64,000 nt of DNA, taken from assembly GCA_052426225.1 (NCBI GenBank), contig JBNJNM010000013.1, positions 1,550,001-1,614,000 of the forward strand, read 5' to 3'. A program made the position numbers and the translations under genes. Shown here piece by piece: positions 1-64,000 of the stretch. Below the pieces are notes generated by a model. That model did no database searches and was not told the DNA's origin. It saw nothing but the letters and a program-made list of their open reading frames with translations. The DNA is from Zancudomyces culisetae HAW-14-8 (lineage: Eukaryota > Fungi > Kickxellomycota). Each line of letters opens with the position of its first letter. The stretch's first letter is position 1.

Positions 1-116
1 AAACGTTGGGGAAGAGGAGTGTAGTGTGTAAGAAAAAAAAACTAGTTTGTTGACAAGTGATATACGAACAACAACGTGAAATATTCTTGTAAGAACCAGA
101 ACTGTTTAATTGTCTT

Positions 117-2023
117 TTAGCTCTCAAAGAATTCTAAAGCAAAACTGAATAATTCAAATAACTCTGTAAAATTCGTACCAAACAGTGACTTCATCCTCCC
201 TTCTGCGTTACAACTTGACTTTGCGGGTTTTGAAGAAATATCAAAACTAATGAATCTTCAATCACAAGGTAGTATATATTCTTGTACGATGTTCATATTT
301 TAAAACAAAAACGTCTTACTACATTTAAACAGATTGTGTTGTATTCAACAGGTAACCCCTGGTAAACTAGGCGAACTAGCAACATGGTAAGAGGTAAAGA
401 TGTTACCGTAGCCAAGAGCAATAGTAACCAAATATGACAAAAAAAAGGGGGGGAGTCGCGATTAAGATGTGCTTTATCTGTAAAAACGCTTCACGTATAC
501 GTTGAGTTTTAAGTAAACGACTTGAAACCAGAACTACCTTATAAGTTTTGCTTAGTTTATTGTGGCGTGTGTACTAAGCACTTACACCTATACTTTCCAA
601 ATGTAAATTAGTGATAATATAAATACTTAAAATGGTGTATATAAACCAAATAACACTTTGTTTTGTTTTTTCACACTTTAACACTGCGAGAAACATAAAT
701 AAAAACTTGAGCCTCTTGTTGAATTATACCTAGAAAATACATACTAGAAAACCACAGGCAAGAACACCTGACACTAAGAGCACACTAGCACTAACCCTTA
801 CCCCAGTATCAACAAAGCTGCTGTCATATGATGCTGTTGTTTTAGAGCTAGTTCTGTTTACATATTTTGTATTACGCAGCCCTTCGTCAAGACTATTTTG
901 GTCTTCTATTTGTTAATAAATGCAAGTATAATGATGATAGAGGCTAGTGGAAATAGTGAAAATTGTAAAAAAGAGATAATTCTTTGTAAATTATTGACAT
1001 ACCATTAACCTTGTTTCCAAAAACTTTCAAGACATTCTTCTCGTTGTCAGATGAATGTGCAAGATAGCTGGACGGGCGTGTTTCCATTTGTATACCAGCT
1101 TCATTTTCTGTGCGTTGTGGCTGTACCCCATTTTCTTGTTTTTTTACTTCAGGATTTGTGTTTTGCTGGTGGTTGGTGTCAAGGTTTCTTAGAAATGCTT
1201 TTGAAAAGTTTTCGTACACACCAATGTTTCCTCCATCTCTACTAGGGCTACTTTTAGTAGTTTTATTGCTTTCATCATCAGTATCGCTGTTATTTTCTTG
1301 TTTTTTTGGATTTGCAGGTGGTGCATATTCATCATTCTGAATCAAGTTGTGCTTTGTTTTTAATGGGTCACTTTTACTCTCAGTCTCTAATGTTATACTT
1401 TCAAAGCTCACAGGAATAATTTTTGGTGGTAGGTTGGTGGGTTCATTTTGGTTTCCAGATGACGTCCTGGGCTTGTTGTTGGTTGGATGTGGTGATGATC
1501 CCACATCTCTTTTGTTGTATTCCATGTTATTATAATCAAAAATATCGTCCCTTGCTAGCGTTCTGAAATTCCTCTTTAAAATATCAGTTCGTTGAGGGAT
1601 ATCAGTATCACCATTTTCTGGTAAATCACCATATCTTTTTGAGCCTATATTAATGACGTATAAATAATGTATTAGAAATGTTTACATTACAATATAAGAT
1701 GCATGTATTTATGTGATATACCTAATGCGTATAAAGGACAAGTTAGAAGTAGAAATATATATCTGTTCATTTTGATTAGCGTCTCTTCCTATTTATGTGC
1801 TCCACTTTTATTCTTGAAAATTTTGATAGAAAAGGTAAAATTAGGAAATAGTGTATTGAAACGTTTTTCGAGGGAATTGATACCTTTATATGTGCATACT
1901 TTTCTCTTTCCAGATTAACGAGGTATTGGGATAGGTCTAAGTCGAAAATACTATAAACAGGTAAATACGTGTATAGCGCTCCTAGGGTTATATTATGGGG
2001 TAAATTACTTGAAGACACAGCAT
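117..2023 (-). CDS. Multi-exon hypothetical protein (low-complexity N/S/E/K-rich central exon); 5' exons not resolved
   Basis: ORF 944-1525 extends in frame up to an AG acceptor at 1645-1646. Other GT-AG-bounded exon candidates at about 2023-1884, 1762-1722 and 907-802, and a terminal stretch ending TAA at 117. No domain recognised. Confidence 0.4.
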
Positions 2024-3618
2024 CTAAATATAAAGATATGTGTACTGTGTGTTAGCTTATAGCCTTGGTTCTAGCGAAAGGGAGAAGTGAGAAGAAATAG
2101 GAATACACTATACTGCTTATTCACCAGCTGAACTTCTCCAAGAGTTACATTTTATTTATTTTTAGTACGCTTGTAAGCAGTGTCATGGGTTGAGTTCAAT
2201 ATTATCGAAAGCTGGATAAACGAAATGTTTGAATACTCGTAAAAGTGTGTGATGACATCTAAGAGTTACTTTGCTAGCTTTTGCAAAATAAATGAGTACA
2301 TGTTTTAAATTGGAGATATTGGTTTAGTTGTATTAACTTTTCTGTAAAAACTGCCACCTATGGATGTTAATACGTAGAAACCACTATAACACAGGTGGTT
2401 GTTTTATAGCAGGAGTCGCTAAACATACAATACTTTCGGTATGATAATACATACTCGTTAGAAACCCACGGTCTCAGCCTATTTTGGTTTTGTAAATGTT
2501 ACATGTATGAGTATATCCAAAATAAAGCCTAAATCTGTATTAGTGAACCCTCATAGATTTTTCATCTAGCTAAGCGACTTCTGTATATATAAAAAATTAT
2601 TGCAAAAAAGGAGAAGAAAAAGGATGTTTGGTAACTATGCTTCTATCAAATATATATACCAATGAATAGTTTAGATGGAGAAAATTTTATACAGTTAAAT
2701 AGATATATCGTCTTTACGATCTCTTTTTTAGGACCGGAAAGTTGTATTTTATGGAACCTATTTAATTTTTGAAAATGTTTGGTTTTTGGTAGTGGAGTAT
2801 TTAGCGTACATAACCAAGAGGCTGGTCAAGCATAACCATTTGGATCTTTTTTTTTGTTACTCACCATCAATGTTTACTACTCTTTAACTTTGTGTGAAAT
2901 GAAGGGTCTCAATGCTAACTTTGCCAATTATCAGGAGATACAGTGAGATTGTAGCTAATATTACTCATGGTCTCATGTCTGATCGCGCAAACTGAAGATT
3001 TATAAACCATCCATCGGGAGTTTTCAGCCTTGATTTGCAAATAGTCGTTTTCAATAGCATTGTGAAAATCCCAGATTTACCCAATGCAAAAATAGTCTTT
3101 TTTCCGCTAATTTGCGGTTATGAAACGAACCATACTTGTTTGCTTGAACAGAGGAGGTTGGATTAAGGAACAGCAATAGGAGCAGTAAAAGGAAAAGGCA
3201 AAAATAAAGATTTAATAAAAATGCCAAAACACATAAGTGGGGAGAGGGGGGGGGGTTTCCTTCAGAACTGCCATCCAATTAATCAGCGTGCATTGCTTTA
3301 GAGTACAACGGGGCCAAAAAAAAAAGAGGATCTTGTAGAACCACTAAGCATTCCAATGAAAACGCGAGGCTTTGTTGTTGCTTTTTTTCCTTTGAAATTT
3401 GTAATCAAAAAATAATGGTGGATGCTATATTTTTTTAAAGAAATAGTAAAAAGGAGTATCAATTTTAATCAGTTTTTTTTTAATAGTTGAGACTAGATAT
3501 TGTTAAAGACAGGGAAATGATCATATCTAGCAAAGCATTTCAAAACCAAGGAACTTAATAAGGATTTAGTATATGTACACAGATTTTGAATTTTAAAAAT
3601 TAGATTTATTCCAAGAAA

Positions 3619-5743
3619 ATGAAAAATAGAGCTCAAAAATCGAACAAAGCCAAAGAAAGACCGGGCAAGGATCAATCCAAAAAACATGCGGTAATCATTT
3701 TTATAAGTTTCTGATTGTTGTAATGTTAAGTGCAGCTCACAGTGTTTTAGAATTGCTTTTTTTTTTATCTCCAAAAAAGGAACAGGTAATATATAGTGGA
3801 TAATATGAATTTAAAATAGAAGAATGGAGCAGGAACGACCCAGGCAGACGAAAAAAAAAAGAAATGGGTCAATTGGCACGTTAGGGCTTTGTATGGGTTT
3901 CTAATGGTTGGCATGTTTCTAGTGATATTGGGATTGGGACCCTTGGCAACAATACTTTTGGTACTATCACTACAAACGCTAGTATTTAAGGAACTGATCT
4001 CGATATCGACGAAAAGTAATATACAGCGACATTTACCCTGGGCAAGAGCACTTAACATGTGAGTATTTGGTACTATTTATTGGGCGTATTGGTGTGGAAC
4101 AGTGGACATGAACCTCCTTTAAAATGATATGCTTTTTAACGTATTAAATCGAAAAGTAAGTTTTGATAATGTACTATCGAGTGTAGATATTTTCTGATAG
4201 TCACAGTTAATTCATTGTATGGGCCAATATTCTACAAGTACATATTGAAGGTACCTATTAAAGGAGTTACCGAGATATTTGAATTTTGCATTCATCACCA
4301 CCGCTTTGTTTCATTTAGTTCATATATTGTGGGTAAGTTATGTAGATATTTTATTTCTTTTGTCAATTCTTGTCAACATTTTATATTAGCTGATGGAGCA
4401 TCATAGACAAGCAAATAACGCGAGAGGGATCGATGACTTAAATATAGGCTTTGTCTGGTTTGTAACAACATTACGACGAGGATATTACAGAGTTCAGATA
4501 ACACAGTTTTCTTGGATGTTGATGATATTGGTGGCGGTAGTAGAACAGAGTTACTTTCAGGTTGCTAATATCCTAGACGGATTGTTCTGGTAAGATTTTA
4601 AGAGCTGCGGCTGTTTGTGGTTGAGTGTAAGATTATAATGTAAATGACTTGATAATTTTAGGTTTATTATGCCAGCATCATTTGTAATTGTCAACGATTC
4701 GGCAGCATATGTTTTCGGACTCTTTTTTGGTCGGCATAAGTTAATAGAACTCAGTCCTAAAAAGACATGGGAAGGGTTTTTAGGAGGTGCGCTGACAACT
4801 GTGTTGTTTGCGTTTTTCGTAAGTTGATTTCTATTTTGTTATTTAATTTACGAGAAAAGAGAAGAAAAAAAAAGAAAAGAAAAGAATATTATCTAAAGTT
4901 ATGAGGCTAACAAAAAAAAAACCCCCCCTTTATTTTTTTATCTGGATAATAGTTTACTCCACTAATAAGTTCGATTCCATTTGTTGTTTGTCCTGCAACT
5001 GTAAGTCAATAGTCTATAATGATATTATGATTTCAAGAAATCAAAAATACATTTTATATAATTATGTATATGTAATGTATATGTATTCATTTATAGAGGT
5101 TAACAGCAACAATTTTCAACTACAACACCTGTACACCACCACCCGTTTTTCAAGTACAAAGTTATTCAATCCCAGAACTTTTATTACCATTATTATCAAT
5201 CGTAAGTGGATTAATACTTGTTTTCCCATGGCTTTGCACGATTATGTTTTAAAAATATTCATTATTAATATAATATACACACGGATATATAGATTGGGTA
5301 TACGGGGAAAACGTTTAGTTTGAGACCAGCACAACTCCACTCGATGGTTTTGGCATCGTTTGCATCACTGATTGCGCCATTTGGAGGATTCTTTGCTAGT
5401 GCTGTTAAACGGGCGTTTCAAGTCAAAGACTTTGGAGATATCATTCCAGGACATGGCGGTGTTACAGACCGTTTCGATTGTCAATTTATAATGGGAGCAT
5501 TTGCAAATGTTTACTTTAACACGTTTGTCAAGGTAAGTAATCCAGAATGTATATTAGCGCTAGTGAGTATTTTTTTTTATTAACACATTTGTCTTTTGCT
5601 TTTTACAACTGGTATTATAGATCAAGTCTGTTTCTTCCACAAAACTACTCTCCACAATTATCACCAGGCTTACTGTAGATGAGCAGTTACAGCTTTACGA
5701 AAACCTTGGAGAATATCTAGGAAATATTTCTGCTCCTTCATAA
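3619..5743 (+). CDS. CDS1: Phosphatidate cytidylyltransferase (CDP-diacylglycerol synthase), multi-exon
   Basis: Spliced exons read [16 protein letters not shown]..., [13 protein letters not shown] (about 4750-4790) and the signature [24 protein letters not shown] (about 5425-5495). ATG 3619; first intron 3691-3819; stop TAA 5741-5743. Confidence 0.93.
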
Positions 5744-6095
5744 AGTAACCCCTATTCTTCTCTGGACCTTTTTGTTTTATTTTTGTTTGGTTAAGATGAA
5801 TACATTTATTTATCCGCAAGATAGTTTTTTGTTGGATTTGTAAACTTTTTTACTTTTAATAAAATACAGCCTAATTCTTAAACTTTAACTATGGTATCTT
5901 ATCTATAAAATACAACATTTAACTTGTTATACTTTGATACTCAAAGTGTAGAAAAGGAAAACAGAGATAAAATGCAATTTCTCTTTTTTTGTTATGTTTT
6001 TGCTTTTGTTTTTTGTTCTGAAGGGTCAGGGCTTTTGGTACAATAACGAGAAAACATCTTTCTCTTTAGTTAGAGCTTTAAATAAGCGAGTAGTT

Positions 6096-7241
6096 CTAGT
6101 TGGTAGCTACACATTTTGTATTATCTTCACATTTTCCGGCGTAATTTCCAAACAGTTCAAAGGCAGTGGTGGGATATGCTTTTTTTTGATCTAATACATT
6201 GTCTATAGTACATTCTTTGTCATCAAACCCTTTCCTTCTAATAGTCAAGCCCAGCGTACCCCATATCCTGCTGAGAGCAGAGAAGCTTTTTTTCTCCTTA
6301 ATTTTTTTCTCTGGTTTATCGGGTTTAACTTCACTGTCAGTGGAATGCATGTTCATCAAATCGTCCGAAAAATAAAGCTTCTTTCTACTTTTTATAACAG
6401 TGGTGGAGCTAGGATGTGTATATGTCCTACTAATGCCAGCCGTGCTTTTATATGGTGATGAATCGGCGTAACCATTTTGGTGTCGCGTTTTGTTCCAGGT
6501 GTTTTCCTTGAGCGGCTCCTCAAATTCTATGGATATGTTGCGTGCTGTTTCGTATTCTTCATTTAAATCGTTATATACAAGGGTAAGTTGTGGACTGTGT
6601 TGAGCTGTATTTTCCAGACTAGACAACATCAGGCTGGAAGTACTATTATCGCTATAGCGTCTAGGTATGCTGATGTCGGTGGCCTCGCTAGTGATAGATG
6701 GCGATTTAGTTGAGATATCAGATGTGTTGACAAATAAACCCAGGTTTATATTTTTTGACAGTTCGCCAGAGTTGGAAGTGTATAACCATCCATCAATCAA
6801 TCTTCCTTCTCGTCTTGTTTTGGAAGAACAATGTAACGTACAACTGTTAGATCCATTTAATGCTCTGCTTCTACCCAAAAACACATTTTTCTTGGAAATA
6901 TCAGTTTCTTCAAGTTGGTAAGCGTTTTTAAGATCAACAGATCTTACAAGTTGTTTGTTGGTACTCTTGGTTCTTTTCTTTTTCTTCAAATGTAATTTAT
7001 TTTTTCTGCTTCTATTTGGGTTATGTGACTGAATGCCTGCATTAGAGCCCGTGTTGTTTCCATTACCAGAAACGGGTGTATTGCGGTGTTTACAACTAGG
7101 AGGTAAAATACCTGGATTTCTCATCACCAGCTTGACAGTGCTGCAGTAAACACATTCGCACTGGGTGTGACAATCACAGCTGCAGTGTCCAAGTGTCATA
7201 CAGCATATACCATCCCATCCTCGACACTTTTTACAGGCCAT
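6096..7241 (-). CDS. Hypothetical protein with Cys/His-rich N-terminus and basic NLS-like patch
   Basis: 381-aa intronless ORF: MACKKCRGWDGICCMTLGHCSCDCHTQCECVYC, then KKKKR, then a Ser/Thr-rich body. Confidence 0.65.
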   Translation of the reverse strand: MACKKCRGWDGICCMTLGHCSCDCHTQCECVYCSTVKLVMRNPGILPPSCKHRNTPVSGNGNNTGSNAGIQSHNPNRSRKNKLHLKKKKRTKSTNKQLVRSVDLKNAYQLEETDISKKNVFLGRSRALNGSNSCTLHCSSKTRREGRLIDGWLYTSNSGELSKNINLGLFVNTSDISTKSPSITSEATDISIPRRYSDNSTSSLMLSSLENTAQHSPQLTLVYNDLNEEYETARNISIEFEEPLKENTWNKTRHQNGYADSSPYKSTAGISRTYTHPSSTTVIKSRKKLYFSDDLMNMHSTDSEVKPDKPEKKIKEKKSFSALSRIWGTLGLTIRRKGFDDKECTIDNVLDQKKAYPTTAFELFGNYAGKCEDNTKCVATN

Positions 7242-10055
7242 TATTTGCGTTAAGATATCTTTTTATTTCTGTTTATTTAATAAAAGCGAATTTGCGTACT
7301 ATTTTTTCAAGAGTGCCAAGTAGAAACTGAAAGCGAGGAAGTTCTCGCTAATATATATGGAAAATTCCACTTACAGAGTTAGTGATTGTAGTTATGTTGG
7401 TGGTGGAAGGGTTGGAGGCAACGCATGGCGGGGCTTATCATTAATTCCTGAGGTTTTTTTTTTATTACCATCAATCACCATTAGTTTGGTTACATATTTG
7501 ATTGTTTATTGCCAGAAATATCCATATCCAAGCTATAAATTTGAACTGAAATATAAATTAAATTCTTTGTGAATGTTACTGAAAAGTATGGATTGTCATG
7601 CAAGTTGATGATCCTTGACTTTTTTTTTTCTCAGGTTTGCAAAAGGCATAAATAAACTTCAATGATTTTCTGGTTACACAGATTGTTGTTTCTGTTTTGG
7701 TTAATTGTTATACTTATCTAATATATTTCGGAACGTGATGCCTGTCATTTAAAGAAAATTCGATTATTTTGCTAACTATGCTAGAAAAAAGCAAAAAAAA
7801 ATGAAGGCTATTGAAGAATCCAGCTAAAATCGATTGATGACCAACTAAACTAGTCAAACATTTTATTTTATTTTGTTTTATTTTATTTTTTTCAACATTC
7901 CAAAAACAAATGTTTTTTTTGATGGATGTCTGTAGTATTTTAGAGTAGGTATACGTCACTCATCTAATCCAGCTCGACTCAACCGATCCCTGTGCTATCT
8001 CGACAAAAACAAGTGTGTGGGTGTGTAACATAACATGGTATTTTTTCTCAGGGAAAAGAAATCATAAAGATCATCATAGAGGTGTATAGAGGGTACTAAC
8101 TGCTATTTTTTTTTTCTCGAGTAACACAGTTAAATCACACAATGGTGAAAAGGCAAAACATTACATTTCATGTGTTTGTAAGCTTGCAAATTAGAAATAT
8201 ATGTTCTACAGCTAACCTATACTACTGAGCACCAGGGATATTTACTTTGTCTGGTGTATTGGCTTAAAGTTATCTTTGTGACCAGAGAACCCTTTCGGGA
8301 CCGGAATCTATTTGAAGGTTCACATCCCTTTTTAGTAACTTGCACCTAAGCGAGCCAAAAATTGCAAATGTAATATGTTATGGGCTGACTTTTGATTTTT
8401 ACATTTTTTTTTAATTATCGAATCAAAAGTTAAAAGAAGTAACCATTTTACTAGTAATAAAAACGGGATGCAAAAAAACCCTAGAGTAGAAGAAACCCAT
8501 CAAACCAATCAAAGGGTGTAAAGATCATAATTGCATCTGTTTTCTCAACTGTACCCCGCTGTATCAATATGTTCACGGAGCACATTAACGTCTTCATTGA
8601 GTAATAAATAATACACGGACTTATTTTTTAGCTATACAAAACAAGAAACTTAGTCTCCGCTTGTTCTGAAATTGCACTTTACCAATTTGGTCCATATTGA
8701 TTCGAATCGTTTATTTGGAAAACCGTATTTATTTCAAATTCACTAGATAAAAGCATATTGCTCATAACAAATGTATGTGACGCTCTGGCTAGATTATGTA
8801 AAATGAGAGGTACTTCAAATATGGTTCAAGAGAAATAAGAAAGCTCAACTAGTTATATACATACTGGAAGTTGTGTTTTTATCATACTGTATCCTTTCCA
8901 CCATGTAATTGGTGTTTACATGTCATTTCAAACACCGTCTTTTCATAAATCACAAAAAATTGGGCCGGGTGTATATTTTCTCTGATCGCGTTCAACTTTG
9001 ACACGTTCAGAGTTGCGAATCGTGTGTAGCATCAAATCAGCGGCTGTTGGTGGGTTTTTAAGTTTTATGTTTTTTGCACATGAGTTTGGCTGTGATCCAC
9101 TTGTTTGAAAATGTCATTACTAATGAACTACAATGAAAATAGCCCCGAAAGTAAAAAACATAAACGTAAACAAAAACATGGTAACATTGATGTAACATAC
9201 AGGGTCTTTGTGATACTGCAACTTTTTCTTGCTTTTGTTCTTTAGGTTAAATGGGTGGCTTTTTTTTTTGGTTTTTTTTGGTTTATTTTGAAAAGCATCA
9301 GAGAATATAATATTAAGCATAGCAGTCAAAAAATAGAAGCCTCATTCTAAAAACGTACACAATAGAATCGTTTTTCATCTTTATTTTCGATAGTTACAAG
9401 AGATTACTTTATGGTTGTTTCAGCGCGGTCGTTTTAGTATGTGAACATATCCTCATGACTTTAAAGTAGCCTGGATACGATGAAGCTTATTCAAACAGAC
9501 CCCAGTTTTCTCTAGTTATATGAAAACTCTCTCCATAAATTGAAAATAAAGCTGGTTTTTTGCACCCCTTTTATTAAAGTGGTGTGTACACATAAATACT
9601 TGCTCTTTTAGTACGGGTTTATTCTGAGAACTTTGCAACAAACTCAATAAATAGAGCCAGAGAGAAATCTAAGAATTTTAGTACTCATACCGTTTTACTG
9701 CCTGTATAATGAAATTGAAGGATCAGGTTCTTGAGCCTAGTTTGGGCACTTTGATGCTTCGAGTGAGCAAAAATGCACATCCACGTGATTTTCATTGAGC
9801 TGGGGATGCGCGTTTGCAATTTTTTTAATAATTTGGGCGGCGAAATAACAAAACCAATGCTAGGTCGGGAAGGATTGGAATTGGAAGCCAATTTGCATTT
9901 TTTATTTAGCTTAAACATTTTTTTTTACCTTCAATAATACTCCAAACTAAAACATAGACCAACTCGAGTTTGACAATAGATTGGATTTGAATAGCTTCAC
10001 AAATAATAACTTATTAAGGGTATAGCAAATTGTAGTATATAAGGGCGAGATTAAT

Positions 10056-11809
10056 ATGGAATTTTCGGAGGGTAAGGCAATCAACTAAAGCAAGAAAAGC
10101 AGGATTAATCACTTTATTTATTGGTACCAAAATGGACATTGGCTTTTAGATATAATCCAATTGATATATACTTGTCTCAACTATACATATTATTTCTTTT
10201 GTGTTCATAAACTGAACCTCCGATATACTTACACACGGTGTGTGATAAAAATAGATGAAGCAAGCCTGTTGGTGATAATCATCGATTGTAATCTATTTCA
10301 ATGGAAAAAAACAAAACTGGATTTTTCAAAAGCGATTAGGCAGATTTTGATTTTTATAAATGCTTATCTTACACTAAAAGCCGAAAACCGGATAGCTATT
10401 ATCGGAACATCTGTGGATAATTGGTAATTTTCTGCTTTGACTGTTATTAAGTATATTACCAATTCTCATTCATTCTACGTTTTATTTACCTTAAATTTAT
10501 ATTTTTTAATATCGTAAACAGCGAGTATATATACCCCGGTGGGCGGAGTGAAAGCGACGAAACACCTATTCTCGACATTGGAAATGGCATGTACCAAAAT
10601 ATCGATGATAAAATTCTAAGAGAGATATTCTCTCTGGTAGCCAGGACAGCGATTCCGATGACTAATCCGAAAGGTAAGGCTAACACATGACTATGTATTA
10701 TGGCGGGGGAAACGAAGGACGAGCTAACAATCGAGGAATGTTTTTTCTATTGTAGATTCAACAAAAATGTCGACAGGACTCTCGAAAGCACTTTCATGTA
10801 AGTTAAATGCGGGTACTATAACGAATTTACATAGGATAAATGCAAAGTATAATAATTGAGTATGGATATATACTAGATATAAACAAATTTTCGAAGGAGC
10901 ATATAACCTCGAAGCATCAAAACCGAGTTCTAGTGGTATCTGTTTCTAACGATGATGCCAAGCAGTATATTTCAATAATGAATTCTATATTTGCAGCTCA
11001 GAAAATGGTATGTTTATTTTAATTTATAAATGCCATGATAGACCCACATCTATATATTTCAATATGAAGAAAGTATTTGAGTACTTGCAAACAATAAATA
11101 GGGTGTGTTGATAGATGTATGTAAAGTAATGAATGGTACTTCTTCCTTTCTTGAACAAGCTGCAGAGATCACCGGAGGTACCTTTGTAAGCGAGTTCCCT
11201 ACAGAGGGGTTTCTACAAACCTTGATGGTAAGTTACCGATCTTTAAAGCTTTTATTGGTATACACTTTTATGAACACCAAATAAATGAATAAATGAATAA
11301 ATGAATAAATATATTTATATATTTTATACGTTGAAGACATAATTTTGTACTTACCACTAATTATGTTATCTGTATAAAACTAGTTTTCATTTATGGCTGA
11401 TCACTATTCAAGACAGTTTTTTATGTTACCAGGAAAGAATGATGTGGACTTTAGGGCCGTATGCTTTTGTCATAAAAAGATCCTTGACATTGGCTATGTC
11501 TGTTCCGTCTGTTTATCAAGTAAATTCTCCTTTCATTTCTTTTTTCTCATATTTACCATCACGTTGTTTTTTATTTTCAGCAATCACAAGCACGATTTCT
11601 TCATCACTTATTTGAAAACAAAATAGTATTTTGCAGCTATGTACCTGTATGTTCTACTTGCCAGTAAGTTTTCATTTTTTAATTTTTGATATTTCCACAA
11701 TCGCTGAATAATTCTGATACTCACATGCTAAACACAAAAATCACGTATTTTTGTAAATAGGACAAAGTTTGGGCTTAAGCTTCTCACTCCACCAAAGGAC
11801 CAATGTTGA
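10056..11809 (+). CDS. TFB4: TFIIH subunit Tfb4/p34 (vWA-like domain plus C-terminal zinc finger), multi-exon
   Basis: Exons encode SLLVIIIDCN, QILIFINAYL...NRIAII, QYISIMNSIFAAQK, FLEQAAEITGG and DFRAVCFCHKKILDIGYVCSVCLS...CSTC. ATG 10056; stop TGA 11807-11809. Confidence 0.93.
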
Positions 11810-14800
11810 TCTGTGCATTTAATATTAATCGGTTGTTTTTTTTTTCTCGTCAATGTTATCTAGGGAAAATTAAGATGTTAAAGCCACAATTGACTCTGCT
11901 GATACTACGGATTAATCTTCTCGCCTTCCATCCGCATCTGCCAACTATGTTTACTTTAGATTTTATCTAATAAACGTATTTACAAGTTACGGAGCTCCCA
12001 CGATATCAACGTTTATTAGAAAGTGCTCTGCTTAGGTGAATATTTTTAATCTAGCTATCGTTCGCTTTGGTATTTGATTATAGTGTTGTATTCAAAGTTC
12101 ACTATAGAACAGGCTGTATCTACTTCTCTTTAAGTATTGTTTCCTCTTTTTGGGGAAGAGGTTACACCAAGGGACAAGTGGAGTGCATCATAAAAAATAT
12201 AAATAAAAGTATGCTACCCATAACTTGCCAATTCTTGTCTGGATTGTATGAGAATGGTGCCAAAAAAAGAGTGGCCAGTCTAAAGGATATGGATTTACAT
12301 GTTGAAAAGTTCACTTTGAGTTCATTCAAACCACAAACGTTCCTGTTTCTTTGCATTTCTTACGTTTTAACGACGTCCTGGATGTGTCCTATCCGATTTT
12401 GTTATGCATAAACTCACCAGTTTCTTTTATTTGTTAGTTAAATTCAGCAACTCACTCCACAAACAAGAAAAATAAAATAGCCATAACACTGACATCATAT
12501 ATTTTTGTATTCTATTCCCCCATCTACATTGATATACTGGAAACAGAATGCTTCTGTCTAAAACGTACGAGATGTCGTACATTAAGCACAATATAAATCA
12601 TATAAAAGCTAAAGCTTTAGCTTGTTCATTTGCCTATCCACAAAAATTTAAAATCTGATACTGTAATTCAGTTTACAAACTCGACTAGCAGTTTTTTTTT
12701 CTTCAAAGAATCAATGTTTTTCTACTATATATTTACTAATTATTCTATACTAAATCATAGCATCGATTTCCACTAAATTGGCTAATTTATTAACAAGCAA
12801 AATAGGGTATCAGCCCAAACCGTCAGTTTATTTTTGCGTTTTTTATTTTATTTGCTCATTTAATAATCCAAGTTTTCAGTTCTAGAGTTAGATATCACTA
12901 AAAAGACCCAGGAATCCTAAGAAAGGTATACAATGGTGTATGATGAAATAGAACTATAAAAATACATAACCGTCATTGTGCCTTTTTTTGTAGAAATCAG
13001 CTCACCTCATTTTCAGTTTCCATTTCACTCTTTTTTCACTTCCCATAAAAAGAGAATATGCACTGTTTTTTTTTCATCGAATGAGGTTGTTCTGGGATTT
13101 GGGGAATGGTGATGCTAGAAAAGCTGAATATATAAACACATATCAAAACTGCGTCTATATTCCCTTAATGTTGGGGATTTCAATCGATATCAAAATAAGT
13201 AAATAAAAGCTCTGGCTGTTAGCCCAAATACCTAGGTGCTAAGCATAAGGGAAACGATCATGTTACCTTTTCTTTCTTTACTTTTATTACCCAAACGTTT
13301 TTTCTTTTTATCAAATGTGTAATCGATGATAAGATTTCCTCAAAATAACAAAGTATTTTTGGTTATATTTTTGCACTGGCCTGTAAATTGAATCATAGAT
13401 CTAACTAGAGCTGTTTGCGTGCGTCTAAACACAAATACGGAAAGAATCTAATTCATTCTGTTCAACGCTACCAAGATTATGGATACCTTTCATTCCAGCG
13501 TGTATCTGTGTACAATCGCATTACAAATTCTATGAGAGAAAAGAAAGAGTACCGTGTGGTTAATTTCGCGCTTTTCTGTTTTAACTACATCCTTTTCTTT
13601 ATTATCTCAAATTCAACTCAAAATTGAGATAGCTATTCAATAATATCTGTTTAATAAACGTGCTTTTTGAAACATGGAAATACAACGAGATACTTTTAAT
13701 ATAAAACGTGTATATCTCATGCTTTCTTGTATACACTTAATGCACAAATGTTGTCATGCTAAGCAGGATTGTTGGTATATGAGATAATCATTCCATGCTG
13801 GTCACTCCCAAGCAATTTACCAACAAAAACTACCCAATAAAAATAAATCACCTTTTTAGTATCTTATTAGCAAAAAAATCACTACTATAATCATTTTCAT
13901 ACATCAAATCTAGTGGGGGGGAAGTTTTAGTGGTGCTACATATTAATGATTGGACACCACTGGCTTTGCGAAATATGGTGCAGAAAAACGGTTATTTCTC
14001 TTTACAAGCTTTCGCACATTAAATGACCTTTTTGTCGGTGGAATTATTACCCAATCGGCAGTCATTTTTATAACAACACAACGTCAGCCAAATCAGATAT
14101 ATGGGTAAATTTTCTCAGCCCATTTATTGGGTAAAAAATAAGTTCGACAATATACATATTTACTGGAAATTGTGCTAATTTAAAATTATTAGTAGGTTTA
14201 GGGAGATGATGAGCAGCAACATGGCGAATACTATTAGTAAAGAGGTGACTTAATCGTCGGAATTTGGCTGCAGGATGTTGGGCCAGAAATAAAGTAACCT
14301 GACCAACAAGGAAAGGGTTTATTTTCCCATTGCTAGCAGCTGGGGTTTTGCTCTCCAGCTCTTTCCCGCAACACCCCCACAGATCAGATATACCACAGCT
14401 TGCCAAATAAAACGACACAATAATGGCCAATGTGGTCTATAGTTTGAATGGGAGGTTACTAAAGCTACATGCCTAGCTATTTACCAACATGCATCATTTT
14501 CTCGACCATTAGCAATAAAGCGGATACGTTACATAATGCATTCAGAAAAACATGTTACTAAATAATCAATATATCTTACCGAATATTAACGCACTTATGT
14601 AAAGCTATTGGTCTTTAATAAGAGAGACACTTGTTTTTATACACTATTTTATCAGGATACTCTTACTTTACTCTGTATTAAGTATAAGCCGATGCCATAG
14701 AGTAAATCTTATATCACCTGTCTTTAAATTAAAATTTAATATCTTATACCACAAGTCTAAATGTGATATTGCAAAAACTATAAATAGACACATAAACAAA

Positions 14801-14965
14801 ACTCCTAAAACGCAACATAACCATCGACTAATCAGGACTAACAAGCTTCTGCATTATATATAATCAAAACAACAACAAAAATAAGAACAACTTGGCTTTT
14901 AATAGCATTAAGTACCATTTCTACTCAAGAGTTAAAAAAGTAAATCAAAAATAACTACTACCAAG

Positions 14966-15649
14966 ATGAACTTCAGTGGATACGCTACACCAGATACCAG
15001 ACTGGATCTTGAGAAACACAAGATTGTGATAGAAGAAAAACCCAAGTATGGCGATGCTGTGCCGTTAGGCGTTGTATCATTTGCGTTCACAGTCCTGGAA
15101 GAGGCCCTCCTCTTTTTTTACCATTGGCCAGTGACGCGATACGAAAAACTGTACTTTCTAGCTGGAAATGCCACAATGCTTGGCGGAATGTCACAGGCCG
15201 TTGCCGGAATTATACAATACATGAATGGTGATACTTTCCATGGAGCTGTGTTTGTATCCTTTGGGGGTATCTGGATATCGAAGGGCCTTAGGACATACAT
15301 GATGTTCAATAATCCAGTGTCATATGACCCCCAGTTTAAAGAAATCTACGACATCCAGGCTGGTATTTCCCATTTACCAGTGAGTATCTGGGCATTCATT
15401 CTTTTACTGTGCAATTTACGGGCAAGACTGAACACACTGCTGCTGTTTATAATTTTCAATATATATATACACCTTGTAACTGTAGCAGCATGGACAGGCA
15501 ATGAAGTCCTCTTTAAGGTAGCTGGCGTGTTTGGTATAATGTTGGCATCTATCTCGTTCTATAGCTCTGCAGCCATATTAATTACCAAACAAAACAGCAT
15601 TTTCACGCTTCCTAAAGGTAACGTTGTGTTTCCAGAAAAGAATGTATAA
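14966..15649 (+). CDS. GPR1/FUN34/YaaH (ATO/Ady2-like) acetate/ammonia transporter family membrane protein
   Basis: 227 aa with 6 hydrophobic segments. Motifs GDAVPLGVVSFAFT (cf. NPAPLGL.GF) and GGMSQAVAGIIQYMNGDTFHGAVFVSFGGIW. Confidence 0.85.
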   Translation: MNFSGYATPDTRLDLEKHKIVIEEKPKYGDAVPLGVVSFAFTVLEEALLFFYHWPVTRYEKLYFLAGNATMLGGMSQAVAGIIQYMNGDTFHGAVFVSFGGIWISKGLRTYMMFNNPVSYDPQFKEIYDIQAGISHLPVSIWAFILLLCNLRARLNTLLLFIIFNIYIHLVTVAAWTGNEVLFKVAGVFGIMLASISFYSSAAILITKQNSIFTLPKGNVVFPEKNV

Positions 15650-16078
15650 AGGATTTTAATTTATTTCATAAGATCAAATAACAGGTCTTTATTCCTCCCC
15701 CCACCAGCTCTCTTATTAATTATAGGATAAATTAGATAATACAAACCAATTCATTTTATAACTTTATCCAAACTTTATTCGTATTTTACTTTTAAAAAAT
15801 ATATAAAACTGACTAAAAAACTAAACAATCATCCTCCCCAAAGTGGGCAGGTACATACTATATCTATGATATGTTTGTTGACAAAAAATAATAAAATATG
15901 ATAATATACTTTACAGTGGCTTTCCAATTTAACTGCTACTTTATTACTTCGTTTCTGTACTAAATGGTTCCGCAATCCAACATGCTTAAAAATAATCCCA
16001 CTAATAAATAAATGTAGATATAAAAGAATCAAAAGAAGTACGCTAAAGAGTACTCGAGTATAGGAGTAAATGGTTTTC

Positions 16079-16702
16079 CTAATTCATTATTTGGTAAAGC
16101 AAAGCTAAAAAAACCGTTAGGGTAGCAGATACAGACATGATCCTGAGGTTTGCAGATGAGGAAGCGGTGGAGAGAGAAGTGGATCCAGAAATGCTCAATG
16201 TCGCGTCGGCATTGGTGCAAGTTGCTGGGAATGCATCTGTATCCACATTGTACGAAATGCTTGTGTCTTGGGATGAAGCATATATTACACTGGATGTACT
16301 GTAGGGTGGGTTAGGAACGGAGTATCCAGGATTGATTTGCGAGTATGAGGTAGGGTTGGGTGCTATTGTTGGTACTGAGGATGATTGATAACGAGTGGTG
16401 TATCCAATAGTGGAAGAATAATCATCCTGTGAAGTATATGGTGTGATTGGCGTAGTTTGGGTATATCCGCTTTCCTGTATACCCTGGGTGGCCGATCCAC
16501 CCTGGTTTATGGTACAATAGGCATTTCCATAAGGAATAGACGTGCATGTGTGGCCATACCGACAAACAGATGATTGCCAAATTCCTTTTACACACCTGGC
16601 TATAACGTCTCCTGCGCAAATTGTTACAGGCCCGGGACAGTTTTGCGCTCTTACAAAGCCCGATAAGGAGATGCTGAATAATACGATTACTTTTGCTCTC
16701 AT
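16079..16702 (-). CDS. Secreted, probably GPI-anchored cell-wall protein with 6-Cys CBM19-like (chitin-binding) module and Ser/Thr-rich stalk
   Basis: ATG at 16702 gives signal peptide MRAKVIVLFSISLSGFVRA, then C...C...ARCVKGIWQSSVCRYGHTC...C, an S/T/Y/P-rich linker, and a hydrophobic C-terminus after SSSA. Confidence 0.7.
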   Translation of the reverse strand: MRAKVIVLFSISLSGFVRAQNCPGPVTICAGDVIARCVKGIWQSSVCRYGHTCTSIPYGNAYCTINQGGSATQGIQESGYTQTTPITPYTSQDDYSSTIGYTTRYQSSSVPTIAPNPTSYSQINPGYSVPNPPYSTSSVIYASSQDTSISYNVDTDAFPATCTNADATLSISGSTSLSTASSSANLRIMSVSATLTVFLALLYQIMN

Positions 16703-18382
16703 TTTTTTTATACAGTAGATCGATTTAAAAGCAAGTACTAATTTATTTTTACTTTTTTCTGAGACCAAGATCTTATTTATAAGCCTTTACAGAATTTTAC
16801 TTTTCTTTTTTTTAGTTCATGTAGAATGATAAGAAGTGATGGGCTTTATATACTCCGATTCCATGTAATTATGAAAATAAAAACAACAAAAAACAAGGTA
16901 TAAACGAACACCAAGTTTAATATAAATAAACTTGTGTAAACTGACATTGTGGACGTATTCAAAATATACAACAGGATAACCTGTAAAGAGATCCGAAAAA
17001 TATCTTTATCTGTATGGCAGGTAGTGCTCATCGAAATAACACATTCAATCCTTTGTAACCACAAACTTTTTATGCGGTATAGTTGGCCCTTTTTACGATT
17101 ACTAGACCCAAGTATTATATTTTTTATTTCTTTAAAGGGTATCATTTCAACCTCAAAACTCCAAAAGTGTTGACTTTATGAATACATACTTGTTAGACGG
17201 AATACATATCTTAAGGATAGTTGAGTTTTTATGCAATATATAATCTTGTTTGCATTTTTAATATGCAATAATATTAAAATTTTCAAGTTTAGTTTTTAAA
17301 TAAAACGGATAATAACGGTAAATGTAATACAGCTTATAAAATAATGGCTAACCCATTGCTAACTAAAACACGCCACATGTAACTTGCGTCATGAGGACTT
17401 TATAGAACAATCACACAGTAGATTCTCGATACTACAGCACCATCCATTCTATTTGTAGCCATATTTTTGATTTCAAGTTATATTTGTCAAACACATAAAA
17501 AAATAAGACGAGAGAGGTCGGAATACAACCGAGGTAGTTAGCAGTGGGTTTAGGATTAGAAAATTTAACCGTAAAATTCTATAAAGATAAGCGATTATCA
17601 TTATGACGTGATGAAAGTGAAAGTGAAAGTGGAAAAAAACAAAGTATAGAATATTAGAAATTGAAAAATGGAGGATTTCATGTGTTTCCGCTCAAGCATG
17701 AATGGTGCAGTATTCTCATCAAGTAATGCCCGGAAAACATCTAGCGCAGTGATAAAAATACTAACAAGTACGCATCGTTAACCTGACAAAAAGATTGAAA
17801 TCTTACAAACTAGAACTTCTAGCACAACGTGTAACAGTTGTTAAATAAAGTGGTTTAATTTACGATTAATGTTTGGAAATAGTTGATCTTTGTTTGATCA
17901 AGCTGGTAGAGGTGCACTCCAGAAAAAACTTGGTACCTAAATGTCGGTTATGTGTTGTTTCAGCATTTTATTTCAAGTCTCAAAGATTCAAGACTGGTGA
18001 ATACACTTTTCCAGAAAAAAAAACTAATACGGTATAACATCGATTATATCGCAGCTGTACTGATGTATATCCAGTATATTATAGTATAGTATAGTAGAAA
18101 TCGAGGAGAGAAAATGAGAGGGAGGGAAATGGGTGGATGTAGGTATTGTGTTATGCCAGGTCGGGCTAAATTGGCAGTTGATTGATGTTTTCTTTGAATC
18201 GGATCTCCCAAAGTTGGCAAAAGCAAAAAAATATTTCATAATAATTGTCTGGCCAATAGTGGTGATCTAGCCATGATTTCGTGTTTAAAATTGGCTTTGG
18301 TAAATAATAAAAAAAAATTTAAAACCTTGTAAAATTTTTTATTTTTTAAAGCTTTATACAAACTAAAAGCACGACAGGGGAA

Positions 18383-19816
18383 ATGGAGGTAGATCCTGAC
18401 AAATACGATCAAGTAACAGAAGGAAAGGCAAAAATCCTTTACCCGAAACAAAATGAGGTCTTTTACAATCCGGTCCAGGAATTCAACCGGGACATGTCAA
18501 TTGCCTCAATTTCAACATGGAGAGAAAAGCTATACAAAAAGGAGAAGGCTGTGATACTTGAGGGTTTGTCAGCATCGGGGTTGCGTTCAATACGGTATGC
18601 GAAAGAAATCGAGGGTATTCAGAAGATAGTGGCAAACGATTTGTCAGAGGAGGCAGTAGAGTCGATAAAGCGGAATATAGCATACAATGAAATTCCAGAA
18701 GGAAAAGTTGAGGCGCACAAAGGGGATGTGATGGAGGTGTTGTATTCGCATCGGGAAAGCAGTAAGCAGTATGAGGTGATAGATCTAGATCCATATGGAA
18801 GTGCAGCGCAGTTTATAGACGGAGCTGTGCAAAGTGTAAAGTCGGGAGGCTTGCTGTGTATAACGTGTACTGATTTAGCGGTGTTAGCGAGTATGAATCA
18901 TCCAGAAACATGCTTTGCAAAATACGGTGGGATGCCAATGAAAAGCGAGTTTAAGCACGAGCTTGCGCTGCGGCTTCTGTTGTATTCAGTGCAAAGTAGT
19001 GCGGCAAAATACAAGCGGAGGATCAAGCCATTAATGAGCTGTAGCATAGATTTTTATATCCGGGTTTTTATTGTGGTGTACGACAGCCCCAAGGACTGTA
19101 AGGACGGTATAACAGATTCAGGTATAGTGGTGAGTTGTACCAAGTGCCACAGCTTTGGGGTACAGCCATTTGGTAAAAAGACAGCACTCAATAACCAGCA
19201 AAACAATTTCAAGTATACACCATCAGTGGTGCATGGTGTTTCGCAGGCTTGTAGCAATTGCGGCTCGAGTTTGAAACTCGGAGGACCTTGCTATTTATCA
19301 GATATTCATGACAAAACGTTTGTAGATAGTTTGTACGAGCACATTTGCAATAATCCTGGGAAATTTGGTACAGAAAAGCGAATGAAGGGGATGGTAAAGG
19401 TGATTTCAGAAGAGTTGAGCAACCCATTTTTCTACACACTGACAGGCTTGTGCTCGAGTGTAAAGATGGGTGCGTGTCCACCAATAATTAAGGTTACTTC
19501 TGCGATCTGTAACGCCGGGTACAAGGTTTCATGCTCACATACATGTCCTGGTTCCATCAAAACCGATGCGCCAGACTATGTAATCTGGGATATTGTCAGA
19601 GAATTGGCAAAGACATGCGGTAGCAAACAGGTTGATCCCGAAAACAGGGAGCAACAGTATATTGGAAACATTATAAACAAACCACAAACCGTGACAAATG
19701 TTGATTTCACCTACAATGCCAATGCTGTAGGCGAGTCTCGAAAGATTAAGCTGGTGAGGTACCAAGTCAACCCAACCAAAAACTGGGGACCCAAAAAGCG
19801 ACATAGATCTAACTGA
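18383..19816 (+). CDS. TRM1: tRNA (guanine-26 N2,N2)-dimethyltransferase
   Basis: VFYNPVQEFNRDMS, LEGLSASGLRSIRYAKE, DLDPYGS, GGLLCITCTD, SIDFYIRVF and C-terminal RYQVNPTKNWGPK. Confidence 0.96.
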   Translation: MEVDPDKYDQVTEGKAKILYPKQNEVFYNPVQEFNRDMSIASISTWREKLYKKEKAVILEGLSASGLRSIRYAKEIEGIQKIVANDLSEEAVESIKRNIAYNEIPEGKVEAHKGDVMEVLYSHRESSKQYEVIDLDPYGSAAQFIDGAVQSVKSGGLLCITCTDLAVLASMNHPETCFAKYGGMPMKSEFKHELALRLLLYSVQSSAAKYKRRIKPLMSCSIDFYIRVFIVVYDSPKDCKDGITDSGIVVSCTKCHSFGVQPFGKKTALNNQQNNFKYTPSVVHGVSQACSNCGSSLKLGGPCYLSDIHDKTFVDSLYEHICNNPGKFGTEKRMKGMVKVISEELSNPFFYTLTGLCSSVKMGACPPIIKVTSAICNAGYKVSCSHTCPGSIKTDAPDYVIWDIVRELAKTCGSKQVDPENREQQYIGNIINKPQTVTNVDFTYNANAVGESRKIKLVRYQVNPTKNWGPKKRHRSN

Positions 19817-20065
19817 TACATAGTAGAAAGCAAATCTATTCTTTTTTTTAAACACAATTAGTTTCCACCCTTTGTTTTGTTACTCTATATATATTTTTTT
19901 CGATGAGCCAAATTTAAAGCCAATATAGAAAAAAAATTTTTTTTTATTCCAGAATATATAAAATTCTTTTGAAAAAAAAGACTCTTTCTAGCTCTATGCC
20001 ATATTATTACCGAATTATCGCACTTTAACAACAAGGAACTAGGAAAACATAAGAAGAAACGTAAA

Positions 20066-20248
20066 ATGGCAAATTATCAGCAACAATTACAGCGTCCGCA
20101 GATAATAAAGACAATAAAACGCGAGAAGGTCAAACAATCGCAAGTACTCAAGCAACTAGAAAAGTTCATGTTGAAGCAAGCTTCGGTGCAATCAGCACCA
20201 ATTGGAGTAAAACAGCAATTAGAAAAGATATTAAAAAGTATGATGTAA
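20066..20248 (+). CDS. Small protein resembling RNA polymerase I subunit A14 (Rpa14/Ker1 family)
   Basis: 60 aa: P-x-x-I...V-x4-VLKQLEKFM...QLEKI mirrors yeast Rpa14 PVVI...VSTDEVLQFLESFI...QLKRI (recalled sequence). A-rich context aaaATGG. Confidence 0.5.
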   Translation: MANYQQQLQRPQIIKTIKREKVKQSQVLKQLEKFMLKQASVQSAPIGVKQQLEKILKSMM

Positions 20249-22912
20249 AAAGGAGTGGAGAGAGGAAGCAAGTTTGGGATCAAGTATAGAAGACAGCCGT
20301 TTAACAGAAAGGGAGCAGAGGTGGGTAAAGTTTTTGGAGGAATTGGTCAAGTTGTAAACGGCGAGAGATTGGGTGCCAGCGGATAGGCCAGGAAGTGAAT
20401 TCAACAGTTTGAGGGAAGAGGATCTGTAGTTGTTTGTTAGAGTGACAGAGGATTTTCCGGCTTGTTCGGCTCTATGGCTATCGGGTTCGGGGAAGCGAGA
20501 CTTCAAATCCAAAAACAATTTAGCGGTAAATTGGGGCGAAGGACTCCAAATCAATCGTAGTTCTTTATAGGAGATTAGAAGCTGAGCCAGTTTTACAGGA
20601 AACAGTTGGCTGGCACGCTCAGTTCTGAAATAGTAGTCGCCTAGAAACAGCGAATTTGGTTCGAATTCGATCAACAAAGCAGACGATTTGTAGTGTTCGC
20701 GCATAGCACCGGCCTGGGTGTACAGTCTGCCACTAGCAAGAGACTGGATCAGATCGGGTACAGCTTTTCTTTCAACACACAGCTGGTCGTGCAGGACATA
20801 GTCGCCTATTAACAGTGTCCGCGGAACAACCATAATTCCCTTGTTGTACAGAGCAAACGGCAATGCACTCCGGAACTCTCTGGCGTCGACTATGACAGTC
20901 GCAGTTTTGTTTTGATGAAGCGGTTGCAAATCATTTTCGGTAGAAACAAAACTGATTGGCGGAGGACTGTCGGTTATGCCTTTGTCAACCAGCTGGATTG
21001 CCATACTTGATTTCTCATTTATTAGCGTTTCAAAGCTTGTCTTTTCTTTTCGAATTTGACTTAGATATTTTTGTTCTTCTACACTGTTATCGTAAACCAT
21101 AAAATACACTTTTTCGATATTCCCGCCATATATTTCTAGTTGCCGGATGAATTCTGTGTTTGGTGAATACATAATCACTGTTGTTGGCCTGTATTTTTCC
21201 AACGTTTCCATGTTTTTTATCCCTGCATACGCTTGTATTACTACCTGTGCCTCTACCACCCCGTAATACGCCGGGTCTACAGTTGTTTCATTCTGGCTGT
21301 TTTGTTCACCTGTTCCACCATCAATATCAATAACTCCTGCAAACGTTGCGACGCTGGATCCGCTACTACCACTTACTGAATCGCTTGTTTTTCTAACCCT
21401 TCTCCTCTTGTTGGCATTGTTTTTGCCACTGTTTCCAGCCGGATTACCCATGGAGCTTGCCTCGGTATCATTGCTATTCTTTTGTATAAGCCTATTCTCC
21501 ATATATTCTTTATAGCTCTTCAACATGCATTTATTCAATCCCTTTTTAGAATCGTCGGCTTCGCTTAAATAACCCGATAGTTGTTCTCTAGTTGCCTCAT
21601 TACACACCATTATCAAAATTCGTGTATTAGCGCTAGTTTCCTCTTCTACTATTTTTTCCAGTGTCTTCCATTTCGGAAGTACTTCAACTTGCGGTCGACC
21701 ATCTGCTTTAGTATGGAACGCCCGTTCTTTGGCTAGATTATATATAATATTCCCCATATCTGTAAATATCCATGTAGGTTCGGTTCCAGTTTCTCCCCTC
21801 ATTTGCCCCAACGCCATCATCTTGTTTGCTGTAAATAAAATCTCAAGGTATTCATAATACTTTATACAGTCGTATTCCACCAAGTACTCCATCATTCTCC
21901 TTAAGTCTCCCAAATCTGCTATCAATCGCTTTGTCCTCGCTCCAACTCGCTGCCAAAATGGCTGTAGCATCCTTCGAACTCTCTCTTCGTTGTCTTTAAA
22001 TGTCCAATCCTCTATCTCCAATTCACTCATATCCACATACTTGTTTAGCCTTTTTATTTCCATCACTATCTTCTTGTTGCACTCCATTATACACTGTTGT
22101 ATCTCATTCATTCTTTTGCTCATCCCCTGCCGCATTTCTATCACTTCCCTTTCCTTTCCATACAACTCTTCTTTGATATTTACTTGATATCGTGGCCAAA
22201 GCTGTACTTTATTTATTTGCATCCGTTTTAGTCTTTTTTCCAACCCTGCAAACTCGTGTGTAAACCCCGTTGCCTTATCACTGATCGCCTTAATGAATCC
22301 TACACAATTTTCTTTTCGATACATTTTCAAGATAAACGCCTCAATACTATCTTCTGTTACTTTATGTGCTCTATTCACTACTATTCCTGTTACCATCTCT
22401 GTTGGAATTATTTTGTTGATAATGTCCACTACAAGAATTCTGTTTGTAACCGAAACTACTCCACCTTGTAAATATATTTTCGCCCTAATTTATATTTGCA
22501 TTTTAATTCTTTAATTATTCAACAAACTCGACTTTTTCAAGTTATATTAGATATACAATACAAACATTAAAATCCAAATGACGTTTATTGACAACTTGCA
22601 TTTGGATTTACTTTAACAAGTTGAACTATAAGCTTAAAATTACCTTTGATTGGGGCTATTGTCGCTTTTCAACACTGTTAGCCTTCCTGGATCGTCATTC
22701 CCACAGTTCATCTCCAACAATTTCTGTTGAATGTATTCCTCCTCAATCTCGCTGCAATTCATCAATAAAACCAAGGTTTTGTTTGTTGAGTATGTTCTTA
22801 CTAACTCCACCAGGATTCTCTCGTATCCCAACCCCTCCCCAATTACACTCAATCCATCCTCATTTATTACCTGTTCCAATATTGCTTTCTGAAACTTTAG
22901 CAATTCTTGCAT
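20231..22912 (-). CDS. RAD1: DNA repair endonuclease XPF (Rad1/Rad16), two exons
   Basis: Exon 1 22912-22644, intron 22643-22485, exon 2 to TAA 20231. Motifs GGVVSVTNRILVVD, LWPRY, SVEEQKYL...EKTSFETLI and the ERCC4 nuclease VDAREFRS...GDY...VERK..DL..SL.SGRL, then HhH. Confidence 0.95.
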
Positions 22913-24104
22913 TATTTCGTAAAATGTATTAAAATAAGCTATTTCTACCTTTTACAAGTACGTATTTAACACTAGCCCTAACACACTAATTAAAACCCCT
23001 CCAAGAATATATCTATATTTGTGAATACAATTTCAACCTGACCAAAAAAATTAATGTTGGAAAGCAAAAATGCTAAAAACGTGTTTTCTAATTAGTAGAT
23101 TTCTAAATGTCGTTAATTGCGATTTTAGTGATCCCGTTTAGTTGGTGGAAATTCGTTGAAGTCGAACTTATGTGCTATTATATTTCAATGTTTTTAGAAA
23201 AGCTATTCCGAAAAAGCATTTTTCTAGTCTACCAGGCACAGATTTGAACAATTCCGTAAATTCTATAGAGCCTTACCACCTCTAAAGTACCTGAATTGAC
23301 CATCATGTTTATGTAAAATCCGGTCTAGTCTCTGACCCAATATATGTTTTATCTCGCCATACTGTATAAACCTTTCTAGCTTATTATGTTGCTTACTTTC
23401 TTATAACAATTATGATCCCTTCATCACGATTGATGTCAAATTTACTTTAGCATGGGTGACAAAAGCATCAAGAACTATTGTCTCAATAAACACCCTTATG
23501 CTTGAAGCTAATCAGCTATAATTTCACTTCAGAATACCTTGGTGCTTACATCTTTATCAGGTATTTTCAACAATAGTGTGTTTAGTTAAACGGAATGAAA
23601 ATTTAATATTATTACACAAGCTTTCAAATACAAAGCTAGTCATATGTGATTTCTACCTTATACCTACTTCAAATGGTGACAAAGTAGCAACAGGTGATTT
23701 ATTACACGACTTTATTGATAGTTTGAATTTGCATTATTTAGGAAAATATTATTTTTAACATAATCAATACAATGATGGTCGCAATTAAAACAATCGATAT
23801 GACAGTGCTGATAAATATCAAGTCCTGTTTTTATGAATGTAAGGTATTACTTAGTTTTTTGGTATTGATTTAATCGAGAAAAGATCGAACTAGGTGAAAG
23901 TTACAATTTATATTTAAGAATCGTACACTAACTTAAATGCAACAGATATTTCTATTAATACAAAATAGTCCTAACCAATATCCACAAAAAAAAGTTTATT
24001 CTATGGAAATTTATTCTATACTACTAATACAGTTAGAATCTTGTAACGAATTTGAACAAGATGATATAAAAGCTAAAAAACACGTCTAATATCGGTCTGT
24101 TACC

Positions 24105-25271
24105 CTACAGATCTTCATCCTTTTCAATTTTATTTGTGTTTGTATTGTCTGCCAACTCCTCATTTTCTTTATTCCCACGTTTGTTGATTTCTATATCGAC
24201 AATGCTTTTGTTGCTTGCACTACCTTCTAGCTCACTGTCACTATCAGTATCACTGTCGCTATTACTATTACTATTGCTATCGCTATCACTGTCACTTTCA
24301 TAAATATTTATGTCTTCTCCTAACTCATTATCGATTTCTATTTCCTTTTGTCTACCCGTTATCCTCATCAGTAGTTTTTTTAGATTCTGAAGCTCTCTAT
24401 CATCTTGCAACGTTCTTTTTATAATCGGATCTCCAAAAAACAAATAAGCAACGCCCAACTCTCCTAAAGTTGCAATAACTGCCTCCATTCTGTAAATCAC
24501 CGATGAGATGGTAACACCAGTTGCGTCCAATAATATATTGATCAAAGTAATCAGCATAATAACTATTGGGAAGATTGGGAACCACAATAGCCTCATAAAC
24601 GTTTTACGAAGTAGAGTATTGTTATATTTTGTATTGATAGATACAACACGTCTGCGAATGTTAGCCTGACTATTGAATCGATTATGAAATGGTTCGCGAT
24701 ATTCTGCTATCCCACGAAAAAGCAATATCAACAGAATTATCATAATAAAAGTTCCTACACCACACAATACATAGAATGATATTATGACTTTATGAAATCT
24801 TGTCTCACCTAAAAACAAATATCCACATCTTTTTAGCTCGTACTGATCTTCCTCATCCCCCAGAAAAAACTGTAAAAGTGATAGCGCGGATATCACAATT
24901 GCAAAGATGTAATACCATATCTCGTACCTCTCAGCATTTTTTAGATGAAACCTGAATATAAGAACTAAATGTAGGGCAAGTCCAATGCCGATAGCGACGT
25001 GAAACATTACAAAATACTGAAGAATTAATGTCACAGCTCTGCAGAAATTGGAATTCCCGGTTAAAATTAGGAGTAGAATATGTGCAATAATCCAAATAGC
25101 ACCAGCAGCCTGTAAGAGTACTATTTGCCTAATAATTACCCTGTCAACTGTCTTTCTGTCGACTAGTAGAAGAAAGAAGTACCAAATAACAGAGAATGAG
25201 ATTATGGGTAATACAATTGAGGCGATGACTATTTCAATTATTTTTGCTGCAGAGTTCGTATCAGTTTCCAT
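24105..25271 (-). CDS. Seven-transmembrane GPCR-like protein (Git3/cAMP-receptor-like) with acidic SD-repeat tail
   Basis: Seven hydrophobic helices, Cys before TM3 (NFCRA) and in ECL2 (KRCG), TM6 RLLWFPIFPI, and an SD/SN hexamer repeat at about 24230-24298. Confidence 0.7.
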   Translation of the reverse strand: METDTNSAAKIIEIVIASIVLPIISFSVIWYFFLLLVDRKTVDRVIIRQIVLLQAAGAIWIIAHILLLILTGNSNFCRAVTLILQYFVMFHVAIGIGLALHLVLIFRFHLKNAERYEIWYYIFAIVISALSLLQFFLGDEEDQYELKRCGYLFLGETRFHKVIISFYVLCGVGTFIMIILLILLFRGIAEYREPFHNRFNSQANIRRRVVSINTKYNNTLLRKTFMRLLWFPIFPIVIMLITLINILLDATGVTISSVIYRMEAVIATLGELGVAYLFFGDPIIKRTLQDDRELQNLKKLLMRITGRQKEIEIDNELGEDINIYESDSDSDSNSNSNSDSDTDSDSELEGSASNKSIVDIEINKRGNKENEELADNTNTNKIEKDEDL

Positions 25272-27074
25272 TATTGTGCTTTTTTAATTTCATTATCGTA
25301 GCGTGTATATCCTAAACCTCGGTATGTTGAATACTTATTTGCAGTCCATTCGATCTATGATATCATCGAGCTTCTAGTTGGTGTGTAATTGCATATATTT
25401 ATTCATTATATTTTGAAGTTGAGGGTTTACACTGTGATATTTTTTGTATGAGCTCGTTAGAATTAGGATACTTTTGAAAATGAAAAAAGTAGAACTAGTT
25501 TTTATTATAGAAACACGTATTTAGGATTGCGTTCATATAAATACAATTTGGAATGTCCAAGGTTGGTTTTGAACTTGTATCCATTTTGTACTTGTGTTTA
25601 AACTACAACATATCGTAGGTTGTGTTTCGGGTAGGCCCCGTAAATTGTTTTATAGTTAGAATTTTGATTGCTCAGCCACTTTAGAAAAATAATAACGTAC
25701 GAATAGTATTTCAGTTTTGAAAAATTACCAAGTTTTCAATTGTATACATTCCCCATACTTTAAGGCAGATAGATTCTATTTGCTCAAAAATTTGTTAGTA
25801 TTCACATTTAAAAATAATAATCATATCTAGCCAAAATTTTATTCAAGTTGAAAGAAATACTTTTCCTATAGTCATAAGGTAATGAATGCTTGGATACAAA
25901 TTCAAATGTAACTTCAATAATGTAACACAACTCTGGATAGTTCAGCTAGCTTTAGGTGCAAATTTTAACACAAGATTTGCTTGTAGATGGTCAGATAACG
26001 TATGGTTTTAGATGAGGAGTTGGAAATCCTAATCAAAATAAGAAAACCCATACGTTAATATAAAAGTAGCATCTCTGAAAATAAGTGTAGACTTGAACCT
26101 ATTTACTTTTCATCTATCATTACTATATATTTTCAGTACTATTTGATACATTACCGCTTAAAAATGGAAAAAAAACAAGCGATGAGATGAAATGAATTTT
26201 GTTTCAACAATAAAAAAGCTACTGCAACACACTTGAACTATTATATTTTATCTAACTAATTATATAGAGAAACATACTCTATATCTTTATTTGTATATTC
26301 ACTATAGGTTAATAAAACATTTATTATAATCCATCTTAAACTTTGGTATATCTTGACACCGTTTATTTAAGCGTGATTCTTACAAACTGTAATAATGTGT
26401 TTCGCACGTATAGGCCTCCTATCATATAAGACCAATGATTATTCTTGTTCGAGCTACAGATAATAAAATAAGACTATTTTATACTTTGCTACTATACGAC
26501 AACAAGTATGTAGTTTAACCATTACAGATAAACCGCAATCTATTTAGTCTGGTCATTTCAAGCTGGGTTCAACTAGGTCACCAAACAACAAATAAGCGTG
26601 TCAACAACAAGGTTTAACCTATCGGTATAAACCAGGCGTATAGCAATATAAAAGTATTAACGGATGAGTAGAGGTTATGGGAGGCGAAGTGACGGTTCAA
26701 AAAACATTTCAAAGGGTAGCACTATATAATATAAAAGTGTAGTTTAATTTCAAATAAATGTCAATTTTAAGGGTTAAACATGAATATCACTTCCAAAAAC
26801 TAAAGCGCAATAAAAAAAAGGTAATACACGATTTAAATGTATTATAATATCGCTTTATGTGAACAAAATTCTACAATGTATAATGTTAAATGTAAGGTAA
26901 AGAAAATAAAGATTAGTTGCTCCAAATCATGTGTCTTAACACTAATTGTTTTGAGTAAATATAAAAACTAGGAATCTTTTAAAAATAAATTTTAGCATTA
27001 CAACTGTGTCTATATTTGCTCAAAAAAAATACCATAAAGCCAAGTTATCATGACTACATAATGGTCATTATAAA

Positions 27075-27112
27075 AAATAAAATAAAATAAAATAAAATAA
27101 AATAAAATAAAA
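27075..27112. repeat. (ATAAA)n microsatellite
   Basis: About 7 tandem ATAAA units. Confidence 0.8.
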
Positions 27113-27894
27113 TTTAAGAGTAATAAAGTACATACAGGTGGTGGTACGAATGTATGATCAGTTGGTGGGTTCAGCCTGTTCATTTTTAGGATTTTGTATT
27201 TACATCTTTTCATTTCTAGTGCTTTTTATTAAAGTGGACGTTCAAACTGATTAATTATTAGAGTAAAAAAAAGTTGTAAAATAATAAGTTACAAATCACG
27301 GATATGCTATTAAAGTACAAAATTTTAATCTCACAATAATAATACCAACTAGAATCCAAATCTCTCATCCATAATACATGAGTTGTCAACAGATTGTCAG
27401 AATCCAGGTATAAATACGCGAGCAAATATATGCGCGAGTGTGGTACTTATAATCAACCACTATTTATTATATAAAATCAAATTAGCAATAAAAATGAAGC
27501 TAAATAAATTTTATAATTTATGACAAGCGGTGTAACAAAGAGATTAGAAACTGTTTGAGGTCCCAAAAGTAGGTAAAAATAATGTTCTTAATTATTCTAG
27601 TATAATTCCTTAATTGAATTTCGTTATATAAATACTTTTATGTGTGTAAATGCCATATCATTTGAATAAAAATTAATACATTTATGTACCAATATAATAA
27701 ATTTTTGGAGTTATACAGAATATTAAATTTAAACAAGAGCTAGTTTTAGTAACAATTTCTGAACCTTAATTTAATTTTTATGTGTCAAACATTATAATTT
27801 TACTATAATCTTATTATTTTATAGTTGAATTGGTTAAGTCATAATAATTTCTATTAGTATCCTAATATATATAACTTAATGATACATAATGAAA

Positions 27895-28460
27895 ATATAA
27901 TTCGCCCGGAGTAAAATTATTGAAACCAAAAAAAACCGAGGGTGAAGTAAATAAACCAAATTATAGCAATAAAACAAATACCAATTCCTGATCTTCCAAG
28001 CAGAGTTAAAATTATTGTCCTTAGACTGGAAAAACAGGAGAAATTACTATCAGAACAACGTGATTAGCTCCTCCATAGATCTAGCACAACCAGAGATATT
28101 GAAAAAGTCATTTTGAACGATGGGATTAGCCCCAGGAGCCATTTGAGCCTCTCAAAGAGGATCTGTCTCATTTAATAAACTAATAGAAACACTTATTACC
28201 CATATGGTTTAACATTAATTTTTTGATTTTGATTCAATTGAATTCTACTATGAAACATAAAGTTTCCCAACTAAATAAATTAGTTTTCTGACAGATCAAT
28301 TGTCTAGATTGAATGTGATCTAGAATCTAAATTTTGTTAAAGGTTGATTTACTCTTTCAGCTTGACCTTTAGATGCTGGGTGGTAGGCCGAAGTCAAATT
28401 GATTTTATCTTAAGATTTCGGTTTAGGATTTCAAGAATGCTGACCTAAATTGTGGGTCAC
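27895..28460 (-). pseudogene. Degraded Ty3/Gypsy integrase fragment (element D)
   Basis: Minus strand reads DPQFRSAF and KINLTSAYHPASKGQAERVNQ (cf. SAYHPQSNGQTERVNQ). It is cut at 28460 by the family C LTR. Confidence 0.75.
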
Positions 28461-28852
28461 TGTCATGATCCATTCATGTCATTATTGCTATTTTTAATAT
28501 GTTATTAAAAATAGCAAATGTTAAATATATTAACGTTTTCTCCGCTTTAATTCTTACTCAATAAATATTAATTATGGAGTAAGAATAATTAATTTTTAAT
28601 AATTTGGTTTTACCCCATATTAATAATTGTTAACTTTGGAGTTGACAGTTAATAATATTTAGTTTTAAGTTATAGTTTAAGTATAGTTTTTATTATGTTT
28701 TACTATTAATTTTGTATATTGTAAAACTATAAAAGGACAAGGATTATATTGCTTTAATAAACTTTAGCAATAAAATACTTTTCATCTCATAGTAAAATAT
28801 TAAATAAATCATAGCCAAGTAAACTAATAGTACTTAGTGTCAAGTCGTGACA
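28461..28852 (+). mobile_element. 5' LTR of Ty3/Gypsy element C
   Basis: TGTCA...TGACA termini, TATAAAA at 28728, followed by a self-priming site (28854-28865) and a gag ATG at 28883. Confidence 0.7.
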
Positions 28853-28938
28853 TTATTTTATTGCTCTTACACTACCTAAGTTATGTCAAATAAATACTGT
28901 GAATTGTTAGCCGAATATCAAAGGCTAAAGAAGAAAAC

Positions 28939-29741
28939 TGTTATAAACAATGAGCTGCTTATAACTGTGGACCGTGGATTAGTTTGCTTGACTATTATTT
29001 TATTAGAGAGAAGTATGTATTTAGAAAAATATCATATTAGATGTGTTAATATATATATATTTTTCTCTTATGTATCACAACGGAATTTCGTTGGGTTTAT
29101 ATAATTTTTCATCAGAGAATTTTACTATGAAGAATAACTTGAAGACAATAAAGTTTAGCTATAAAATTTGTCTATGTAAAATTGAACTAGTTTAAGGTAT
29201 CTACTTATCGTGAAACTTTTGATTTTCATTTGTTGATTTTAACGTAGATTTGGTTTATCAATTTTAACATAGATTTAGTAAATCAATTTTAACAATGATT
29301 TTGTTTATTGATTTTATTATAGTTTTTGTTTATCGATTTTAGCATTGATTTTGTTCATTGATATTAGCATAGTTTTTGATTTGTTGATTTTAACATAGAT
29401 TTTGTTTATCGATTAGTTTTAATATTGTTTACCAATTTTATAATGAATTTGGATTATCCAATTTAATCATGGATTTGGTATATCCATTTTAATCATATAT
29501 TTATTTTTTCCATTTTTATCAAGGATTTTTGTTAAATTTAATTATTGGAAAATTTCTTGATTTTGCTTAGTAAATTTTCCCAATAATAAAATCAGAAAAT
29601 TCATGGTGAATTTTGCAAACATGATTCCAATGTCGGAATGGCATATTAGAAAACCGGAAATGAAATAATAAAATAGGTTAGATTTTTAGTAGGCCAAAAT
29701 GTAACTAAAAATTATGTTCCGGAAATTGGCCATTCCTAACA
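28939..29741 (-). mobile_element. Solo LTR of family A (inverted)
   Basis: Reverse complement of the 30250-31002 LTR; 5-bp TSD AAAAC at 28934-28938 and 29742-29746. Confidence 0.92.
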
Positions 29742-30473
29742 AAAACGAGCGATTGAAATCCCAACAATCTGCTCCACCAGATCCGCCAGCAGAACAATAA
29801 AAGTCCGCACAGACCGCACCAGTACCAATACCAGTTCAGTCAGCCGCTGCCCGCATAGCCTTGACAGAAAGGTATGAGTCATGAACTGATTCTAGAATGT
29901 TCGAAAACGTTCTAGAATCATCTGATTTTATTCCGCAGTAATGTTTAGAATGTTTCCAGACATTCTAGAACATTACCGAAAATTCACTTTATTTATTAAT
30001 TTTTCATACTTAATAATTTTCACATGTTTAATTTTATTAGCATTCGAGTTAGATTTTTGTATGATTACTAATCTAATTTGAATAGTAATCAAACACGTTT
30101 TTCTTTACCTTTCATTTTTAGCTATTCCGCAGTTTTCATCGTGATTTTGTTCAAAAACCAAGGCTGGAAAAATGTATAAAAAGGGTACAATTTTCCTGTC
30201 TTGGATTCAGTATCTAGTATCTTGTATACATTCATACAATATACATTAATGTTAGGAATGGCCAATTCCTGGAACATAATTTTTAGTTACATTTTGGCCT
30301 GCTAAAAATCTAACCTATTTTATTATTTCATTTCCGGTTTTCTAATATGTCATTCCGACATTGGAATCATGTTTGCAAAATTCACCATGAATTTTCTGAT
30401 ATTATTACTGGGAAAATTTACTAAGCAAAATCAAGAAATTTTCCAATAATTAAATTTAACAAAAATCCTTGAA

Positions 30474-30715
30474 AAAATTGGATAAATCAAATCCATGAAA
30501 AAATTGGAAATACCAAATCCATGATAAAATTGATAAATAAAATCAACGCTAAAATTGATAAATAAAATCAATGATAAAATCGATAAACAAAATCAACGCT
30601 AAAATCGATAAACAAAAACTATGATAAAATCAATAAACAAAATCATTGTTAAAATTGATATACTAAATCAATGTTAAAATTGATAAACCATATCTATGTT
30701 AAAATCAACAAATGA
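30474..30715 (+). repeat. About 10 x 25-bp tandem array inside the A LTR (also about 41476-41715, and about 29225-29520 inverted)
   Basis: Unit approximately TAAAATTGATAAAYAAAATCAATGW with internal TTGAT...ATCAA dyad. Confidence 0.85.
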
Positions 30716-31160
30716 AAATTACAAATTTCACGATAAGTAGATACCTTAAACTAGTTCACTTTTACATAGATAAATTTTATAGCTAATATTTATTGACTTT
30801 AAGTTTTTCTTCACAGTAAAATTCTCTGATGAAAAATTATATAAACCCTTCGAAATTCCGTTGGGATACATCAGAGAAAAATATATATTTATCAACACAT
30901 CAAATATAATATTTTTCTAAATACTTACTTCTTCCTAAATAAATATTAATCAAGCATAACAAATCTCTACGCCAAGTTATAAGCAGCTCATTGTTTATAA
31001 CATAATATTTTTCTCTCTCGACTCCAAGGATCCAGGCAAACTTCATCAGTATCAAGCAAGCTTTTCATAGCTGTCCATCTGCCATACACTTATAAAAAGT
31101 GTTACCATAGTTCTCACTATAGCTTTAAGACTTACTGCAAGTATATTCAAGACTCCAAAC

Positions 31161-32153
31161 ATGGAAGACCAAGAGCAAGTGCCAAACCCAAATGAGGTTA
31201 TTCAAACCTTAATGGGTCAGATCTCCAGGCTTTCCGACGAAGTAGACTCCTTACGCCAAACATCCAGTTTTCAAAGAGCATTTATTCCAGAGCCAAAAGT
31301 TCCAACACCAGAAAAGTTTAGTGGTGGAAGAAAAGACAATGTCAAAAACTTTCTCTCCACAGTCCGAACCGTCTTCAAGTTACAGCCAAGCCGTTTCCCA
31401 ACTGATCACGTTAAGGTCCTGTACATCGGGACGCTCCTCACCGACGGGGCACAAACATGGTTTAGAACGTTGCAGGAAGCACGTCATACCATTCTCTTTC
31501 AGTATAAAAACTTTATTAGTTTATTAGAAAGAACTTACGGCGAACCCAATTCTGTATGGGTTGCGCAGAATAAATTAAAAAATCTGCAGCAGGGTCGTTC
31601 CCGCTGTCTTGCCTACACCACACACTTTAAAAGTGTAGCGCTTGAGACAGAGTATAACGAACCCGCGCTCGTCAAGGCCTTCTACGAAGGATTAAATGAC
31701 GAAATCAAAGACGCTCTCTCAACTCTGGATCACGTACCCACTACGTTTGAAGAGTTCACTTCTCTCTGTATCAGAATTGATAACAGAATCTTTCAGAGAA
31801 GAGCAGAAAGGAACAAGGTTAAACCCTGGATTCCTCCCATGCATTATACATCTTCGGAGATTACCAGAATGGATGTAGATGTAATGGGCACCCGTAGACT
31901 AACCGAACCAGAAAGAGATCACAGAAAACATAATAATCTCTGTTTTTATTGTGGTGGTTCAAACCACACTGTCCAGAATTGCCACAGGAAGAAAAAACAC
32001 CAAGAATCTTTTATGAATCCGAACTCCGTAAATCTGAAGAAGACCCGTTCCCCAAGCAGAGACTCAGGGAAATCCATTATTTCCAAGATCAAGAATCAAA
32101 CTATTATTCAAGCAAAAAACCAGAGAACTCCTCAGAAATCAGAGGGTATCTGA
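31161..32153 (+). CDS. Gag of element A (capsid plus CCHC zinc knuckle)
   Basis: PEKFSGG...KVLYIGTLLTDGAQTW; LCFYCGGSNHTVQNC. Confidence 0.9.
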   Translation: MEDQEQVPNPNEVIQTLMGQISRLSDEVDSLRQTSSFQRAFIPEPKVPTPEKFSGGRKDNVKNFLSTVRTVFKLQPSRFPTDHVKVLYIGTLLTDGAQTWFRTLQEARHTILFQYKNFISLLERTYGEPNSVWVAQNKLKNLQQGRSRCLAYTTHFKSVALETEYNEPALVKAFYEGLNDEIKDALSTLDHVPTTFEEFTSLCIRIDNRIFQRRAERNKVKPWIPPMHYTSSEITRMDVDVMGTRRLTEPERDHRKHNNLCFYCGGSNHTVQNCHRKKKHQESFMNPNSVNLKKTRSPSRDSGKSIISKIKNQTIIQAKNQRTPQKSEGI

Positions 32154-33788
32154 AGGATAATCATGAACCCTCACCATCCATGGAGTTTCAAACTCACTAT
32201 CTTAACAATACCAAGTTTTCTAATAATTTTTTAATTAATATCAAGATCAAGTATAAAAATAAAAAGATACATACCAAGGCTCTGGTAGATACCGGAGCAT
32301 CAGGAAATTTTATAAGCAATAGACTTATAAATAATCACAGAATCATGATCCAAACATTGGATACACCCATAGAAATAATTCTAGCAAACAATAAACCTGC
32401 TAGTCATGGATTAATAACTAAAGCCACAGTACCTCTAGAAATCATGATCAACAAACATATTAGCACGACTACATTCAATGTCGTACCGTCTCTCAGTTAC
32501 CCCGTTATCTTAGGATTGCCATGGTTAAAACAACAACAACCAATTATTGATTGGGTAAAGCTGAAGCTAAACTTCAATCTGCCTATATCAACAGCAATAA
32601 ATAATTTAAAACTTAACCAAATTACCTTGTCGGAGAAATCATTTGATCCATATGATGATTCAGATGATGAGGAATCATTTGAAAACCACTCCGAGAAACT
32701 ACCCATGAAATATCAAGACTACTCAGATGTATTTTCAAAGAAGAATGCAGACACTTTACCAGAGCTTAGACCCTATGATTGTGAAATCCCGCTAAAAGAT
32801 CCAAACGCCAAGATACCGTTCAAGCCGTTATACAACTTGTCAGGTCCAGAACTCAAGACTCTAGATGAGTATATCAAAGACAATCTCAAAAAGGGATTTA
32901 TCAGGAGAAGTCATTCCACAGCAGGTGCTCCGATATTTTTCATAAAGAAAAAGGACGGAGGTTTAAGACCTTGTATCGATTACAGGGACTTAAACGAGCT
33001 AACTGTGAAAGATCGGTATCCACTACCACTGATTTCTGAACTATTAGATCATCTCAATGATGCTAGAATATTTACCAAAATAGATCTGAGAGGTGCATAT
33101 AATTTAGTTCGTATGAAGCCAGGTGAAGAGTGGAAAACCGCCTTTCGTTCCCGATATGGACACTTTGAATACCTAGTAATGCCATTCGGATTAACCAATG
33201 CTCCAGCTGTATTTCAAGCAATGGTGAATGACATATTCAGAGATATGCTAGACATATCTGTAATAGTATATCTTGATGATATACTGGTGTTTTCTGAAAA
33301 CCAAGAATCACACAACATGTCATGAACAGATTCTAGAATGTTCGATAACGTTCTAGAATCATCTGATACTATTCCGCAGTAATGTTTAGAATGTTGGGGA
33401 ACATTCTAGAACATTACCGAAAATTCACATTATTTATTAATTTTTCTTACGTAATAATTTTCACATGTTTAATTTTATTAGCATTCGAGTTTGATTTTTG
33501 TTTGATTACTAATCCAATTTGATTAGTAATCAAACACGTTTTACTTTAACTTGCATTTTTAGCTATTCCGCTGTTTTCATAGTGATTTTGTTCAAAAACC
33601 AAGGCTGGAAAAAAGTAAAAAAGGGTACAATATTCCTGTCTTGGATTCAGTATCTAGTATCTTGTATACATTCATACAATAAACTTTAATAATAATAAAT
33701 ATAACTCTCCTGACACCAGATCTTGACACTATACTAGATCAAAATATTATATTTATTATTTTCTGACACCAGCCTAAGTATTTTAATC

Positions 33789-35009
33789 ATGGAACCGTTT
33801 AGCCCAGAACAAGTTGAATTCCTCAACAAAGCCGCCGTGACCCTGCCAGCAGTTGAAGACGCCCTCCAGCAACTACTAATAAGAGTAGAAAAAGCCGAGT
33901 CTGCCATCAAGGAACACCCTGCCACAGTATCCAAGAAAATTTATGACAAGGTCAAAGCAGACACCACCAAGTCCATCCAGACCATTCTTGACTCCATGAA
34001 AAACCTCCAGTCCGATATCCAGAATTCAGACCAGCTGACCCAAAGCGCCATACAGGCCAACCAGTTGGAAATCCAATCCCTTCAGGACCAGCTCAGTACC
34101 CTCAGGAACGAAGTCATACTTTATATAACTGAAAACCGTGCCACCAAAGTTGCTAGTACTTCTGAACCTAGTATCAAAGTAAGACACCCAGACACATTTT
34201 CAGGAAAACCCTCCGCCTGTTCCAACTTCTTTTCACAGCTTGCTCTCGTCTTTGCCGCTTCACCCGATAAATTCAACACAGACTCAAGTAAAGTCTTGTA
34301 TGCCATCTCCTACCTCTCAGGCACACCATTCAGTTACATGGAACCTTACCTCATGAAAGCAAACCTTCCAGAGTCTGACCGTCCTGCCATCCTCTCCAAC
34401 TACAATCTGTTTAAAGAAACTATCACTCGTGCCTTTGGTGATCCCAACCCTATTGAGAATGCTGATAGGGCAATCCGCCAACTCCGCCAAACCACTTCCG
34501 TTGCCGCATATGCCACCGAGTTTAGACGCCTACAGATGTTAATTGACTGGAACCAACCACCACTTATCTCACAGTTTCTATCCGGTCTCAAGTACAACGT
34601 ATCCCAAGAACTCAACCGTAGAGAACCAATAGAAGACATCGATACCCTGATCTCTACAGCCATCCAGATCGACAACCGCCTCTTCAGCCATCCACAACGT
34701 CGTCAACCTCCAGTTAACCCCACTGCAACTATGCCACCCAAACCCACTGCTTACAACCCGTTTGCTTCACCTGTTTCTGCACCATCTACCACTCCACCAG
34801 CTAATAGTGATGGACCGCAACCAATGGATCTCAGTACCGCTTCATCGACTAGAAGACCACCACTTACTTCTGCTCAAAGAGCATACCGTATCGAAAACAA
34901 TCTCTGTCTCTATTGTGGCGGTAATGACCATTTCAACATCAACTGTCCAAAGAAACGCCACAACATCTCCAGCATTACACCAACACAGGAAAACGACACC
35001 GCCCAGTAG
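33789..35009 (+). CDS. Gag of element B
   Basis: PDTFSGKPS...KVLYAISYLSG; PQPMDL; LCLYCGGNDHFNINC. Confidence 0.93.
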   Translation: MEPFSPEQVEFLNKAAVTLPAVEDALQQLLIRVEKAESAIKEHPATVSKKIYDKVKADTTKSIQTILDSMKNLQSDIQNSDQLTQSAIQANQLEIQSLQDQLSTLRNEVILYITENRATKVASTSEPSIKVRHPDTFSGKPSACSNFFSQLALVFAASPDKFNTDSSKVLYAISYLSGTPFSYMEPYLMKANLPESDRPAILSNYNLFKETITRAFGDPNPIENADRAIRQLRQTTSVAAYATEFRRLQMLIDWNQPPLISQFLSGLKYNVSQELNRREPIEDIDTLISTAIQIDNRLFSHPQRRQPPVNPTATMPPKPTAYNPFASPVSAPSTTPPANSDGPQPMDLSTASSTRRPPLTSAQRAYRIENNLCLYCGGNDHFNINCPKKRHNISSITPTQENDTAQ

Positions 35010-35047
35010 ACAGTAAGGGACACCTATTGGGCAACTTAGCCAGTCCC
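34988..35047 (+). promoter_or_regulatory. Predicted -1 ribosomal frameshift signal (slippery site plus H-type pseudoknot)
   Basis: G_GAA_AAC at 34988-34994, 6-nt spacer, stem GCCCAGTAG/CTATTGGGC, loop GGGAC pairing with GTCCC at 35043-35047. pol is in the -1 frame. Confidence 0.75.
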
Positions 35048-38000
35048 CACGCCACTGTAACCACTCCTGTTTCTGACACCCAATCTCCTGATAAACCAAA
35101 CACCTTGACCATCCCTGTAACCATCTTGTCCAAGCACCACCACATCAAAACCTACGCTATGGTTGACTCTGGTGCTTCGTCCTCGTTCATTGACGCCACC
35201 TTTGCACTAAAAAACAATCTACCATCTATATCTAGAAAAATGACAATCACGCTCGCTGACGGATCAAAGCTTAGATCCAACTCTGCCTCCCAAGTAACAC
35301 TAAAAATCAATGATAACCATCTCGAAAGTATCTATCTGCAACAAATAGACCTTGGATCTTCACCAATCATCCTTGGTCTTTTCTGGCTTCAACAACACAA
35401 TCCTGACATCAACTGGACTGAGAACATAGTCCATCTGCCTTGTACCTTGACTTCTTGTGGGCCCAACCATGTCAACCTAGACATCTCTCTTGTGGGCTCA
35501 AACCAGTTTAAAGAACATCTGAAGGCACCAGACACTGTCTATGCTGGTGCAATTACCGTGAACAATCTTGAATCCCTTGTAGCTCCTGAATCTTGTGAAA
35601 ATCTCTGTCTTGTCTCTGAATCTAATCCTAAAACCCCTGTTACTCCTGTAATCCCTGAAAAGTATAAAATGTTTGAATCTGTCTTCTCTGAATCCCAATC
35701 TGCCAAACTGCCTGAACATCGTCCATATGATCATACCATTCCTTTGCTTCCTGACTCAAAGATACCATATGGCCCATTGTACAACCTCTCCCAATTGGAA
35801 CTAAAGACCCTGTACGACTACATTCAGGAAAACCTAGCCAATGGTTTTATCCAACGCTCTGAATCCCCGGCTGGGGCTCCCGTCCTATTTGTAAAAAAGA
35901 AAGATGGTAGTCTCCGGTTGTGCGTCGACTATAGAGCCCTGAATAAGATCACTGTCCCCAACCGTGCAGCCTTGCCACTCATCTCTGAAACCTTGGATCG
36001 GCTTGGCAAAGCCAAGATATTCACCAAGCTGGATATGAAATCCGCATACCACATGATCAGGATCTCGCCTGGTGAAGAATGGAAGACCGCGTTTCGTACA
36101 CGCTACGGCCACTTCGAGTATAAGGTCATGCCGTTTGGCCTTATGAATGCTCCAGCCACGTTCCAGTCCTTTGTTAACGATCTCTTCCGTGAATACATTG
36201 ATCAATTCCTTGTTGTGTACATCGATGATCTGTTAATCTACTCAGATGATATCGATAAGCACTATGACCACGTCTGCCTTGTCTTGAAGAAGCTTCAGGA
36301 ACACAATCTCACCCTCAAGCTAGAGAAATGTGAGTTTGATGTACAATCAGTACAGTTCCTCGGTTTTGTAATTGGCCCCAACGGAATCTCTATGGATCCA
36401 TCTAAAGTATCCAGCGTCACCGAATGGAAGACACCAACTTGTGTCCGTGACGTTCAGGTATTCCTTGGCCTTACAAACTTCTACCGCCGTTTTATTCTGA
36501 ACTACTCCAAGATATCTCTGCCGCTCACCGCCTTGTTGAAAAAAGGTGTCCAATTCCAGTGGACACCCAAAGCTGAAGAAGCTTTCGCCTTGCTAAAAGA
36601 AACCATGATCAGTAACCCAGTCTTAGCTCACTACAATCCTGACCAGCCTTGTATCATCGAAACCGATGCATCAGATTTTGCATTAGGTGCCATTTGCAGC
36701 CAGTATGACAACGAGGGACAACTCCACCCTGTTGCATACTACTCCCGGAAACTCCTGCCTGCTGAAGTGAATTATCAAATCTATGATAAGGAACTGTTAG
36801 CAATTATCGACGCTTTCGCTCACTGGCGTCACTACCTTGAATTTTCTGTACACCCAACCGTTGTTATGACCGACCATAAAAACTTGGAATACTTCTCCAC
36901 TACCAGAAATCTTAGTCGCCGCCAAGTCAGATGGTCAGAATACCTCAGTAACTTCAACTTTGTCATCAAGTACCGCCCTGGAAAACAGAACACTGCCGCC
37001 GATGCTCTTTCTCGGAAAGACCAACCTTGGAAGGGGGGTGACTCCCGTACTGACCAAAACAAAATAACTTTGCTGCCTCCTGAAATCTTCTTGAAGTCCA
37101 TGACTAGTACACCTGTTGAACCTTTGTCATCCACGCTCATGAACAACATCAAGTCACTACAACCCAAAGACACGTACTTTAGACCCATTTACACTGACTT
37201 ATCCAAGAAACCTGATTCCAATGAAAAGTTCGCTCTTGTTGACAATCTTCTGCACTATGATGGACTAATCTGTATCCCCTCAGACGACAACATCAAAAGA
37301 ACAATTCTGATTGAATGCCATGATTCCCCTGCTGCCGGCCACTTTGGAAATGCAAAGACGTACGAACTTGTATCTCGCAACTTTTACTGGCCAACCATGA
37401 GAAAATATATCAAAGACTACATCTCTGGTTGCGATACCTGTCAACGCAACAAATCCTCTCGCCATAAACCATATGGCTACCTCGCTCCACTTCCCGTTCC
37501 TGATTCACCTTGGTCGTCTGTTTCTGTCGACTTCATCACTCAGCTACCTCCATCCAATAACTTTACTGCAATCTGTGTATTTGTGGATCGCCTTACCAAG
37601 ATGGCGCATTTTGTTCCCACAACCAATGAAATTGATGCTGAAGGTACTGCAGATCTGTTTATCCAACATGTCTTCTGCAAACATGGACTCCCTAAAGACA
37701 TCGTATCTGATAGAGGTGTGACCTTCAATTCATCATTCATGCGTACTCTAATGAAATCACTGAATATTGAACAGAAAATGTCCACCGCATTCCATCCTCA
37801 GACAGATGGACAAACTGAACGCGTAAACTCAGTATTGGAACAGTATCTCAGGTGCTACATTGATTACCAACAAACTGATTGGTCAAAGTGGTTACCAATT
37901 GCTGAATTCGCCTACAACAACACATCTCATGCTTCTACTAAAACCACACCTTTCTACGCCAACTATGGCTTCCATCCACGCTTCTCAGTCATAATCCCTC

Positions 38001-38605
38001 GTACTCAAGTTTTAAATCCTGCCTCCTCTGATAGATCCAAACGACTATCTGATATCCACCAAGAACTGAAATTTAACATCTCCCTTGCCCTTGAAGACCA
38101 TGAGAAATACTACAACCGAAAAGTATCATCACAACCTGACTTCAACATTGGTGATCTTGTCTATCTCTCAACTAAAAACATCAGGACTCAAAGACCAAGC
38201 AAGAAGCTTGACTATCGGAAACTTGGTCCATTCAAAGTATTGGAAAAGATTGGACAAAGATCATACAAACTTCAGCTACCACACACAATGAAGATTCACC
38301 CAGTATTCCACGTCAATCTCCTTGAACCTTGTAAACCAGATCTGATCCCAGACAGACCATCAAAACCGCTTCCACCTGTGATCATTGACGGTCAAGAAGA
38401 ATATGAAGTTGAGAAAATCCTAGACAGTAAAATATTTGGTAGAACTGTCAAATACCTGGTACACTGGAAAGGATACCCAGACACTGAACGTACCTGGCAA
38501 ACATATTCTGACTTAGCAAATGCAAAATATCTTGTCACTGAATTCCATCGTCACCATCCTGAAAAACCAAAGCCACCACAAATGCTTCACGGAGCTCAGC
38601 CTTAA
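35027..38605 (+). CDS. Pol of element B (PR-RT-RH-IN-chromodomain), uninterrupted; probably expressed as a Gag-Pol fusion
   Basis: MVDSGAS, YIDD, ETDASD, HHCC (CHD...GH...CDTC), DDE core and chromodomain YEVEKILD...YLVHWKGY. Confidence 0.95.
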   Translation: MGNLASPHATVTTPVSDTQSPDKPNTLTIPVTILSKHHHIKTYAMVDSGASSSFIDATFALKNNLPSISRKMTITLADGSKLRSNSASQVTLKINDNHLESIYLQQIDLGSSPIILGLFWLQQHNPDINWTENIVHLPCTLTSCGPNHVNLDISLVGSNQFKEHLKAPDTVYAGAITVNNLESLVAPESCENLCLVSESNPKTPVTPVIPEKYKMFESVFSESQSAKLPEHRPYDHTIPLLPDSKIPYGPLYNLSQLELKTLYDYIQENLANGFIQRSESPAGAPVLFVKKKDGSLRLCVDYRALNKITVPNRAALPLISETLDRLGKAKIFTKLDMKSAYHMIRISPGEEWKTAFRTRYGHFEYKVMPFGLMNAPATFQSFVNDLFREYIDQFLVVYIDDLLIYSDDIDKHYDHVCLVLKKLQEHNLTLKLEKCEFDVQSVQFLGFVIGPNGISMDPSKVSSVTEWKTPTCVRDVQVFLGLTNFYRRFILNYSKISLPLTALLKKGVQFQWTPKAEEAFALLKETMISNPVLAHYNPDQPCIIETDASDFALGAICSQYDNEGQLHPVAYYSRKLLPAEVNYQIYDKELLAIIDAFAHWRHYLEFSVHPTVVMTDHKNLEYFSTTRNLSRRQVRWSEYLSNFNFVIKYRPGKQNTAADALSRKDQPWKGGDSRTDQNKITLLPPEIFLKSMTSTPVEPLSSTLMNNIKSLQPKDTYFRPIYTDLSKKPDSNEKFALVDNLLHYDGLICIPSDDNIKRTILIECHDSPAAGHFGNAKTYELVSRNFYWPTMRKYIKDYISGCDTCQRNKSSRHKPYGYLAPLPVPDSPWSSVSVDFITQLPPSNNFTAICVFVDRLTKMAHFVPTTNEIDAEGTADLFIQHVFCKHGLPKDIVSDRGVTFNSSFMRTLMKSLNIEQKMSTAFHPQTDGQTERVNSVLEQYLRCYIDYQQTDWSKWLPIAEFAYNNTSHASTKTTPFYANYGFHPRFSVIIPRTQVLNPASSDRSKRLSDIHQELKFNISLALEDHEKYYNRKVSSQPDFNIGDLVYLSTKNIRTQRPSKKLDYRKLGPFKVLEKIGQRSYKLQLPHTMKIHPVFHVNLLEPCKPDLIPDRPSKPLPPVIIDGQEEYEVEKILDSKIFGRTVKYLVHWKGYPDTERTWQTYSDLANAKYLVTEFHRHHPEKPKPPQMLHGAQP

Positions 38606-41600
38606 GAGGGGAGGTCGTGTCATGAACTGATTCTAGAATGTTCGATAACGTTCTAGAATCATCTGATACTATTCCGCAGTAATGTTTAGAATGTTGGGGA
38701 ACATTCTAGAACATTACCGAAAATTCACATTATTTATTAATTTTTCTTACGTAATAATTTTCACATGTTTAATTTTATTAGCATTCGAGTTTGATTTTTG
38801 TTTGATTACTAATCAAATTGGATTAGTAATCAAACACGTTTTACTTTAACTTGCATTTTTAGCTATTCCGCAGTTTTCATAGTGATTTTGTTCAAAAACC
38901 AAGGCTGGAAAAAAGTAAAAAAGGGTACAATATTCCTGTCTTGGATTCAGTATCTAGTATCTTGTATACATTCATACAATAAACTTTAATAATAATAAAT
39001 ATAACTCTCCTGACACCAGATCTTGACACAACAATCATGTAAAAGAAGTCCTAGAAAGACTAAGAACTCACGGTCTCTATGCTAAACTAGAGAAATGCCA
39101 ATTTGACCAAACAAGTGTAGAATTCTTGGGCTACATAATTTCAGATACAGGTATCTCTATGAGCCCAGAAAAAGTTCAAACTATTCTTAGCTGGCAAACA
39201 CCAACCCATGTTAAGGGTGTAATGAGTTTCTTAGGATTTGCTAACTTTTACAGAAAATTTATCAAAGACTATTCCAAGATAGCCAGACCGCTCACAAATC
39301 TAACTAAGAAAGACATTCCATTTAATTGGACCCCAGAATGCCAGGATGCATTCGAATTCCTCAAGAAAACTGTTACTTCAGCACCAATTCTCGCTCACCC
39401 AGATCCAAGTTTACCCTTCCACCTTGAAACTGATGCTTCAGATTATGCCATAGGTGCAGTCTTAAACCAACCAGTGTCCAAGACAGATCCAACTCTCCAC
39501 CCAGTCGCCTTCTATTCTCGCAAACTACTAGACGCCGAAATTAATTATGACATTCATGACAAAGAATTATTGGCTATAGTAAACGCGTTTAAACACTGGT
39601 GACACTACTTATGTGGAGCAATCCACCCAATCAACGTATTCTCTGATCACAGAAACTTAACATTTTTTAGAACAAAGAGAATATTGAAGCAAAGACACGC
39701 CAGATGGGCAAATACTTTGTCTGAATTTGACTTCAAGTTATGTTACAAACCAGGTGCACTTAATCCAGTAGCTGATGCATTGAGTCGGAGGACCGACTTA
39801 TTACCTGAAACGGGGGGTGAATACACAAACCCACAAAAATACGAAGCCACCATCCTCCCAGCTTCCAAATGGATTAATGCTGCTAAAACTCAAACACCTC
39901 AGGTTCAACTAATTACATCGGATAAGAAGAAACTAGAAATCCTTCAGTCTCGTCATGATGCCTTATCCGCCGGACATTTAGGTCAACAGAAAACTTTTGT
40001 CTAATCGCCAAGGATTACTATTGGAAAGGAATGAGACAATACATCAAAGATTATATCAAAGGATGCGATATTTGCCAAAGAAATAAAATTCACAGACATA
40101 AGCCATATGGATTGTTAAACCCACTCGAAATCCCAGAAAAGCCGTGGTCCAAAATCTCTATGGATTACATAGTAAAATTACCAACTTCAAATGGTTATGA
40201 TTCTATTCTAGTAATAGTTTGTCGCTTCACAAAGCAAGCACATTTTATACCATGTAACGAAACCATTGATGCAGCAGGAACTGCAAAGTTATTCATTAAT
40301 AATATTTTCAAGTTACATGGACTGCCAGTAGACATCACATCTGATAGAGGACCCCAATTTAGATCAAAGTTTTGGAAAGAAATCATGAATTTATTAAAAG
40401 TCAAAGTAAATCTATCTTCTGCATATCACCCACAGTCAAATGGACAAACAGAAAGAGTCAACCAAACTCTTGAACAATACCTCAGAAATTACTCGAACTA
40501 CAATCAAGATAACTGGAGTACCTTACTACCATTCGCAGAGTTCGCTTACAACAACGCAGTAAGCTCAAGTACCAAGATGTCACCGTTTTATGCAAACTAT
40601 GGATACAACCCCAAGGCTGATTTTTTATATACTAAAGAAAACACATCTAGTAATCCAGCAGTAACCTCGTATCTTAAAGTCATTCAAGAATCATGTGAAG
40701 AAATTAAGTCAACACTTAATCAAGCTCAAGACAACTCAGTAAAACAATCAAAACGTAAAAGAATAAATATCAAGTACAAAGTAAACGATTTAGTATGGTT
40801 AGATCGTAAAAACATAAAGTCTATGAGACCATCTCATAAATTAGACAATCAAAGAATAGGTCCGTTCCATATCACTGAACAGATAAACAAAGTGACTTAC
40901 AGATTAAAACTACCAAATGAAATGAGAATACATGATGTATTCCACGTATCACTCCTTGAGCCATATCATACACCGATAATCAAAGGACAAATCAAACCAA
41001 GACCTGAACCCATCATCTTAGATAATACTGAAGAATGGGAAGTTGAAGAAATTCTAGATGACAAGAAAACAAATAATAAAATTTACTATCTTGTAAAATG
41101 GAAAGGATACACAGACTGTGAAAACACCTGGGAGCCAATTGAAAATCTTGCAAACTGTCAAAAACTCTTAAAACAGTATAATCAGAAATCCAAGAAACCC
41201 TAAATCTGAATGCAATCGATCTCGCGGAGCTTGATCATAAAAATGGGGGTGATGTTAGGAATGGCCAATTCCTGGAACATAATTTTTAGTTACATTTTGG
41301 CCTACTAAAAATCTAACCTATTTTATTATTTCATTTCCGGTTTTCTAATATGTCATTCCGACATTGGAATCATGTTGCAAAATTCACCATGAATTTTCTG
41401 ATATTATTACTGGGAAAATTTACTAAGCAAAATCAAGAAATTTTCCAATAATTAAATTTAACAAAAATCCTTGAAAAAATTGGATAAATCAAATCTATGA
41501 AAAAATTGGATATACCAAATCCATGATTAAATTGATAAATAAAATCAACGCTAAAATTGATAAACAAAAACCATGATAAAATTGATAAACAAAAACCATG

Positions 41601-42591
41601 TTAAAATCGATAAACAAAATCAACGCTAAAATCGATAAACAAAAACCATGATAAAATCAATAAACAAAATCATTGTTAAAATTGATAAACCATATCTATG
41701 TTAAAATCAACAAATGAAAATTACAAATTTCACGATAAGTAGATACCTTAAACTAGTTCACTTTTACATAGACAAATTTTATAGCTAATATTTATTGACT
41801 TTAAGTTTTTCTTCACAGTAAAATTCTCTGATGAAAAATTATATAAACCCTTCGAAATTCCGTTGGGATACATCAGAGAAAAAAATATATTTATCAACAC
41901 ATCAAATATAATATTTTTCTAAATACTTACTTCTTCCTAAATAAATATTAATCAAGCATAACAAATCTCTACGCCAAGTTATAAGCAGCTCATTGTTTAT
42001 AACAATTAATATTAATAAATATAACTCTCCTGACTCCAGATCTTGTCAGCATAACGGCAATCGCAGCAACTTCCGTGGTTTTGTAAACCAATGCCGTCTA
42101 CTGTTGTTCACCCATCCAGACCACTACCCGTCCGCCACAAACAAGGTTGGTATTGTTATGTCCCTCCTCACAGGGAATTGTTAGATACCAATATTGTACA
42201 CAATATTATTGATATTAACTAATGAACACACAGAATGTTTTATATAAGTTAGTATTAATTATACTAGTTTAAACAAACAGTAATAGATAATTTATTGGTG
42301 TATAATACCATTATTATTGTTAAACGAGATTGACAAACTTAATTGTTTATGAAAAGGATTTGTATCCCATTTTATACTATTAAGTTTGTTATAAATATTA
42401 ATATAAAACTTAAACTATTAATAAAACTAATAATAATATACTAATAAGCGAACATCATTAATTTACACATTATTAATGAAGAAACATATAATATTGATCA
42501 TGTGTATCAACATTATTGTTTTAAACTAATAATTATATAATAATCAAATTAAATAAACATATAATTAAATAAAATTAATGTTACATATGTA

Positions 42592-44185
42592 CAGTGAGTT
42601 TCAATATTGTCTCAAAATAATGATTTTAATTTTCAAAGTGTAAAATCTCGCTCAATAATATCAAAAATTTTATGTTGTTTATATATATAATTCTCAAATG
42701 TTATATTATAATTTTATATAAACTGTATTTTTATTGGTTAAAAATTCATATGAAATTATAAATTTAAAAATTTTTAAAAATGAGTCAATTATGAGAATTT
42801 TTCAAAAAAAATTTTTAAAATTCTTTCCACCTTCCTTTAGACTTGATAACTGCCTAAACTCTTTTGAGCATACTATCTATAAGACCAAGTATTGTTTCCA
42901 CTGAAATTAAATTCCATTCCGTTTCTATTCGCTCCCATAATTCGATCATCCCGGACGGAGGTTTACTGTATCTATTTAGGCGTCTTTTGATGATTGCCCA
43001 TATAGTTTCAATTGGGTCTAAGTCTGGAGATTGTGGCGGCCAGTCCAATGTATTATATTCCTGGTTTTCAAGCCAGCTGGTAACTAACATTGAGGTATGT
43101 TTAGGATCATTGTCATGTTGAAATATTATTGACTTGGGATCCAAGTTGTAGTACTTTTTAGTATTGCTAAGCTCGGCTTTTAAAATGTTTAAATAATCTT
43201 CCTTGTTTAACATTCCTTCTATTCGGCACATGTAGCCAGTTCCAGATGCTGTGATGCATCCCCAAATCATTAATGATCCTCCACCGTGTTTTACGGTCTG
43301 GTTAATATTGTGCGGCTGTAGACTCACACCATCACGAACCCAAGTTCATTCATTTCCATCATATCCAAATCGGTTGATTTTAGTTTCGTCGGACCAAATT
43401 ACTCGTCTCCAATCATCAGTAGTCCAGTGGCGATGAGATTTTGCGAATCTCAACCTTTGTACAATATTTTTAAGGCTCAGTTTCGGTTTGGATGCCTTAT
43501 TTTTTGCAACGGCTTTTAGATCATTAAAAGCCCTATATATTGTAGACTTACTAGCACTTACAACATTATCCATTTCTAACTTCTTTTGTATCGAAGTAGC
43601 AGATCGATACTCTCCATTTAATATCATCCTAGTACATATTCGCTTGCTTTGGGGTGAAAGCTTCGCTGGACGACCTCGTTTATTAGCCGGTAAATTGATA
43701 TTCATTGCGCTTTTATTCTGTATATTGTTGCTTTACTAACTCATTATCTATAATGATTTGGTCAATGCATCTGCCTTCAAGTAAGGCGTTTTTTATATAT
43801 AGTTTACGTTGTTCAGATATCATTTTTTAAATAATTATTATTTTAATTAGTTAACAATTATATATATTATTATATGTATGAGTTTAAAAAAATTTAAGTT
43901 TGAATTCATAAAGTTATGATAGTTTAAATTTTTTTTTTGAAAAATTCCCAAAATTGTCTCATTTTTAAAATTTTTTCAATTTATAATTTCATAATGAATT
44001 TTTTTCCAATTAATTAACATTTTATATAAAATTAACATATAACATTTGTCCATTTTATAATATAAATAACATATAACATTTGTCCATTTTATAATATAAA
44101 TAACATAATTTCTGGATATTATTGAGCGAGATATTTCACTTTGAAAATTAATTTCAATATTTTGAAACATTTTTGAAACTCTCTG
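42592..44185 (-). mobile_element. Tc1-family DNA transposon with long (about 230-265 bp) TIRs
   Basis: TA duplications at 42590-42591 and 44186-44187; CAGWG termini; TIRs about 42592-42822 and 43920-44185. Confidence 0.92.
42815..43823 (-). pseudogene. DD34E Tc1 transposase, frameshifted
   Basis: GRPAKL, WSDETK, KHGGGSLMIWGC and FQHD-(34 aa)-E ending SPDLDPIE. Broken into several ORFs. Confidence 0.9.
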
Positions 44186-44463
44186 TATTTACCCAAATGA
44201 ATAACAAATATATATATTACTGTGTCTGCAAGTGAATAATTTTTAATCACATATATAATATAAAAAATATTGCACATGAGCATATTTATTTGTATTATTT
44301 ATCTATCTATATATATATACTATTATGATATATATAAAATATATTGTAAAATTTTTATCCAAACTATAGAATATATTTATCGCAAATATTTTCGATAATG
44401 TTGACATTAATAAATATAAATTGACTATTCCATATATTGTGTTTAAATATTTATTAATATATA

Positions 44464-44990
44464 ATGTCAGGTTAGACCGAACGGGTAACGTTCATATCGG
44501 ATGTCTCATGCTACGGAACTGTTGTTGCACATGCTCCTTTACAAAAGCAAATAGAGTATGTGACTCGGTACGATATTACTACATAGAGTTGGCGCCGGAA
44601 CGGTCAATTTCAGAAGAGTAACGTCCCACATCCTTAAAACTGTTGGATGATGGCTGCACGTAGCTGCTGATATGAGCTGACATGAGACATTTATAATGTT
44701 AAATTTTTAAATTTTACTATATTATACTCTTAGCCGACGCCCTATATAGGTATTATGACTATTAGATAAAATTGTACTAAACAAAATTCTTCTTGTTCAA
44801 AGTCATTTTTTAATGATGAAACTAAAACGTTTTTTACTACAAATAGAGCTAAGGAATCTAATTGATCTTTCATTTGTATATATATATTTATATATCAATA
44901 AAACTACATAAAGCTAGTTTAATTTCTTACGTATTACATCTTATTAGCTGTTTATTTGCTTGTGGATACAGTTTTTAATTCGTTATAATA
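44464..44990 (+). mobile_element. Possible further solo LTR (GC-richer island)
   Basis: Starts TGTCA, internal inverted repeat ATGTCTCATG (44501) / CATGAGACAT (44681), TATA-like at about 44742. 3' end and TSD not found. Confidence 0.3.
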
Positions 44991-46277
44991 TTGTTAATGT
45001 ATGATTATTCGAATGTAATTTTACAATTCTTTTATAATTGTAAATCATGATATAATATTTCTGTCATAATATATTTTTAGATTTACTAAATTATAATGTT
45101 ATATAATGTTCAACATCAATTAATTTTGTTATTGAATTTTATTTAATATAAAATTATGTAATTTCAAATCTACATATGCATCAGTATTCACACGGCAATA
45201 CAACATATACGTTATATATTGATTAATTTATAATATTCAAAATATATATTTTAAATACTCAATATACTTTTAATGATTAAACATATATATTTAAAATAAT
45301 TTAATTAATCCAATTGTATTGGCGTGATCTGCCTATATCGAGTTATAAAACTGGATTATTTAATTTTGATTTAATAATATATATGTTGAATTTTATTTAA
45401 TATATATATTGTGTTATATATTATAAGAATATTATATGTCTATCATATTAAATAATGAAAAGTTTTTATGTTGTGTATATTATTATGGGTACATCTGATT
45501 AATCACATCATTCCATATCTCAACAATATCAACAAATTAAACAAATTTATATCTCATATCAAATTGACAACTATATTTACACAGATTATTAAATTTTACG
45601 ACATTGCATATGATACAACACCAAATATATTATATAGGTAAACCGATAAAATAGTCCATGAAACAATATTGTAATAATAAAAGAATAAAAATTATATATC
45701 ATATGCTTTAATAAAAATTCTAATGTCATTAATATATTATAATATGTCTTAATAATATCGGGCAATATATATTTATGTAAGTATCGACATAAAATTATAA
45801 ATATAATATAATATAACAAATGCTACATAATACACACAATGTTCTTAGATAATTTATTAATATTACATATATATATTCGCTGTCATAATTTTAATATATT
45901 AGTATTATCAGCAAATTGTACATCAATATACACATAATAAATTTCATGCGCGGATTTCGTTAAAATTATAATTTACGTTGTTTTTTTGTAATATTACACG
46001 TAAACTAAAAATAACAAAAATATAATATATATATACTTAAATATCAATACAAAAATTATAATAATGATGATATGTTAAATATTGATCATGTGAATCATTA
46101 AAATTTACAATTATAATAATTTAATAAACATATTTTATATCTTAAAAATAAAAATACTAATGTTTCACATGTTTATCATTTTAAAAATATTTAAATACGT
46201 ATAAATATATAATACTGTTGTGATACTTGTGTATTCATAACACTACCCCCCCTCTTAAGGGTACTTACAGATGTTTT

Positions 46278-49200
46278 TTATTCAGATTCGCGTTCGTTTT
46301 CGATCTTGCTGAGCCAAAATTCTTGTATTTTTACGTGTGCGTTAACATCCTGTTCACGCTCCCAACTTCGCTCTTCAGGTCCATATTCTTCGTAATCAAT
46401 GTAATAATATGTGGTACCATCAATTTCTTGTGTATCCAAAATTTTATTTACCACATATTCTATTTCATTATTGATGATTACAGGTGATGGGGGTCTGATG
46501 TCTGGTCGTATCACTAATTCTGATGTGTGATATTTTTCTAATATTGATACATGAAATACTGGATGTATCTTCATGTTTGGTGGTAATTGTAGCTTAAATG
46601 TGACGTCGTTTATTATTCCTATAACCTTGTATGGACCAATCTTTTTGTTATCCTATTTGTCGGAGGGTCTGACAGTTTGTGTATATTTTCGTATTAGCCA
46701 TACCTTATCACCTATTTTGAACTTTGGATGTTGTTTTCGCTTCCTATCTGCAAACTTTATTCCAGTTTAAATAGCATTTTGTAACACTTTTTTGATGTCA
46801 TGATGATGTTTTTTAAGTTCTATAACACGGTTTTCAGCACTTGGAATTATCTCAATAGTTGGTATTTGTGAAATAATAAAGTATCAAAACCTTATAATGT
46901 TTTAAATAGTGACATCTTTATTGCACTGTGATATGCATTATTGTATGAATATTCAGCTAATGGAAGTAATTTGCACCAGTTATCTTGCATGTATTCACTG
47001 TAACACCTCAAATATTGCTCCAATGTTTGATTAGTACGCTCAGTTTGACCATTAGTTTCAGGGTGATAAGCACTAGAAAGTTTTATTTTTACGTTTAAAA
47101 GTTCGTAAAAACGCTACCAAAACTTGCTTATAAACTGAGATCCTCTATCAGAAATGATCTCATCAGGTGTACCATGTAGTTTAAAAACATTTTTAATGTA
47201 TGCAGTAACTGTTTCGGGTGAAGTCGGCAACTTTTTAAATGGTATGAAATGTGCCATTTTAGTATATCTATCAACAGTAACCATTATTGTTGTATACCCA
47301 TTTGACTTTGGTAAATCTGTAATGAAGTCCATAGTTATAGATTTCCATGGTCCAGATGCTATAAGAAACGGTTGTAGCAATCCATACTGTTTATGTCTGT
47401 TAGATTTATTTTTTTGACATACATCACATGTATTAATGTATTCTTTCACATATTTCATTTTTTGTTTTATAAAATAGTTTCGATCCAAATTTTTTATTGT
47501 TTATGTATCCCAAAATGTCCAGCTGCACCTGAATCATGAACTTCTTGTAGTAATTGTATTCTTAATACATCAGGTACATATATTTTTTCATTTATATATA
47601 TTAATCCATTACGTTTTATAATGATATCAGATTCTTTTAGTTGATGTTTTAAATCATTAATATCGATATTATTCTGCTCAATATATGTTTTAATGTTGTT
47701 TAAAAGTTCACTTTGTGGTATTATGATTGCATTAATAAAGTGTTTTCCCTCAATAATATTGTTGTTATCACTTTTGAATCGTCATAATTAGTATGTCTTG
47801 AAAGTGCATCAGGTTTACCACTTTGTTTTCCTGGTCTGTAGGTGATATCAAAGTCATATTCATTTAGTAATAATGACTATCTGGCGGGTCTTCTGTTGAA
47901 ATTTTATGTTTTTAAATGACTCAAAATTCTTATGATCAGTATATATTATAAATTTTTGTGATGCTTCTTGCAGGTAATGACGCCATTCTTTAATTGCATT
48001 GATAATTGCTAACAGTTCTTTGTCATAAATATCATAATTTATTTCAGCTTTTTCCAGCTTATGAGAGTAATATGCACATGGAGCGAGCATCCCATCATCA
48101 TTATATTGTGATAAAATAGCTCCAATTGCATAATCTGAAGCATCCGTTTCAACTATAAACTGTTTATCTGGGTTAGGATATTGTAATATTGGTGTAGATG
48201 TCAACATATTTTTTATTGTATCAAATGCATTTTGCTCTTTAGATGACCATTCCCACTTTTATCCTTTTTTAACAGCTCTGTAAGTGGTCTATTAACCTTG
48301 GAAAACCCTTCAATAAACTTCCTGTAATAATTTGCGAAGCCCATAAATACTTGAATATCTTTTGGTTTTGTTGGTGTATTCCACTCATGCACACATTTAG
48401 TCTTTTCTGGATCAGATGGTATGCCTTTATCACTAATAATATGGCCTAAAAATGTCACTTTTTTGACATCAAACTCGCATTTTTCGAGTTTACAATACAG
48501 TTTATGCTTCCTTAATTTGCTTAAAACATTTTTAACATGCTCCGTATGTTGATGTATATCCGGTGAAAAGATTAGTATATCATCTAGGTAAGATATTGCG
48601 TAAACATCCAATATATCTCTTAACACATCATTAATAAAATGTTGAAAAGTTGCAGGTGCATTAGTCAATCCAAATGGCATTACTTGATACTCGTAATGTC
48701 CATATCTGCATCCTAAAGCGGTTTTAGGTTCATCGCCTTTTTTTATTCTGACCAAGTTATATGCACTACGAAGATCCAATTTTGTAAATATTCGTGCATC
48801 CTTTAATCTATCAAACACCTCATCAATTCTAGGCAACGGATACATGTTTTTAATAGAGTTTTCATTCAGTTTTCTGTAATCTACACACAGTCTTAGCTCA
48901 CCAGATTTCTTTTATACAAACATTATAGGCGCGCCATAAGGTGATTTTGAATGCCTTATAAATTTGTTTGCAAGATTCTTGTCGATGTATGACTTTAATT
49001 CAATGAGTTCAGTTTGAGATAGTGGGTATATTGAACCCCAAAATGGTTTAGAATCTTCTTTTAAATCGATTCTACAGTCATATTCACGATGGTTTGGCAA
49101 TGTTTCAGCCATTTTTTCATCAAAGACGTCAGTAAATTCAATATACTTTGTAGGTATAACAGTAGGAGTAGGAGTAGTATCAGTATTGTTATTATTTAAA

Positions 49201-51692
49201 ACAGTTTTGATGTCAGTATCATACTTGAAAATTATATTTTTATCTATTTATTCATCAATATTTTCATTTAAATTTTGTGTGTTTTCAGTTGAAAAACTAT
49301 CAATATCCATTAAATTTGTATCATTTTGTTGTTTAAAAGTAGTATAAATGTTATCTAGAGTTGTTGCAGTAGTATTAGATGTCATAGGAGTAACTTGGGT
49401 AGCAGATGGAATAACTATAGGTGTTCTTTTTTTGATATTTTTAACTTTTATAGGCTTAAAAGTAGGTGTTGATATTGGGTATAACTCTGCATCAAGGTCA
49501 AGATTTTTAGTAGTTGTAGTTTCAGTAGTTGGTGGAGAAGTAGACTACCTTCATTGGTAGTTTCAGGTTCAATGGATGTTTCCTTGTTATTTTTTAAATT
49601 ATCTTTAGTTAATATTTTTTCACTATTTTCTGTAATTTTTGTATTTTTTCTTAAATTTTTTGTAATTTTCTATCGTAGATATCTTGTAAATCACTTTCAG
49701 GTGTGCCACTATTAGTATTTGCGTTAATTTCTGATGTATTAATAGCAATACATGCTGGTTTGGTAATGTTATCTTCAATATTTTCATTCATTTTTCCATT
49801 TTTAATCTCATTATTATCACTTTTTCCATGAAAAATGATACTTTGATTCTTTTTTGTAATGTCAATTATTATATGTTCTTCATCTTCACTATCTGATAAA
49901 TTATATTTTTCTTGAATTTCTTTTATGTTTTGCAAATACATTTGTTGTACGAGTTTGTTCAACTCACTAGAAGTCATGTTTTCATCAAATTCAATGTCAT
50001 ATTTGTTTAATTTTTTACCATTGTTGTTAGTATTATCTTCAATGGCTTCTTGTTTTTGTTCATTGACATCCGCACTATTAGTTTTAGGTGTACTAAACAT
50101 CTCATGATCAAGTAGATATCCATAATTACTATAATCGTCTGTTTGTACGGATTCAGAGACATTGTTTTTCTCACGTGATACTTTTTTCTTTACTATATTT
50201 TTCATCTTATTTTTAGTTTTTGCACCCGTTTGTGCTACGTTCTTTCCTGATGTAAACAAGTATGATTTGATTTTAGACATAATAGTGTTAGAATGTTCAA
50301 TATCAGATTCTGAAGTGTTGTTTTGTCTAAAATATCTGCTGTTATCATCATTTTTTTCATTATTTTGATCACTATTTTCACTTATTTGATCGTTATTTTC
50401 ATCCTCGGATGATACTTCTGGTCGATATATAATATCTACAGGTCTATTGTGGTGTACACAATTGTTCAAACAGTAATCAGAATTAAATAAAATGTCGAAA
50501 GTATCCCAACTGATACTTGGATTGTGCTTTTTTAACCATGGCATGCCTAAAATCACATGACCATGAACAGATTGAATTGGATGTAGATTAATGGTTTCAG
50601 TGTGACCATTACCGATTGAAACTTTGATATCATTGTATACAAGGTTAATACCAGTTGTACTAAGCATGTTACCATCAATAGATTCAATACTGAATGGTGT
50701 TTTTAGTATTTTTGGTGGAAGATTTAACTTTTTTGCAGTGGTAGAGTCAATATATTTTTTAGAGCAGCCTGAATCAATTAGACATTAAAGTGAAAAATTC
50801 ATTATTTAAAGTTAATAGTATTATACCTATAACGATCTATTAACTGTAAATAAATTGTTGTCAGAGTCGCAAAAAATGTTATCCAAAACTAACTTCCGCA
50901 CTAGCTTTGGATGTCCCCTTTTAAATCCGTAACTTTAGCCTTGCACTGAGCAATATAGTGACCCTTTTTTCCACACTTAAAACATGTTCTGCTGTTATTA
51001 ATAGTTGTTTTGCCATGTTTTACTTCAATACTGTCTACATCCATAGCTTCTGGTTCATTTTTAATTTGCCCAAAACGATTATGTCCATGTCTAAAATAGG
51101 TATTTCTGGGGGTGTTAGAGTTGCGAATATTATAATTAGAGTTGTTTGTATAGTTGTTAAATGCAATAATCCTATTTTCGATTTCACTAGTAATTTGTAT
51201 AAGTTCATCCAAGTTATGTGGGATCGGTGCCATGATTAAATATTGATGTATTTGTCTTTTTAATCCCCTTTGATATTAGTCCATTAATGAGATATCATCA
51301 AATCCTGCACCACGTGCAAGCAATTTAAAATCAGTAGCGTATTCAATAATTGATCTGGTTCCTTGATAACACTTTCTGATTTTGTTTGCACATTTAATCT
51401 GGTAACTGGGGTCGGAAAAACTAGCACTGAAATATCCAAAAAATTTTGCAAAATTCTGCAAATATTCACTAGTACCACGAATTAAATCTTGATACCACAT
51501 AGCTGCTGGTCCTTCCAGATGTGCCCCAATGTAAACAATTTTTGATTTATCAGTTGTGAATACATTTTCATTGGCCCAAAACTGTAATTCAAGGCTTGCA
51601 ACAAAATAATTGTATGACTCCGGATTACCATCAAATTTTTTGATGTCAGGTAACTTGATTTGATTAAAATTTTGAATATTCTCCGCACTCAT
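46278..51692 (-). pseudogene. gag-pol of element E with many stops and frameshifts
   Basis: gag 51692-50901 (KFDGNPE, CFKCGKKGHYIAQC), [29 protein letters not shown], and chromodomain at 46278-46460. Confidence 0.9.
50868..50925 (-). promoter_or_regulatory. Predicted -1 frameshift signal of element E
   Basis: T_TTA_AAA (50925-50919), 6-nt spacer, stem ATCCAAAGCTAG/TTAGTTTTGGAT; loop TGCGGAA can pair with downstream TTTTGCG. Confidence 0.55.
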
Positions 51693-52256
51693 TATAATTA
51701 ACGTTTATAGCTATGTTTAGACAAATTGAGCAATTTTTATGAAATTAATTATTCGTAATAAATTTTAGAATTTTAACTTTATGTTAGATACCAATATTAT
51801 ACACAATAGTAATGGTATTAACAAACTATCACACAGTTAGTTTTTGAAAGCTATTAATTATATGTTTATGAAAACACACAGTAATAATAAATTATAACTA
51901 ATATAACTTTATTAGTAATAACGAGATTGTTAAACTTAGTTTTTCATCAAAGGAAAATGTATACCCTTTTATACAACTAAGTAATAATAAAACGTAATAT
52001 AAAACTAAAACTAATATTATGATAAATATTTATAAATATAAACTTATTTCATTAATATACATAATATTAATGATGATACATTTAATATTGATCATGGTAT
52101 CAATATTAATGTTTTAAACATATTATTAAATATTAATATAATCTTATAAACTATAATTCAATAATATTAATATATACATATAATATCATTACTAATATTA
52201 CATACCATATCATATTGTAATATATAATATGTTACTATACATGTGTATTTATAACA

Positions 52257-55200
52257 ATTTAATATTTATGACAAAAATTTCTGATATTATATTGCTTACA
52301 ATCATTGTTAATTATTTAATATAGTAAATTTTTGATATTTAATAATATCAATAATATATGATATTACTCTAAAATTACAATTATTATTATTACATATAAT
52401 ACGGTAAATTTATATAAACATCTTATTATATAAGACTATAATTGAGGATATATTACCCCAATTATAAGATATCTTATTAACAATGAATTACATATACAAT
52501 TATATAATATCGGATTGTTATATTAATATATTTTATATACTAATATCAGTCATGTGGTGACTATAATCAAGAATTATAAGGATTAATATTCACAATGTGT
52601 GTAACTACTGTTATTATGTTTGTTATTATTATTTTTCGTTTTATTGATTCATTTATCAATTGTATTTAAATATTCCACATATGTAAATCAGTATTAGTAT
52701 TGAATATTTTATTTCGATTATTTCATAAAAAATAATATGATATTTCATTGCAAATTTGTTGAAGACAGTTATCATAAAAATGCATCATTATAATGTAAAT
52801 GGTAATTATGTACTTAGTATTGAAGCTTTGACTAAAACACCTGCAGTTCAATAGATCCATATCGGTAGCTTGGAAATATTACATGTGGTGATGTGCACCT
52901 GAATTCTAATGAATGGACTGAAAGTGATTGTGAAATCAAATCCATATATGCTTAAATATTAGTTTGAAGAACTATGATATCGATAAAGTATAGTGAAATG
53001 AAATATTCATGTCTTGATCATATCATGTTACCGATTGAGAACAATTTATCGTGTTTTTCGTACGAGTTATCAAGTGTAGACATATTTATTAATAACATAT
53101 GATTACTAAATATTATTATTTATTGTTGTCGTTTTTTCATATAGATAATATAATAATTTATATTGATTTGATTTTTAATTGTTTGCAAACAAATTGTAAA
53201 AAATCAATAATATTGATCATTAATTAATAAATATTATTCATAATATATTATTTTATCTTATAATAACTATAATGATTTTTGTTTACAATTTGATGTCATA
53301 ATATATAATAATGATAAACATCTTACGCATATGTGCACATCTAAAAATTATGTGCTTAGTACGTGGTACATTTGCATATAGCAAAATGTTTTGTAAAATA
53401 ATCATAATATCATATGTTAATATAGTAATCGCAATTATATATATTATATTATTCATTACAATAATATATGGACAATAATCTGAATATTAGAAACATATAT
53501 TATTGATATTTTATTAAAATTAATGTATCTCGTATTAATCGTATAGATACCTCAATTTGGAACAACTTTAAGCTAATATGCTTTACAATGCATATTATAA
53601 AATGTGTATCATGATAAGTTAATTTAATGATTCATAAATTATGTATTTTTAATAACTTTATTTATTTTAACGCATGATACGTAACAATATTTTATGATAA
53701 ATATATATCATAAACAATATAATATATTTATATTAAATATTGATATATATATATTTTTCAATTAAAATTTACATTATAATTATTAATTATGACATAGAAT
53801 ACACAAAAATATTATTTAGGAATTTAATTAAATATTATAATAGATTTAATTCATATAAAATCTATTGATTTATAATTATATACATATGCAATGTATAGAA
53901 TAAAATATTGCAATCACGTAGTATAATATATGATCAACATGTATATATTTATTATATGTTTGTTAATATATTAAATACTAGATATTAATATCTTATATAT
54001 ATATAATTTTTAAAATATATTTACATTTTTAAATATATTATATTGTATATATAACAATATATATATTATATTATTAATATGTTAATCAAATATTATAACA
54101 TTATTGTATATTTCTAGCATTAATTAAGAATTATTAATATATATAATATCATGCCATAATATACTATTACGTTTTAATTAATAAAAAAATCATTTATTAA
54201 TATATTATATATTAAATGATATATATTGATATCATTATTATCATAACATATTTATATTTTTAGATGTTTGTCTAAATGCTAATAAAAATATGTTACATTA
54301 TTATTTATGCCGAATCATCACTACATTAATTCTAGCTTTATTTAATAAACATAATGTATATACAATTTAAATAAATATTGTTGTTATAAAATATCTAATT
54401 ACTTTTATAATATTATATGATTGCGTATATGATTTTGTGATCATACATAATATTTATAACATATGTTTAATTATGACAAAGATTTGATATAATAACAATA
54501 TGTATATATAAATTAAGTAACTATTATTCATATTAGATACTATAATTAAATAATGTGTTTCGATATTAAATATTATAAAAATGTATATATTTATTTATAT
54601 ATTATTTTTTATGTAATATATGTAACAATTATATTTTTGTCAATAATATTTTATTATTAAATAATATCTACTATTAATAATACATTAAAGATTATTAATC
54701 TAAATTATTAAATATGATTAATATAATTACAAAACTAATTGTATTATTTTTAAAATTCAATTTAAAAATGGATTATATATTATACGATTATAATGATATA
54801 ATAAATAATTATTATACTACTTTTAATAGATATTAATTATATATATTATCATCTTTACAATGTTACATATAATCGCAAATCGTTTATATTATAAGTTAAT
54901 TGATATATTATAAATAATAATTCATATGAATATCCATGTAATTTTTTATAATAGATATTTACTATAAATATATCTTACATTTATGTATATATTCCACATA
55001 TTTTACATAATATATAAATGATCTTGCTATATGAACGAGATATAATTATAATGTAAATTTCTATTATATTTTTCCAGACTTATATGATTATATTATATAT
55101 TACACGTATTAGTTAATGAATATGCTAGCTATATCAATTAAAATATTTTGATTATTATTACATAATTAAATATAATTTGTCAAATATTCTAAAATGATAT

Positions 55201-58200
55201 TAAATCACCAACCATTTGTACCTATCGGTCAGCTGGGGCAACGAAGTCTATAATATTGAGCAGTAGTATCAATTAGATACGGTTATTATATTTTCGATAT
55301 AAAATTTACATTACATACATGTAACGTCACAGTTGACCATATATAAATGAATGCAAAGCAAATGTGATCTGATACATGTTTTACCACTATTTTTGTAGTG
55401 GTTGAAATAACACAAACTTTGTATATTGTACTTATATATATTATGGTTTATTATCACCATAATATACTTTTACCATATGATTACTACATAGTAATGCATA
55501 ATTGTATATATATAGTTTTATTTAATATTATCATTTATCAACATTATAATATTTGATCTACATCAATATTAACATCTATGTTTTTATACATTTGTTGGTG
55601 TAAACATATTTATACCGACTTACAATGTAAATTTATAATTTCATGATATGATAATAATAAAAATGTGATAATAATAAAGCTGTTAATCTATAATTTTTAC
55701 CATAAATATTTGTGGTAATTAATTAGTCATTCTGAATTATTATGAAATTTTAAATATACAATGATATTAATTGTATATCATTTAATTATATAATGATTAT
55801 GCATGAATACTAAGGATGAAAAATACAAATATATGTCATTTCATAATTATAAACCAAATACTTATAATGTGAGGTTATAATAATTAGATTAAAAACGATA
55901 CAATATATGGATGGCATATATTGGCTTACAAGATTATATAATATCATAAAATATACATTTTAAATTATATTCAAATGATAATTATGCTATTATTACTATC
56001 ATTAAACACATATGATATATATTAATAATATTTTAACTAATTATTTACAATATGTTTCATTTAATATATATCACGCACAAATTTATTATAAATAATTAAT
56101 GTATCAACGTACTTTACATTATGATAATAAAAAATAAATATGTATTTACAATTAATTTATTACATTTGACTAATACTTTCTATGAATAATATCAGTTAAA
56201 AATATTAGAATATAAAATTACACATAAGTAGTTATATATATCTTATATATAATGTATTTGTAATAAAATAATAGTGTAATTGCAGCAACATACGATCATC
56301 GTAATTACATTTACATAGTGTTGATGTATTTGTTACGAAAACAAATTTTAAATAATAAATATATCGAATAATATATAATAAAAATGTGACATAGATCGTT
56401 GTATATAACTTAATACAATATTATCGGTTTATAAAATGTAATATGATAAAGATATTTAAAAATATTTATTTTTCATCATATACCATGTATTTAATGCAAT
56501 TGTTTATCAATTTTTTAAATAATATGTAAATTTACACCAATAAATTTAATTATATATATCAACGAACGTACTATATATTAAATTTTTTAATAATTTTACA
56601 AAAAACTATAATGGAAATGATTGGCCATCACTAACAGTATATAATATTAATTGTATTAAAAATATCATTTTGATGAATTATATTCAAAAGTATTTATAAA
56701 CAAGTACATAATATTAAAATGTAACATGATGAAATGCTATGATTATATCATGATCATATGTGACTGTATTAAAAAATATATATACAATTTTATGATTGCA
56801 TATATGGCTAAAGTATGTAACTTGTTTAAACATATATAGCAAAAATATAATATATTTCGAATAACAGCCGAATAATGGGTATTAATAATTGTATTATTAT
56901 ATATCGCGTTAAAGATGATTGTTATAAAGATTATTATATTCCATTTATCATTATATTATATGTTTTTGTTAGATTATTGTATTATAGTTAATCGAAATCA
57001 TACGAATTAATTAAAGATAATGTAATAAATAATAAAAAAAAATGATCATAAATTTGGCATCAACTCATATAATATATAATACTATTTAAACATATGTAAA
57101 TAAATATGGAATGTTATGCAATTAAATTGTGATATTAAATTATAATCCGTTAATTAATTAATGATATGATGATTAAGCATTATTACATGTGTAATGAAAA
57201 TATATAAATTCCAAAATATTAGTTGCCGCTCACTCCAATTCTCATAATATGCATATTTCGTTTCCATTCATGACAAAACTGTATTATATTTGTTCTGCCC
57301 AATTAAACATCGGGTGATCACACACATTTTCTTGTACTTTAAACAATCAACGATATCGCGATGATCGAGATCGAAACTCGAATAATTAGATGAAATTATC
57401 ACATATAATGTAGGCTAAATCGACATTTTATGTGATTATTAGATGATAATATTATTATATTATTAATTAATAATCTAATTTGGGTCACATATTACTTTAT
57501 AATCCACTTCAAGATCGGTTTGAACCATTGCAATTATCTATGTATTTATATTAATACAATTTAGCTGTTAAAAATCTCGTTATTTATATCATGAAATTGT
57601 GATAATGCAAATACCTACCTAAAACAATATAAAATCTACAATTGTTTTGCTATACACATTATGCAAAAGGTATCAGAAATGTATGGAGTTTTTAATTTGG
57701 ACCAAATTATTTGTTTTGCACGCCAAATTTTAAGAGTTGGGCGTAATATTCCCCAGTTAATTCGCATTTATTGTAGTAATAATAACATTCAACTATATTA
57801 AATATAAGCTAATTAGGTAGGGTTGACTGGTTAAATAAAGTATAACATTCACCAGTAACAATCCCCCTATATTATCGGAACTTTTTGTAAGTTTAGTTGC
57901 GGAAAATTCCTGAGTAATTGTCTGCAATCTAAAAATACATCACTGTTGTATGTCTACAATAGGCAAAACAAATCCATTGGTAAATTGTGTTTTGTAATTT
58001 TTAGTTAGATTTATTGTAGATTTTATTTTATATAATTGAAATTTTTGGTATACTAAATAATATATTCTTTTGCAATATCCAAGTACTATATAATAATTCA
58101 CAGCATATTGTTGTAAGGTAAATAAAATTTCCCGTCCCGTGTGAAATTGGTGTATAAAACACAAATGGGACGTTTAACATGGTAACACACTACATCACGA

Positions 58201-58883
58201 CTGTCATATAAGAAATGATAGTTCATACCTTCTAGCTTTCATTGGCAGTCTATTTATCATATTTATTTTCATTGGAGATTGGACTTTGCTCCCTATGGAG
58301 GGTTTTATCCTATTTCTATATTTGATACCAGGTTAGTCGTTATCAGGAAAAATTTTTATAATGAGTTTTTGGGATAACAATAGTTCTATATAATTATTAT
58401 ATATTTTTGAAATGAGCGGGAATTAATAAAAATAAGATATACAAAAAATATAACTGTACTAACATCATAAAACGAACTATTAGCTAGGGAGTATGATAAA
58501 AACTATACAAGTGTGATAGAGTTCGGAGTTGAGTACAAAGCCCCTATATTGGCAAAATATTAAAATATAATACACGATGTAATATAGCTATAGTTATATT
58601 ACATAACTATTCAATAATTTATGTTTATTATATTTTTTTTATTAAACACCGCCAAACTTAAAAAAACAAAACAATAATTGAATAGGTAATATATTATTTT
58701 ATTTTTTCTCCTTTAAAGAGAATTATCAAAATTTTGGATAGTATCAACTGCTAGTAAATAAATATAATATTTATGACTATGAAATATTAAAGAATACAGT
58801 ATTTTAAACTTTTAAGATTTAACAATAATTACTGGAAAGATAGGTAGTCTTTAGTTTATTATCTATAAAAATATAACAGAACA
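52257..58883. other. Extremely AT-rich eroded block with no intact ORF
   Basis: Many 60-nt lines have 6 or fewer G+C (e.g. 54001-54060 has 3). Only one ORF of 60 aa or more in 6.6 kb. Confidence 0.85.
56600..58170 (-). pseudogene. Possible heavily decayed SNF2/RAD54-like ATPase relic
   Basis: Collinear degenerate motifs: GTG(N) about 58135, VLP...IQQ* about 57950, GIVTGECYTLFNQST...LTG in one frame 57865-57752, RK-VCDHP about 57320, DGQ about 56625. Confidence 0.35.
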
Positions 58884-61800
58884 TGTCGCATAAAATGCGA
58901 TATGAAACTGGAATTTCCAAAATTGGATATTAGACCAATAAAATATTTTTTGATTTTTACAAGGAAATTGGACTCTTTTTTCCAATGATTTTACTTGGTG
59001 TTTTTAATTTGCTAAATTTGGATAGGAAATGTGATTTTATTATTATTTAGGAGGATCATAATTACAAAAAATATTCAATATATTTTTATCATATTCGAAT
59101 ACAAGAAGTGGTTCTAAATTAGAGTTTTAACATTGCTCGAACACTGAATGTAGAGCTTATATAACTTATAAATTTAAAAAACTTCAAGAATTATAATATA
59201 CTAAAGAGTTTTAGTTGATAGTGGCGATCACGGTGGGACCGAGAAATAATAATTGGATTCAAAATATGGTTGATATCAGTTAGTTTAATTCGCTAGAAGA
59301 TGATCCCGAGGAGTGGATAGACATGTATCGGCTACATGCAAAGATGAAGAATTGGCAGGAGGCAGATTGGATTGAATTTATGGTTTTCATTTGGGAGAAA
59401 GGGAAAGGATATGGTTCATTAGGAAGATTGCCAAATTTACAACTGGGTTTCAGTTAAATCTTCTTTCTTTGAAAAGTTCGTTCGTATAATTAATACCCAT
59501 CAATCTTAGAACACTTGAAAAACATAAACCAAAATAAATTTGGTTCTGTGGTTGAGTTTAGTACGCATTGAAAGTAGCCTTAAATAATTGCGGAATAAAT
59601 GATGATACTCAAAGAGTTAATTGGCTTATTAGTGCTATAAACCATTCATACAATGTTAAAATACTAGATGCAGGTGTAGGTAATTGGGACGAGATAATTA
59701 AAATCCTAAATTCAGGATTGGAACAACCTACCATTTTAGAAAAACCAGTAGTAGAACCAACAGATTCAGCAATAAAAAATGCCAGACTATCAGGCCCAGG
59801 GAAAAGCATAAGAGTGATGACGGATGAACAAGAAGGGTATAAAGTAATGATAAACAAGATGGAGGAGTGGGGTGTTAACTTGTTAACAAAAGTCGAAGAA
59901 GTGGTGGATAAAAACATTGATACTGCGATTTCAAAAAAGTATGGCCACTCGACATATAAACCTCCATACTGCGGTAACTGTCAAAAAACAGGTCATAAAA
60001 GATACCAATGTCTCGAGTTGAATAATTCCCGACAGTTGCAATCCGAAACTAAGAAAGAAATAAACACTATTGAGCTATTATCTGAAGAGGATGATGATGA
60101 CAAAGATTTATATTTAGTTCAGCGTACTAACAATTAGGAAAATTTAATAATCCTTATTTAAAAATAAATAACAGCGATAAGAATGTTAAGAATTTGACTT
60201 ATTAATTACTAAAGATATACAATATTATGAAAATGATTAAATACAAAAAAATACAAAAGATTTTAAAAATACAAAAAAATTAAATAATTCAAGTAATATA
60301 AAATAAAAAACTAATGAAATGGAAATGGTGGTGGAAGTTCTTGACGATGAATTATCTCAGAAATCTAAAGTATCTGAAATTGGAGTACAGAAGAAGGCAA
60401 AATACGTCACTAAGATTTCAGAATATACTACACCATTCAACATGGTCGAAGAGCTGAACCAATTCTATCCTAAAATTAGTTTCACACAATTGTTAGAGGC
60501 ATCCCCGACGCTTACTGCAGAGTTAAACACGTTGTGTAAAAAGGCCAAGAAGTTAGACGTTAACGAAATCCGTTTCCTTCCACAAAAAATAAGTAACTGT
60601 AAAGTCATAGTTTCAGATTTCAATAAAAAATACTGGGCAGTTGTCGACACTGGAGCAGCCTGTTCCGTAACTACAACAACGTTAGCCGAACAATGGAGAA
60701 TTGAACCAGATGAATGGCAAAGGCAGGTTATAGTGACAGCCGACGGTAGTAGGCATTCAACATGCGGTATCCTTAACAGGGTACCGCAGAAGATAAGTAA
60801 CTACACACTAGAAGCTGAGCTAGTAATAATGAACCGAAAGGACGATATGTTGATTTTAGGTACAGACTGGCTTTATAGGCACCATGGTATTGTCGACCCT
60901 CGTAGTAGTGAATTAAAGATCCAGGCTCAATCAAATTTGCTAATTATTACAATGCAAACAATCTCGGAAAAGCCACAGCAAAATACTTATGATTCGGAAA
61001 TTTATTTAATGGAAAAGGGGATGATAAAGAAAAATCAACAGTTGAAAAATATGATGATGAAAGGTTAACAAAATTCAAAGAAGAATTTAAAGATATTTTT
61101 GTATATGATATCAATGAGCTTACCCAAACCGATCTAGCAGAACATCGGATTGAATTGACTGACGAAATACCAATTAAGCAACGTCCTTACCGAATTCCCC
61201 ACCACATGCAGTTGAAAGTTAGAAATGAACTTGAGATAATGGAAAGAAAAGGGGTTATTTCACCATGTTACTCTGAATAGTGTTCCCCGGTAGTTACGGT
61301 TTATAAAAAAAACGGCAAACTCCGTGTTTGCGCCGATTACAGAAAATTGAATCAGGTAACAAAGAAGGACGCCTATCCGCTTTCGACAATAGACGATATT
61401 TTTATGACGCTAGCAGGAAGTCGGATTTTTACAAGCCTAGACGCATTGAGCGGCTTTTGGCAGATTCGTATGGCCAACAAAGACAGACTGAAAAGAGCAT
61501 TCGCAATCCCAGGTAGCGGCAGCTACTGTTATAATGTCATGCCTTTCGGCTTGACGAATTCACCTGCCTCTTTTTAAATGTTGATGGAAGAAGATCTAGG
61601 TCCGGTGCTATGGAAAACAGCAGTTTTCATAGACGATATTATAATATTTTCCAAATCACTTTCTCAACTTATATTAGATTTAAGAAAAGTGTTTGAATTA
61701 TTATGGAATTATAAAATACAACTACATAACGAAAAATGTTTGTTAGGGATGAAGAAATTAGGATATTTGGGTCATATGGTTTATATGGATGGAATAGGAA

Positions 61801-64000
61801 GGACGGACGAGAAAATTAAGGCAATTATGAATGCGAAATACCCGACAAACGTTAAGGAGTTACAATCCTTCCTCGGACTAACAGGCTATTATCGAAAGTA
61901 TGTTGACGGATATGCATTGTTAGCGGCTCCTCTAGTTAAGTTGTTGAAGAAAGAATCGGTATGGAAGTGGACTGAACATCACGTAAACGCAGTAAATGAA
62001 CTTAAAAACAAACTTTGCAACGCCCCAATTCTTTCCCACCCCAACTGGGATCTCGAGTTTATATTAACAACTGATGCTTCCGAAGATGGTATTGGTGCTA
62101 TTTTATCCCAACTTACTGAACAGGGAGAAAAACCGATATCCTACGCAAGTAAAACAACAAATAAACATGAAAAAAATTACTCCATTACGCTCTTAGAGGC
62201 TTTAGCAGTGGTCTGGGGTATAAAAAAATAAAAACATTACCTATGGGGTAAGCACTTTACCGTACGTACCGATCATAATTCATTGTTGAATTTGTTTGAT
62301 GGGAAAGAAATCACTGGTCGTGTCGCGAGGTGGGCCATGATTTTACGCAATTATAATTATACAGTGGTACACTGCAAGGGTAAATCAAACCCAGCCGACA
62401 TGTTATCAAGATTAGAAGCACCAAATCCTGTTGAAGAGGTAATAGATATAATTAGTATTGAAGAAATATCTAGTGAAGATATTATAGGGTACTTACAGAA
62501 TAACCTCTTTTCTCCAGATGCAAACGCTAAATATAAAAAGAAGATCATTACAAAGTCTAAGAAATACAAAGTTATTGATAGTGCTTTATTTAAATTATGC
62601 AAGGGAATATATAAAGAAGTTTTATTAGATAACAACGCACGTAAAGTTGTAGAAGAAATACATCAGGAAACTCATGAGGGTATCGAGAATACCTGGCGAC
62701 GAGTGAGCAATAAGTATACGGGGAAGCGTCTGTTTGAATTAATAAAAACGGTAGTAAGGGAATGTAGTACCTGCCAAATGTATCAAGGAGGACGGGTAAG
62801 ACGAAACGAAATTCACCCTATACACACGCATAAACCGTTCGGAATCTTTGGGCTCGATGCGATTGGTCCCATTAGCCCAATTACTGCTTCGGGTAACAGA
62901 TACATCCTAACTGGAGTTGACTATTACACCTAATGGCCCGTTGCGGAAGCCGTAGATAATATAAAAACAGACACAATTATAAATTTTATAGTTACTAATA
63001 CTATTCAGCACTTCGGAACACCAGACCAAATCATAACAGATAGGGGTCCAGGTTTTGTAAGTGAAGCTGCCGATAAAGTATACAAATTTCTAGAGATTAA
63101 ACATACCCCTACTACCCCTTACAGACCGCAAAGTAACGGTCAGGTAGAGAGGTTAAATCAGACTTTAAAAAATGTACTAGCTAGGCAGTGTAAAAAAGAC
63201 AAGTTAAATTGGGACACCTACCTCTGGAAATCACTTCTTGCAATTCGTAATATGCGGAATCGAAGCACTGGATTTAGTCCAGCTGAATTACTATATGGTG
63301 TAACGCTCACTACACCTTCCATTTGGTCACCCCCCGCAGAAATTAGCGATTTGCAAATTACAATTCAAGAAAGGATCGACGCAATTCGTACTGAATTACC
63401 TGAACTTCGTGAGATCGGTCGAATTCGAAATCTAAAAGCAAAACAAAATATGTAAGAACGCTATGATAAACATGTAGTAATTTCGAATTTTGAAGTAAAT
63501 GATATGGTCATGAAATTGATTGAACAAGTAACGGAAAAATTTCAAGAGATTTGGGAAGGCCCATACCGTATAGAACAAAAACTAAGATCAGGTACTTACC
63601 TCATTTCTGACTCCGAAGGAAACCGCGACTTGGTAAATGGAGACATGCTAAAACGTTTTTATCACAGTAAAAACATGATTCCCGAAGTAACAACCACGTT
63701 AAGGTCAAAATTGAAAAGATTCAAAAACAGAGTAAGTCCAATTTGGGTGCCGGGATCTGTCGCATAAAATTGCGATATGAAACTAGAATTTCCAAAATTG
63801 GATTTTGGACCAATAGAATTTATTTTGTTTTTAACTAGGAAATTGGACTCTTTTTTCCAAGAATTTTACTTGGTTTTTTTAATGAGCTAAATTTGGTTAG
63901 GAAAAATGATTTTTATAATTAGGAGGATCAGGATTACAAAAAAAATTCAATACATTTTTACTATATACGAATACAAGAAGAGGTTCTAAAATAGAGTTAT
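58884..64000 (+). mobile_element. Degenerate non-chromodomain Ty3/Gypsy element F (3' LTR runs off the window)
   Basis: LTRs about 58884-59220 and from 63758 (TGTCGCATAAAAT). Gag knuckle CGNCQKTGHKRYQC, VDTGA, FIDD, TTDAS, TPYRPQSNGQVER. Many stops. Confidence 0.9.
59222..59238 (+). promoter_or_regulatory. tRNA primer-binding site of element F (tRNA-Arg-like 3' end)
   Basis: TGGCGATCACGGTGGGA lies just after the 5' LTR. Its complement ends ...CCCACCGTGATCG-CCA. Confidence 0.7.

Follow-up and report, generated by a model that had tools for sequence, protein, structure and literature searches.

The window, a 64-kb stretch (64,000 nucleotides) of nuclear DNA from the mosquito-gut fungus Zancudomyces culisetae, carries nested and decayed transposable elements. 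An Rfam scan of the whole window gave no match. Its repeat features are the following.

29003..29741, minus strand: inverted A-family LTR copy (inverted repeats I1-I7), 86% match to the A LTR, containing 25-bp tandem repeats
29877..30250, plus strand: 3' LTR of an older, 5'-truncated B-family copy, ~7% from the intact B LTR
30250..30938, plus strand: 5' LTR of an A-family gypsy element, direct repeat with 41252-41940 (96% identical)
33318..39029, plus strand: full-length Ty3/gypsy chromovirus-type element of family B, nested in the A element
33379..33417, no strand: B LTR hairpin 1 (also 38679-38717), loop CCCC/GGGG, in both orientations within the family
33499..33536, no strand: B LTR hairpin 2 (other copy 38799-38836), loop CAATTT/AAATTG, flipped between the element's own two LTRs
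41252..41940, plus strand: 3' LTR of the A-family gypsy element, direct repeat with 30250..30938
42179..42502, no strand: LTR copy of element E (partner 51782-52096, 79-83% identical)
42590..44187, plus strand: decayed Tc1/mariner-type DNA transposon with TIRs of ~230 bp, from a family of at least 40 copies
51782..52096, no strand: second LTR copy of element E, partner of 42179..42502
58892..59126, plus strand: 5' LTR of element F (partner 63767-63998)
63767..63998, plus strand: 3' LTR of element F, reaching the window edge

The A-family element has gag and RT ORFs at 31161-33325. The intact B element comprises two LTRs (33318-33729 and 38618-39029), a gag ORF (33789-35009) and a pol ORF (35027-38605), both frames being open in the window copy. 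Its LTRs measure 412 nt, not ~373 as stated in an earlier note on this DNA. The same note took the B sequence at 29877..30250 for a solo LTR with mutated termini. This is rather the 3' LTR of a truncated copy, and the 20 nt upstream of it resemble the B polypurine-tract region. The T>A change at its first base is real, but since an A-family LTR cuts the truncated copy at 30250, the supposedly mutated 3' terminus is the junction between the two. Relatives of the transposase of one Tc1-like copy (L061) carry HTH_Tnp_Tc3_2 and DDE_3 domains. Searches with the transposase and pol proteins matched metagenome or Logan contigs, with no Smittium entries. The window also contains stop codons at 46653-46655 and 47114-47116 (TAG, minus strand) and at 62931-62933 (TAA).

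Substitutions between repeat copies

Pooled over the window pairs, A<->T changes represent ~53% of all substitutions and transitions ~31%. The Tc1 TIR pair differs by 27 A<->T changes out of 36, and the differences reported earlier for the start of the TIRs were confirmed. The F LTR pair, previously estimated at about half, has 15/30, and the A-family LTR arms have 14/34, 12/33, 13/28 and 10/18. For the E LTR pair we counted 32/59 at 81% A+T; hand alignments of these LTRs, at ~80% identity, are unreliable. The LTR of the truncated B copy is A<->T-rich, as had been proposed, with 15/26 relative to the 5' LTR of the intact element. Between the two LTRs of the latter, the A<->T differences at 33328/38628 and 33572/38872 are both present, but they are two of four substitutions rather than two of two, the others belonging to a single hairpin-loop inversion. 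The proposal that the repeats diverge mainly by A<->T changes thus holds for the AT-rich LTRs and TIRs but not for whole B elements, in which such changes amount to 27% and G:C>A:T is the largest class.

Family B has at least 21 full-length copies genome-wide, 97-100% identical to the window copy. Of its 23 LTR pairs, 12 are identical, and the differences per pair range from 0 to 7 over 373 sites. The retention of these near-identical copies and LTR pairs speaks against the idea that repeats are being eroded fast. Altogether, the 5'/3' LTR pairs within single B elements have 34 differences, including 13 A<->T changes and six transitions. The loops of the B LTR hairpins are replaced by their reverse complements between perfect stems; both states occur in the family, and the state differs between an element's own two LTRs in 3 of 23 cases. 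Hairpin-loop inversions and TA-slippage contribute clustered complementary swaps.

Spectrum, neutrality, symmetry and context of the decay

We established the substitution spectrum of 34 Tc1-like copies from 11 contigs, counting only changes with 5-8 unchanged flanking columns and polarising them by the majority state of each column. The phylogeny of these copies is star-like. A:T>T:A accounts for 44-48% of isolated substitutions at 67% A+T, where equal rates would give 22%. The per-site rates are 0.0125 for A:T>T:A, 0.0134 for G:C>A:T and 0.0052 for G:C>T:A, as compared with 0.0027 for A:T>G:C and 0.0021 each for A:T>C:G and G:C>C:G. The B singletons similarly have rates of 0.0171, 0.0271 and 0.0121 for the same three A/T-installing classes and of 0.0082 (A:T>G:C), 0.0043 and 0.0062 for those installing G/C. 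In both data sets, all three A/T-installing classes thus exceed all three G/C-installing ones. In the Tc1-like family, A/T-installing changes are 2.5-6x commoner per site, the 95% CI of the A>T/A>G ratio is 3.4-6.6, and the ratio in singletons alone is 2.8x. Transition bias is nearly absent, with a ts/tv of ~0.5 (0.40-0.64) and transitions representing ~33% of events. The young gypsy family B has a weaker A:T>T:A excess, of 2x A:T>G:C. The excess over composition remains after six-class normalisation across the 34 copies; it also holds when 8 clean flanking columns are required, for singletons alone and for unique column-events. The conversion of A:T to T:A at an exceptionally high rate is a real process.

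Changes in the Tc1-like ORF are evenly distributed over the three codon positions (148/144/149, p=0.95), and the decay is therefore neutral. On the same evidence we rejected the idea that selection on this ORF explains why the interior has fewer A<->T changes. The spectrum is strand-symmetric per base (A>T 0.25 vs T>A 0.28; C>T 0.36 vs G>A 0.31), and the strong strand asymmetry of APOBEC/ADAR-like editing is absent from these copies. The A<->T share is 0.52 in the window copy vs a mean of ~0.50 in the 33 copies elsewhere. Among the 34 copies, we found no heterogeneity of A<->T vs other changes (chi-square p=0.58 and 0.25), no correlation of A<->T share with divergence, no RIP-type bursts or hypermutated subset and no dinucleotide target. 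There is no RIP-type CpA>TpA signal either, C>T rates in NCA contexts (0.003-0.013) not being above those in other contexts. The earlier view that the process is neither RIP nor 5mC deamination stands. In contrast, the homogeneity and strand symmetry of the copies lend no support to the view that repeats, or this cluster in particular, are its target, the window copy showing no stronger effect.

A:T>T:A climbs ~3-fold as A/T runs lengthen and the local A+T content rises. In the Tc1-like family its rate is 0.0092 at isolated A/T sites, 0.0148-0.0202 in runs of 3-4 and 0.0270 inside runs of at least 5, while A:T>G:C stays flat across these classes (0.001-0.004). This gradient, together with an A+T content of 72-84%, accounts for the dominance of A<->T changes in the LTRs and TIRs. 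Compensated indels, i.e. run-boundary shifts, were rejected as a source of isolated A<->T mismatches, as run boundaries are not enriched. In interrupted A-runs (A3-4 X A3-4) of the single-copy half of the window, X is T, G or C in a ratio of 71:29:28, near composition. From the substitution rates, GC is expected to reach equilibrium at 0.20-0.25, a level that the oldest debris of the window (44-46 kb and 52-58 kb; GC 0.17-0.22) approaches. Single-copy non-ORF DNA in the window, at GC 0.27-0.34, lies above this transposon-derived equilibrium.

Possible origins of the bias

In our view there is a slightly better than even chance that the A<->T excess is one component, the W-to-W one, of a background bias of Z. 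culisetae nuclear DNA that is general, AT-directed, strand-symmetric and clock-like and would act on all DNA and not on repeats alone. Such a bias could arise if replication or lesion bypass preferentially placed A or T opposite mispairs or unrepaired lesions, and it may be linked to a thin set of translesion polymerases and repair genes. A Pfam survey of the six-frame genome, the sensitivity of which is lowered by exon splitting, yielded one weak Y-family polymerase match (32.7 bits) with no IMS_C, and neither an AAG-type glycosylase nor a MutY C-terminal domain. It detected three HhH-GPD loci (one Ntg-like, one OGG1 that adjoins OGG_N and one other), two MT-A70 loci and two C5-methyltransferase loci. 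The apparently thin Y-family polymerase/glycosylase complement is suggestive only. Against a general bias, single-copy intergenic DNA of the relative Smittium culicis is transition-dominated, the GC of single-copy non-ORF DNA in the window exceeds the transposon-derived equilibrium, and the shared changes at B 4-fold sites do not favour A<->T (numbers are small: 5 A<->T vs 11 A>G for shared, active-lineage changes; 9 vs 4 for private ones).

These observations also bear on a passive regional effect, in which the spectrum would be limited to chromatin that is repeat-rich, silenced, late-replicating or non-recombining, or would be much stronger there, with no targeting of repeats as such. More lesion bypass, poorer repair access or a lack of GC-biased gene conversion might cause it. 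We consider such an effect possible but rather unlikely. It could account for the more AT-rich composition of transposon debris relative to single-copy non-coding DNA and for the difference between private and shared B changes, and in Neurospora crassa both the rate and the spectrum of mutation are known to depend on chromatin (bioRxiv 10.1101/2022.03.13.484164). The S. culicis data also point that way: a noisy comparison of two assemblies 8-20% apart gave 52% transitions and 28% A<->T, where 51% A<->T would be expected from the transposon rates of Z. culisetae (chi-square p=4e-22), which leaves room for a repeat- or heterochromatin-restricted regime. However, S. culicis is another species. 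The nearest relatives of a TRM1 protein from the window are those of Smittium species (55-56% identity), too distant to compare neutral sites. Furthermore, the A<->T share is uniform across the 34 copies, which lie at different sites, whatever their divergence, and A:T>T:A is not raised in N. crassa heterochromatin (bioRxiv 10.1101/2022.03.13.484164). A narrower reading, which limits the A:T>T:A excess to repeats or silenced chromatin and attributes it to a dedicated process directed at adenine (lesion, modification or error-prone patch synthesis), would make it a slow non-RIP defence in an early-diverging fungus; we find this very unlikely. An active repeat-induced defence, a non-RIP analogue of RIP in which the adenines of duplicated DNA are damaged or modified, appears decidedly improbable. 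The excess is indeed present in every repeat family examined, but it comes without hypermutated copies, strand bias or a target motif, it accumulates slowly, as the B LTR pairs indicate, and family B persists in full-length copies with open gag and pol. In addition, G:C>A:T and G:C>T:A are raised alongside A:T>T:A, which fits a general bias towards A/T better than an adenine-specific enzyme, and the limited Pfam survey revealed no unusual adenine glycosylase.

Could the excess be an artefact of A+T content, of misaligned indels in A/T runs, of multi-base events counted severally or of consensus errors? An equal-exchangeability model expects ~45% A<->T at 78% A+T, and loop inversions, TA-slippage and the E LTR alignments could all inflate the counts. 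That null model, however, presupposes that A>T is 3.5x A>G and so restates the bias without explaining it, and both the persistence of the per-site excess under the stringent filters and the lack of enrichment at run boundaries argue against an artefact. Consensus errors are unlikely because the assembly is PacBio-HiFi, at 48x (PMC12611240). An artefact is thus highly improbable and largely refuted. Errors that reverse transcriptase or RNA polymerase make in the course of retrotransposition are extremely improbable as well: the shared B LTR variants are A<->T-rich (21 A:T>T:A vs 6 A:T>G:C), but the signal is strongest in a family of cut-and-paste DNA transposons, which have no RNA step, and the two LTRs of a single element, which were identical when it inserted, also differ mostly by transversions. 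As the main cause, such errors are refuted by the Tc1-like data.

Known systems and significance

In mutation-accumulation lines of C. elegans, A:T>T:A and G:C>T:A rise in A/T runs, ~7-fold in mononucleotide runs (Rajaei et al. 2021, PMC8415377). A:T>T:A similarly climbs with run length in Z. culisetae, from 0.009 to 0.027, with A:T>G:C flat. The gradient is nevertheless weaker (3x vs ~7x), the baseline outside runs is already ~3.7x A:T>G:C, and the spectrum was deduced from transposon copies only, whereas that of C. elegans was measured genome-wide in real time. In chloroplast DNA, small hairpin loops invert their orientation, as the B LTR loops do. Non-coding chloroplast DNA has context-dependent transversions set by the neighbouring A+T content (Morton; e.g. 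PMC9339276), and substitutions at A/T sites follow neighbouring A+T in Z. culisetae as well. Here, however, the DNA is that of a fungal nuclear genome, and the immediate-neighbour effect is non-monotonic in family B.

Nuclear pseudogenes of grasshoppers lack a transition bias (Keller et al. 2007, PMC1790724). Neutral decay thus proceeds without the 'universal' transition excess in both cases, but the Z. culisetae spectrum is not flat, A:T>T:A being the one transversion class that reaches the level of G:C>A:T. In N. crassa, H3K9me3 domains have a 10x higher mutation rate and a lower ts/tv, and A:T>T:A in heterochromatin is lower after trinucleotide correction (bioRxiv 10.1101/2022.03.13.484164). 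Repeats become very AT-rich debris in both fungi, and the Neurospora spectrum varies with chromatin state. In contrast with RIP, which produces C:G>T:A at CpA in bursts, Z. culisetae shows neither a CpA signal nor bursts, and the A:T>T:A excess of its repeats is absent from Neurospora heterochromatin.

The commonest mutation classes of N. crassa are transitions (bioRxiv 10.1101/2022.03.13.484164). With a ts/tv of ~0.5 and an A:T>T:A rate close to that of G:C>A:T per site, transposon decay in Z. culisetae is an outlier by comparison. This bears on the origin of AT-rich genomes and repeat debris without RIP, and on the choice of substitution models for Harpellales. It also affects LTR dating in the Z. 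culisetae lineage: AT-rich LTRs decay faster than element interiors, so that a single-rate clock misleads. If a repeat-restricted regime proved true, it would represent a new kind of repeat-linked mutagenesis. If the bias tracks the thin Y-family polymerase/glycosylase complement, it would connect the loss of repair genes in a gut symbiont with a change of mutation spectrum in a way that can be tested.

Repeat copies in the window

Z. culisetae is a gut fungus of the Harpellales, and its PacBio-HiFi/hifiasm assembly (48x; PMC12611240) totals 27.09 Mb in 25 contigs, with the window at G000:C13:1550001-1614000. The nearest relatives on record of the TRM1 protein encoded in the window are those of Smittium species (55-56% identity), which fits a Harpellales genome. 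The region from 1 to 28 kb contains many genes and is devoid of repeats. That from 29 to 64 kb harbours one Tc1/mariner-type element and nested Ty3/gypsy elements of families A, B, E and F; its GC content varies between 0.17 and 0.46.

All repeat pairs in the window were realigned with gaps, which yielded approximately 53% A<->T changes and 31% transitions. The A<->T excess described in the earlier note is genuine, and its single-pair counts are close to those from the realignment. The repeat features concerned are the following.

33318-33729 and 38618-39029 (+): LTRs of the intact family B element, 412 nt each
33379-33417, 33499-33536, 38679-38717 and 38799-38836: perfect hairpins, two per B LTR
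29877-30250: B LTR cut at 30250 by an A-family LTR
30348-30722 and 41350-41699: array of 25-bp tandem repeats in the A-family LTR

The differences between the 5' and 3' LTRs of the intact B element at 33328/38628 and 33572/38872 are real, and the remaining two correspond to a single hairpin-loop inversion. Across family B, the CCCC/GGGG and CAATTT/AAATTG hairpin loops are present in both orientations, and in 3 of 23 elements the orientation is mismatched between the element's own two LTRs. These loops therefore undergo recurrent flip-flop inversion, as in chloroplast DNA.

Three earlier readings are corrected, the first being the length of the B LTR, 412 nt. The B LTR at 29877, previously considered a solo LTR, is the 3' LTR of an older, 5'-truncated B copy rather than a product of recombination; approximately 20 nt upstream of it (from 29857) resemble the B polypurine-tract region. 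As the start of an A-family LTR cuts it at 30250, 39 nt before the true LTR end, its supposedly mutated 3' terminus is the junction between the two. Similarly, the E LTR starts, which had been read as A/T swaps, are better explained by slippage in a TA stretch than by four independent swaps. The copy number of the tandem repeats in the A-family LTRs varies among genomic copies, whose LTRs range from 636 to 764 bp.

The mutation spectrum of genome-wide copies

Neutral, polarised events were sought in genome-wide copies of two families of the window, B and the Tc1-like family. The latter has at least 40 copies in the genome; the alignment comprised 34 non-redundant copies from 11 contigs, with a mean divergence of 8.8% and a star-like phylogeny. 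Changes in the ORF are evenly spread over codon positions (148/144/149, p=0.95), indicating that the decay is neutral, and it involves no reverse-transcription step. Two Tc1-like copies, L083 (C6:1448454-1450063) and L084 (C2:16264-17873), are identical; contig C2 is only 22,891 bp long and may therefore be redundant with the C6 region or an alternative version of it. We counted only changes with five unchanged alignment columns on either side (n=670).

Table. Rates of change per site in the Tc1-like family
A:T>T:A, 0.0125
G:C>A:T, 0.0134
G:C>T:A, 0.0052
A:T>G:C, 0.0027
A:T>C:G, 0.0021
G:C>C:G, 0.0021

Each class that installs A or T exceeds every class that installs G or C by a factor of 2.5-6, and there is little transition bias. 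The picture was unchanged with a stricter filter of eight clean columns (n=522, 44% A:T>T:A). Bootstrap 95% intervals were 3.4-6.6 for the A>T/A>G ratio and 0.40-0.64 for transitions over transversions; the former ratio was 2.8 from singletons alone and 4.0 from unique column-events. In this family, the A<->T excess persists after normalisation for composition and is hence no by-product of AT content, a possibility raised in the earlier note. Compensated indels at the boundaries of A-runs and T-runs were ruled out as its source, since no enrichment was found there, and consensus base errors at the 1-9% level are implausible with a 48x HiFi consensus.

The A<->T transversions would represent the part of a more general AT-directed pressure that exchanges A and T, the same pressure that would drive old debris to 78-83% A+T. 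According to the rates, GC content should settle at an equilibrium of 0.20-0.25; old debris in the window has 0.17-0.22. Such a pressure also accounts for the share of approximately 45% A<->T that an 'equal exchangeability' model gives at 78% A+T; this null builds the bias in without explaining the excess.

The two strands are affected alike in the Tc1-like copies: per base, A>T stands at 0.25 and T>A at 0.28. The A:T>T:A rate increases as local A+T content does (0.005 to 0.019). It also increases with A/T-run length: isolated sites have a rate of 0.009 and those within runs of at least five one of 0.027, whereas A:T>G:C remains flat. Among trinucleotide contexts, AAA and GAG rank highest for A:T>T:A, although GAG has few events. 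RIP-like CpA>TpA enrichment was absent from these copies, and the CpG effect was modest. Throughout the family, C>T occurs in GCG and TCG at 2-3 times its frequency in most other contexts. The genome also contains two C5-methyltransferase loci (C11:857741-858940 and C10:823421-824413), and together these observations hint at some CpG methylation.

Family B is younger in appearance, with a mean divergence of 1.4% among 23 full-length copies. Its private changes per site are 0.017 for A:T>T:A, 0.008 for A:T>G:C and 0.027 for G:C>A:T, but they fall short of full neutrality, with enrichment at third codon positions (p=1e-4). The statement that copies diverge mainly by A<->T applies to the B LTRs, where such changes make up 50%, but not to full-length copies, where they account for 27% of all changes. 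The 23 LTR pairs differ at 34 sites in total, including 13 A<->T changes and 6 transitions; approximately 8 of the 34 sit in loop inversions. Copies L034 (C11:5078504-5084178) and L035 (C7:357900-363574), as well as L031 and L052, which lie on opposite strands of C21, 10 kb apart, are identical or 0.14% different, suggesting from sequence comparison very recent transposition or segmental/inverted duplication.

Repeat targeting or a broader bias

The process is no stronger in the transposon cluster of the window than elsewhere: the A<->T share of its Tc1-like copy is 0.52 vs a family mean of approximately 0.50. Among the 34 copies that share is homogeneous (p=0.58 and 0.25), irrespective of copy divergence. 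The proposal of a repeat-targeted defence finds none of the expected signatures in the Tc1-like copies, i.e. no bursts, hypermutated subset, strand bias or target motif, and the pattern matches neither RIP nor an editing system. Nor does a defence appear to have eroded family B. The window copy has open gag and pol frames and shares 97-100% identity with the family's other full-length copies, of which there are at least 21 in all; the two LTRs of an element hardly differ, and in 12 of 23 pairs they are identical.

The spectrum is read here from transposon copies alone, and a regime restricted to repeats or heterochromatin is a less probable but serious alternative. The closest single-copy comparison is with a relative, at a syntenic 15.5-kb locus in two S. 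culicis assemblies. Of its intergenic differences, at 74% A+T, 52% are transitions and 28% A<->T; for A<->T, the Z. culisetae transposon rates would predict 51% (p=4e-22). This transition-dominated spectrum favours a restricted regime; however, the comparison is with a different species, whose assemblies are 8-20% apart. At this locus, the two assemblies labelled S. culicis (GCA_001970855.1 and GCA_001970865.1, loci L093 and L094) diverge by approximately 8% within genes and by as much as 20% between them, far above what is usual for strains of one species. There are two weaker hints in the same direction. Non-ORF single-copy DNA in the window has a GC content of 0.27-0.34, above the transposon-derived equilibrium, but constraint in a compact genome or biased gene conversion may account for it. 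At 4-fold sites of family B, A<->T predominates among private changes (9 vs 4) but not among shared ones (5 vs 11), a contrast to which reverse-transcription errors in active lineages may contribute. Most of the weight we give to a restricted regime goes to a passive effect of chromatin such as that documented in Neurospora, although A:T>T:A is not raised in Neurospora heterochromatin (bioRxiv 10.1101/2022.03.13.484164).

Possible mechanism and known parallels

For an AT-directed bias that includes A:T>T:A, either T.T or A.A mispairs or the bypass of adenine lesions through A insertion would be required. That G:C>T:A and G:C>A:T are elevated as well would fit replicative or bypass polymerases that prefer to insert A or T. 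We surveyed repair genes across the whole genome in a limited six-frame Pfam search, whose sensitivity is lowered by exon splitting. The sole match to a Y-family (IMS) polymerase is weak (C6:429372-429854, 32.7 bits) and contains one in-frame TAA, which may belong to an intron; the little-finger domain (IMS_C) had no match anywhere in the genome in this search. The set of translesion polymerases may thus be reduced, judging from these matches. Three HhH-GPD glycosylase loci (one Ntg-like, one OGG1 and a third at C8:1468961-1469443) and two MT-A70 loci were found; the same search, with its lowered sensitivity, detected neither an AAG-type glycosylase nor the MutY C-terminal domain. The survey is a lead for the mechanism, not evidence.

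The rise of A:T>T:A with run length in Z. culisetae transposons resembles that found by genome-wide measurement in mutation-accumulation lines of C. elegans, where A:T>T:A mutability is likewise associated with runs (PMC8415377). Similarly, its dependence on A+T context is reminiscent of chloroplast non-coding DNA, whose A/T substitutions are context-dependent (PMC9339276), and the decay of these transposons joins that of grasshopper pseudogenes (PMC1790724) in lacking transition bias. We file the pattern as an unusual, AT-directed mutation spectrum, with a small chance that it represents a more novel process, should it prove restricted to repeats.
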